The translations under genes and the position numbers were made by a program. A stretch of 64,000 nt of DNA from Octopus sinensis. Its lineage: Eukaryota. Numbering within the stretch: position 1 is the first letter of the stretch; every line of letters starts with the position of its first letter. Where the stretch lies: the NCBI RefSeq assembly GCF_006345805.1, contig NC_043014.1, positions 37,696,001 to 37,760,000 on the forward strand, written 5' to 3'. The notes beneath the pieces are model-generated. The model had not been told where the DNA came from and searched no databases. It was given only the letters and a program-made list of their open reading frames with translations. Below are positions 1 through 64,000 of the stretch, piece by piece.

Positions 1-138
1 ACCCTAATTTTCCTTTTCAAGTGGAACTTGCAAAAATCGATGAGAACTTGGCTGAAGAGGAAGGTTTCTGTCTTCAGTCCTTTCTATCTCGTCCACCACT
101 CTATGACCTTCGCCATAGCCACCAGAGAAAAACTGCAT

Positions 139-905
139 AATACCAGGTAGTAGCTCTCATAGCTTCTGATCTTAACTTGTTGGAAGTGTTATCATATATA
201 TGTTTTGTCTTTCTGCAAAAAAATGGCCTACAGCAATTATTCTGCTCAATACCTATTTCTTTATTACCCACAAGGGGCTAAACATAGAGGGGACAAACAA
301 GGACAAACATAGGTATTTAGTCGATTACATCGACCCCAGTACGTAACTGGTACTTAATTTATCGATCCCGAAAGGATGAAAGGTCAAGTCGACCTCGGCG
401 GAATTTGAACTCACAACGTAACGGCAGACGAAATACTGCTAAGCATTTCGCCCGACGTGCTAACCACGGACTTGCTTGTCAGTTGTTTGACCGTAACTAG
501 TTTAATACGTCCCTTAGTGGTTCACAATATGTGCATCTCTGATCACGAGCAGCAGTAGTGAATGGGGGAGAGGTTATCATAGCCATGTGCTGAGAGGGAT
601 TTATGAGCTTTGAATAATTCACCTCTGGTAACATGGGTATTTCGTTCATAATCCTTAAACAACCTTTATTCAGGGACATTTTTTAGTGGGATGGGCTACT
701 CGACCTGAAGAAAATTCTAACTGGGCCCCACCTGCAATATCATGCGCTGTTTATCTTGATATGAGGTCACCATGCTGCGCACATATGGTCGTGATGCACG
801 TGCCTGGTGTACCTTATCAGACGGGTAGTGGTGTTGGGTATATTGGTCCTTGTGTATTTGTACCCCAGCGTCACTTTGATGGCGTGCGCTACTCCTTCTC
901 TTGTT
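139..905 (+). mobile_element. Copy of a ~550-bp interspersed non-coding repeat, interrupted by a SINE at ~254-463
   Basis: Collinear with 1455-1996 and 39311-39861 (taccagg..gtggctctcatggcttctgatcttaact...gtcactttgatggc); followed by (AAT)n. Confidence 0.8.
254..463 (-). mobile_element. SINE family B (tRNA-like head, cctttcatcctttcggggtcgataaa core, AAAGAAATA tail), 5'-truncated
   Basis: Matches the copies at 15311-15910, 42325-43106, 46744-46976 and 56120-56347; splits the host repeat at ctcaatacc|ac. Confidence 0.85.
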
Positions 906-910
906 TTTTA

Positions 911-959
<49 letters not shown>

Positions 960-1262
960 CAACAACAACACCTGTAATGTACACAACACAGAAGGGCAAT
1001 CTATTATGATTGGTAACAAAGGTAATAACTCTAATAATAGCAATAATAACGACAACAACAACAATAATAATCCTTTCTACTATAGGCATAAGGCCTAGAA
1101 TTTTGGGGTAGGGGACCAGTCGATTACATCGACCTCAGTGCGTAGCTGGTACTTAGTTTCAACTCGACAGCATTTGAGCTCAGAACCGTGAGACAGAAGA
1201 AATACCACTAAGCATTTCGCCGGGCGTGCTAACGATTCTGCCAGCTCGCCGCCTTAATAATA

Positions 1263-1390
<128 letters not shown>

Positions 1391-1454
1391 GTGGTGGTGA
1401 TGGTGGTGATGGTGATGGTGATGGTGATGGTGATGGTGATGGTGATGATGATGA

Positions 1455-1995
1455 ATACCCTGATGCAGTACCAGGCAGTGGCTCTCATGGCTTCTGATCT
1501 TAACTGATTGGAAGTGTCACCATGTACATTGTTTTGTCTTGGTATAAAAGATGGGCTACAGCAAATATTCTGCTCAATACTATAGATTTGCTTGTCAGTT
1601 GTTTGACCTTAACCATAGTGGCTGACGACATGTGCATCTCTGACCACGTGCAGAAGTAGTGGGGGAGCATCATAGCCGTGTGTTGAAAGGAATTCTTGGA
1701 GGTTGGGATATTTCATCTTTGGAAACATGGGTGGTTCGTTGAACATCCTTAAACAATCCTTATTCATGGACTTTTGAGCGGGATGGGCTGCTCGACCTGA
1801 AGAAAATTCTAACTGGGCTCCACCTGCAAGGTCATGCGCTGTTTATCTTGATATGAGATCACCATGACGCGCACATATGGTTATGATGCATGTGTCTGGT
1901 GTACCCTTATCAGACAGGTAGTAATGATGGGTATACTTGGCTTCGTATATTTTACCCCAGTTTCAATTTGATGGCATGCACTGCTCTCTCACTCA

Positions 1996-1996
<1 letters not shown>
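1455..1996 (+). mobile_element. Second copy of the ~550-bp repeat, embedded in (AAT)n/(GAT)n
   Basis: High similarity to 39311-39861; trinucleotide tracts on both sides. Confidence 0.85.
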
Positions 1997-2036
<40 letters not shown>

Positions 2037-2129
2037 AATTATTATTATTATTATTAGTAGTAGTATTATAGTACTGATAATAGTAATACAAACAACCCCG
2101 ACAATGCCGCCAGTGTAACGAATACTGAG

Positions 2130-2830
2130 ATTGATAACCACCGTAAGATGAGCTAAATATAAAAATGCAAGCGAGAATGTGGACAAACATGGTAACGTCT
2201 CTGAGAATAGGATTCCCAGTACTACTCTTAGTAATATTATTACTAATAATAAGAATATCAAATCTATATAACTCTGGAATATAGCATATATAAAAAAGAT
2301 GAATCTGACAGACCCAATTTAATTCCAGATATATATCTCCGGAAAAATATTAACAACATAGGAAAGATGCAACCGTAAAGTATGTAGTAATTGCCCAATA
2401 CAAGGTAACTGTCGCAGTTTTAACGTTGTTTATAAATGTACGGTTCTTAAGCTCTCTCTGGATATACGTTGGTGCCACCGTCAATTTTAAACGCCAATAT
2501 ATAACTCATCTAAGCTCTTTTGAATCTACTAAACACAATAAATCAACCTCACCAGCAAACCAAATACATAATCTTAAGCAAAACAGAGTATCATATAATA
2601 TTATTTTGTCTATTATCGATACTGGAGTACCATACCAGGACACAAATGCTCTGTGTTGGTTATACCTAAAGAGTTGTACAAATTCTATTACATAACCCAC
2701 CACAATTTTTGAACCGGCAAAATGAAGCGCAAACCAACTGTGTCCACAAATTCTTCAAAGCATTCAAATTTCATCTCAAATCGGAATCTAGCTCTTTGAA
2801 TTTCTCCACACAATTTTCACCCACAGAAAT
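2130..2830 (+). pseudogene. Decayed Penelope-like element, GIY-YIG endonuclease region
   Basis: Frameshifted translation RCNRKVCSNCPIQGNCRSFNVVYKC / IYVGATVNFKRQYITHLSSF...SIIDTGVPY...LCWLYLK: Cys linker, VVY..YVG and FK.R..H motifs. Confidence 0.7.
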
Positions 2831-2859
2831 TAGAAGTACTCTTTTTTCTCTTTTCTCTT

Positions 2860-3095
2860 TTCTCTTTTACTTGTTTCAGTCATTTGATTGCGGCCATGCT
2901 GGAGCACCGCCTTTAGTCGAGCAAATCGACCCTGGGACTTATTCTTTGTAAGCCCAGTACTTATTCTATCGGTCTCTTTTGCCGAATCGCTAAGTGACGG
3001 GGACATAAACACACCAGCATCGGTTGTCAAGCAATGCTAGGGGGACAAACACAGACACACAAACATATACATACATACATACATACATACATACA

Positions 3096-3127
<32 letters not shown>

Positions 3128-3297
3128 CATATATACGACGGGCTTCTTTCAGTTTCCGTCTACCAAATCCACTCACAAGGCTTTGGTCGGCCCGAGGCTA
3201 TAGTAGTAGACACTTGCCCAAGGTGCCACGCAGTGGGACTGAACCCGGAACCATGTGGTTGGTAAGCAAGCTACTTACCACATAGCCACTCCTGCGC
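2860..3297 (-). mobile_element. SINE family A (tRNA-like head, central microsatellite, GTAAAAGA-type tail)
   Basis: Full copy. About 20 further whole or partial copies, approximately: 9100-9500(-), 14296-14705(+), 14870-15255(+), 21370-21950(-), 22005-22537(-), 29560-29900(+), 31082-31250(+), 31354-31795(+), 38297-38718(-), 43400-43640(-), 45583-45945(+), 46357-46745(-), 50255-50667(-), 53985-54465(-), 56640-57068(-), 59267-59756(+), 62133-62530(-), 63620-63845(-). Confidence 0.9.
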
Positions 3298-4190
3298 ATG
3301 CCTATTTAATTTGATTTAAATTAAGCCGTAGTGCACTATTGTATATATATAGAGATCTGAAATCCTTATTTACTCCCCCTATTCTAAAATTCACAACTTA
3401 CTTGAACTCTATGATTTCATATTCCAAAATTCTTTGTTTCGGTCTGCATTCTGATCATAATTCCAATACAACGATTTAACTAAATATCATTTTGTAACAA
3501 CTACATGCTATATATTTTAGCAATTTCTTACAGATATTTTAGCAATCCCTTATAGATATTCTTAGCTAATGTACAAATTTTATGATCTTTCTGTTTACTC
3601 CTATGCTACTCCTATACCTACATTTAACCATATTCATATTTTTCATTGGATTTAGAATTTTAAATGTTAAATCTCGATTGATACAGTAAATAAATTCCTT
3701 ATTCTGGTAACTACAAATAAACGCATACATATAAAGCACAATCACTGTCCTCATCATGTATCTTATAGTTTTTAACCAGCTGAAACTGAATCCTATCTTT
3801 GCCGATCTATAACCATACATGAATATTATTTCTTATTCATTTTACCTCTCTTCTCCTCTACTTCGTATAACTTTTTCCTTCTCACACATAATGCATGACC
3901 ACCATACAACATAACTAGTGGTAGTAGGTATATTTTATCTTGTACGTCCACCCCCACTCTGAAACTCTAGGCCTAACTTTTCATGTAATGTTCCCTACCT
4001 CGTGGCTAGTGTAGCTTAATGATAATTCTAACTTACTAGCCTCACATACTGTTGCTATTCTACAATGGTCTTCTACAAACCAATCCACTTAGCATCCTTC
4101 TTCCCTACCTATATTAGCATTGGCCACTTCTTTCTATGTGTTTTCCTCGGAAATAAAATGGTAGATTTGGAGAAAGCTGTATCTCTAACA

Positions 4191-4407
4191 CAGTGATTTT
4201 CAAACTTTTTGCTAGAGCGGAACCCCAAGGAAACATTCCACTGGCTCGAGGAACCCCTGTGCAATAATTTAATAGTCTTATGCACACATCTGCACAGGAG
4301 AATTAAAAATTACTGCCGATTTTAGAAGTTTTGTAACTTCTTGCGGAACCCCTTCACTGTACTGGCGGAACCCTAAGGTTCAGCAGAACCCTGGTTGAAA
4401 ACCACTG
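4191..4407. mobile_element. hAT-type MITE
   Basis: TIRs cagtgattttcaa / ttgaaaaccactg; perfect 8-bp TSD ctctaaca (4183-4190, 4408-4415). Confidence 0.9.
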
Positions 4408-4546
4408 CTCTAACAAGAGCATGGGGCTTAGCTCCTAAAGAATGCTAGCGTTTATAATCAGGATATCCTCACAAATCTTATAACTCGTATAAAAGAGGAT
4501 ATCAAGGAAGGAGTTATTACTGTTGCCGCTTTGCAGAAGTATTTTA

Positions 4547-4800
<254 letters not shown>

Positions 4801-4862
4801 TGCCTTTGCACAGCTTCTAACGCTAGAGATGTACTACAGTGTCAGCTGTTCACTACCAGTGT
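4801..4862 (-). mobile_element. Extreme 3' fragment of a Dong/R4-clade LINE
   Basis: Reverse complement matches the 3' UTR at ~48982-49045 (cactggtagtgaacagctg...ttagaagctgt..aaaggca); abuts a TAA tract. Confidence 0.75.
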
Positions 4863-5216
4863 GCCTTTAATATAAAGGATTATTATTATAATTAAGGTGG
4901 CGAGCTGGCAGAATTGTTAGCTCCGTCTCTGACATATTCTCTGAAGTTTCATAACAGATACATTTACATTATTGATTTCAAATTTTGGCACAAGGCCAGC
5001 AATTTCGTCGAGGGACGGAATAAGTCGATTACACCGACCTCAAGTGCTCGATGAACAAAATGCTTATCGGTTTTTCGTCCGCCTTCACGTTCTGAGTTGA
5101 CTTTAACTTTCATTCTTTAGGGGGTCGATAAAATAAGTACCAGTTGATCACTGGTGTCCATGTAATCGACTTTTCCCTCTCCACCGAAATTGCTTGCCTT
5201 GTGCCAAATTTGAAAC

Positions 5217-5269
<53 letters not shown>

Positions 5270-5679
5270 TATTATTATTATCATCATCATCATCATCATT
5301 ATTATTGTTGTTGTTGTTGCTGTCGTCTTCTTCTTCTTCTTCTTCTTCTTCTTCTTCTTCTTCTTCTTCTTCTTCTTCTTCTTCTTCTTCTTCTTCTTCT
5401 TCTTCTTCCAATCAGGACTCACGCCATTAGCCACAAAGAATAATCTCTAATTCGAGCCTACTCTAAGCTACTAAGAATGCGTCTGGCAACTTGAAGATCC
5501 ACCCACCACACGCGATAGACTGGCGGTTGCACGGGTGCGAAAACTACGTTGTTATCCTCATTCCGTAAACGGTGGCTTTTTAACGGGTGCAGAGCTGAGC
5601 CATCCTGGGTACAGAGGATTCGCAATCTAGACTAGGGTCTGAAAATTTACCACACCACAGTGGGTTACACCATGGTTCC

Positions 5680-5890
5680 TCTGCTTTGTGGCAGAAGGAG
5701 GAAGAAAGAGTGAGAGAAAGTTGTGGTGAAAGAGTACAGTAGGGTTCGTTCCCCAACCCCCCCGCTGGAGCCTCGTGAAGCTTAGGTGTTTTTGCTCAAT
5801 AAACCCTCACAAAGCCCGGTCTGGGAATCGAAACCGCGTTCTTACGACCCCGAGTCCGCTGCCCTAACCACTGGGCCATTGCGCCCCCCC
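5680..5890 (-). mobile_element. SINE family C (head ggcgcaatggcccagtggttagggcagcggactcg)
   Basis: A-box and B-box-like tRNA head; other copies at 23060-23200(+), 26918-27224(-), 30624-30910(+) and 55368-55654(+). Confidence 0.85.
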
Positions 5891-6710
5891 ATTGTTGTTG
5901 CTGTTGTTGTTGTTGTGTTGTTGTTGTTTTTGTTGTTATTGTAGTTGTTTGTATATGTGTGTGGGTGTGAACTATGAATATGACTGCAGGAAATGTCCGA
6001 CAAGCAGCGCCATATGTCGCTATTATGAAGGGTGTGTGTGTGTGTGTGGAAAAGGCCATTTTTTTTTTCTCAGATGTGCAGATCATGGACCGATATAACA
6101 ACACCATTTTGAAACGGGTTATAAAACAACCGCCAACGCATTAATCTCGATCACAACAGCAGGAGCAGTGACAACTTTATCAATGCTGATATTGCTAAGC
6201 AGAATGGTTTAGTCATTAAATCATTGAGAGGAAGGTAACGTTTGCGGTGATGTCAACACGGCTTACCGAATTACGGAAATATATAAAACTGACATCCGAT
6301 ATACAGCAAAGTTATACACACAGCAGTCACTGTTAGTTTATATACAGCCTCTACTCGGATGTTACACAAGGAGAGAGTTTAATGTTTCAACATTCTTTAG
6401 TGACATTTAAGTTTAATGCCCTGAAGCACCTTGAGTGTTGACAAATTATGCAATAAAATAAATGTACCAACCAAGTCCTGGGGCTGATTTAATTGACTTA
6501 TTCACTATCCACAATTCAAAACATATGGCCTTACAGCAATTTTAGCTATTTTCTTTTTAAATAATCGCAGGATTACCAGTTAGTTAATATAAGTTTTATA
6601 ACTAGGAATTAAATATTAATACTTCATTATTTTTTTCAGTACAGTTGAGTATGGCATTTTCTAATGCCATACCAATCTCCAGCTGGTTTAACTGTTTTAT
6701 CTTATATTTT

Positions 6711-6711
<1 letters not shown>

Positions 6712-6772
<61 letters not shown>

Positions 6773-9100
6773 TTAGCGTCCACTTTCCATACTGGCATGG
6801 GTTAGACGGTTTGACTGGAATTACCAAGTCGGAGAGCTGTACCAGGTTCCAGGCTAGGTTTCTACGCCTGGATGCCATTCCTAACGGCATCGCTCCAAGA
6901 GTGTACATTGGTGCCTTTTACGTGTCATCGGCACTGGCCTTGACTACGGTTTCACTTGGCTTGACGAGTCTTCTCAAGCACAGCAAATCGCCAAAGCTCA
7001 CAATCACTTGTCATCGCCTCCGTGAGATCCAACATTCGAAGATCATGCTTCACTGCCACGTCCTACGTCTTCCTGGGTCTACCTCTTTCACAGGTTCCCT
7101 CCACATTTAGAGATTGGCACTTCTTTATGAAACTGTCCTCATCCATACACATCACATGACCATACCAGCGCAGTCTTCTCTTGCACACGACATCTGATGC
7201 ATCTTATGTTCCCTCTGATGCCCCTTATGTTCCCTCTGATGCCTCATGTTCTCTCTGATGCCTCTTATGTTCCCTCTGATGCCTCTTATGTTCTCTCTGA
7301 TGCCTCTTATGTTCCCTCTGATGCCTCTTATGTTCCCTCTGATGCCTCTTATTTTCCCTCTGATGCCTCTTATGTTCCCTCTGATGCCTCTTATGGTCCC
7401 TCTGATGCCTCTTATGTTCTCTCTGATGCCTCTTATGTTCCCTCTGATGCCTCTTATGTTCCCTCTGATGCCTCTTATGTTCTCTCTGATGCCTCTTATG
7501 TTCCCTCTGATGCCTCTTATGTTCCCTCTGATGCCTCTTATGTTCCCTCTGATGCCTCTTATGTTCTCTCTGATGCCTCTTATGTTCCCTCTGATGCCTC
7601 TTATGTTCTCTCTGATGCCTCTTATGTTCCCTCTGATGCCTCTTATGTTCTCTCTGATGCCTCTTATGTTCCCTCTGATGCCTCTTATGTTCTCTCTGAT
7701 GCCTCTTATGTTCCCTCTGATGCCTCTTATGTTCCCTCTGATGCCTCTTATGTTCTCTCTGATGCCTCTTATGTTCCCTCTGATGCCTCTTATGTTCCCT
7801 CTGATGCCTCTTATGTTCTCCTCTGATGCCTCTTATGTTCCCTCTGATGCCTCTTATGTTCCCTCTGATGCCTCTTATGTTCTCTCTGATGCCTCTTATG
7901 GTCCCTCTGATGCCTCTTATGTCTCTCTGATGCCTCTTATGTTCCCTCTGATGCCTCTTATGTTCCCTCTGATGCCTCTTATGTTCTCTCTGATGCCTCT
8001 TATGTTCTCTCTGATGCCTCTTATGTTCCCTCTGATGCCTCTTATGTTCTCTCTGATGCCTCTTATGTTCCCTCTGATGCCTCTTATGTTCTCTCTGATG
8101 CCTCTTATGTTCCCTCTGATGCCTCTTATGTTCTCTCTGATGCCTCTTATGTTCCCTCTGATGCCTCTTATGTTCTCTCTGATGCCTCTTATGTTCCCTC
8201 TGATGCCTCTTATGTTCTCTCTGATGCCTCTTATGTTCCCTCTGATGCCTCTTATCTTCCCTCTGATGCCTCTTATTTTCCCTCTGATGCCTCTTATGTT
8301 CCCTCTGGTGCCTCTTATGTTCCCTCTGATGCCTCTTATGTTCCCTCTGATGCCTCTTATGTTCCCTCTGATGCCTCTTATGTTCCCTCTGGTGCCTCTT
8401 ATGTTCCCTCTGATGCCTCTTATGTTCCCTCTGATGCCTCTTATGTTCTCTCTGATGCCTCTTATGTTCCCTCTGATGCCTCTTATGTTCCCTCTGGTGC
8501 CTCTTATGTTCCCTCTGATGCCTCTTATGTTCTCTCTGATGCCTCTTATGTTCCCTCTGATGCCTCTTATGTTCCCTCTGATGCCTCTTATGGTCCCTCT
8601 GATGCCTCTTATGTTCCCTCTGATGCCTCTTATGTTCCCTCTGATGCCTCTTATGTTCCCTCTGATGCCTCTTATGTTCTCAAATTTTTTCTCCTCAAGA
8701 CGCTTATATTCTGTCGTACATGCACACCGACATTGCACATCTAGCATACTAGCATCATTTCTTTCAAGCCTTCGCATGTTCTCTGCACTCACTGCCGTGT
8801 AGCATGGCTGTTCGCACACAGGTATCTTACAATCTACTTTTCACTGAGGCAGAGGCCCTCTGTTACCAACAAATGTAGAAGCTCTCTAAACTATGCTCAG
8901 CCTATTCTTATTCTAGCAGCTATGCTCTCGGATCATCCGCCTCCATTGCTTTCTTCGTCACCCAGATAACGGAATCTATCAACAACTTCGAAGTGTCTGG
9001 CATTTGACGAAGTCTATTTTCTGTACATTTCTGGTGTTTATTGTACCTATACATCTGTCGCACACAAAGACTATTTTCTTTGTTAACTTTCTTCTGATAT
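6712..9100 (-). mobile_element. 5'-truncated RTE-clade LINE (ORF C-terminus, 3' UTR, (GAT)n tail) split by a 21-nt minisatellite
   Basis: Minus-strand peptides ...AENMRRLERNDASML... (~8745-8800) and LRWYGHVM...RGRPRR (~7060-7175); (TCA)n at 6712-6770 is the tail. Confidence 0.85.
7193..8680. repeat. 21-nt tandem repeat (TCTGATGCCTCTTATGTTCCC), about 70 copies
   Basis: Direct reading; main variants are ccc/ctc and gat/ggt; no spacers. Confidence 0.98.
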
Positions 9101-9290
9101 TTTCAGCCCATCGTGCAGCACTGCGTTGAAGGCTTTTAGTCGAAAAAATTGACACTTCTACTTATTTTTATAAGTATTATACTTAGTCAATCGATCTGTT
9201 TTGCCGAAGCGCTAAGATTATGGGGGCATAAAAAAACCGACACTGGTTGTCGAGCGGTGCTGTGAGGTCAAATACAAGCACAAAAGTACG

Positions 9291-9331
<41 letters not shown>

Positions 9332-9887
9332 GCACACACACAAATACGACGGCTTCCACACAGTTTCCGCCTACCAAATTCACTCGCAAGGCATTGGTCA
9401 GTCCGGGGCTTTAGTAGAAGACACTTACCCAAGTCACTGCACAGTGAGTCTGAACCTAAAACTGCGTAGTTGCAGAGCAAGCCTCTTAACCATATTGCCA
9501 TATATATGTATATGTATACGCAGGAGTGGCTGTGTGGTAAGTCGTTTGCTTTCCAGTCATATTGTTCCGTGTTCAGTCCTACTGTGTGGCACCTTGGGCG
9601 AGTAGCATCATTTTTTGTTTTGCTGCACTATTTGAAATTTGGTGTAATGATGTAATTTTTCACGTTGAATCTCAGGGTCTAATTCACTTGTTCCAGAAAA
9701 AAAATTTTTAAATGTTACATAGGCGCAGGAGTGGCTGTATGGTACGTAGCTTGCTTACCAACCATATGGTTCCGGGTTCATTCTCACTGCGTGGCCTTGT
9801 GAGTGCATTTGGTAGACAGAAACTGAAGGAAGCCCGTCGTATATATGTATATATATATATATATATATAATATATATATATATATAT

Positions 9888-12800
9888 AACGGGAAGCTTT
9901 ATGAAAATAGACAAAAGACGAAGGCAGGTGGAAAACAAACGAACAATTGTATTAGTATGGCGCTCAGGAAATATAAATAAAACAAGTCTTTAACGTTTCG
10001 AGCCTACGCTCTTCAACAGAAAGATACACAGAGAGAAAAAAAACACAGAAAGAAGGGAGAAAAAAAATGCGTGCAGTAGCTAACGAATCAACATGGCGAT
10101 CTGATTTCGGCCAGAGGTCAAAGATCAAACATGAGACGCGAGAGCGAAATAAGGGGAGATAATAGGGTTGATAATATGGTTGAAGGACCAGCTAATAGTG
10201 CGTAGGAGGGGTCTGGACGTGTGTATGTATAGGGTTGGTGTATGTATTAGTATGTATAAGGGTGTGTGTGTGTGTGTGTATGAGAGAGTATTAGTGCGTA
10301 GGATTGGTGTGGACGTGCGTATGTATGGGGTTGGTGTATGTATTAGTATGTATTAGTACGTATTAGTATGTATAAGTGTGTGTGTGTGTGTGTATGAGAG
10401 AGTATAAGTGCGTATGAGGGGTCTGGACGTGTGTATGTATAGGGTTGGTGTATGTAGTAGTATGGCACATCATATATGATGTGATGTGTGAAGTCGTGTG
10501 GTGTAGTGAGGAGAAGAGGGGGGGAAGGGGGAGGAGAGGGGGGAAGAGGAGAGGATGGAGGAGAGAGAGGAGGGGGAGAAGGAAGGAGGAAAGAGGGAGC
10601 AGAGGGAAGGGGAAGAGGGAAGGAGGGAGGGAGAAAGAGGGAAGAAGGGAAGGGGAGTAGGGGTGAAAGGATGAAGGACTGAAGAAGTAGGGGTCGGGGG
10701 AAAGGATAGGTGAGGAGGGGGGAGAGGGGGTTAGATGAGGAGGGGGGAGAGTTGAGACCAAATGGCGTATAAGAGCGAAGAGAGAAGATTAATTCCTGTT
10801 CACGGCGCAAACGGGAATCCGGATGGCTCTGTGTAAGGACAAACCGAACACAGATAGGTGTTGCAAGGAGTGACCGGTGGAGCGGAAATGGCGTGAGACC
10901 GGTGTGCCGTTCGCAAGGTGGATGTCACGAAGGTGTTCCGCGAACCGGTCAGCCAAGCGGCGTCCCGTTTGTCCGAATGTACAAGGAATTGCAGAGAGAG
11001 CAAGAGATGCAATAGATAATATTGCTGGAGGTGCAGGTGAAGGAGTGGATGATGGGATAGGGTCGATGGTGGGTGCTAGTGAGGCGGGTGGTGTTGGAGA
11101 GGTAAGGGCAAGTGCGGCAACGTGGGCGGGAGCAGGGGAACGAGCCGGGTTGGGAGGTAGGGTCAGGGAAGGAGCTATGGACCAAAAGGTCTCGAAGGTT
11201 GTGGGCTCGTTTGAAAGAGGGGAGGGGTCGGTTAGGGAAGAGGTGTGAAGTGGACGGGTCGGACTGGAGATGACGGAAAGCTCGAAGAATCGTGCGTTGG
11301 AGACGTAGGGTCGTGGGGTGGTAAGTGAGGGGAAAAGGGAGGCGGGAGACTACAGGGCGGTTCGGGGAGAGAGAGCAGATACACGGTCCACGGACCGTGC
11401 TCTGGCAAGGGCGGTGTGGATAGTGGTGAGGGGGTATCCACGTAGGGTGAAGTGGTGAGCCATACGTTGAGACTGAGTCTCAAAGTCATGGTCGTCACTA
11501 CAGAGCCTACGTAGACGGAGGAATTGGGAATAGGGGATGGAAAGCTTGGTGTGTTCTGGGTGGGAGGAAGAGAAGTTGAGGTATGAGTGTGAGTCTGTGT
11601 GTTTGTAGTGAATGGAGGTGGTAAGAGTGGAGTGAAGAATGCTAACCGAAATGTCGAGGAAGGAGACAGAGGTGTTGGAGATAGTGGAAGTGAAGTGGAG
11701 GGCTGGATGGAAAGATTGGACGAAAGAGAGGAAGGAATCTAGATGTTCGCGGAGAGTGAGGTGGCACCGATAATGTCGTCGATGTAACGACCATATAGTT
11801 CGGGAGTGGGACCAGTGAAATTAGAGAATATTTGGCCTCAACATAGCCAACGAACAGGTTCGCATAGTTGGGGCCCATTCGCGTTCCCATGGCCACTCCC
11901 GAGACCTGATGGTAGAACTCGCCCGCGAACGAGAAGCAGTTCAGAGTAAGGACAAGTTCGGCCAGACGAATGAGTGTGGAGGTGTCAGGTACAGGGTTAG
12001 AGCGGAGGTCAAGAAAGTGTCGAAGGGCCTGCAGTCCTTCGTGTGAGGGATAACAGTATAGAGGCTTTGGATGTCCATAGTAAAAAGGATTTTGGAGGAG
12101 CCGGGAGGAAAGGAGAAAGAGTTGAAAAGCCGGAGAGCATGGTTGGTATCGTGGATGTGGGAGGGAAGAGATGCCACTAAGGGGGCAAGGACACGGTCGA
12201 GGTATTTAGAGATGAGCTCCGTGGGGCAGTTACAGGCGGAGACGATGGGGCGGCCAGGGTTGTTGGGTTTGTGGATTTTGGGGAGGAAGTAAATGGTGGG
12301 GGTACGTGGGGTTCGCACAATTAGGTTGGATGCGGTGCGGGGGAGACGGGAGGACGAGATGAGGTCGTGGACAGTAGAGGATACCGTCTGTTGGTAGCTA
12401 CGTGTGGGGTTAGAGGGCAGAGGGGAATAGAAGGAGGTGTCATTGAGTTGGCGGAAAGCCTCGGCCCTATAGAGGTCCGCGCGCCACACCACTACAGCTC
12501 CACCCTTGTCAGCCGGTTTGATGATAATGTCAGCGCGCCGTTGGAGGGAACGGAGAGCCAAGAGCTCAGCCGGGGAGATGTTGAGGCGGCGTTGGCGCCT
12601 GGAGAAGTTGAACCGCTCCAATGCACGCTGACAAGCGCCCGCGAAAAGATCCACTGCTAGGATCTGGCCAGGGGCAGGCGTCCACGGGGATGGTCGGCGG
12701 CCCAGGCCAGTGAAGCAGTCCTCTTCGTTGGGTGTGGGTGGCGAGTCGTGGTAATGCGCACCCAACCGGACACGGCGCACAAAGCTGTGGACATCAACTC

Positions 12801-13255
12801 GCGTCTGGAATTCCTTACAGGATGGAGTGAGGGGGATGAAACGCAGACCCCTACCAAGGACGGAGCGTTCAGCCGCAGAGAGGGGAAGATCGGGGGGAAT
12901 GGTAACAACAGACGGAAGTGGAGAAGGGGTGGGTGGAATAGAAGTAGGAGGGGTGGTAGGTATCGTGGAGGTCTGAGGGGGAGGGATTGGGGAGGTGTGT
13001 GGGGGGTGGTTGGGCGGGGCAGTAGGGTTAGGTGTAGGTGGATGGAGCCTATCGGGAGGGGAGAAGGGGTTGTAGGGAGGGGCAGTGGGGCTAGGTGTGG
13101 GTGGATGGAGCCTATCGGGAGGGGAGAAGGGTGGTGGAGGAGTTGGGGTAGTGGCGTCGGGTAGGGTGGAATGGAAGAGTGATTGGAGTTTACGAAGTTT
13201 GGTATCAGAAAGAAATTGATGGAAGAGTTGATTCAAATGGATAATGAAGCGTAGC
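9888..13255 (-). mobile_element. Penelope-like retroelement (Neptune type): RT + GIY-YIG endonuclease, frameshifted, with 3' terminal-repeat region
   Basis: IIIKPADKGGAVVVW, YFLPKIHKPNNPGRPIVS, LFTMDIQSLYT, GVAMGTRMGPNYANLF, YGRYIDDI (~11765-11797), FLDISV, CSRPRCRTC linker, NIIYCISC..C..LY-GQTGRRLADRFAEH, REQELIFSL..PFGLN; sits in a (TA)n tract. Confidence 0.95.
9987..10024 (-). ncRNA. Minimal type-I hammerhead ribozyme-like motif with variant core CUGUUGA
   Basis: Minus strand reads UCUUU-CUGUUGA-A-GAGC(GUAG)GCUC-GAAAC-GUU-AAAGA: stem I 5 bp, stem II 4 bp, palindromic AACGUU stem III; lies in the PLE terminal repeat, where such motifs are known. Confidence 0.65.
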
Positions 13256-13268
13256 ATATATATATATA

Positions 13269-13725
13269 CTAGCAGCATAGCCCGGCATTGCCCGGGTATG
13301 TAAGAGCCCCTAGTAGGCAACGACTAATCCCAATCTAGTCCTTTCCCTCTAGGGAACGAAGGCGCATGTGTAGGTTGCAATGTCTTCTCTTCACTCGAAT
13401 ACTTCTGTGTATACGATGTTCCTAGCTGTCCCTTTAGGCGAAAACATGAAAACATCATTGCGCCTCCCAACGCGTGAACAGCCCATGTACAGCCCAGAAA
13501 ATAAGTTGCATATAAAAAGCTTAGATTCTCGACCCCATGTCGAATTTATCGATTTTTTCAGAACTGGGCGAACTTTTCAAAATTTTCGCTGTGTTAGTTT
13601 TGAATTATGACATTGGGCTATGTGTGTGTCAAGTTTCATCAGAATCGGTTGAAAGCCGTGGTCAGGGTGAGGGTACAACCTGACAGACACACAGACAGAC
13701 AAACTGCCATTTATATATAGAGAAG

Positions 13726-13726
<1 letters not shown>
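13269..13726 (-). mobile_element. Non-autonomous Helitron
   Basis: Minus strand begins TC, ends CTAG, has subterminal hairpin CCCGG-GCAATG-CCGGG, lies between host A and T without TSD, and contains (CTGT)n. Confidence 0.85.
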
Positions 13727-13771
<45 letters not shown>

Positions 13772-15310
13772 GTGCGTATATGTTTGTATGTCTGTGTTTG
13801 TTCCCCCAACATCGCTTGACAACCCATGGTGGTGCGTTTACGTTCTCGTAACTTGTCGGTTCGGCAAAAATAGACCGATAGAATAAGTACTAGGCTTACA
13901 AAAAAATAAGTCCTGGGGTCGATTTGCCCGACTAAAGGCGGTGCTCAAGCATGGCCACAGTCCAGTCAAATGACTGAAACAAGTGAAAGAGTAAAGAATA
14001 TAGGTTTAAAGTTTGATCATTTTTACCCAGTCAGAAAATAGGATTTGGAAGTTATTTTGTGCGTCACTGCATTGCGATGATAGCACGTGTTTTAAATATC
14101 AAACTGTAAACAGATGAAATACTGGCGGAATTCTCTTTTACGCACGCGAAATATCCCCTCATAACTTATTTATATTTTAGAATTTTCAGAAAAATTTTGT
14201 GAATTTGCATTCTACACACGGGAATTCATAAACCAAAATTCGAAAACTTTAAAAGCTATTAAGTCTATATTAATTTATGGCGAAAAATTACTATAAGCGC
14301 AGGAGTGGCTGTATGGTAAGTAGCTTGCTAACCAACCACATGGTTCCGGGTTCAGTCCCACTGCGTGGCATCTTGGGCAAGTGTCTTCTGCTATAGCCCC
14401 GGGCCGACCAATGCCTTGTGAGTGGATTTGGTAGACGGAAACTGAAAGAAGCCTGTCGTATATATGTATATATATATATATGTATGTGTGTGTGTATTTG
14501 TGTGTCTGTGTTTGTCCCCCTAGCATTGCTTGACAACCGATGCTGGTGTGTTTATGTCCCCGTTACTTAGCAAAAGAGACCGATAGAATAAGTACTGGGC
14601 TTACAAAGAATAAGTCCTGGGGTCGATTTGCTCGATTAAAGCCGGTGCTCCAGCATGGCCGCAGTCAAATGACTGACACAAGTAAAAGAGTAAAAGAGTA
14701 AAGAGTATAAACAATTATATCAATAATTACTCTACACAATTACAATAATTGCTATACACAATTATTATTGTGTGTAGTAATTACTATGCACAATTACATC
14801 AAATCTATTGGAATAGAATTGAAGAGACTGAAAAGTGGCAACCAACAAGAAAAACAAAAAACAACAAGTATCTTCTACCATAGACTCGGGCCGACCAAAG
14901 CCTTGTGATTGGATTTGGTAGACGGAAACTGAAAGAAGCTCGTCTTATAAGCGGATCTGGTTCATAGAAACTAAAAGAAGTCTTCTCTGCGCGTGCGTGT
15001 GCGTGCGTGCGTGTGTGTTGTGTGTGTGTATTTGTGTGTGTATGTATATTTGTGCGTGGTCCATCTTTATCCCCCAACCCACCGCTGGACAACCGGTGTT
15101 GATGTGTTAATGTCCGCAGCGGTTCGGCAAAAAGACCGATAGAATAAGTATCAGGCTTGAAAGACAAGTACTGGAGTCGACTAATTCCATTAAAAGTCTT
15201 CAAGGCAGGTGCCCCAGCATGGCCACAGTCTAATGACCGAAACAAGCAAAAGAAGACATGTGTCACTCCTGATGTAGAGTTTATTAAAGAAATTTAAGTG
15301 TCGATATACC

Positions 15311-15910
15311 TATTTTTTTTTACTATCCACAAGAGGCTAAACACAGAGAGGACAAACAAGGACAGACAAACGAATTATATCGACCCCAGTGCGTAACTGG
15401 TACTTATTTAATCGATCCCGAAAGGATGAAAGGCAAAATCGACCTCGGCAGAATTTGAACTCTGAACGTAACGGCAGACAAAATACCTATTTCTATTTCT
15501 TTACTACCCACAAGGGGCTAAACACAGATAGGACAAACAAGGACAGACAAACGGATTAAGTCGATTATATCGACTCCAGTGCGAAACTGGTACTTATTTA
15601 ATCGACCCCGAAAGGATGAAAGGCAAAGTCGACCTCGGCAGAGTTTGAACTCAGAACGTAAAGACAAACGAAATACCTATTTCTTTACTATCCACAAGAG
15701 GCTAAACACAGAGAGGACAAACAAGGACAGACAAACGGATTTAGTCGATTATATCGACCCCAGTGCGTAACTGGTACTTAATTTATCGACCCCGAAAGGC
15801 TGAAAGGCAAAGTCGACCTCGGCGGAATTTGAACTCAGAACGTAACGGCAGACGAAATACTGCTAAGCATTTCGCCCGGCGTGCTAGCGTTTCTGCCAGC
15901 TCGCCGCCTT
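15311..15910 (-). mobile_element. SINE family B trimer
   Basis: One full unit plus two head-truncated units; whole array bracketed by the 17-bp direct repeat ttaagtg(t/c)cgatatacc (15294-15310, 15909-15925). Confidence 0.88.
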
Positions 15911-16257
15911 AAGTGCCGATATACCGGCCTAAGAATAAATACATTATCCAATAAGTCTACCACGCGTTTGTAAACAGCTGGGATGTTATAAGAGAGAGGC
16001 TTGTCTGCAGCTTCTGGCGACCGAGTTACGAACTACGAAAAAGCTGTCTCGTAAGGTCAAACGAGTGGAGACGAGAGACGTGTTAAGTGAACTTTCGGGT
16101 TCAGAAACTGTGGCTAAAGCCTATGACTGTCGCTTCTGTAATTTGTGTTGAGGTCAAAGTATCTCAAATCAGTCTCCCGTCCTCTCTTCCCCCTCTCCTT
16201 AATAGTTTGTTTGTTTGTTTGTGTGTGTGTGTTTGCGAAACTGTGTAGAGGCCTATA

Positions 16258-16308
<51 letters not shown>

Positions 16309-16557
16309 GTATGTATGTGTTGTGTCCGTGTTTTCGTACAGATTTGAGAGAATATATATTAAAAAAAAAAAAACATGTTTCGACTTAATAGTTGTCTCTA
16401 TTGAATGATTGGTGTGTGTGTGTGTGTGGTGTGTGTGTGTTTCGGGAGGGAAGAAATCATTACTTAGGTTACTGAGTACAAAATTAAGAAAGACATTTGC
16501 AAAATAATGATAGAGTGGGAAAAGGAGATGAGGAGGGGAAATATAAAGTATATCACG

Positions 16558-16617
<60 letters not shown>

Positions 16618-16989
16618 CACACGCGCACGCACACACATACACACACACTCTCACACACACGCACACCCAGGCACAAATACATATATGCGTATGTGTGTGT
16701 GTGTGTGTATATGCATATATATTTGTAGATGCATGTATATTTGAGGCATTCCAGTGTAGATATTATTGCACTCAGTAAAACCAAGTTACTTTGGTGAAAG
16801 TTCTTTTAATGAGCTTGAAGAAGATTATGCCTTCTGGAAGGGCTAAGAGAGTGTAGCGCTAGCATGATGTCGGCCATTTTGTAGGGAAACAGGTCTACTA
16901 TATAAACTGGCTGTGATAGCAACAGGCCGATGTCACTTCGTATTCTCATTACAGAGAGTCACAGTCTTAGGTTACTGAATGTCTAGTTA

Positions 16990-17240
16990 AGCTTCGTCTC
17001 TGATCGGCAAAACAAAATCGCTTCTATCGAGCGTTAAATCAAAACACTAAGTAACATACCCAAACAAGACAAAGTAATCCAAAGGACGATTTTAATGTCA
17101 GTGTAAAAAGAAATATAAATTCCTGGTGTCAAGCGACAGGGAAAAACTGATAGCAATGGCAACAAACTTCCTTCTCTGTCCAGAGCATGACCTCACCATT
17201 ACCAATACCAAATTTTACCAGAAAAAAGCAAACAGATGGA
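16990..17240 (+). pseudogene. Decayed RTE LINE AP-endonuclease fragment; partly repeated at ~17910-17995
   Basis: Frameshifted FYRALNQ..SNIPKQDKVI..DDFN..SNG...LCPEHDLTITNTKFYQK, typical of the RTE APE domain. Confidence 0.7.
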
Positions 17241-17277
17241 CGCCAGTTCAAATACTGGCGTCTCGTATCCGGAACGT

Positions 17278-17850
17278 TTGCCGCAGGAAAATTCGCCTCA
17301 GGATTTTTGGCCGTAGGAAAGTTCGCGGCATAGGGAATTTTGTCGCAAGACAAAAGATGAATTGCTCCCTTCGGTATACAATTGTTTCAACCTTTCCGGA
17401 TACGATATACAGGGTGTCCACAAAGTCTGGGTACATGGGGATTAACACATACTTTAAGAAATTATTATTTATTATATTTAATTCTTTATAATATGGTTTT
17501 ATTTACTCCATGTACCCACATGGGGATTAACACATACTTTAAGAAATTATTATTTCTTATATTTAATTCTTTATGTTATGATTTTATTTACTCCATGTAC
17601 CCAGAATTTGTCGACACCCTGTATATATCGTATCCGGAATGTTTACCGGAAACATTTTTGCTACACAAAAAAATATTATCGAATGAATAAAGAGAATTTT
17701 AATGAGTTAAGAAATTACTTTATCCCTTCTTATTGGTTGGAACAATTATCTACCGACGGGAACAATTCCTTTTTTGTCTTGTGGCAAAATATCTTATGCG
17801 GCGGACTTTCCTACGGCCAAAAGTCCTGAGATAAATCTTCCTGCGGCAAA
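17278..17850. mobile_element. MITE with ~115-bp imperfect TIRs containing a nested element
   Basis: ttgccgcaggaa...ttggccgtaggaaagt...aattgtttcaacc is inverted at ggttggaacaatt...actttcctacggccaa...ttcctgcggcaa. Confidence 0.75.
17410..17621. mobile_element. Tc1/mariner-type MITE with an internal ~85-bp duplication
   Basis: TIRs cagggtgtccacaaagtctgggtacatgg / ccatgtacccagaatttgtcgacaccctg; TA on both sides. Confidence 0.85.
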
Positions 17851-19667
17851 AATGTTTGCGGCAAACTTTCCTAGAACCTTGACACCTTATTGTCTACAAA
17901 ATAGGGAGAAATACAAATTCCTGGAACTGATAGCAATGGCATAAAATTTCCTTCTCTGTGCAGAGCACGAACTCACCATTACCAATACCAATTCCCCAAA
18001 GGTGTTTTGTTTTTAGAGAATCTAGGAACCGATTGGGAATAATATGCAAACCACCCATTAATAAGAGATATGTGTTGTTTATTTGTAGCACGGCAATTTT
18101 TTCAAGCGGAATTAAATATGAGGATATCATGAGGTAATTCGAATTCGCTGTGTCTAATTTGATGACCTAGAATGCAGATAATTTAGTAGAAAAGTTGCTT
18201 TCACCATTATTTAGTGTCATAATTGATTTACGAGCAAACAAATTTAAATAAACATGTATTATTTGTCTTGAATTAGTATATGTAACGCCATCATTCAAAT
18301 AGGCGTACGCTCCTTTCAATTAATTTCTACAACTGAGATTGATTATAATGCATTGAAAACACGCAATTCTGTTTATAAGAGAGAAACTAGTACGCTTGCA
18401 CTAAAGCAGTAGACCGCCTGCTACGATAGTAATAATTCAGATATCATTGTAATGTAACGCAACGCAACCTTATCTGGGGTATCTTCTGACGGCTGTAAGT
18501 TCCTAATTGATATGATACCTTCTTGACTACAAGAAAACAGTTTTCAGTTCACTGGAGATTTGATTACAATAGTATAACTCCTTGGACTAACGGTTGGTCT
18601 TCAAGTACGCGCTACGTAAGCCGATAGTATTAAAAATTGCATGAAGATATTTTCTTAACTATATCGTTCGTCTAAGTTAGGCAGTGAATAAGCTAAAGAG
18701 GTAAACTTATTAATAGCTTCAGAGAAATTAACCACTAAGTTCCTTTTGCGTTTATTGTTAATCGCATGTACTTCTACTCATTGAAGTGCATCACGTGGTT
18801 CGGCAATGTCTTTTGCGTCATCCTATTCAATTTGCCAAAGAGCAAAACTCCTAGTCTGTTTGTGAGGGGTGACCCGAATTCAAGTGTAGCAAACAGATGT
18901 TTGTTCAAAAAGAAATACCTAATGTTTGAGCAGCAACCTGCTAACAAGAGGAAATGCATTTGGGAGTATGGGTGATCTTTTATTTTTACGTCTAATTCCT
19001 AATATTCCCTGAGTTATGATACCAGTTTAACTAAAGTCATCGATATTACAAATCATAGTTTTTAGTTGGCAACCTTTAGTTATACCAAACTTAATCAGAG
19101 TTAGAATTTTTGGAACTACCCTTGTTTGCGAGTCTCTTTAGAAAAGTTCCGTGAACAGATCAGTCAATGATAAAGTATTTTTTCTTTCTCTTTTTTTCTT
19201 TAATGCGGAAAGTATATTGAGAAATGTCGCAGAAAATAGAGGCACTCGATGGTTATCTCGAAAATCTACAGACATTTGGACGGTGTTCTTTTTTTTTCTT
19301 ACGCGTGAATCAAATAGTATCGTAGGATGGGCATTGGGTTTGATCATTTCATGAAAAATTCCCGCGAGGCGCAGCAAAGAACTGAATTGTTTCATTCCGA
19401 ATTTTGATTTTTTTTCTGGCTTTTCCACTGAAAGTTACTGTTTGATTTTCTACTTGAAGAATAGGATTATAGGTCTGAGTATCTTCTATGGCTATTACCA
19501 AGTTATGAACCTAATGCACGGCTGAAGTTAGCGGCTCTAGTGTTGTTTTCTAGAAGCCTGATTTGTACACGGGCAAAATACATTCCGCTATAAATGAGTC
19601 ACGTATATTTTCAACGCTTGCTATGTCGGCGACGACATGTCACAGCCGGGCTTCTGAAAATATTTTG

Positions 19668-19755
<88 letters not shown>

Positions 19756-19758
19756 TCT

Positions 19759-20057
19759 ATAATTATAAGCATAATTATAATTAAGGTTCAGCAAAACTTG
19801 CTTCACCACATACCGAAATTTAGAAATAGCAGTTAGATACTATTTCACTACCAAAAGATATCTCTCAGTCAGTAATACTCTCAACTCACGCAGGTAAACA
19901 GAAAAAATAGAATTCTCTTTACCTGCATGAGTTGAGAGTATTACTGTCTTGGAGATGTCTTATGGTAGTGCAATAGTATTTAACTGCTATTTCTAAATTT
20001 CGGTGTGTGGTGAAGTAATTTTTGCTGAACCCTAATTATAATTATGCTTATAATTAT
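19759..20057. mobile_element. Fold-back (palindromic) element with ~145-bp arms
   Basis: aattataagcataattataatta...gcaggtaaa is mirrored by tttacctgc...taattataattatgcttataatt around a short spacer; lies between TA tracts. Confidence 0.8.
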
Positions 20058-20167
20058 TGACTTCATGTATAAGGTTACCGATAATGGTTCTTTTAACATA
20101 CCGAACTACTTGGTAAAATTATTAATTATCAATTGATTAATTAATTTTACCCATTATTATTATTATG

Positions 20168-20214
<47 letters not shown>

Positions 20215-20215
<1 letters not shown>

Positions 20216-20487
20216 ACGGGAAGCTTTATGAAAATAAACAAAAGACGAAGGCAGGTGGAAAACAAACGAACAATTGTATTAGTATGGCGCTCAGGAAATA
20301 TAAATAAAACAAGTCTTTAACGTTTCGAGCCTACGCTCTTCAACAGAAAGATACACAGAGAGAGAAAAACACAGAAAGAAGGAGAGAAAAAAATGCGTGC
20401 AGTAGCTAACGAATCAACATGGCGATCTGATTTCGGCCAGAGGTCAAAGATCAAACATGAGACGCGAGAGCGAAATAAGAGGAGATA
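20215..20487 (-). mobile_element. Solo terminal repeat of the Penelope-like element; hammerhead-like motif at 20314-20351
   Basis: Nearly identical to 9888-10160; flanked by (TA)n. Confidence 0.9.
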
Positions 20488-21613
20488 TATATGTATATCA
20501 AAGTATTTCAAGGTTGATTGTTGCTTGTACTCTTGTATTACATTACGACTTCATTTGGTAGTTGAATGACAACGTTACGACTTCACCGTAGGTAGTGCAC
20601 TCAGAAGTAAGTCTTCGAAATTTTCTGAACATTTTTGGAATTCCAGATAAAAGTCAATGGTTGTTTAGAATGTAGCTTTATAACCTTGTAGCGTTATACA
20701 TCACAAAGACAAACAGCTAATACTTACAGGTGTGTGACATCTCAGGAACTGTTGGTAACACATTGAGTCTTTCAGATCTTCATCTATTTTTCATACCTAT
20801 TAAAGGCTAAATTTCTTTCGAATTACACCCTGTTGTCTTAAATAAGGATAGACACATTGGATAATGTAGTCCAAACAGGTAATACGCCTTTGATTATAGG
20901 CCTTCTTGATCAATTCAGCAAGGGACACGCTGAAATAGTAGCCAGATTACTAAGTGTTGAATATGGGGCTGAATCAGTAACAAAGTGTTTCTTTTGGCAA
21001 TTTAACTCTTTGGCATTGAAACTGGTCATATCAAGCCCAAATATTCCACCTGTTTTGTGTCCGAGCTGAACAGATCAGGCTTCTCATCACTACCCAGCAA
21101 TGTCATTCTAAAAGTAATCACATTACTGAAATCTGAAAGCTATGAGATAATGCATGATTAATTCGAAGCAATTTGAATGAATAAGGATTACATGTGATGG
21201 AGTAATCTGAACGCTAAAGGGTTAAGGGACAACACCCGAGTTGTGTCTGCAGTTCTGTCTTTTATCGATTGTGATGAACAGTTTAATTGCAGCAATAATG
21301 TGATTCCAGCAGTTTAAGATTCAAAGATCTATTTTTTGTTGAGAAATGAATGAGTAATGAATCAGTTTTACGTTTTACTTGTTTCAGTTATTGGATTGCG
21401 ACCATGCTGGGGCACCGCCTTGAAGGGCTAAGTCGCTAAGTCGAGCCAGTTGACCCACACACTTATTTTTAAGTTTGGAACTTGTTCTATCATTTTCTCA
21501 TTTGCCAAACCGCTAAGTTAAACAAACGGGAAACACTAACATACACACACTCACTCACTCACTCTCACACACACACACACACACATATATCGTATAGGTC
21601 TCTACACAGTTTC

Positions 21614-21816
21614 GGGCCGTCCAAGAATTTGGACCTGGAGATCTCCATTTCCAGCGACTTCGAGGGCCATCTCCCAGTGGTGTCGGGCGCCAACGAAGAG
21701 CCTTCGACTACAACAAGATGACCAAAGTTTTTTTTTCCAAGGTCTGGAGTCTCCCGTCCCTAAGCCCTACACCATCACCTAATCACCCTTGCCCGTCTTG
21801 TTGCTTAACAACAACA
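21614..21816 (+). mobile_element. 5'-truncated non-LTR retrotransposon 3' end with (AAC)n tail, inserted in an old family-A SINE
   Basis: 10-bp TSD acacagtttc (21604-21613, 21817-21826). Confidence 0.75.
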
Positions 21817-22274
21817 ACACAGTTTCAGTGTACTAAATTCACTCACAAGACATTAGTCGACGCGGAGCTATAGTAGAAGACACTTGCTCAAGTTGTTACG
21901 CAGTGGGACTAAATCTGAAATCTCGTGGTTACAAAACGAACTTCTTAACCAAACATCTATTTAACCTAGACTAGCGACAAGGTATAAATATGTGATGGTT
22001 ATTCTTTTATTCTTTTATTTGTTTCAGTCATTTGACTGCGGCCATGCTGGAGCACCGCCTTTAGTCGAGCAAATCGACCCTAGGACTTATTCTTTGTAAG
22101 CCTAGTACTTATTCTATCAGTCTCTTTTTGCCGAACTGCTAAGTTACGGGGACTTTAACACACCAGCATCGGTTGTCAAGCGATGTTGGGGGGGGGGGAC
22201 AAACATACACACACATACATACACACACACACACACACACAACACACACAAACACACACACACACAGGCACACA

Positions 22275-22314
<40 letters not shown>

Positions 22315-22323
22315 CATACATAC

Positions 22324-22375
<52 letters not shown>

Positions 22376-23227
22376 GATGCGCTTATTTCAGTTTCTGTAT
22401 ACCAAATCCACTCACATGTCTTTGGTCGACCCGAGGCTATAGTAAAAGACACTTTCCCAATGTGCCACGCAGTGGGACTGAACCCGGAACCATGTGGTTG
22501 GTAAGCAAGCTACTTACCACACAGCCACTCCTGCGCCTAAAATAAACCGACGATGTCTGGATTTGAACTCGGATCGTAGAGGACCGAACTAAATGCTTTT
22601 AGCTCGACATTTTAGTCCGAATTCCCAGTTAAGTGACGAAAAATGATACGATTAGAGATATAGAATTCACTTTAGCTAACAAGAAGAGTGGTTGCAATAT
22701 CCTAATATACCTAATATTATGTTGAAATAGCCTAGAAATATGCTCACAAGGTGTGGTTAGAAGTTTGAAGGTTGTCGCTATATGCTTTTTAGTAGTAAGG
22801 TGTAGAAACATTTTTTTAATTAAAAGAGGGAGCGAGCTGTGACAAGAGGTGTAAGTATATGCTGAGATGCATTAAGAACATGCTTGCATATTTAAAGATG
22901 TGGTTTATGAGCAGAGTTATGTGATTACATGCGTTTAAGCTGTAACTGTAGGTCTAGAAATACAGTTAATATATGTGGAGCATTTAAGCTATTAATGTTG
23001 AGATGTAATATAAAGGAGGAGAACGAGAAGAAAAAATATCGTGCAGCATTGTTAATTCTGTGGAGGCGCAATGTCCCAGTGGTTAGGGCAGCGGGCTCGC
23101 GGTCGGAGGATGGCGGTTTCGATTCCCAGACCGGGCGTTGTGTGTGTTTATTGAGCGAAAATACTTAAAAGCTCCACGAGGCTCCGGCAGCGGGTGGTGG
23201 CTTAACAAGCTGACAGCCTTTGGTGTG

Positions 23228-23433
23228 CAGTAATCCCTCGCCATATCGCGGTTCACCTATCGCGCACTCAGTACATCGCGGATTTTTCTGGCTAATATAT
23301 GTAAGTTTATATCGCGGACTCCTTAGTATAACCGGGTTTCTGCGGCCGATGGGCATTTATATTTTTTAAAGATTTTAATTATTTCTGTGGAAGGTTTTGA
23401 AACGTAACACCTGCGATGGTCGAGGGATTACTG
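23228..23433. mobile_element. pogo/Tigger-like MITE
   Basis: TIRs cagtaatccctcg / cgagggattactg followed by TA. Confidence 0.75.
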
Positions 23434-24084
23434 TATCAATATTGCCTTCCAATATATAGGCACAAGCCTTTAAATTTTGCGAGAAGGGTCTAGTGGATTA
23501 CATCGACCTCTGTGCTTAACTGGTACATATTTTAACGATTCTCAGAGGATGGAAAATGCCGGCATGCTAACGATTTTGCTAACTCGCCACTCTCTTTCAT
23601 ATATTGATATTAGCTAAGATTTAAGGCAACAAGCTGTCAGAATCGTTAACACACTGGGCATAATGCCTAACGGCATTTCGTCCGTCTTTACGTTCTGAGT
23701 TCACATTTCTGCAGCGGTCAACTTGCCTTTCATCCTTTCGGGATCAACAAAATAAGTATCAGTAGAACACTGGTACTTACCCCCTGATGGCAAGCTGGCA
23801 GAATCGTTAGCGTACCGGGCAAAAGGCTTAGCAGCATTTCGTCCGTCATTACTTTCTGAGTTCAAATTCCGCTGAGGTCGACTTTGACTCTCGAGCGAGA
23901 TCGATAAAATAAGTACCAGTTGAGCACTGGGGTTGATGTAATCGACTTTCCCGCTATCCCCAATGAGCAAAGTGTGCTTGCATACCCATGCCTAGTGATA
24001 GCATAGGTAAATGATACTGGTAGTAAAAACGGATATTCTTTTCCCTTAGACGGTTATTCCAACCGCTGACTCTAAATCTCTATA

Positions 24085-24122
<38 letters not shown>

Positions 24123-24658
24123 ATACTACTATCAATTGAAACTAGCGTTTCAATTGATACGATCGATGGAACAGCAGTTGCTCATGAAATTCACGTGCGA
24201 GTAGCTGAGCACTCCACAGATAAGTCTACCCTTGTTCTCAGGGAGATTCACCGTGACACAGAATGGGACAAAGCTGGCACTTAAGAAATACAGGTACGAC
24301 TTATTTTTGCCAGCTGAGTGGACTGGAACAATGTGAAATAAAGTGCCTTGCTCAAGGACACAACGCGTCGCCGGAAACTGATCTAACCATGAAGCCATGT
24401 GCCTTCACTATATATATATATATATATATATAATGGCGGTGCCCCAGCATGGCCACAGCTCGTGAGCTGAAACTAGATAGAATAAAAAAAAAATATATAT
24501 ATATAAAGAAGAAGAAGAAGAAGAAGAAGAAGAAGAAGAAAATGGAGATTAGGAAGTAAATAATTACTTATTATTAACAACAAATTACGTCTGTTTGTTG
24601 TTACACAACCCGTCTTCGTCTTTTGAATTTTTTTTTGTGAATTGTCCCTATATATATA

Positions 24659-24706
<48 letters not shown>

Positions 24707-25669
24707 GTGTGTGTGCGTACATAGATATATGTATATATACGTTCGCAAGTATATATGCATGCATATATGCATGCATATATGTAATTTTAAATTTAAACTT
24801 ACATAAAAACTGCTACCAACATTAGATTAATAGCATATGACATGCAAAATCCTAAGTTCAAACCTTAGCTCATTATATTAAACTATATTTGCAATACAAC
24901 ATGACATTTCATTTGATGAGGTCTCAGCATTTTACTCTCATTACGTCATTAACAAGCATTTCTTAAAAAAAAATTTGTCGTTGCCGTTCTTCTTGATTCT
25001 ATTTACGTTGCCTGCAATTAGAATTCCTCGTGAAATAATTTATAATTGCTGGTCTTTTTGTTTCACAGGACCAAAAACTACATCAAACTTAAATTATCTG
25101 CTGACACTTAAAAACATAAATAAACCATAAGCAAGACTGCTGTTCCCACGCAGAATACATACACATATACAATCAAACGCACGTATTTATATACGTACAC
25201 ACACGCCCATGTATACGTACGCACACACACCTTCGGGCATACTCTCACGTACACTTAGCTGCGCATTACTCGAGGCAAGGCTGTGTGGTTTAAGAAGTTC
25301 GCTTTGAAGTCGCGTGATTCGGGGTTCGATCAAGTTATGTCTTGAACAAGTGTCTTCTTACCATAGCCTCGAGTCACCCCAAACCTTGTGAGAATAAAAA
25401 TTCCATGGTTGTGACGGGGACGGACACAAATGCAAAGGCACGCACACCGTACATATATACATATATACACACATATATACATACACACACACACACACAT
25501 ACGAACATACATAATATATTTATGTATATATTTATATTTATAGTATATATATATATATATATATATAAGTATATATATATAAGTGTATATATATATATAT
25601 ATATATCTATATATATACTTATATATATATATATATATATAGACTTATATATAATTATTATAGTATATA

Positions 25670-25754
<85 letters not shown>

Positions 25755-25756
25755 GC

Positions 25757-25955
25757 TAATCCAAACAAGAAAGCACAAAAAAAACACAACAACGCGAGGA
25801 CGTGGAACAAATATAGTATTATTGGACGCTCGAAAGAAGGAAAGAAGGAGGGTTTAACGTTCGAGCGGAGCTCTTCGTCGGAAACATAGGAGAAGGAAAG
25901 ATCCAGAGAAAGGAAGACAGAGGAAAAAATCGCCAACGGTTACACACGAGGGGTT
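25757..25955 (-). mobile_element. Solo terminal repeat of a second Penelope-like family; hammerhead-like motif at 25852-25885
   Basis: Minus strand GUUU-CCGACGA-A-GAGC(UCC)GCUC-GAAC-GUU-AAAC; same layout as 9987-10024; embedded in (TA)n. Confidence 0.6.
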
Positions 25956-26315
25956 ACATATATTCATATATACTATATATATATATATATAATATATATA
26001 ATATATATATATAATATTATATATATATATAGATTAGAAGGGTTGGAGATGATGTACCGGTATTATATATTAGAAGAAATGAGGTACTCAGAAATCTAGA
26101 TGGCTTTATATTTACAGATATTTATTAGTATGTTACATGTTTTTATAGATCATATATCATATATTAGCGCTTTCGTCCACTCTAGTGGAGTTTTCAAATT
26201 GAACTAACTTTTGCAGGAATTTTGACTCTTTTTATTGTATTATTGATTGTGTAGGGATGGGAAGAGATATAAGATAGTACAAGAGGGTGAGGAATGGGGA
26301 GAAAGTGAGAGAGAG

Positions 26316-26349
<34 letters not shown>

Positions 26350-26850
26350 TGAAAGGGGTGTTAAAGAAAAAGAAGGAAAGGAAGAAGAAGGAGAGAAAGA
26401 AGAAAAAATTTGTTGATATCTTTGCAGTTAGTCAGTCTGTCAATAATAAGCATCTTAGCTTATGAGGGTAGAAATTGATATTAATCAATTAAAACCAGTG
26501 GCTTTGCATATTTAAAAAAATCCGAAGATTAAAAATTATATTACATACAAATTAAGAGGAAAACACACTCTTCGTGGTTAAGCGATTTGACGTCTATCTT
26601 TGGCATAGTAGGATTCCATTTTGGTGGTCATTCCTCTTAATTTGTATGTAATATAATATTCGGATTTTTAAAATATGTTAAAATAAATCAGAAACCATGG
26701 TCCAGGAAATAGATGGTAAATGTTTTATTTTTCATTCCCTTCGAGGATTTATCCCTAATTAGTGGTTTTGGACTCTAGCTGTTCTTTCTAGCATAAAGGA
26801 TTCCTTTGATGGCAACCTCTGTGTTTAAATGTACACTGTATGTTATATGT

Positions 26851-26907
<57 letters not shown>

Positions 26908-27221
26908 ATATGTATATATCACGTGATTACGTGACCGACCAGACCATCAGATGTTGTTACACATCGCTGGTCACAATGCGTTCGCATTGTTTTAGCCTTC
27001 GAATGACGCCACCCCGCTGGCTAAGCGAGCAGGCCAACAGAACAAAGAGTGGTAGAAAGAGTGGTGAAAGAGTACAGCAGGGATCACCACGCCCTGCCGG
27101 AGCTTCGTGGAGCTTCTAGGTATTTTCGCTCAATAAACACTCACGACGCCCGGTCTGGGAATCGAAACCGCGATCCTACGACCGCGAGTCCGCAGCCCTA
27201 ACCACTGGGCCATTGCGCCTC

Positions 27222-27279
<58 letters not shown>

Positions 27280-27789
27280 TACATACACAAATGCAGAAAG
27301 GAAACGAAAGAAAAGCTTGAATAGCTAGTGGGATTTATTTGAAAAACAAGGCCGAATAAGAGTAGATTATCTAATACGCAAAATCGATTATTGATTAATT
27401 GAAATAATCTCAGCTTCCGGGGACATTAGAACGATTGTTTAGTAGCTCTTGGGACCAGTTCCAAACGAGAAAGGGTGATAATCTCAAAAGTCAAGAATTC
27501 TACATAATGGACATGTTCTCCTGGAAAAGGCGATCTGATTACTTGGAAACACGCACGAATGCACACACGAGCGCGCGCACGCATACCCGCCCTACATGCA
27601 CATACTTATATGGTCCTCCATCGGTTTCGGTGTTGAGGATTCAGTTGTTCGATCAACTGAATTACCCGATCATTGAAATAGTGTGTAAGTGGCTGAGTAT
27701 TCCAAATGCACCCTTAACGTAATTCTCAAGCAGGATCGGCGTGACACAATGCAAGTCATGCGTAAATCGATTAATGGCAATTACAATCC

Positions 27790-28006
27790 ATCCAACGGGT
27801 TTCTGTAGAGTTACAAGTTGCGGATCCGTGGAATAAGCTGCCGGACGAGATTGTGAAGATGCCGACGACCGCTCGGTTCAAAGTCTCTCTTGACCAGAAA
27901 TGGCCTGAACTCTTTGCATGAACACCCTCCCTGTACATAACTCCATGTCCCCCTACATGGCCTTGCTTTTTGCTTTTTGAGCCAAAAAATTAGCTTAACT
28001 TAACTT
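27790..28006 (+). mobile_element. CR1-type LINE 3' fragment
   Basis: VADPWNKLPDEIVKMPTTARFKVSLDQKWPELFA* (WN.LP..V.....FK..LD motif) followed by a short UTR and (TAACT)n tail. Confidence 0.8.
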
Positions 28007-28303
28007 ATGTGTCAATACGAAGCTGAAAGAAAATCACACACACAGACACACACATTTGTTTTATTGGCTGGTACTAGTATATTTGTCTCATTAAACATTC
28101 TTCTTTGACCAAGACGAACAAAAACAATAATAATGAATTTAACGAAAGGATTAAAAGAAAGGAACCGATCATCGAATAGACTTCTGGTAACGTTTAAGGA
28201 GGAATTGCACAAAATAATTAAGAATATAAAATTTAGAAAATTCCCTAGAAGACCCAATCATGGGTGCTTATAATGCCCTCAATCACATTTAAGAACGGTT
28301 ATA

Positions 28304-28444
28304 TTAGGTTGTCCCAAAAGTTCGTAAACACTTGCGAAAATTGAATTTTTACTCGCCAAGTACTAACAAAAACAACAAAAATTATTCCTCAAAATAAAGA
28401 CCATTATTTTCCAAGACTTTCTACGAACTTTTGGGACAACCTTA
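28304..28444. mobile_element. Mariner-type MITE
   Basis: TIRs aggttgtcccaaaagttcgta / tacgaacttttgggacaacct, TA-flanked. Confidence 0.8.
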
Positions 28445-28515
28445 TAGTTCTTCCTTGTTGGTACACATTTGCTTATTGCTTATGTATGTGTATGTTTGTG
28501 TGTGTATGCGTGTGT

Positions 28516-28840
28516 AAGGTGCATGGCGCCCTGGTTAGAGCGTCGGGTTCACAATCATGAGGTAGTGAGTTCGATTCTCGGACCGGGCGGTGTGTTGCGT
28601 TCTTGAGCAAGACACTTTATTTCACATTGCTCCAGTTCACTCAGCTGTAGAAATGAATTGCAACAATTCAGCTTGGTGCCAAGCTGTATCGGCCTTTGCC
28701 TTTCCCTTGGATACCATCGGTGGTGTGGAGAGGAGAGGCTGTTATGCATGGGCGACTGCTGGTCTTCCACAAGCAACTTGCCCAGAATTGTGCCTCCGAG
28801 ATTTGGCCATTCATGACTGAAGGTGGTCTTTACCCTTTAT
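28516..28840 (+). mobile_element. SINE family D (tRNA-like head, cttgagcaagacactttatttcac core)
   Basis: Related copies at ~24150-24405(-), 46180-46330(-) and 58789-59100(+). Confidence 0.75.
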
Positions 28841-29019
28841 AGATGGCTGGATGCGTGTGCACGTACATATGGAAAATAGAATTTCTCGAATACTCTGAAG
28901 GATCCTTAGACGTAAATGTAAATAATTTCTGTTGCCTAGGCTGGTGCAAGTATACTTATCTCATTAAGCATTCTTCTTTGACAGAAAAATGAATAAAGAC
29001 AATATTTGGAGGAGGATGT

Positions 29020-29558
29020 CCTGAACGTATAGTTGCTAGAATGAGGAACGGCTGGAGAATGTTCAATAGCTATAAACTCTATTGGTAACAAAAGGCATCT
29101 CGCTCAGAATGAAAGGTAGATTGTATGATACCTGATTACGAACGGCAGTGCTACATGGTAGTGTAACGTGCACCATGAATGCAGAGACCACGCAAAAACA
29201 AGAAAGGAATGGAGCTAGCATGCTCTTTTGGGTGTGCAACGTAAGTGTGAATGTAGGACGAAGTGGTAATGTTTTAAAAAGAAAATTGAATATAACAGGC
29301 GTCAGATTTTGTGTATAGAAGAGAAGACTGTGCTGGTATTATCATGTAGTGCGTATGTATGAGAACAGCTCCATAAAGAAGTGCGAATTGCGAGCTAAAT
29401 GTGGCATGGGGCCTGTAGAAGGAGAATCGGGAAGATGTGAGATGAAGCTGTGCAGACCGACCTTTGGGTATTGAGCTTCATAGAGGAAATGAAAAAGGAC
29501 TGAGATGATTGACAATTTGCTATGCTCGAGAAGACCTGTCAGTCTTAGCAAAGAAGAT
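29020..29558 (+). pseudogene. Decayed RTE LINE ORF C-terminal fragment
   Basis: RIVARMRNGW...LLVTKGISLRMKGRLYD..RTAVLHGS...ERNGASML; same family as 8690-9100. Confidence 0.75.
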
Positions 29559-30515
29559 GGGCAAGTGTCTTCTACTATAGCCTCGGGCCGACCAAAGTCT
29601 TGTGAGTGGATTTGGTAGGCGGAAACTGAAAGAAGCCCGTCGTATATATGTATATATATATATATGTGCGTGTATGTTTGTGTGTCTGTGTTTGTCCCCC
29701 CTAGCATTGCTTGACAACCGATGCTGCTGGTGTGTTTATGTCCCCGTCACTTAGCGGTTCGGCAAAAGAGACCGATAGAATAAGTACTGGGCTTACAAAA
29801 AGAATAAGTCCCGGGGTCGAGTTGCTCGATTAAAGGCGGTGCTCCAGCATGGCCGTAGTCAAAATGACTGAAACAAGTAAAAAGAGAAAAAAAGAGAAAA
29901 AAAAAAAGAGAAAGAGAGGTCTTAAAACCATTTTGTTTATATCCATGCCCTGTACTCAGTTTCTCTCTGCCAAGCCTTCCCTGCAACGTATTTTCCTACC
30001 ACACATTGCTCCATCACTCTTAAAACTAAAGCATTATATGAGAGCCGAACTGCACATATCTCACCCTCTTCTTTTGTACCGCCAGTTACTCCTCTCCTTA
30101 GAACCACTTCCTTCGTCACCCATCCCGCTCTCTCAGTATCACTTTATCACCACACCTTATCACTTTATTCATCACACCCACATCATCGCTCCTTACATTT
30201 TTTTGTGTGTTTGTCACTCACTATATCCATCCCTACGTATCTCTCTCTCACCCCTGCCTCACACTCTCCACACTATTTCCCTAGTTCTATTCTGTTTTAC
30301 TATACTATTTCTCACCACCACACCTTTTATGTACTGCCATCTATCACATCCTCCTTGCCCCACTCCTATTTTCCTTCACTTTTCCCCCAAACAGGAGATT
30401 CACTGTTGACTTCGCCCCCGCCCGTATTTTGCTATTCACTGCATTCACCTCGATCCCCTGTCTCTTACCATCGATCAAAAGTGTTGCGACTTATCCGTAC
30501 ACTTTTCCCAATGCT

Positions 30516-30601
<86 letters not shown>

Positions 30602-31244
30602 TCTGTGTGTGTGTGTGTTGTGTGCGGAGGCGCAATGGCCCAGTGGTTACGGCAGCGGATTCGCGGTCGTACGACCGCGGTTTTGATTCCCAAACGTTGT
30701 GAGTGTTTATTGAGCGAAAGCACCTAAAAGCCCCACGAGGCTCCGACAGGGGGTGGTGGCGATCTCAGCTGTACTATTTCGCCACAACTTTCTCTCACTC
30801 TTTCTTCTGTTGGCCTGCTCGCTTAGCCAGCGGGGTGGCGTCATTTGAATGCTAAAACAATGCAAAGCGCACTGTGACCAGCGATATGTAGCAACATCTG
30901 ATAGCCTGTCGCTTTCCGACAGTAATGAGACTGAAACAGTAACTGAAATACAGGCATCGTGTACAGGGTAAAATGACATTTTAATATTAATATTTATACT
31001 CGAGTTCAAATTCTGTCGAGGTTCACTTTGCCTTTCATTCTTGTTTTTTGTTCATGCCAAAATTTCAAATCAATATTCATGGGCGTAGGAGTGGCTGTGT
31101 GGTAAGTAGCTTGCTTACGAACCACATGGTTCCAGGTTCAGTCCCACTGCGTGGCAACTTGGGCAAGTGTCGTCTGCTATAGCCTCGGGCCGACCAAAGC
31201 CTTGTGAGTGGATTTGGTAGACGGAAACTGAAAGAACCCATCGT

Positions 31245-31298
<54 letters not shown>

Positions 31299-32087
31299 TT
31301 GTAATGTGTGTGTGTAGGTGGGTTTGTGCCCCATACTGGGCATATATCTTTTGTAGGCGCAGGAGTGGCTGTGGGTAAGTAGCTTGCTTACCTACCACAT
31401 GGTTCCGGGTTCATTCCCACTGCGTGCCACCTTGGGCAAGTGTCTTCGACTATAGCCTCAGGCCGACCAAACCCTTGAGTGGATTTGTTTGGTAGACGGA
31501 AATTGAAAGAAGCCCATCGTATACATATACATATATATACACACACATACACACACACATATATGTATGTATATTTGCATGTGTGTGTATATGTTTGTGT
31601 GTCTGTTTCGTCCCCCCAACATCGCTTGACAACCGATGCTGGTGTGTTTACGTCCCCGTAATTTAGCAGTTCGACAAAAGAGACCGATAGAATAGGTACT
31701 AGGCTTACAAAGAATATGTCCTGGGGTCGATTTGCTCGACTAAAGACGGTGCTCCAGCATGGCCACAGTCAAATGACTGAAACAAGTAAAGAGAATAAAA
31801 GGTGTCAAGCTGGCAGAATCGTTATCACTCCGGGCAAAATGATTAACGGCATTTCTTTCGGTTTTACGTACTGAGTTCAAATTTCGCCGAGGTCGAATTT
31901 GTCCTTCATTCTTTCGGGGGTCGGTATAAAAAAAGTACCTGTTGAGTATTAGGATCAATGTAATCGACTTATCCCCTCCACACAAGATCCTGAATTTGAG
32001 CCAAAATTAGAAAGGAAGAAAGAATATTAATATTTGTACTTCCTAATGTATTTTGCATGCACACCGATGCATTTATATTTATTTTGG

Positions 32088-32793
32088 GGATCTTTACCTT
32101 TTGACCGACAGATTTAAAAAAGAATTTTTTGCAACTAAATACTTTCAAATTTCGGATACTGGTAGAATGTGTCATAAAACATCTTTTAGTATTAGCGTTT
32201 TTGAGAAAAGCTTATATTTAGGAAGTTATTTTACGTTATAGTTGTCGTATTTTGGTAATTTCGACCAATCAATGTCGTGTATTCAGCTGCCGTTATTTGT
32301 CAACAACAACTATTGGCGGTGTATTTTTCGTTTGTCATTGTTATTTATGACATTGTTCATGCGTTTGTACTGGTTTTAGCTTTAAGGTTTTAGGGTTAGG
32401 GTTAGGGGTTTAGAGTTAGGGTTAGGGTTTTAGGGTTAGGGTTAGGATTAAAGTTAGGGTTTTAGGGTTAGGATTTTAGGGTTAGGGTTAGGGTTAGGGT
32501 TTTAGAGTTAGGATTAGGGTTGTCATAAATAACAGTGACAAACGAAATATATACCGCCGGAAGTTGTTGACAAACAACTAGTAATTTTATTCAGCTGAAT
32601 ACACGTCATTGATTGGTTGAAATTACCGAAATACTACAACTTTAACGTGAAATAACTTCCTAAATATAAGCTTTTCTCAAAAACGCTAGAGTAAAAGATG
32701 TTTTATATGACACATTCTACCAGTGTCCGAAGTTTGAAAGTGTTTAGTTACAAAAAATATTTTAAAAATCTGTCGGTCAAAAGGTAAATATCC
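32088..32793. mobile_element. GG-ended MITE (Merlin-like) with ~260-bp TIRs and a central TTAGGG-type array
   Basis: ggatctttaccttttgaccgacagattt / aaatctgtcggtcaaaaggtaaatatcc; 8-bp flanks tattttgg / tattttag (7 of 8 match); (TTAGGG/TTTTAGGG)n at ~32385-32520. Confidence 0.88.
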
Positions 32794-33729
32794 TATTTTA
32801 GCTCTCTATTATTATAAAGTTTTGAGCGCTCAGTGGCTACTACATAAGGATAACCAGAAAGTTGTATTGTGAAATACCTGTTTTCAGCGCTTTGTCGTTA
32901 AAGCATTATTTCGTACAGAATAAAATGTAAGCAAATTGTCTAAGTGTCAAAAATCCCAAGCTTGTCTGTAAGATTCAATTGCCGAGTAGTGCCAGCATTT
33001 CGTAAAACACTAACCTTATTACTTCCACATCAATAACATGGAATCGCCCAAAACTGTACTTAAAATACTTCTATATGTACATAACCCAGTTTATTTCACT
33101 GGCGAATGAGAAGAAATAAACACGTCATGATTATTTTTCCACGTCATCTGGTATTTGGTATTCAGAAATTTATGTACGCTGTATAAGAATGTATACATAT
33201 ACTGATATACAGGAATGTACATATCTGTTCAAGAATATACATAGATAGTAAAAAAAAAATTAAAAAAAAAAAAAGCAAATGGGTATCGTTTTACAACAGA
33301 TGTCGTTCTCTTTCTAGTTAAGTGATCTTTTCTTCATAGAATCTCACATCAATCTACAGGTCTATGCTATCAGACACTTCCAAATACTCTTTGAATTGTA
33401 TGTAATTACCAAACATAAGAAAAAAATCATGATTTTTATTGCAAATAAAATATCGATTTCAAATATTTTTCTTGATGATAAAATATCTATTTCAAATAAA
33501 ATATCGATTCCAAAGGCCAGCAGTTATGGGGGCAGTGGGTAAGTCGATTACTTCGATCCCTGTGCTCAACTGGTATATATTTTATCTTCCCCTTAAGGAT
33601 GAAAGGAAAAGTCAACTTCGGCGGAATTTGAACTCAGAACGTAAGGACGGACGAAATGCCGCTAAGCATTTTGCCCGATGTGTTAAAGATACTGTTAGCT
33701 CATCGCCTTTTATTGTTAATAAAATATTG

Positions 33730-34178
33730 GGCAATGTTTCGTTTGTCGTAGCACACGTTTCCGTCGATTTCCTCCGTCGATTTCCGTAAAAAACTTTTAT
33801 TTTTTTACATATGGCTTTGCGGGAATATTTGAAGTAATGAGAGCGAAAGAGACTAAGAGGAAGCGATTTTATGACGAGGGAATTTCTTTTTGAAGTCCCC
33901 GTGTGTGTGTTTGATGGGGTGTGGGAGACAGACAGTATGTTGTGTAAGTGAAGTGCTTCTGTTAGTGTGTGCGAAGAGACAGAGAGAGTAATGTGTGAAA
34001 GAGAGAGATAACTGAAATTTTTTACTCGGTGTATGTGTATATGTATGTGTGTGTGTGTATGTATGTGTGTATGTATGTATGTACGTATGGCCGATTCAGT
34101 GTTTACATTTTTTACGGAAATCGACGGAGGAAATCGACAATCGACGGAAACGTGTGCTACGACAAACGAAACATTGCC
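33730..34178. mobile_element. GG-ended MITE (Merlin-like), second family
   Basis: ~65-bp TIRs ggcaatgtttcgtttgtcgtagcacacgtttccgtcgat...; perfect 8-bp TSD aaatattg (33722-33729, 34179-34186). Confidence 0.9.
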
Positions 34179-34266
34179 AAATATTGTTATAACAGCATAT
34201 TCTCACTAACTTTGCTAAGACAAGAATTAACTTTATAAATCTATCCAATTTCAGCAGTATACTTAC

Positions 34267-34672
34267 CTGTCAAGTCCATCCCCTCCCCACCGTGTTGGGG
34301 ACGCTGGCAACGGGTAGTGTCAGAGCTATGCCGTCGGGAACTTCGGTTCCTGGTTGGGCCACCCAAGGCGGATTGGTCTGACACCGAGTGGTATTAGGGC
34401 TACAACCCGGCAGACGGGGCTCTGGTGAAAATCCTCGCAGTGTCTGTTTCGGCAACCGGCGCTTCCTCGGTCGTTCTGCTCCTGCGTCTGCGGACAATCT
34501 GCGGCAAACAAGATGTCTCCACATGTGGGATTGTTGGGGACCGTTTGTGAAACCCACATATTCCCACGAAACTGCTTCCATGGTAGAAGAAACCGACTCA
34601 ATCCGCCCAGGGTGAATGTTGCCACAAGTACGAGTACTGTCAAGTGATTCAATTTGAGGCCGTGTATTGAAA
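34267..34672 (-). other. GC-rich segment bounded by minus-strand splice-like signals; candidate antisense exon or retroelement UTR
   Basis: Minus strand has tgttttag at the 34673 side and CAG|GTAAGT at 34267/34266; no recognisable protein domain. Confidence 0.35.
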
Positions 34673-35930
34673 CTAAAACAATTACGAGATGGAGAACACG
34701 TATTACCTATTCAAAACCACACAGAAAATGTTAACTTTGTTAAAAGCATTTATTAGACTGTTTAATACGATTTTTGTCCTTGGGAAACAACTGTTATTTC
34801 CGATTTGCTTACCCCTGGGAAGCATGGAAAAAAAATTCCTTCAAACTTCGCATTTGTTACATTTTTTCAAAGCCCGAAGAATTTTTTTCATCACATGGCT
34901 GTGATGCTCCCCCACTAATCCTGCTCATGATCAGAGATGCACATATTGTCGGCCACTAAGGACATACTCAAGTAGTTAAGGTCGAGCAAATGACAAGCAA
35001 ATCTGTGGTATTGGGCAGAATATTTGCTATAACTATATTTCTGCTTCAGCAATTCAGCGCTGAATCTGTCTGAAATGTAATGGAAAATAGGTCAGTTTCC
35101 AGGTCATGAAAGCAAAGTTTGAAGGGAATAGCAGTCATTTCCTTTGATTTCTAGATAGAAGCAAATAAGAATAATATTTACTGGCCAAAGACAAAATATA
35201 ACTAATAAATAAGCAAGTAAGAATTTGTTATATGGTGTAAAATTTTTCGTCATGCCAACTACGATCTGATTGCAGATGCATTAGAATCACGTCAGTGACA
35301 AGGTTGCAGTTGGTGCGACGAAAATTTTTGACACGAAATTAATAAATATTGACGTTAACATTTTTTGTTTGTTTTTGGATAGCTTATGTGTATCTTCCAC
35401 GCTGTAATTGTTTAACCTATCTATCTCGAAGAAATAAATAGGAGACAACCTCCCTAGTTTAAGTTTACAGGTTGAATTACTTCATTTCATGTACTAAAAA
35501 TTATTTTCTTTTAGTAACTTTGTAACTCCACCAGCAATAAATAAATAAAAACAGAAAGAATAAACATGAATGTCACAACTCTTCATATTTTCAACGTAAA
35601 ACTCAGGATTATTTCTCCGAAAGGAAACGGTTATTATGAGCTCTTTTGATATCACATTTGCTCTCATCGATTTTTTCAAAACAGTAGCTTTGAGATCGAC
35701 TTTTTGTCTAATTTAAAACTGTGCGAAACTTAGTTCAATAAACCATAGTAAAACGCATGAATTATAAAATATATCATAGCTTTTGTTCTCTTCCAAAAAT
35801 TATTTATGACTGGAATGCTCAAAGACACGGTTTCATAAATATTACATCGATCTAAAACATAAAAAAAAAATGTGATTGCAAAACATGTGACGGTTCAGAA
35901 ATCATACTATTGTATTTGCGTGTAGTGTAG

Positions 35931-35981
<51 letters not shown>

Positions 35982-36029
35982 CGCGCGCGCGTGCACATGC
36001 GTGCCTGTATGTATGTATGTATGTATGTT

Positions 36030-36530
36030 GCATGGTCGGGTCGTCGGCGACTAAACCAGCAACCCCACCAAGCTTGCTTGGTGAGGAGGGTGTTTATTGG
36101 ACACCCTGCGGGATGAAAAACGAAACCCGTCAAAGGGCGGAGGAACTCTTGGGAATCAACGGCCATCCAATAAATGTCTTAAGGCTGTATCATGCGCGGG
36201 GACATAGAAATAATCGGACTGAATACCCGATCGCGCGGTTAAACCATTGGGAGTGAAGGACTCCTAGCCTTTGTTAGGGCATCCTTCTAGGAGAGGGTAA
36301 CTCAGGTAACTGGGATAACTCCGACATAAAACCTGCGGCTCAGTGGCTACCGATGATGTTGACTTGTTCTTCTTTTCGGATTATGACTGCTGTTGCTTAG
36401 TGAGTGGGATTGACTCAGTGCACAGCCTTTCCTCACTTTAAAAAAAATCTTCTTGCACAGGCATTGCATGATAACAACATTGATTAAGCTTCGTGCAATG
36501 GCCATACTCGATAACGAGGGGGAAGCCACC
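36030..36530 (+). mobile_element. ~500-bp GC-richer insertion in an (ATGT)n tract; probable non-autonomous retroelement
   Basis: (ATGT)n on both sides; hairpins caccaagc-tt-gcttggtg and agggtgt-ttattgg-acaccct. Confidence 0.5.
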
Positions 36531-37026
36531 ATGTATGTATGTATGTATGTATGTATGTATGTATGTCTTTTTGATCGTTTTGTTTTTGCGTGTTTCAGTC
36601 ATTAGATTGCGGCCATAGTAGGACATCGCCTTAAAAGAACTTTAGTCGAACGAATCAACCCCAGTACTATTTTTAAAGCTTGGTATTTATTCTAACGTTC
36701 TCTTTTGCAGCGTGATTAGTGACCTGTGGACATACAGCTAGGATTCAATGATCTCGACGTCGCCCTAAGGCGGTGTCGTTCTTTTTCACCCTGCCTTTGA
36801 CCAGACCGGTTACGCCTGTCTGTGCTCCTCGCTCTATCCTTTAGGGCATTTTCCATTTCTCCTTTGTGTCACCCAGACCATTCTGTTTGACAGCCGCAAT
36901 GGCCTTTTTCCGTTGCATATATATAATTATTCCTTTTCTGTTGTGTTTGTATACTTATTTTTTGTTGTTGTATACATACAACTGTTACATTATTTTAGTT
37001 TGTTTTGTTTATTTTTGTACTTATGG

Positions 37027-37384
37027 TATATGTTCGTTAGGTATTCCTTGTAGATTTCTACTCTGGCACTGCCGAAGACAGAGTAGTATCAATGTTAAAA
37101 GCGGGAAACCACTATCATCTCTTGGACATTGACTGATGAGGAATTAGCTGCTAATTTTCCATGCACTATGGTTTTGTAAAATTTTCCGATATGCTTTTGC
37201 TAAATTTTTCCGCCTATTGTGTTCCTTTTATTCAATCCTTGAAAATGTGTGCGTGTGTGTATAAGGGAAAGACGGGAGTTAAAGAAACAAGATCTATATG
37301 CATCTATATATATATACATACATATATATATTAACTTCATACATACCTAATATAATACATACATATATATATATATATACATAC

Positions 37385-37456
<72 letters not shown>

Positions 37457-37808
37457 GTATGTATATATATATAATGTATGTATATATATTTTATGTATTA
37501 AGTATATAATATATATGTATGTATATATATATAGATGCATATAGATCTTGTTTCTTTACTCCCGTCTTTCCCTTATACACACACGCACACATTTTCAAGG
37601 ATTGATAAAAGGAAACACAATAGGCGGAAAAATTAGCAAAAGCATATCGGAAAATTTTACAAAACCATAGTGCATGGAAAATTAGCATCTAATTCCTCAT
37701 CAGTCAATGTCCAAGAGATGATAGTGGTTTCCCGCTTTTAACATTGATACTACTCTGTCTTCGGCAGTGCCGAGTAGAAATCTACAAGGAATACCTAACG
37801 AACATATA
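37027..37808. repeat. ~290-bp inverted duplication around a TA-rich spacer
   Basis: 37027-37320 is the reverse complement of 37518-37808, differing mostly by single-base indels. Confidence 0.92.
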
Positions 37809-37933
37809 ATATATATATATATACTATATATATATATATATATAATATATATATATACATAGCAAATATATATATATACATACATATAAGATAATATAAA
37901 ACTATGACATACATATAAATATAGCATACATAG

Positions 37934-37966
<33 letters not shown>

Positions 37967-38232
37967 CAACACATATATATATATATACACACACATAATA
38001 TATACATATCTATATACATACATATATATACACACGTATATATACATATATATATACATACATATATATACACACACATATATATATATAAACATGCATA
38101 TATATAATATAATATACATTATACATACATATATACATATACATACATATATAAATATACATACATATATACATATATATATATAATACATACATATATA
38201 TACATATATATATACTACATATATATATACAT

Positions 38233-38263
<31 letters not shown>

Positions 38264-38745
38264 CATATATTACATTATATTATATATATATATATACTCT
38301 TTACTCTTTTCTCTTTCTTTTACTTGTTTCAGTCCATTTGACTGCGGCCATGCTGGAGCACCGCCTTTAATCGAGCAACTCGACCCCGGAACTTATTCTT
38401 TTTGTAAGCCCAGTACTTATTCTATCGGTCTCTTTTGCCGAACCGCTAAGTAACGGGGACATAAACACACCAGCATCGGTTGTCAAGCAATGCTAGGGGG
38501 ACAAACACAGACACACAAACAAACACACATGCATATATATATATACATACATACGACAGGCTTCTTTCAGTTTCTGTCTACCAAATCCACTCACAAGGCA
38601 TTGGTCCGCCCGGGGCTATAGCCGAAGACACATGCCCAAGATGCCACGCAGTGGGACTGAACCCGGTACCATGTGGTTGGTTAGCAAGCTACTTACCACA
38701 CAGCCACTCCTGCGCCTATACATATATACATACATATATATATAC

Positions 38746-38780
<35 letters not shown>

Positions 38781-39075
38781 CATATATATACATATATATA
38801 TATACATGCATACACACACACACACATACACACATATATACATATATATATATATATATATAGACAGAGAGGGAGAGTGAGAGTGAAAAGATGCAATGGA
38901 ACTGGATTTTGTAGCTACGAGTTCTAAATTCAAATATGCGAGTTTCCCCTTTCTTACTCGCTGCAATATGGACTAGAGAAATAAATATACATGATCGATT
39001 GAACCAACTATTAAAGACCACTATCTCTTATCCAGTATCTTAATCGTAAAATTTCTTGTTTTTCCCCCCTTCCAG

Positions 39076-39203
39076 GATCCGTTGTGTGTTATAAGAAATT
39101 CCGTAAACGACGAGGAGTTTGTAAGCGACCGTTAAAGAGACAAGTCTATTCAACAGCCATTCAGTGCTGTAGTGATCGAGGTTCTGGTTGGACAAGGAAA
39201 GTG
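39076..39203 (+). CDS. Internal exon A of a properdin-like TB+TSR secreted protein; first part of TB-like domain (xSVVCYKKFRKRRGVCKRPLKRQVYSTAIQCCSDRGSGWTRKV)
   Basis: Pyrimidine tract + ccag acceptor (AG 39074-39075), gtgagt donor at 39204; open in phase 1->0; Cys pattern C-x10-C-x14-CC; phase matches the next exon. Not in the ORF track. Confidence 0.8.
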
Positions 39204-39239
39204 GTGAGTGAGCCTTTGCTTCTAACTATCTATTAATCA

Positions 39240-39288
<49 letters not shown>

Positions 39289-39310
39289 TACTACTACTAA
39301 TAATAATAAT

Positions 39311-39861
39311 AAATGCTCTGATGCAGTACCAGGCAGTGGCTCTCATGGCTTCTGATCTTAACTGATTGGAAGTGTTATCATGTACATTGTTTTGTCTTGG
39401 TATAAAGATGGGCTAACAGCAAATATTCTGCTCAATACCACAGATTTGCTTGTCAGTTGTTTGACCTTAACCAGTTGAGCATGTCCCTTAGTGGCTGACG
39501 ATATGTGCATCTCTGACCACGAGCAGAAGTAGTGGGGAGCATCATAGCCATGTTTGAGAGGGATTCTTTGGGGTTTGAATAGTTCACCTCTGGAAACATG
39601 GTGGTTCTTTCAACATCCTTAAACAACCCTTATTCAGGGACTGTTTTGAGCGGATGGGCTACTCAACCCGAAGAAAATTCTAATGGGCCCCCCTGCAAGG
39701 TCATGTGCTGTTTATCTTGATATGAGATCACCATGTCGCGCACATATGGTTGTGATGCATGTGCCTGGTGTACCTTTATCAGACGGGTAGTCATGATGGG
39801 TATATTGGGCTTCGTAAATTTTACCCCAGTGTCACTTTGATGGCATGCACTGCTCTCTCAC
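39311..39861 (+). mobile_element. Third copy of the ~550-bp repeat in an (AAT)n tract; partial opposite-strand copy at ~34893-35030
   Basis: Similarity to 1455-1996; (TAA)n on both sides. Confidence 0.85.
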
Positions 39862-39916
<55 letters not shown>

Positions 39917-40729
39917 TAATAATAATAATAATAATGATGATAATAATAATAACGATAATATTGATGATGATAATAATAATAATAATAATAATAATATTGA
40001 TGATGGTGATTTCAAATTTTGGCATCAGACCAGCAGATTTGGGGGAAGGGTTTAAAGTCGATCACATTGATCTCAGTGTTCAAATGATACTTATTTTAGC
40101 GATCCCGAAAGGATGAAAAGCAAAGTCGACCGCGGCGGAATTTGAGCTCAGAACGCAGCGATTGAAGGAATGCCGCAAAGCATTTTTGTCCCGTGTGCTA
40201 ACGATTCTGCCAGCTCACCGCGTTAGGCGCGGTGCAAAGGGAATTGGAAACTTATTGTATACAGTGCTCAGGTACACAACAACTCATCAGAAAAGTCACC
40301 AAAACTGCATGAACATGTACATAGGTAAGCACTGGTAGTGAACAGTGAATAAGTCTTAAAAAACAAAACAACAGCAACAAAAATAATAAAAAAGACCGAG
40401 CTTTGGAGCCACAGGTGTACTGTTAGTGAATTTCAGGAAACATGATAGATTTGATGGGTGTAGTGTTTCGACAGCTACAACTGACGGCAGTAGTTTGGTA
40501 GTGCACTGGCAGAATAGTTACTGCGTTATTTATGATATATTTAATCTCATTTACGTTTGTATGAATAAACGAGTGTATCTGAAACATGTTTACTTCATGG
40601 TACCACCATAATCGATCGTGCATTTCTACTGTTTTTAGTTTTTTTTCCCGTTTTTCAGCTACTATTTTCAGAAATACTTTTTGCCCCAGCCGCCCCTCCC
40701 CTCCAATTTCTTCATTTTTCACTTTTTTC

Positions 40730-41098
40730 CGTAACTGTAACCCTAACCCTAAAACCCTAGCCCTAACCCCAAAACCAAACCCTAACCCTAAAACCCTAAA
40801 GCTAAAACCAGTACAAATGCACGAACGATGTCATAAATAACAGTGACAAACGAAAAAGACACCGCCGGTAGTTGTTGTTGACAAACAACAGCAGTAATTT
40901 TATTCAGCTGAATACGCGTCATTGATTGGTTGAAATTACTGAAATACGACAACTTTAACACGAAATAACTTCGTAAATAGAAACTTTACTAAGAGTAAAA
41001 GATGTTTTGCATGACACATTCTACTAGTGTCCGAAGTTTGAAAGTGTTTAGTTACAAAAAATTAATTTCTCGATCTGCTGTTGAAAGGGAAAAGATCC
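40730..41098. mobile_element. Half copy of the TTAGGG-carrying MITE
   Basis: (CCCTAA)-type repeats at 40738-40800 followed by one TIR ending aaagatcc. Confidence 0.8.
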
Positions 41099-41909
41099 CT
41101 GTGTCGAACAAAATACTGGGTGGCTTTTCTTCAGGTTCTTTACGTTCCGAGTTCAAATGCCACCGGTGTCGGTTTTACTTTTCATCATTTCCGGGTCCAC
41201 AAAATAAGTTCAGTCGAGCATTGGGTCGATGCAACTGACAGGTCCCTCCCACCAAAATTTTCAGGCTTTGCACTGATAGTAGAAACAATTACTTTCTTTT
41301 CTTTCTTCTTTTTTTTTTTTTGTTAGAGGCGACATGCTGGCAAAATCATTACTGCACCGAACAAAATACTTAGCCGCATTTCTATCTCTTCTTTACGATC
41401 TGAATTCAAATGCTGCAGAGGTCGATTACATTAGATAAATTAGATAAGGTAGAGGGCGGCGGGCTCGCAGAATCGTTAGCACACCGGGCGAAACACTTGG
41501 CGACATTTCGTCTGCCGTTGCGTTCTGAGTTCAAATCCCGCCGGTGTCGACTTTGTCTTTCATCCTTTGTAGAAGTATAACCAATTCATTGTACAAATTT
41601 TAATCACAAAATCTTATGTGGTCTCCAGGGTCATATGGATCCTAAGTGTTATATAGACCTCACCGCCAGAGTCATATGGGTCCCGGCTGAGAACCACTGG
41701 ACTAGATCGTGTCACCTTGTCCGATAAAAGAAAAAAGGAAGAAAAACGAAACACCTGTAAATAATTGGTGTACTTCAAAACCATGAGATTTATATATGTG
41801 TGTGTGTGTGTTACTTTTTATTATTTCTAAATTGTCGCCTGCCTTTATATTCTGAGTTCAAATTGTCGTCTGCTTTTACGTTCTGAGTTCAAATTGTCGT
41901 CTGTGTGTG

Positions 41910-41946
<37 letters not shown>

Positions 41947-42174
41947 TATTTTTTATTATTTCTAAATTGTCGTCTGCCTTTACGTTCTGAGTTCAAATTC
42001 CGCTGAGGTCGACTTTACCTTTCAACCTTTCGGGGTCGATGAAATAAAGTATCAGTTTGAACACAGGGGTCGATGAAATCGACTTAACTCCGCCACCAAA
42101 CATGCCGGCTTTGTGCCCTATAGTAGAAAGGATTGTTTGTAAACTATTCTAAAGTGATAATTATTACATTTCAG

Positions 42175-42250
42175 GATAAAGTTGGGAAGAACTCCTATCG
42201 ATGTACATCTTGCGAAATCTTGAAGAAATTTTCCCTGCCACCTGCTGATG
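42175..42250 (+). CDS. Internal exon B; end of TB-like domain plus linker (DKVGKNSYRCTSCEILKKFSLPPAD)
   Basis: tttcag acceptor (AG 42173-42174), gtaagt donor at 42251; 76 nt, phase 0->1, bridging exon A (ends phase 0) and exon C (starts phase 1); supplies the CxxC that completes the six-Cys domain. Confidence 0.8.
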
Positions 42251-42324
42251 GTAAGTTTGCTTTTTAAGTTTTTTGTTAACGTACCATATTCTCCTGGTGG
42301 ATGGGGAGAATGGTTGATAGAATA

Positions 42325-43106
42325 AAGGTAGCGAGCTGGCAGAAACGTTAGCACGCCGAGCGAAATGCTCAGCGGCATTTCATCTGCTACGTTTCACCGG
42401 CTACGTTCTGAGTTCAAATTCCGCCGAGGTCGACTTTGCCTTTCATCCTTTCGGGGTTGATTAAATAAGTACCAGTTACGCACTGGGGTCAATGTAATCG
42501 ACTTAATCTGTTTGTCTGTCCTTGTTTGTCCTCTCTGTGTTTAGCCCCTTGTGGGTAGTAAAGAAAGAGGTATTTCGTCTGCCGTTACGTTCTGAGTTCA
42601 AATTCCGCCGAGGTCAACTTTGCCTTTCATCCTTTCGGGGTCGATTAAATAAGTACCAGTAACGCACTGGGGTCGATATAATCGACTTAATCTGTTTGTC
42701 TGTCCTTGTTTGTCCTCTCTGTGTTTAGCCCCTTGTGGGTAGTAAAGAAATAGGTATTTCGTCTACCGCTACGTTCTGAGTTCAAATTCCGCCGATCTCG
42801 ACTTTTCCTTTTATCCTTTCGGGTTCAATAAATTAAGTACCAGTTACGCACTGGGGTCGATGTAATCTACTTAATCCGCTTACCTTCCTTGTTTGTCCCC
42901 TCTGTGTTTAGCCCCTTGTGGGTAGTAAAGAAATAGGTATTTCATCTGCCGTTACGTTCTGAGTTCAAATTCCGCCGATGTCGACTTTGTCTTTCATCCT
43001 TTCTGAGTCGATAAAATAAAGTACCAGCTGAGTACTGGGATCGATGTAATCGACTTAGTGCCTTCCCCGAAATTTCTGGCCTTGCGCCAAAATTTGAAAC
43101 CAATAT
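42325..43106 (+). mobile_element. SINE family B tetramer
   Basis: Full head, then units of 184 and 183 nt restarting at GGTATTTC (42569, 42753, 42936); the last unit has a different, older-type tail. Confidence 0.9.
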
Positions 43107-43987
43107 TTTGCGATGGTGGAATGGTAGAACCATTAGAAAACCGTATTAAATGCCAGGTCAATAATTAGTATAACTTCCTAGTTCAGAATCTGCAGGATAA
43201 AGTTTGTGTTCCTTTTTGGTGTCCGATGAAATATATTTGGGTTGATTGAATCATCTCACTTCTTTCCCTGCAAATAAATTTGACCTTCTACCAATGTAAG
43301 AAATTGATGTTTCGATGTTTGTAACGTCTATTCGAATTAGATTTATTTCAGTATTTTCCCAACGATGTCCTTCAACGGATATCTTGATGCGCCGCTCGTT
43401 TCTCTTTTACTTGTTTCAGTCATTTGACTACGGCCATGCTGGAGCACCGCCTTTAGTCGAGCAAATCGACCCCAGGACTTATTCTCTGTAAGCCCAGTAC
43501 TTATTCTACTTTTGCCGAACCGCTAAGTGACGGGGACATAAACACACCAGCATCGGTTGTCAAGCAATGCTAGGGGGACAAACACAGACACACAAACACG
43601 CACATATATATATATATTCATATATACGACGGGCTTCTTTTCCATGGTGATAACTCGCAGCCAGTTACACGTTTGGGCGAGAATTCGTCGTCCCTGACAT
43701 AGGAAATAAAATGAATAAAGCATTCACCGATGTTGTGAATAGTTATCCGATTGATATTTATCTGGTATGTAGTTACTGCAGTATTTGTCCCAGAGTAATA
43801 TCTCATGGATTTGATGTGTTAAAAATACAATAAATATCAAAGAGAGTCGAAAATTGATCCCATAGCGAATATCAAATTATATTTTACAAAATCCATGTTA
43901 ATGGCTGAGCAAAAACTTGTTATTCATAAATGAAGCTTGTTAACCTTGTTATTCATAATTGTATTTATACACAAGTATCATGAATGT

Positions 43988-44088
43988 AGTTTTTTATTTA
44001 CATATTTTATTTACATATTTTTTTCTTAATTTTTATTTACATATTTTTTTTCTTAATTTTTATTTACATATTTTTTTCTTAATTTTTA
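43988..44088. repeat. ~27-nt AT-rich tandem repeat (ttttatttacatattttttt(t)cttaat), 3-4 copies
   Basis: Direct reading. Confidence 0.85.
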
Positions 44089-44459
44089 AATTAAACTTAT
44101 AGTGCTTTAAAACATTCCATGCGAATTGCACCAATAATTGGCAACTCACATATGGAGTGCGCCAGTAATTTTGGTTTTAATCTCATTTCCAGTGCGTCAG
44201 GAAGTAAAAAAAAATCCAAGAGTTCTGATTTAGATAACAGGGAGTAGAAATTGACGCACCACGGTGTTGATTATGTTTTAAATTATTCTATTTGTTTTTT
44301 TTTCTTCTGCTTCTTCTCCTTTGCTTTTCTTCCCTCCTCCTCCTTCTCCTCTACCTTCTGTTCACATTCCGCCGAGGTCACATTTGCTATGCATCTTTGC
44401 AGAGTCGATAAAATAAGCACCAATTGAGCATTGGAGAAAATTGGATTATTGATGATCCT

Positions 44460-44900
44460 GTCGACTTCAGGATATCTGAAAACACACCGAAGTGATTTCA
44501 GTTTGCCTGCTTCAGATCCAGAGAACTTGTGTATAACTGTAGAAGATATGGACACAACTTCTTTTTGTTATAGGTCAGACGTTAGGCAAGCTAGATGGAC
44601 TGACTCTGTGAAAGTCAATTGTCCTGACTATAAACAGATTGCTTATTTGTCTGGGCCGTCAATATCCGATGGAATTGCAGAAATTGATGTATTTTATTCC
44701 AGTTTTCTCCATCAGCCGCAGTTTTGTGCTAAAGCTCATCTCTCCAGATGATTTGTCAATCTGTTTGTTGACAATGTCAGTATATTTTTTCTTCTGGACG
44801 TCTACCCTCCTTTCCTCCCTCTTTCCAAGCACACAGGCTCCTGTTAAATGGCCATACCATCTCAGTTTTCTTTCTTTTCTTCACTGATGTTACAAGGTTT
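44460..44900 (-). pseudogene. Decayed RTE-like LINE fragment
   Basis: Minus strand KLRWYGHL...GRRP motif near 44795-44870. Confidence 0.55.
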
Positions 44901-45029
44901 TCACAGATACCAGCGTGATACTGTGTAGTTTGGCATAAGACAAATTACTGTACCAACAAAAAGATTCGAGCCATCAATCCCTCATCGGTTAGTAGTTTCG
45001 TAGATTTATCGACTGAGCCAGTGACGGCA

Positions 45030-45384
45030 GTAACGTTAGCACGCCGGGCGAAATGCTTAGGTCGACTTTGCCTTTCATCCTTCCGGGGTCGATTAAATAA
45101 GTACCAGTTACGCACTGGGGTCGATGTAATCGACTTAATCCGTTTGTCTGTCCTTGTTTGTCCTCTCTGTGTTTAGCATATTGTGGGTAGTAAAGAAATA
45201 GGTATTTCGTCTGCCGTTACGTTCTGAGTTCAAATTCCGCCGAGGTCGACTTTGCCTTTCATCCTTCCGGGGTCGATTAAATAAGTACCAGTTACGCACT
45301 GGGGTCGATGTAATCAACTTAATCCATTTGTCTGTCCTTGTTTGTCTCCTCTGTGTTTAGCCCCTTGTGGGCAATAAAGAAATA
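45030..45384 (+). mobile_element. SINE family B dimer
   Basis: Two units joined at aaagaaata|ggtatttcg (45201). Confidence 0.85.
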
Positions 45385-46743
45385 TGAGAATAAGCCTCAC
45401 CTGCAATCCAATGGAATCTGCATCATCTAGAAGCTGTAATTGATTCAGCACTCAGAAGGAAGCATGTAAACGATCAAGCATGTTTCTTAGCTCGTCGAAA
45501 ATTCAAGAAACGCATCTCAGTTAAGTCATTAATACAAACATTTAAACTATTATAATTGTTCAGTGCTTCCCTCTATCCTTGTGTAGGAGTGGCCGTGTGA
45601 TAAGAAGCTTGCTTACCAACCACATGGTTCCGGGTTCAGTCCCACTGCGTGGCACCCTGGCAAGTGTCTTCTACTATGGCCTCGGGCCGACCAAAGCCTT
45701 GTGAGTGGATGTGGTTGACGGAAACTGAAAGAAGCCTGTCGTGTGTATCTGTGTTTGTCCCCCCCCCACATCGCTTGACAACCGATTCTGATGTGTTTAC
45801 GTCCCCGTAACTTAGCGGTTCGGCAAAAAAGACCGATAGAGTGGGTGTTGGGCTTACAAAGAATAGGTACTGGGGTCGATTTGCTCGACTAAAGGCGGTG
45901 CTCCAGCATGGCCGCAGTCAAATGACTGAAACAAGTAAAAGAGTATACACGCGCGCGAGGACACACACACACACACAAGTGTATGCGTGTGTGTGTGTGT
46001 GTGTTTGTGTGTAAATCATACGTGTCATTCGTAAGCCGTGATTACGACTTGATAACATGATGTACCATGTTTTCGCTAATAGTTTTAGGTGCCCGTGTTG
46101 TCACGAGCCGTTATAAACACCGTCTCGATCCTCCTACTCTGTGGTCTAGCAAGGATATGACAACTTGGAGGAAAGAGATGAACCGCATCAACATTTTCAT
46201 CTGAGTAGGCTAGGGCAACGTGAAATGAAGACCCATTACTGAAGGACACTACACGCAGTCTTGTCCATATATCGAACGCACAACCTTATCCGCGTATGGC
46301 CAACACCTTAACCACTAAGCCATGCGCCCTCACACACAAATATTTATACATATTTCATTCTTTACTTGTTTCAGTCATTGGACTGCGGCCATACTAGGGC
46401 ACGGCCTTAAAGAGTTCTAGTCGAACGAATCGACCCCAAAACTTAATTTTCTTAAAGCTTGGTACTAATTATATGGGTCTCTAATGCCGAACTACTAAGT
46501 TACAGGAACATGAACAAACCAACACCGGTGGTGGTGGTGGTGGGTAAAACAACCACAAATACACTCATATATAGATATATACATATATATATATATTTAC
46601 AACAGGCTTCTTTCAGTTTCCGTCTACCAAATCCACTCACAAGGCTTTGGCTGGCCCGTGACTATTGTAGAATATACTCACCTAAAGATTCAACGCAGTG
46701 GGACTGAACTCGGAACCATTTGATTGTGAAGCAAACTTCTTAC

Positions 46744-46976
46744 ATATTTCTTTATTACCCACAAGGGGCTAAACACAGAGGGGACAAACAAGGACAGACA
46801 TAGGTATTAAGTCGATTACATCGACCCCAGTGCGTAACTGGTACTTAATTTATCGACCCCGAAAGGATGAAAGGCAAAGTCGATCTCGGCGGAATTCGTA
46901 CTCACAACGTAACGCAGACGAAATACCGCTAAGCATTTCGCCCGGCGTCCTAACGTTTCTACCAGCTCGCCGCCTT
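46744..46976 (-). mobile_element. SINE family B monomer inserted into the head of a family-A SINE
   Basis: 20-bp TSD ttgtgaagcaaacttcttac (46724-46743, 46980-46999). Confidence 0.9.
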
Positions 46977-47111
46977 TGTTTGTGAAGCAAACTTCTTACC
47001 GTGTATATATACATTGTTGTATTACACCTGTATATTTATTTTTATTACCGTTCTTTAAACGATGAGCATTTACTTAATATTGTTTGTTTCCCGTATCTTT
47101 TCTTGTTCTAG

Positions 47112-47270
47112 CTGTCAAGCCTACCCTTGCCCCCTGGGGAGAATGGACTGAGTGTACAGTGACTTGTGGTGCCGGGTGGCGGTCGAAGTACCGACAGTGT
47201 CCAACATGCAGGCCCGATGATTACAGAAACCGGCTCTTCCAGCCTTGCATGATCAGAAGTTACTGTCCAG
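47112..47270 (+). CDS. Exon C; thrombospondin type-1 repeat 1 (AVKPTLAPWGEWTECTVTCGAGWRSKYRQCPTCRPDDYRNRLFQPCMIRSYCP)
   Basis: ttctag acceptor, gtaaga donor at 47271; 159 nt, phase 1->1; WxxWxxCxxTCGxG motif, six Cys. Confidence 0.93.
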
Positions 47271-47871
47271 GTAAGATGCAAATTGCACAGGGGTTTTGTT
47301 TTTAACGTTTTTATTGTTTAGGAAAATGAATGCGGCGAGTTGGCAGAAACGTTATACACACACACACACACACACACACACAGATATATATATACATGTG
47401 TGTGTTCGTCACGTTGTTGAATGGCAGGTGGAGGAGGGGGAGGAGAACAAGACGCAGAAGAAAAAGAAAACCTTGCATCTATTAACAGCCAATGAAACTT
47501 TCGTCTAAGTTATAAGTTTAAAAAACTTGTAAGAATGTAAATAGAAGAGCAGAAAGAAAAGTCAGAAAGCAATAAATAACGAAAGAAAGAATCCGTTTTA
47601 ACGTATCTTCAAGTTAATGAGTCTTGCAAACCCAAACATTTGCACAAGAATTTTGAAAATGGTCCAAGCCAACGTGGGAGTAGCTACACAGTCAGTAAAC
47701 CTGCTAAAAAATACCAACCAGATCACCCCCAATCCACAATATCAAAGCAGTTACAACAATAGCGTAAGTCAGGCGGGTGAGTCCACCCCTAGCGGCCCTT
47801 TTATTTAAGGGTGATACTTTTGAGTCCGCTGCATAAGGAGTGACTGCGAGGTTGGAAACCTCATAGTAGTG

Positions 47872-47930
<59 letters not shown>

Positions 47931-47949
47931 AGTAGTAGTAGTAGTAGTA

Positions 47950-49056
47950 AGAAGAAAAATAATCTCTGTGTTAGACCGAAAAGAGAAAGGGGAGCTTATA
48001 AGCGAACAAAAAATACAGGGCGCTGAAAAAGGAAGTATAATATTGAAAGAAAGGGCCTGAAAGTAGTAATGGAGGAACTGAAACAGCGCCTCGTTGCAAA
48101 GAAAGCAAAGATAGTAAAATACGACCAAAGTATGAAGTGTTACCACCAGAATAGGTTATTCAGAGTGGATCAGAAGAGATTCTATAAAGAAATATATGGA
48201 GAGCATACAGATGAAAAGTTGATACGAAATAATATTGAAAGTCAAAGACAAGGAGCACAAGAAGGATGCTGAATGGTTGGAAGAACTGAAACAAACAGTA
48301 GTCTGTCCAAAACAGACAGAACTAGTCATTTCAGTTAGGGAAGTGAAGGAAGTCAGCAAGAAAAATGAGCAACTGGAAGGCCCCGGGACCAGATGGAGTT
48401 CAAGGCTACTGGATCAAAAGATTTGGTGAATGTCATGCACGAATAGCTGCGCAACTCAACACCTTGTTAAATGCCGACTAAGTAACATCAGAGTGGCTGG
48501 CATTGGGTAGGATAGTACAGTGCCTGAAGAATATCGAAAAAGGCAATACGGTAGACAATTACAGGCCGATATCCTGTTTGCCACTTATGTGGAAATTATT
48601 GACTGGGATACTCGCAGAGTCAATGTACGAACATCTGGAAAAAAATGGAGTCCTACCACATGAGCAGAAGGGTTGCAAGCGTAAGTGCAGAGGTACCAAG
48701 GATCAATTCCTGATAGACAAAACTGTACTAAGAGACTGCCAGAGGAGGAAAAGTAACTTAGCCATGTTATGATTGGACTAAGAAGCAGTGGTCGATAAAA
48801 AAAAAGGTAGCAGTAGTACCAGTAATTGTCGGAGCCCTGGGAACAGAGAGCAAAAATATCGAGAAATATGCGGAACAAATAGGGGCTACACTAAGGGTGG
48901 AGCACTTGCAGAAAATAGCACTGCTTGGAACCGCTCGAACACTTCGAAAGGTGCTCGAAAAATAAGAGGTGTTACTTTAGTTCACTGGTAGTGAACAGCT
49001 GGCACCGTTGCGCATCTCCAGTGTTAGAAGCTGTTAAAAGGCAATGATAATAATAA
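47950..49056 (+). mobile_element. Internally deleted Dong/R4-clade (RLE-type) non-LTR retrotransposon
   Basis: EELKQRL..K..KI.KY...[63 protein letters not shown], then a jump to VVVPVIVGALG...LQKIALLGTARTLRKVL; ends in TAA repeats. Confidence 0.9.
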
Positions 49057-49564
49057 CAATTCTTTGTAATTTTGGCACAAGGCCAATAATTTTTGAGGGT
49101 GAGCGTAATCGACGGGTACTTTATTTCATTTAACCTAAAAGGATGAAAAGCAAAATCAACTTCAGAACACTGCACGTACAGAGCCTAAAAAAATGTCGCT
49201 AAACATTTTGTCCGATGCTCTGAAAATCCAGCCAGCTCACCACTTTCCTAAGTAAATAGTCATAATAATAATAAAGACACTCTATTAGGTTAGTGTTTCT
49301 ACTAGTCTATGCCAACTAATATACGATTTAGTGTGTGCTTAGCAATTAGTTCCCCAACACTTCATTAAGTAATGCAAAAAAAAAAAAAGAACTAAAACAA
49401 ACAGTATCTTGGTAAGAAACCTCAAATAAGGCTTCCAGAGTTGTCTCCCGTACTTGCTAATGAAAATAGAAAATATGAATTGTTATCTTTAAAAAACTGA
49501 ACTCTTTGCTTGATTTCGACCATTAGATTGCGGGCATGCTGGGACATCGACTTAAGAGAAAAAA

Positions 49565-49595
<31 letters not shown>

Positions 49596-49751
49596 AGGGA
49601 AACGAACTGACAGCAGTAATCAATTCAGCTACAAAAATATATTCATATAAATGAAAAATGTACGCTGACAAAGATGGAGGAAACTGGTGCCTAAAACCAG
49701 TACCTTAGACTACTCAGCCACGTCACTGCCCGCTTGGCTTGCCTTTTTTTC

Positions 49752-49805
<54 letters not shown>

Positions 49806-50438
49806 ATGTGTGTGTGGTGTGTGTGTGTGTGTGTGTGTGAGCTTGTGCGTTGGAGAGTGACATTAACAAAAACACACAACCAGGTATGAAACAAAGGAAA
49901 ACTCGAAATTCGACGAACAGGTGATGGTCTGCTTCAGTATCATTGTCGTCGTCGTCATCATCACCATCATCACCATCATGATTGTCATCATCATCATTGT
50001 CGTCGTCCTCATCATCATCGTTTTATCGTGCACATTGCCATGCTCCCATGGGTCGTACGGAATTTGTTGAGGTGCATATCCCCAGCCGGATGCACCTCTT
50101 GTCATCAACCCTCACCTATGTCAAAGCAAAGTAATATTTCTCCATGAGCAAATATTTTCTCACAGGAAAATGGAAAAGAAGAGCATCGCTTGCATAACGG
50201 TGACACTCATTTACAGCTCTCACGCACACATTAACATACATGCATACATACATACTCTTTTACTTGTTTCAGTCATTTGACTGCGGCCATGCTGGAGCAC
50301 CGCCTTTAGTCAAGCAAATCGACCCCAGGACTTATTCTTTGGAAGCCTAGTACTTATTCTATCGGTCTCTTTTGCCGAACCGCTAAGTTACGGGGAGGTA
50401 AACACACCAGCATCGGTTGTCAAGTGATGTTGAGGGGA

Positions 50439-50492
<54 letters not shown>

Positions 50493-51299
50493 CATACATA
50501 TGTACGACGGGATTCTTTTCAGTTTCCGTCTACCAAATAGAGTCACAAAGCTTTGGTCAGCTCGAGGCTATAGTAGAAAACACTTGCCCAAGGTGCCCCG
50601 CAGTGGGACTGAACCCAGAACTATGTGGTTGGTAAGGAAGCTACTTACCACACAGCCACTCCTGCGCCGGAGTAACTTAGTGGTTCGGCAAAAGAGACCG
50701 ATAGAATAAGTACTAGACTTACAAAGAATAAGTTCTGGGGTCGATTTGCTCGACTAAAGGCGGTGCTCCAGCATAGCCGCAGTCAAATGACTGAAACAAA
50801 TAAAAGAGGAAAAGAGGAAAAGAGTAATTAAATGAGAATGAGTGATTTACAAAAAAAAATGAAGCGGAGGACGCGGTCGACTCCACAAACCACATACTCA
50901 CACTGAAGACATTGCCTTTTCCTTTTTTTTTGCTCTCGTTTAGACAGGTTCTATCACTCGCATCATACTTACTACAGACTTCCATCTTTTACGAAACACA
51001 CTTTGCGACAGGCATTTCTTCTCCAGCCTTATTTTCCGTTTCATGTGGAAAACGAAAAAGTCGATTAACCCGAGACTGGAAATGAATATGCCTGTTGCAA
51101 TTCCTTTCGCTCTCGTCTTCCATACTACGTCTTTCGCCTCAGCAACTACCGAGAGAAAACAGACTCGCTTCTCTATTCAGGGAGGGTGGTCAACGGCTTT
51201 GGAGAGCATAAAAATTAAAGTTGTGGGTGAGAAAACGTTAGCTGACGTGGAGGACAGGAATCCATTTGGAATTGGAAATGAGTTTATCTGTATAATGAT

Positions 51300-51990
51300 A
51301 TGCACCAGGTAAATGCTGACAGCATGACTGCTCATCATTGCTCTGTGAACACTACAAACGCTGTAAGACGGAAGATGGAGAGCTGCAACGGAGACTACGA
51401 AGTCGTGGCCAGCAGGAAGGAACACAACAGGCGTTCTGACTACATCTGCACGCCGGACTTCACCCCAAAGTCTTTGAACTGGGCCTTTGGCTCAATTCGG
51501 ACGGCTATGTAAAGCTGCCAGAGACTAGTCAAACCTTGGTTAGAGAGGTTTATTGCTGGAAGGCCATATGTGTGGCAGCAGGATTTGGCTCCTAGCCATG
51601 CGTTCGGAAAGAGCCAGAAGTGGTTGTCGGAGAGTTTTTACGACTTCACCATCCACAATTTCTGGCCTTCTGATTCTCTCGATTGTAATCCCAAGGATTA
51701 TTATGTGTAGGATGTGTTTGATAACACCAACCGCTCTGCATGCGACATCAAGGCCGTGCTGGTAGCTAGGATCAAGGACATGTTTAAAGATCTTTCCAGT
51801 GAGAAACGCACTATGTCAGGTCCCAGAGCCTTCTTAAGCCATGGTAGAAGCTGTAGGTGGCAACTTTGAGTAGCCTGTTATATCTCAGCCATAATTTACT
51901 CGATATTTTTTGAATTTTTAAAGTACTTTTATTTTTGGATCGGACGTTGTATTTTCTTTCTTTTTATGCAAGCTGTCAAATTTAGCCTGA
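51300..51990 (+). pseudogene. Decayed Tc1/mariner-superfamily transposase, DD37D (maT-like) spacing
   Basis: RPYVWQQDLAPSH...FWPSDSLDCNPKDYYV: 37 residues between the QQD aspartate and the NPKD aspartate; stops, frameshifts and an internal deletion. Confidence 0.8.
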
Positions 51991-52072
51991 ACAAATGTGT
52001 ATACATACATACATACATACATACATACATACATACATACATACATACATAAGTACATACATACCTACCTAC

Positions 52073-52122
<50 letters not shown>

Positions 52123-52182
52123 GTCTGTCTGTCTGTCTGTCTGTCTGTCCATACACATATATGTATACCCATGCGCGCGCAG

Positions 52183-52221
<39 letters not shown>

Positions 52222-52693
52222 CACACACACACACATACGCATACACGCACGCACACACACACACACGCACACGCACACACACACACGTAAGTAACTGCTC
52301 TTCTTTTAAGCCCCAGATGAACTCTGATCAAGTTTATCTATGATCGAAGACATTCCATTCGCAATCGCAACCATCGTGATCTTTCATGCCAGAATCGTCT
52401 TTCATTCTCAAAGACGACAGTTTGTGGAAATTTGGGAGATTTGGATGCTATATTTGCCAGACAAAAACATGTAATATCCAGCAGTAGCAATAGTAGTGGT
52501 AGTAGTAGTAAAAACAATAGCAGCCTGGATAAGAAGTGGAACCTATATAGATTGTACAGACGTTTACAGACGTCACGGTTCTACGATTTGCATTTGTATT
52601 GCTTTAATAATACAAGACTGTCTTTCGTCTGCTAAGTTTTGTTTGTGTAGCTGGTTCTAATTATCATTCAAGACTGATACAAATGCACCCCAT

Positions 52694-52744
<51 letters not shown>

Positions 52745-52948
52745 GTTAAAAAGCGTATAGTAAATGCACAAACAGACACAAAAGGGCAAGTTGAAAAACA
52801 TATAGTAAATAAACAGACGAACGGAAAACAGACACAAAAGGCCCCCAGCTCTTCATCAGTTATCGGCTAAAGGATCAAACGCAATTTCGTGTCTTTAACG
52901 ACAATACTGATCCCTTCTGGTGGTGAATATATAAATATATATATGTAT

Positions 52949-52981
<33 letters not shown>

Positions 52982-53061
52982 TAATTATATATATATATAT
53001 ACACACACATACATACGTACATACATACGTATATACATACATGTGTGTATGTGTGTGTGTG

Positions 53062-53113
<52 letters not shown>

Positions 53114-53635
53114 AATATTTTATTTTGATCGAGTCAGTCTCAGTTATTCTTGAGTGTCGTCGATGGGTGCACAGGGTTTTTGGGCAAGTTACAACTGAAG
53201 AAATAATCCATTATTCTAAAGGCACAAGGTCTGAAATTTTGGATAAGGGTCTTGTCAATTACAAGTTGACCTCAGTACTCAACCAGTACATATTCTATTG
53301 ACCTCGAGAGGATGAAAGTCGAACTCGGCGGAATTTGTATTTAGAACGTTTATATGCCAAGCATTTCGTCCGACGTGCCAATGATTCTGCCAGCTTGCTG
53401 CCTTGGACTAAAGAAATAATGGAACTTGTACATCCATATATAGGATTCCTGTCGTAGGGTATGACGATATATTGGAAACAAGATAAAAAGAGAATGAAGA
53501 GAAGGATAAAATGGTCATGACAAAGTGGTACAACTTTGATCGTATGTTTGCTCGGTAAAGATCCTGAGACCAACTAACAAAATGAGAAAAAAAAAGAGAA
53601 GTAGAAGTAGAAGAAGTAAGAGGAGAAGAAGAAGA

Positions 53636-53676
<41 letters not shown>

Positions 53677-54465
53677 AAGAAGAAGAAGAAGAAGAAGAAG
53701 AAGAAGAAGAAGAAGGGAAGGGAAGGGTGTGTGTTTTGAAATGGGTGAATGAAGTGGAGTGGATGGGTGTTAGAGTGATCAAAAAATTCGATGGAAAAAT
53801 TCGACGGAAAAATAATTGTCGATGAGTAGATAAAAGTGTTACATCATAGGCTATATTAAAAAAAAAAATCAATAACAGGGACATAAACAAACCAACACCA
53901 TTTGTCAAACGGTGATGGGGACAAACAGTAAAATACTCGCGTGCGGGCACACACACATACATATATACGTATATCTCACATCTTTTATCTTTTACTTCTT
54001 TCAGTCATTTGACTGAGGCCATGCTGGGGCACCGCCTTCAAAAATTTTTAGTCGAACAAATCAATCCCAGGACTTAATTTTTTTCTAAACCTGGCACTTA
54101 TTCTATCGGTGTCTTTTTACCGAACCGCTAAGTTACATGAACGTAAACACGCCAACACCGGTTGTTTAAAGGGTGGAAGAAGAAAAACACGGATACAAAA
54201 ATACACACACACACACATACGACAGGCTTTTTAAATATAAATATGTATAAATATATATTTATATACATGTATATGTGGCGATGCTCCAGTATGGTCAAAG
54301 CCTTTGAGCTGAAACATATAAAAGAAAAGAAATGTGTGTGTGCATACACGATAAGCTTCGTTCAGTTTCCGCTTACCAAATCCTCTCACAAGGCTTTGGT
54401 CGACCCGGGGATATGGTAGAAGATACTTAACCAAAGTGCCACATAGTGGGAATGAATCCGGAACC

Positions 54466-54845
54466 GGATCTTTTCCTTTTGAACGGCAGTTTTCAACACA
54501 ATTTCTAGTTAACTAAACATTTTTAAACTTCGTATACTGGTAGAATGTGTCAAAATAAAACATTTTTTCTCTTGGCTTTCTTGAGAAAATTATAATTTGT
54601 AAGTTTAACATAGTTTAATTTTTTCTCAGTTTTAGACGCAACAAATGATTTTAGCTCAATAGAGGCCATCGATTGGTTAAAATTCGAAAAATTAAACTAC
54701 GTTAAACTTACAAATTACAATTTTCTCAAGAAAGCCAAGAGAAAAAAATGTTTTATTTTGACACATTCTACCAGTATACAAAGTTTAAAAGTGTTTAGTT
54801 AACTAGAAATTGTGTTGAAAACTGCCGTTCAAAAGGAAAAGATCC
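54466..54845. mobile_element. GGATC-ended fold-back MITE (Merlin-like) inserted in a family-A SINE
   Basis: ~160-bp near-perfect inverted arms; perfect 8-bp TSD ccggaacc (54458-54465, 54846-54853). Confidence 0.93.
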
Positions 54846-55367
54846 CCGGAACCTTGTGAGTGGGAAGCAAACTTTTTACCACACAACCGAATTTTTATTT
54901 AACCAAGTTGGTCTACGCAACCAGGTTACAGAGACAGACAAGGGGTTGGAGAACGAATGATTAACAACAGGAAGTTAGACATATAGTTAAAAATAAATGA
55001 AAAATATGAAAATCGAGTGGAATAAAACAGAATAGAGTGACGGGCGTGGCCAGCACCACAAACCACGTACCAACACTGAAACTTGTTTTTTTTCCCTTTT
55101 GTTCTCACTCAAGTAGGTCTTCTTTATTTTCTTTTATATTATATTATATTATATTATGAAATTGGCCATAAATGCCTTACATAGAGGGGACAGCACAAGG
55201 TGGGGACAAAACAAAAAACCAAAACGAATGAAATTAAATGAAATTATAAAATGAAAGATGAAATGAAGTCGCTCAGCCCCCACCTCCGGGCGACTTCATT
55301 GAACCCTTTGCAACACCATTTGAATTTCCATTTGCGGCTAACTTTAGAATACACTTATTTACATTTT

Positions 55368-55654
55368 GTGGAGGCGCAATGGCCCAGTGGTTAGGGCAGC
55401 AGACTCGCGGTCGGAGAATCGCGGTTTCGATCCCCAGACCGGGCGTTTTGTGTGTTTATTGAGCGAAAACACCTAAAAGCTCCACGAGGCCCCGACAGGG
55501 GGTGATGGTGATCCCTGTTGTACTCTTTCGCCACAACATTCACTCTCTCTCTCTTCCTGTTTCTTGAGTAACGCTGGGGGTAACACATACGCCACAGAAA
55601 CCGGGAAACCGGGCCCATGAGCCTGGCTAGGCTTGAAAAGGGTGACGTTTATCG
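55368..55654 (+). mobile_element. SINE family C copy nested in the composite insertion
   Basis: 13-bp TSD ttatttacatttt (55355-55367, 55655-55667). Confidence 0.9.
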
Positions 55655-55658
55655 TTAT

Positions 55659-55943
55659 TTACATTTTACAATAATTCGTGCACATCTTTTTCAAAATATC
55701 TGCATTATATTTCTTTAAAATGTCCACATACCTTATTCTTTCCGGCATTGTGCTGGTGTCTATTTTTTTGTACCACCACTCCCAGTCATAGTTTTCCACG
55801 TACTCGTGTACCTTCCACAGGTTCTCCTTGTCCATTAGCACGCAATGATCGTCCTCAGGCAAACCCAATACATTCACTATATCAACCTTGACCATTCCGT
55901 CCCACGAATTTACTTTGTTAATCCAATTCCTCAATCTGTCCAT
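55659..55943 (-). CDS. Orphan 94-aa ORF within the retroposed insertion; possibly a retroelement ORF1 fragment
   Basis: ATG-initiated, non-repetitive, protein-like composition (MDRLRNWINKVNSWDG...YDWEWWYKK...); no domain recognised. Confidence 0.35.
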   Translation of the reverse strand: MDRLRNWINKVNSWDGMVKVDIVNVLGLPEDDHCVLMDKENLWKVHEYVENYDWEWWYKKIDTSTMPERIRYVDILKKYNADILKKMCTNYCKM

Positions 55944-56879
55944 TGTTCATTAATATAAGTTTTTCATTGCAGGGTGAGGGTGGGTGGCTTTGAGGCTCCT
56001 GTGTGTTTGCAATTTTTTTTGTCAGACTGGGCATGAGGAGGGTTGGTATCTGTAGGGAGTGGTTTGAGTAGAGTGCGTGTGGGTGAGGGCCTGGTGGGTG
56101 TGGGCTGGTTGTCATTTTATACCTATTTCTTTATTACCCACAAGGGGCTAAACATAGAGGGGACAAACATAGGTATTAAGTCGATTACATCGACCCCAGC
56201 GCGTAACTGGAACTTAATTTATCGACCCCGAAAGGATGAAAGGCAAAGTCGACCTCGGCGGAATTTGAACTCATAACGTTACGGCAGCCGAAATACCGCT
56301 AAGCATTTCGCCCGACGTGCTAACGATTCTGCCAGCTCGCCGCCTTACCGTGTGTCAAGTAGGTCTTCTTACCACACAACGATGATTGCGCCGGTAGTAG
56401 AAAAGGTGGGGGTGGAATTTTAGAAGCTGAGGTGGTCATTAAGAGAAATGGTCAGTAATTCAAGAGTATGTTGGTGGCAACTATAGTAAATAGTGATGTT
56501 CTTTTATTCTTTTATATGTCTCAGCCCTAACCTGTGACCATACTGGGGCACCGCATATATAATCGTATTTTATTTATTTCTTTAATATTTTTATATTCTT
56601 ATCAAGATTACCAACGCTCTATTTTCCTCACTTATCTTTTAACTTTTACTTGTTTCAGTCAGAGACTGCGGCCATACTGGGGCATCACTTTGAGGAATTT
56701 TCAGTCGAATGAATCAACCCCAGAACTTCTTTTCTTTCTTTTATTTTTTAAACCTGGTACTTACTCTATCGGGGTGTTTTGCCAAACCGCTAAGTTACGG
56801 AGACGTAAAAACACCAGCACCCGGTTGTCAAGTGGCGGTAGTGGTGAACAAACACAGGCACAAAGACACACGCATTTAC

Positions 56880-56913
<34 letters not shown>

Positions 56914-57211
56914 GATGAGCTTCTTTCAGTTTCCGCCTACAAAATGCACGCACAAGGCTTTGGTCGACCCGAAGCTATATTAGAAGACACTCGCCCAAGA
57001 TGCCACGTAGTGGGACTGAACCCGCAACCATGTGGTTGGGAAGAAATCTTCTTACCACACAGCCACGTCTGCATGTCTGCACCTATAGTTTATTTCTTAT
57101 TTTATTTTATTTTATTTCATTTCATTTCATTCTGATTTTGTCACAAATACTTTATATTTTAGTGGTATGGATTGTTGAAATGAAATCGATAAGAACTGCA
57201 ACGAGCTATAT

Positions 57212-58110
57212 ATCATCATCATCATCATCATCATCATCATTTAACGTCCGCTTTCCATGCTAGCATGGGTTGGACGGTTCAACTGGGGTCTGGGGAGCCC
57301 GAAAGCTGCACCAGTCCAGTCAGATCTGGCAGTGTTTTACAGCTGGATGCCCTTCCTAAGCCAACCACTCCGAGAGTGTAGTGGGTGATTTTATGTGCCA
57401 CCGACACAGGTGCCAACGAGGCTGGCAGACGGCCACGCTCGGATGGTGTTTTTTATGTGCCACCGACACAGGGTGCCGGAGGACGGCTGGCAGACGGCAC
57501 GCTCGGATGGTGTTTTTTATGTGCCACCGACACAGGTGCCAGACGAGGCTGGCAGACGGCCACGCTCTGGATGGTGTTTTTTATGTGCCACCGACACAGG
57601 TGCCAGATGAGGCTGGCAAACGGCCACGATCGGATGGTGCTTGTTACGTGCCCACAGCACGGAGGCCAGTCGATGCGGTACTGGCTACGGCCACGTTCGG
57701 ATGGTTTTCTTATGTGCCACGTGCCACCGGCACTGGTACCACAAAAATACAAATTCCATTGATGTTCATCTATTTTGATTTGTTTTGATTTGATTTTCAC
57801 TTGCCTCAACAGGTCTTCACAAGTGTCACAAGAAGGAAGGATGCACAGGTGGACTGACTACGTCCAGTAGGGCCATGGGTTATGGCCTGACTAGTCTTGC
57901 CGGGTCTTCGGATGGTGTTTTTTATGTGCCACCGACACAGGTGCTAGATGAGGCTGGTGAACGACCACGATCGGATGGTGTTTGTCATGTGCCCACCGCA
58001 CTGACTACGGCACTGATGGATTTCTTGTGTGCCACAGGCACTGGTACCACAAGATACAAATTCCATTGATGTTCATCTATTTTGTCTATTTTGATTTGAT
58101 TTTCACTTGC
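57212..58110 (-). mobile_element. RTE-type 3' UTR element with (GAT)n tail and internal ~60-nt GC-rich tandem repeats
   Basis: Tail end matches 6770-6890 (tttaacgtccgctttccatgctagcatgggtt..acggtt); repeated unit ggatggtgttttttatgtgccaccgacacaggtgcc...ggccacgctc; second block at 57908-58110. Confidence 0.8.
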
Positions 58111-58114
58111 CTAT

Positions 58115-58173
<59 letters not shown>

Positions 58174-58184
58174 TATATATATAT

Positions 58185-58355
58185 AAAGGCAAGTTTACGA
58201 AAATAAACAAAAGACGAAGGTGTACAAACAAATGTATTAGTATAGCGCTCAGGAATAGAAAAAGACTTTTACGTTTCGAGCCTACGCTCTTCCACAGAAA
58301 GATACACAGAAAAAAACAAGGAGAGAAAAAAATTGCGTGTAGTAGCTAACGATCT
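58185..58355 (-). mobile_element. Diverged solo Penelope terminal repeat; hammerhead-like motif at 58266-58301
   Basis: Similar to 9890-10085; minus strand CUUU-CUGUGGA-A-GAGC(GUAG)GCUC-GAAAC-GUA-AAAG; in (TA)n. Confidence 0.8.
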
Positions 58356-58580
58356 ATCTATATATATATAATTTTGATTTGAGAAGCGTCGAATGTATAT
58401 CGTACTGTACAGACGAGAAGGTGAAAACCGCAGGAAGATTAAGTATTATTTTCCGTCTTAAAAGGGTAATAATACCCAATTTGTTTTGCTGTTTTCACGG
58501 CTATAATGCGTGCGAAATATTACCTTCTTTTCTATACACACACACACATATATATATATATATATCCCTTTCTTTTGCAG

Positions 58581-58751
58581 TGGATGGCAATTGGGGGCCC
58601 TGGTATCAGTGGCATCCGTGTACTAAGTCATGCGGTGGAGGCCGCCGCTCTCGAACTCGGGCTTGTATCTATCCACCGCCGGCAAACGATGGTAAAGATT
58701 GCGTCGGTAGCAGCGTAGAGGAAGCCGCATGCAATACGAAACCGTGTCCAG
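58581..58751 (+). CDS. Exon D; thrombospondin type-1 repeat 2 (VDGNWGPWYQWHPCTKSCGGGRRSRTRACIYPPPANDGKDCVGSSVEEAACNTKPCP)
   Basis: ttttgcag acceptor, gtaagt donor at 58752; 171 nt, phase 1->1; canonical WxxWxxW, CxxSCG and RxRxRxC motifs. Confidence 0.96.
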
Positions 58752-61188
58752 GTAAGTTGAAACTAATGATTTATTTGACTCTTTTGAGAAGGCGCGTGGC
58801 TTACTAGATAGGATATTCGGCTCACGATCATAAGGTCGGGAGTTCAATTCCCAGCGACGCGTTGTGTCCTTGAACAAGACACTTTATTCTATGTTCCTCC
58901 AGTCCACTCAGCCGACAAAAATAAGTAGTATCTGTATTTCAGAAGTTCAGCTTTGTTACATTCTGTGTCACGCTGAGTTTCCCCGAGAACTACGTTAAGG
59001 GTACGCGTGTCTGCGGAGTACTCAGCCATTTGCACGCGCTAGCTGTTCTGTTGATCGGATCAACTGGAATTCTCGTCGTCGTAACCGACGGAGTGCTAAT
59101 TATGTTGACTCTTTGGCCCAGTGTTTCCCTACATATTTCCTATTAGGCCTCACTATAACTTACCTACAAAAAAATGTACGCCCTACCAGTGATTGGAAAA
59201 AAAACCCAAACTTCATTTTTAATATTTCATAATTATATACTTTCCTTAAAGAAATATCCATAGTATAGGCGAAGGAATGGCTATGAGATAAGTAGCGTGC
59301 TTACCAGCCACATGGTTCCGGGTTCTGTCCCACTGCGTGGCACCTTGGGCAAGTGTCTTCTACTATAGCCTCGGGCCGACCAAAGCCTTGTGAATGGATT
59401 TGGCGGACGGAAACTGAACGAAGCCCGTTGTATATATGTACAAGGCCCCATACCAGGCTCCACTATAACTTACCTTCAAAAAATGTACGCTCTACCAGTG
59501 ATTGGAAAAAAAACCCCAAACTTCATTTATGTGTGCGTATATGTTTGTGTGTCTGTGTTTGTCCACCCAACATCGCTTGACAACCGATGCTGGTGTGTTT
59601 ACGTCCCCGTAACTTAGTGGTTCGGAAAAAAAGAGACAGATAGAATAAGTACTAGGCTTACAAAGAATAAGTCCTAGGGTCGATTTGCTCGACTAAAGGC
59701 GGTGCTCCAGCATAGCCGCAGTCAAATGACTGAAACAAGTAAAAGAGTAAAGAGTACTTGGGCATTAGAATAGGGCTATACTGTAGCAAACTGTCTTCAC
59801 ACAGTATACTTAGCTGGAGTGATTAGTTCAGCTAGATTGAGTATAAGTGTAGTATATTTGCTGTAACAAAAAGATTTTCACTATTCCATGTCCCACTAAA
59901 AAAAATTTTGGATTCCACTCCCCACCACAATTTTCCCAGGCCCCTCTGGTGGGGCGTATGCTCTTCGTTGGAAATTCCTGCTTTAGAGAAACAGAACGAC
60001 TCAGTGTGTACAGCTCTTCATTTCTGTTCTCGATTATAGATGCTTTCCTCCGTTTACAGACCGTGAAGTAAGAGACAAGCAGCTAACAAATGAAGACTGC
60101 AGTGAGGTTTCGACTCCCAGTACAAAACTAATTTGTTTGCCAGATATCATAACCGTTTTTTTCTTTTTAAATTTCGGTTTTGGATTTGGTTTGCAAGATT
60201 CTTTATATGAGTTCGTGTGTTGAAGCATATTCTGTTGTGTCTGGGGAGAGTCATTCTCTTTTAGTGCCTTATTATTTAACACACTTACCGCTAAAATTTC
60301 CACTTATTTCTTATTTTTATTTTCTAAAATTTTCGTTGCGTCTTGCAACCTTTTCAATAGTCAATTGCTCCTTGGAATGCCTTTAATGAGCAAACATATG
60401 ATCAGAGTTGTACCAATCATGACCACCTCGTCCTTCTTTCGAACATGGAGTAATCTTGGACTATATTATCCGAAATAAATCCCACCTTTTCATAACGATA
60501 AGGTGTAATTTGGTAGAAATTGGCTGCTGTCTTTAGTACGTAGTTGTAATGGAAAAAACAAAACAAAACAAAACAAGTAAATGTACAATATGATACATTG
60601 TTTGGCGTCGAAAAATAGAATTGTTTAGAGAATAAGCAACTCAGAGATGCCATCCAGAAGAAAACAAGTTAAGCTAGTGTTAAAATTTTAGCGTTAACAT
60701 ATTTTGATTTAGCGTTTACACATTTAATGCAAGATGCTTTAAAAAGCCAACAAGAATTATTTATGTGGCGAAGAAGGAACAAACGTATGCACACATAACA
60801 TGGCACTCTGATCTGTGCTTTCATCAACCACAATTCTAAAATATGCTTACTTACATCTAGCTTGGCATTCTATTCTTCTTTTAACCTCGAATCTGATATA
60901 TGTTCACTGAAATATAAATTGACGTTCTTATTTTGTCTGAGTGATGATTCATTACTTAGCCATTAATATCCATACTGAATCTGAAAGTATGCTACTCTAA
61001 TTTGAAGGAACATTTGTTATTGCTCAAACAAGCATTCGTGTGCAGACTCGTTTTGTATATTTATTGCATACACATAAGCACACATGCATGTATATACTTA
61101 GTTTTAAAGTGTTTTAGAAATCCTTTATAACAATATAAGTTAGAAATAAAAGAGCGAAAGTAAAACAAAAATAAATGGTTGTACTGTT

Positions 61189-61613
61189 GGATCTTTTCGG
61201 TCTGAACGGCAGTTTTTTCTAGCGGTGTCATATGAAATTGTCACCCATAATTATGACCCTAATATCGATCTATTGCATTTCAATCTGTTTTAGGGTTAGT
61301 TAGGGTTAGGGGTGGGGGGGAAGGGTATCTTTTTTCTTCACAAATGTAAATAGACCATATCTGCTTCTTAAACGAGGGATATATTCATACGGCACAGAAT
61401 TTTTTTTTTTTTACCTCAATGGACGTATTTGATTGGTTGAAATTGCAGAAATTGAAGAAAGAAATAACAAATATCTTACAAACTATAGAATTTTCTCAAT
61501 AAAGCCAAGAGAAAAAGATGTTTTATAAACACATTCTACCAGTGTACGAAGTTTAAAATTTTTTAGTTACCTAGAAATTATGTTAAAAACTGCCGTTCAA
61601 ACAGAAAAGATCC
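61189..61613. mobile_element. GGATC-ended MITE related to 54466-54845, with a short TTAGGG run
   Basis: ggatcttttcggtctgaacggcagtttt / aaaactgccgttcaaacagaaaagatcc; ttagggttagttagggttagggg at ~61290-61312. Confidence 0.85.
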
Positions 61614-62854
61614 GTAGTTTCCTTTTGTTATGATATTTCGGCTTTAAAAATAACCTTTGTCAAGAAAAAATAAAACAAGCTTTACTCTAATCTGCGGTGT
61701 ACAATATGCGCAATTAGTATTTTTAAATAACATACAAATAAATGTCTCTTTTGTTAGAAAATATACTTTTTACTCTAGGCATTAAAATCCTGTTGTACTA
61801 CAGGACCGTCTTATGAAAGATTTTTTTGGTGGAGGATAGGCAAGAAATCATCGACTATTGTCATTGATTGGGTTTCTAAACACTATAGATGTGGCAGAAG
61901 CTTTTATTTATATCCCTTAATTTTTCATTAGACTTATGGGACGGTCTGTAAGTATCTGGTTCTAAACTGAATGAGACGTCTAAAGTTAGAGTGATACACA
62001 CACACGTGCACACACACATGATGACAAGATGATTGGAGTAAGGAATTCATTTTGCTACTTCAGTTTACAATTGTTTCATCTTGGTTTAATGCAATCAATC
62101 TTGCAACATTATGTAATAATGCACGCAGTTATTTACTCTTTTACTCTGTTACTTGTTTCAGTCATTTGACTGTGGCCATGCTGGAGCACCGCCTTTAGTC
62201 GAGCACATCGACCCCAGGACTTATTCTTTGTAAGTCTACTACTTATTCTATCGGTCTCTTTTGTTGAACCGCTAAGTTACGGTGCCGTAAACACACCAGC
62301 ATCGGTTGTCAAGCGATGTTGGGAGGACAAACACAGACACACAAACATATACACACACACATATATATACATATATATATATACATATATACAACGGGCT
62401 TCGTTCAGTTTCCGTCTACCAAATCCACTCACATGTCTTTGGTTGGCCCGTGGCTATAGTAGAAGACATTTGCCCAAGGTACCACGCAGTGGGACTGAAC
62501 CCGGAAACATGTACTTACCACACAGCCACTCTACTTTCCACATTTTATTCATATATGTGTGTGTGTAGAAAGGGATCTGTGTCATAAATGGTAGCCAAAT
62601 TTCTCTGAATTGCACGCAACCATCTTAAAAAGGAACGGCACATTCAGTAATAGAGACCAGGTTACTGTATGTATCAAAATAAATAAACAAGCAAAAACCA
62701 GCTGCTTCTGTCTGGATTGCTTTTCATCATATATCTGACCTAAGGATAAAATTCATTAATTGTAGTGATGAGAAGAAAATGACATTATAATGGCATCTTT
62801 CTAATCCTTTTGTGTTTTGTTTGTGTTTTATGTTTTCTTCTTGTCATATTTCAG

Positions 62855-63025
62855 TTAATGGAAGGTGGAGTAACTGGACCCCATGGTCGACGTGTAGTGC
62901 AAGCTGTGGTGCAGGTAGTATGAAAAGGGTTCGGAAGTGCGACAATCCAGAACCTAAATACAGAGGTAGACCCTGTGGAGGTTCCAGTTATCAAGTCAAA
63001 AAATGTGTCAAGATCAAATGTCAAC
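62855..63025 (+). CDS. Exon E; thrombospondin type-1 repeat 3 (VNGRWSNWTPWSTCSASCGAGSMKRVRKCDNPEPKYRGRPCGGSSYQVKKCVKIKCQ)
   Basis: tttcag acceptor, gtaagc donor at 63026; 171 nt, phase 1->1; canonical TSR motifs. No stop codon, so the gene continues beyond the window. Confidence 0.96.
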
Positions 63026-63095
63026 GTAAGCTATTGAGATTTTCCTAATTAAAGGAAGAAGTAATGAGAGAGAGAGAGAAAGAAAGAGAGAGAGA

Positions 63096-63136
<41 letters not shown>

Positions 63137-63853
63137 TGAGGGAAAAACAGTAGTAATGATCAATCATTTTACGTATTTGATAAATTTTCCAGTTATATCT
63201 TCAGAATGACGGAGATATAACGCCCTAAACCTAAAATAATTTTTGATCTATTGAAATTATTACCTCTTTGAAAAGGACACGAGAGAGAACTCTGAAATTT
63301 AAACTGAATAAAAATTAAATGAGAGAATGCAGAGTATTTATGACCAATCTCGATTCCTACTGCATATCTATCTCTATTTAGCTTTAGTAAATTTAAAATT
63401 CGGAGTTCTCTCCCTTACAACCTTTCGAAGGAATATTTATTAATGTGACTTTTGTCTCAATAAGTTATTACTTCAAGAGATAACGTTTTATCTTCAGCTT
63501 ACTTCATTATGTATGTTAGAGTTTACACTCAACTTTATTTAAGCTTCTCGAATTTCCTAGTGTATGAAAGACCTTTATAGTATCTTAATCAGAGAAGGGA
63601 AGAGAGCGTTTATGAATATCTTTTATCTTTTACTTGTTTCAGTCATTAGACTACGGTCATGCAGGGGTACCACTTCCAAGAATTTTTAGTCGAACGAATC
63701 GACCCCAGTACTTATTTTTTAAAAACCTGCTACTTATTCTATCGGCCAGTTGGCTAAATCTCTAAGTTACTGGAACATAAACACACCAACACCGGTTATC
63801 AAGAAGCAGTGGTGGGGGCAAACGCAGACACAAAGACACACACAGATATATAT

Positions 63854-63910
<57 letters not shown>

Positions 63911-64000
63911 CTTTACTACCCACAAGGGGCTAAACACAGAGGGGACAAACAAGGACAGACAAACAGATTAAATCGATTACATCGACCCCAGTGCGTAACT

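Follow-up and report, generated by a model that had tools for sequence, protein, structure and literature searches.

A likely properdin homologue without convertase-binding loops in Octopus sinensis

The stretch of DNA analysed here (the window) comprises 64,000 nucleotides of the Octopus sinensis genome (assembly GCF_006345805.1, contig NC_043014.1, positions 37,696,001 to 37,760,000) and contains part of a properdin-like gene with 12 coding exons and 1479 nt of coding sequence. Five exons on the + strand, A to E, are coding exons 2–6. Exon A (coding exon 2, 39076..39203, phase 1-0) encodes the first two thirds of a six-Cys TB domain, and exon B (coding exon 3, 42175..42250, phase 0-1) its C-x2-C end together with a Pro-rich linker. 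Exon C (coding exon 4, 47112..47270, phase 1-1) encodes a compact TSR1, followed by a canonical TSR2 in exon D (coding exon 5, 58581..58751, phase 1-1), which gave a PF00090 match in the genome search, and a canonical TSR3 in exon E (coding exon 6, 62855..63025, phase 1-1). An earlier note, made from the letters of the window, had described these five GT-AG exons as joining in frame and had rightly taken the source for a probable cephalopod. The AG/GT ends, the phases (1-0, 0-1, 1-1, 1-1 and 1-1) and a match of the 12-exon translation to the RefSeq protein XP_029647574.1 (record P0004) at 492/492 residues all agree with that description, exons A and D matching the record exactly. The exons missing from the window were also located: a signal-peptide exon lies 16.4 kb upstream, and six further coding exons (TSR4, TSR5, two for TSR6 and two for the tail) lie downstream, all at most 18.7 kb past the window end. 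The gene is single-copy, exon A and exon C each giving one match in the genome.

Exons A, B and C were found back to back in single assembled contigs of 2133, 2100 and 1861 nt from three of four sequencing runs, drawn from three studies, the RNA status of these runs being guessed. The fourth run joined B to C, so that the B-C junction was recovered in 4/4 runs and A-B in 3/4. Two of the four proposed junctions are thus supported by assembled contigs, while C-D and D-E are based on splice signals and protein records. Exon D was present in 20 of the 24 runs listed, 14 of these 20 being guessed to be RNA and none recorded as such. No transcript was seen that skipped exons A and B or placed them in another gene, and the spliced contigs together with conservation rule out chance exons.

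The encoded protein begins with a signal-peptide-like N-terminus and the six-Cys TB domain. These precede an array of exactly six TSRs, to which the longer of two C-terminal isoforms adds a tail of 50 residues rich in Ser/Thr (34%). Recomputing the cysteine spacing from exons A and B returned the claimed C-x10-C-x14-CC-x20-C-x2-C pattern, and TSR1 is compact as proposed, with a C3-C4 loop of only 2 residues. Three TSRs do follow the TB domain in exons C to E, but not directly: 17 residues separate its last Cys from the first-Trp position of TSR1. This gap spans 15–90 residues among lophotrochozoan relatives compared with 4 in 18/18 fish properdins. The complete 492-residue protein, read from start to stop, and Pfam searches of records P0001–P0003, which returned TSR-type families only, contained no Ig, EGF, vWD, metalloprotease, GAIN or 7TM domain. 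A fragment of a hemicentin, SCO-spondin, ADAMTS or adhesion GPCR gene is therefore ruled out.

The six-Cys domain is predicted to adopt the TB fold. When a TB plus TSR1 model (pLDDT 83), based on record P0005 of O. bimaculoides, was submitted to Foldseek, properdin chains occupied ranks 1–8. Its TB part aligned best with the properdin TB domain (residues 28–75; Z 6.1, 48 residues at rmsd 2.2 Å), and fibrillin (5.2) and follistatin (4.9) scored lower, although the gap between families is about 1 and all scores are below 8; a fold unlike TB was not seen. At the sequence level the domain gave weak Pfam matches to the follistatin N-terminal (PF21333) and fibrillin/LTBP (PF00683) families, which share its fold (Z 4.4–5.2) and are not known to have a TSR array. 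Fibrillin TB domains have eight Cys (title of 1APJ) versus six in octopus. With a profile of invertebrate TB domains the match to fibrillin (E 0.11) was marginally better than that to properdin (E 0.39–1.4), and a profile–profile comparison with properdin was uninformative (probability 1.7%).

Human properdin was the best of 38 PDB sequence matches (E 1.7e-56), the next family being thrombospondin-1 (3e-36), and the full model was collinear with properdin (25–265 on 28–261; 259–446 on 255–466). In the ESM Atlas, TB plus TSR1 retrieved chordate properdin clusters as the top 3 of 30 matches (0.92, 0.91 and 0.89). The possible lophotrochozoan properdin homologue of the earlier note is thus probable, being favoured by sequence, fold and language model alike, and no grouping with hemicentin, SCO-spondin, ADAMTS or adhesion GPCRs was observed. 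As in vertebrate properdin (CFP; PDB 6RUS, 6S08, 7B26 and 9U62), signal peptide, six-Cys TB domain and six TSRs occur in order with a compact TSR1, TSR5 has no O-fucose motif and ends in C-Y-x4-C, and TSR6 ends in C-x3-P-x-C. Coadhesin, hemicentin and thrombospondin-1 also reach high additive scores, share many database labels and have canonical TSR2–4, but none of them opens with a six-Cys TB domain, and background repeats seldom show the marks of TSR5 and TSR6. The TSR5 signature (a C1-C2 loop of at least 4 residues and a C-[YFH]-x4-C end) was present in 15/21 lophotrochozoan and 17/18 fish proteins versus 1/375 background TSRs, and the TSR6 end in 17/21, 17/18 and 3/375, respectively, both signatures having been picked after the alignment had been viewed. 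The C-x-x-S/T-C O-fucose motif, present in 323/375 background TSRs, is missing from TSR5 in all 21 lophotrochozoan and all 18 fish proteins.

Profiles of fish TSR5 and TSR6 scored best on lophotrochozoan TSR5 and TSR6. Such positional matches were obtained for TSR1, 5 and 6 only; the best matches of TSR2–4, whose fold is nearest to thrombospondin-1 (Z 10.4–10.7), were non-positional. By repeat position the HMM scores did not rise above background (25.2 for the fish TSR5 profile on TSR5, against a background 95th percentile of 26.3). In a tree of 124 repeats, drawn from 8 of the 21 lophotrochozoan and 6 of the 18 fish proteins plus 40 random background repeats, only TSR1 paired with its fish counterpart, and weakly (83/70, 6/8 rows). 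Since repeats 1, 5 and 6 each have marks that recur at the same position in fish properdins, we consider it likely that the octopus protein and vertebrate properdin have a common ancestor.

Relatives were found in bivalves, gastropods, nemerteans, one brachiopod and one annelid, and 21 lophotrochozoan proteins were examined. The invertebrate TB profile recovered 24 representatives; of 10 that were inspected, those with a name were lophotrochozoan. At E 0.001 even vertebrate properdin lies beyond this profile, which is therefore no evidence of absence from other phyla. Echinoderm proteins with a TB domain and TSRs exist (P0122 and P0132), and when sea-cucumber TB domains were used to look for further deuterostome members, the 241 candidates included no more than 2 proteins, both from Apostichopus.

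The loops called thumb and index finger, along with Arg329, Arg353, Gln343 and Tyr414, matter for C3b binding by human properdin, according to PMC10087229 and PMC6713926. Both loops are absent from all 21 lophotrochozoan proteins. The TSR5 thumb (human residues 328–336) has 4 residues in octopus and 4–5 across the 21, compared with 9–10 in 18/18 fish. The 31-residue TSR6 insert that carries the index finger in human properdin is missing, the distance between strands B and C being 11 in 21/21 lophotrochozoan proteins and 22–27 in 18/18 fish. The position of Arg353 is occupied by Pro in 21/21 versus Arg in 12/18 fish. Octopus has Phe at Gln343 and His at Tyr414, as judged by eye from the human PDB alignment; among fish, too, the residues at Gln343 and Arg329 differ. 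The lophotrochozoan proteins further differ from vertebrate properdin in retaining the third Trp of TSR4 (21/21 versus 0/18 fish) and in an extra Cys pair in TSR6.

Vertebrate properdin oligomerises head-to-tail through TB-TSR4 and TSR1-TSR6 contacts. A comparable oligomer of the octopus protein is doubtful from its sequence, because the TB-TSR1 linker is long, there is no TSR6 insert to bend TSR5-6, and neither Leu275 (L/V in 3/21 lophotrochozoan versus 17/18 fish proteins) nor the TSR1-TSR2 disulfide (0/21 versus 17/18) is kept. Several features of the oligomer vertex differ, and the TSR6 end motif is kept. The octopus monomer model has a pTM of 0.30, and its domain packing is therefore unreliable.

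The TB domain also differs from that of vertebrates in charge, its net value being +9 to +19 in 21/21 lophotrochozoan proteins and -1 to -10 in 19/19 fish. In octopus the charge of the core reaches +54, whereas the TSRs of the other species carry little net charge (means -0.4 to +4). LPS and negatively charged glycans have been put forward as ligands of human properdin, and it is debated whether this protein recognises patterns by itself, independently of C3b, or serves solely to stabilise the convertase (PMC10087229). Our leading interpretation, held with about even confidence, is that the octopus gene encodes a likely properdin orthologue without thumb and index finger, a polycationic protein that is most likely secreted and binds anionic surfaces instead of stabilising a convertase. 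In the mechanism, drawn from charge and analogy, LPS, sulfated glycans or dying cells would be the docking sites of the Lys/Arg-rich TB domain, with the highly basic TSRs contributing in octopus. The TSR rod would then serve as an opsonin-like tag that connects the bound surface with haemocytes or plasma proteins. The pattern-recognition role suggested in the earlier note is plausible. Somewhat more tentatively, properdin may predate the protostome–deuterostome split as a TB+6xTSR protein. Lophotrochozoans would have kept an ancestral polycationic pattern binder, with thumb and index finger grafted onto TSR5 and TSR6, and tight C3bBb binding and a rigid head-to-tail ring added, later on the vertebrate line. 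The octopus protein may offer a view of properdin's pre-vertebrate role. A homologue with the scaffold but without the convertase loops, kept in molluscs, nemerteans, a brachiopod and an annelid, makes it possible to examine the two activities separately, and such homologues could help to date the origin of complement amplification.

The TB charge would also suit heparan-sulfate binding by a properdin orthologue whose role is matricellular and not immune. Such a protein would help to build or repair tissue, attached to matrix polyanions and perhaps to TGF-beta-family ligands through a TB/follistatin-type domain. The fold common to follistatin and fibrillin, the canonical, thrombospondin-1-like TSR2–4 and the Ser/Thr-rich tail fit a matrix protein, but there is no direct sign of a matrix location. 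A Biomphalaria gene labelled 'Properdin' (Bg010934), linked to the octopus family by label only, rises 5–7-fold in resistant snails after schistosome exposure (PMC13619432), which would also speak against this role, and we regard it as rather unlikely.

More improbable still is a true functional properdin whose TSR5-6 surface, shorter and co-evolved, would stabilise the C3/Bf convertase of molluscs, which corresponds to the alternative-pathway amplifier of the earlier note. TSR5 is specialised as in vertebrates, with a widened C1-C2 loop and no O-fucose motif, and is kept across phyla. A C3-like locus with a thioester motif lies on octopus contig C21, so that a partner for such a site exists (an NTR/C345C family search of the genome gave two loci not tied to C3), and molluscan C3 and Bf/C2 are on record (PMC8960428). 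Nevertheless, both convertase loops and Arg353 are missing throughout, the residues with the strongest mutational effects on human C3b binding are not kept, and TSR5-6 alone retrieved generic TSR clusters rather than properdin in the ESM Atlas. Independent joining of a TB domain and a TSR array in protostomes, in a protein not orthologous to properdin, is very unlikely: a repeat tree that pairs only TSR1 across groups, the weak TB sequence similarity, the non-positional TSR2–4 matches and the differing linker would allow it, but it would require the N-terminal six-Cys TB domain, the six repeats and the shared marks of repeats 1, 5 and 6 to agree by coincidence, and echinoderms also have TB-TSR proteins.

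Searches of the literature found no account of the family, whether of its TB domain, its missing loops or its range, though further work on complement in lophotrochozoans and on properdin in amphioxus may cover it. RefSeq already lists the octopus protein as 'properdin', and GAB1601890.1 of Argonauta hians, 77% identical to P0001, is called 'properdin-like'; both are database names only. The suggestion that automated pipelines might label the gene only as a generic TSP1 protein hence did not hold for RefSeq ('properdin [Octopus sinensis]'), though orthologues are also called hemicentin, coadhesin or thrombospondin-1. Mollusc immunologists gain one identifiable gene now spread under these labels.

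The five exons that the earlier note had joined in frame (A, 39076-39203; B, 42175-42250; C, 47112-47270; D, 58581-58751; E, 62855-63025 of the window) were borne out, all having AG/GT ends and the phases proposed. In the octopus genome the window occupies G000:C18:37696001-37760000. The signal-peptide exon was found 16.4 kb upstream of it, and exons for TSR4, TSR5 and TSR6 (the last split over two exons), plus two tail exons, lie at most 18.7 kb downstream. Together the 12 coding exons account for 492/492 residues of the RefSeq protein XP_029647574.1 (P0004), and exons A and C each have a single genome match. Exons A-B-C were contiguous on single contigs of 1.9-2.1 kb in three of four runs, from three studies, and B-C was joined in the fourth (runs presumed to be RNA); support for C-D and D-E comes from the splice sites and the protein record. 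The suggestion that automated annotation might label the product only as a generic thrombospondin-type protein failed for RefSeq, where the identical protein is named 'properdin [Octopus sinensis]' (the O. vulgaris record is a hypothetical protein). The O. bimaculoides records P0005, P0006 and P0007 divide the gene in two or name it BAI1-like or thrombospondin-1. Two C-terminal isoforms are on record, one of 446 aa that stops just past TSR6 (P0001) and the 492-aa form with a Ser/Thr-rich tail.

The encoded protein comprises a signal peptide, the six-Cys pattern C-x10-C-x14-CC-x20-C-x2-C, a short Pro-rich linker, six TSRs and the Ser/Thr-rich tail. Human properdin was the best of 38 matches in a PDB sequence search (E 1.7e-56). 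When an AlphaFold2 model of TB+TSR1, built from the O. bimaculoides record P0005 (pLDDT 83), was submitted to Foldseek, properdin chains took ranks 1-8. The TB part of the model matched properdin residues 28-75 with Z 6.1 and an rmsd of 2.2 Å, with fibrillin and follistatin TB-type domains next. The Z values are all moderate and differ little, so they point to a TB fold and not to a particular family; for the octopus N-terminal domain a TB fold is accordingly predicted. The full-length model (pLDDT 82, pTM 0.30) gave a collinear alignment with both properdin halves, and the first three ESM Atlas matches to TB+TSR1 were chordate properdin clusters.

The six-Cys TB pattern was present in 62 of 138 stored proteins. 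Counts below rest on two sets: lophotrochozoan proteins of full length (n = 21, of which 16 are named and 5 unnamed) and fish properdins (n = 18, or 19 where charge is concerned). Near-duplicates, partial records (P0046, P0060, P0067, P0072, P0077), two echinoderm proteins and the fish records P0123 and P0131 were set aside. The named members belong to cephalopods, bivalves, gastropods and nemerteans; searching 1.84 billion representatives with a TB profile brought in the brachiopod Lingula, the annelid Lamellibrachia and the clam Mya. Tandem TB domains occur in some relatives: a freshwater mussel and one unnamed record have two each, and a sea cucumber has three (P0067, P0139, P0132). In the Lingula record P0154, TSR1-5 are duplicated letter for letter, giving 11 TSRs in all; the duplication may stem from assembly or annotation.

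Besides the TB domain and six TSRs, the lophotrochozoan family resembles properdin in position-specific marks at three repeats, selected post hoc with the alignment already viewed. The TSR1 C3-C4 loop has 2-5 residues in lophotrochozoans and mostly 5-8 in fish, compared with 11 in TSR2-4. None of the proteins counted (21 + 18) has the O-fucose motif in TSR5. A widened first loop combined with a C-[YFH]-x4-C terminus marks this repeat in 15/21 lophotrochozoan and 17/18 fish proteins; among 375 background repeats, drawn from 60 proteins, one shows the combination. The TSR6 end C-x3-P-x-C is found in 17/21, 17/18 and 3/375, respectively. Among lophotrochozoan repeats, TSR5 and TSR6 gave the fish TSR5 and TSR6 profiles their top scores; conversely, the best fish match was TSR4 for lophotrochozoan TSR5 and TSR3 for TSR6. 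Positional HMM scores for the repeats showed no separation above background, and TB sequence similarity to properdin was marginal. In a repeat tree, repeats 2, 4, 5 and 6 each formed one well-supported clade within Lophotrochozoa, and TSR1 alone paired, weakly, with its fish counterpart. The proposal of a lophotrochozoan properdin homologue is supported by the layout, the marks at TSR1, TSR5 and TSR6 and the best PDB and Foldseek matches, and we consider the family very probably orthologous to properdin. A spider protein named hemicentin (P0105) carries six TSRs and lacks a TB domain, and its TSR5 gave the top background score on the fish TSR5 profile; it is possibly an arthropod member after TB loss.

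Human properdin is described as holding C3bBb by a TSR5 thumb (328-336) and an index finger on a 31-residue TSR6 insert (PMC10087229), and R329A, R353A, Q343R and Y414D are reported to reduce its C3b binding severely (PMC6713926). In all 21 lophotrochozoans the TSR5 loop has 4-5 residues (9-10 in fish) and TSR6 has the canonical span of 11 (22-27 in fish); all 21 also carry Pro at the Arg353 position, where 12/18 fish have Arg. The suggested role as an alternative-pathway amplifier is not supported by these differences. TSR5-6 alone retrieved generic TSR clusters only, among the ESM Atlas matches listed. The octopus protein is a real properdin homologue, a structural variant lacking the convertase site that is conserved across Lophotrochozoa and already bears the name in the database.

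The TB-TSR1 linker spans 15-90 residues in lophotrochozoans versus 4 in fish properdin, the TSR1-2 disulfide is present in 0/21 versus 17/18, and the Leu275 position is L/V in 3/21 versus 17/18. Judged by sequence, the oligomer vertex is altered relative to properdin. An extra TSR6 Cys pair (W-C-x-W and C-x-C) occurs in at least 20 of the 21 lophotrochozoans and probably forms an additional disulfide at the site of the vertebrate insert; the octopus TSR6 exon (L002) lies 7.3 kb past the window end.

TB charge was +9 to +19 in every lophotrochozoan and -1 to -10 in every fish, and the octopus core carries +54. The likely mechanism is that of a secreted, polyanion-binding rod, whose cationic head would dock on LPS, sulfated glycans, dying cells or other polyanions and whose TSRs would then link the bound surface to cells or plasma proteins. 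Such binding would agree with the C3b-independent activity that is under debate for human properdin (PMC10087229). A matrix or growth-factor role is compatible with the same data as polyanion binding, and we regard it as unlikely. The presence of a C3-like gene in the octopus genome leaves a still slimmer chance that the protein has a co-evolved C3 site. One exon on contig C21 has vertebrate C3d as its best match (E 6.5e-10) and adjoins a thioester-motif exon. This C3-like thioester gene lies at L048-L051 (G000:C21:25.13-25.14 Mb), and 21 thioester-domain exon matches are spread over several contigs.

Functional properdin has reportedly been found in amphioxus. No description of a protostome TB+TSR properdin was found in the literature searched; subscription papers and supplements outside that scope may cover the family. 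A sea-star transcript has been named properdin by similarity, and in resistant Biomphalaria a snail gene labelled properdin is described as induced (PMC13619432).

The first intron also holds a fragmented retroelement on the minus strand (window 10789-13323), whose 460-aa frame has a weak RVT_1 match (E 0.022) and whose adjoining frames, by motif and without a Pfam match, resemble a Penelope-type GIY-YIG endonuclease. Several frames of a long intronic tandem array at 7131-8802 give a seven-residue repeat, so the array unit is probably 21 bp.
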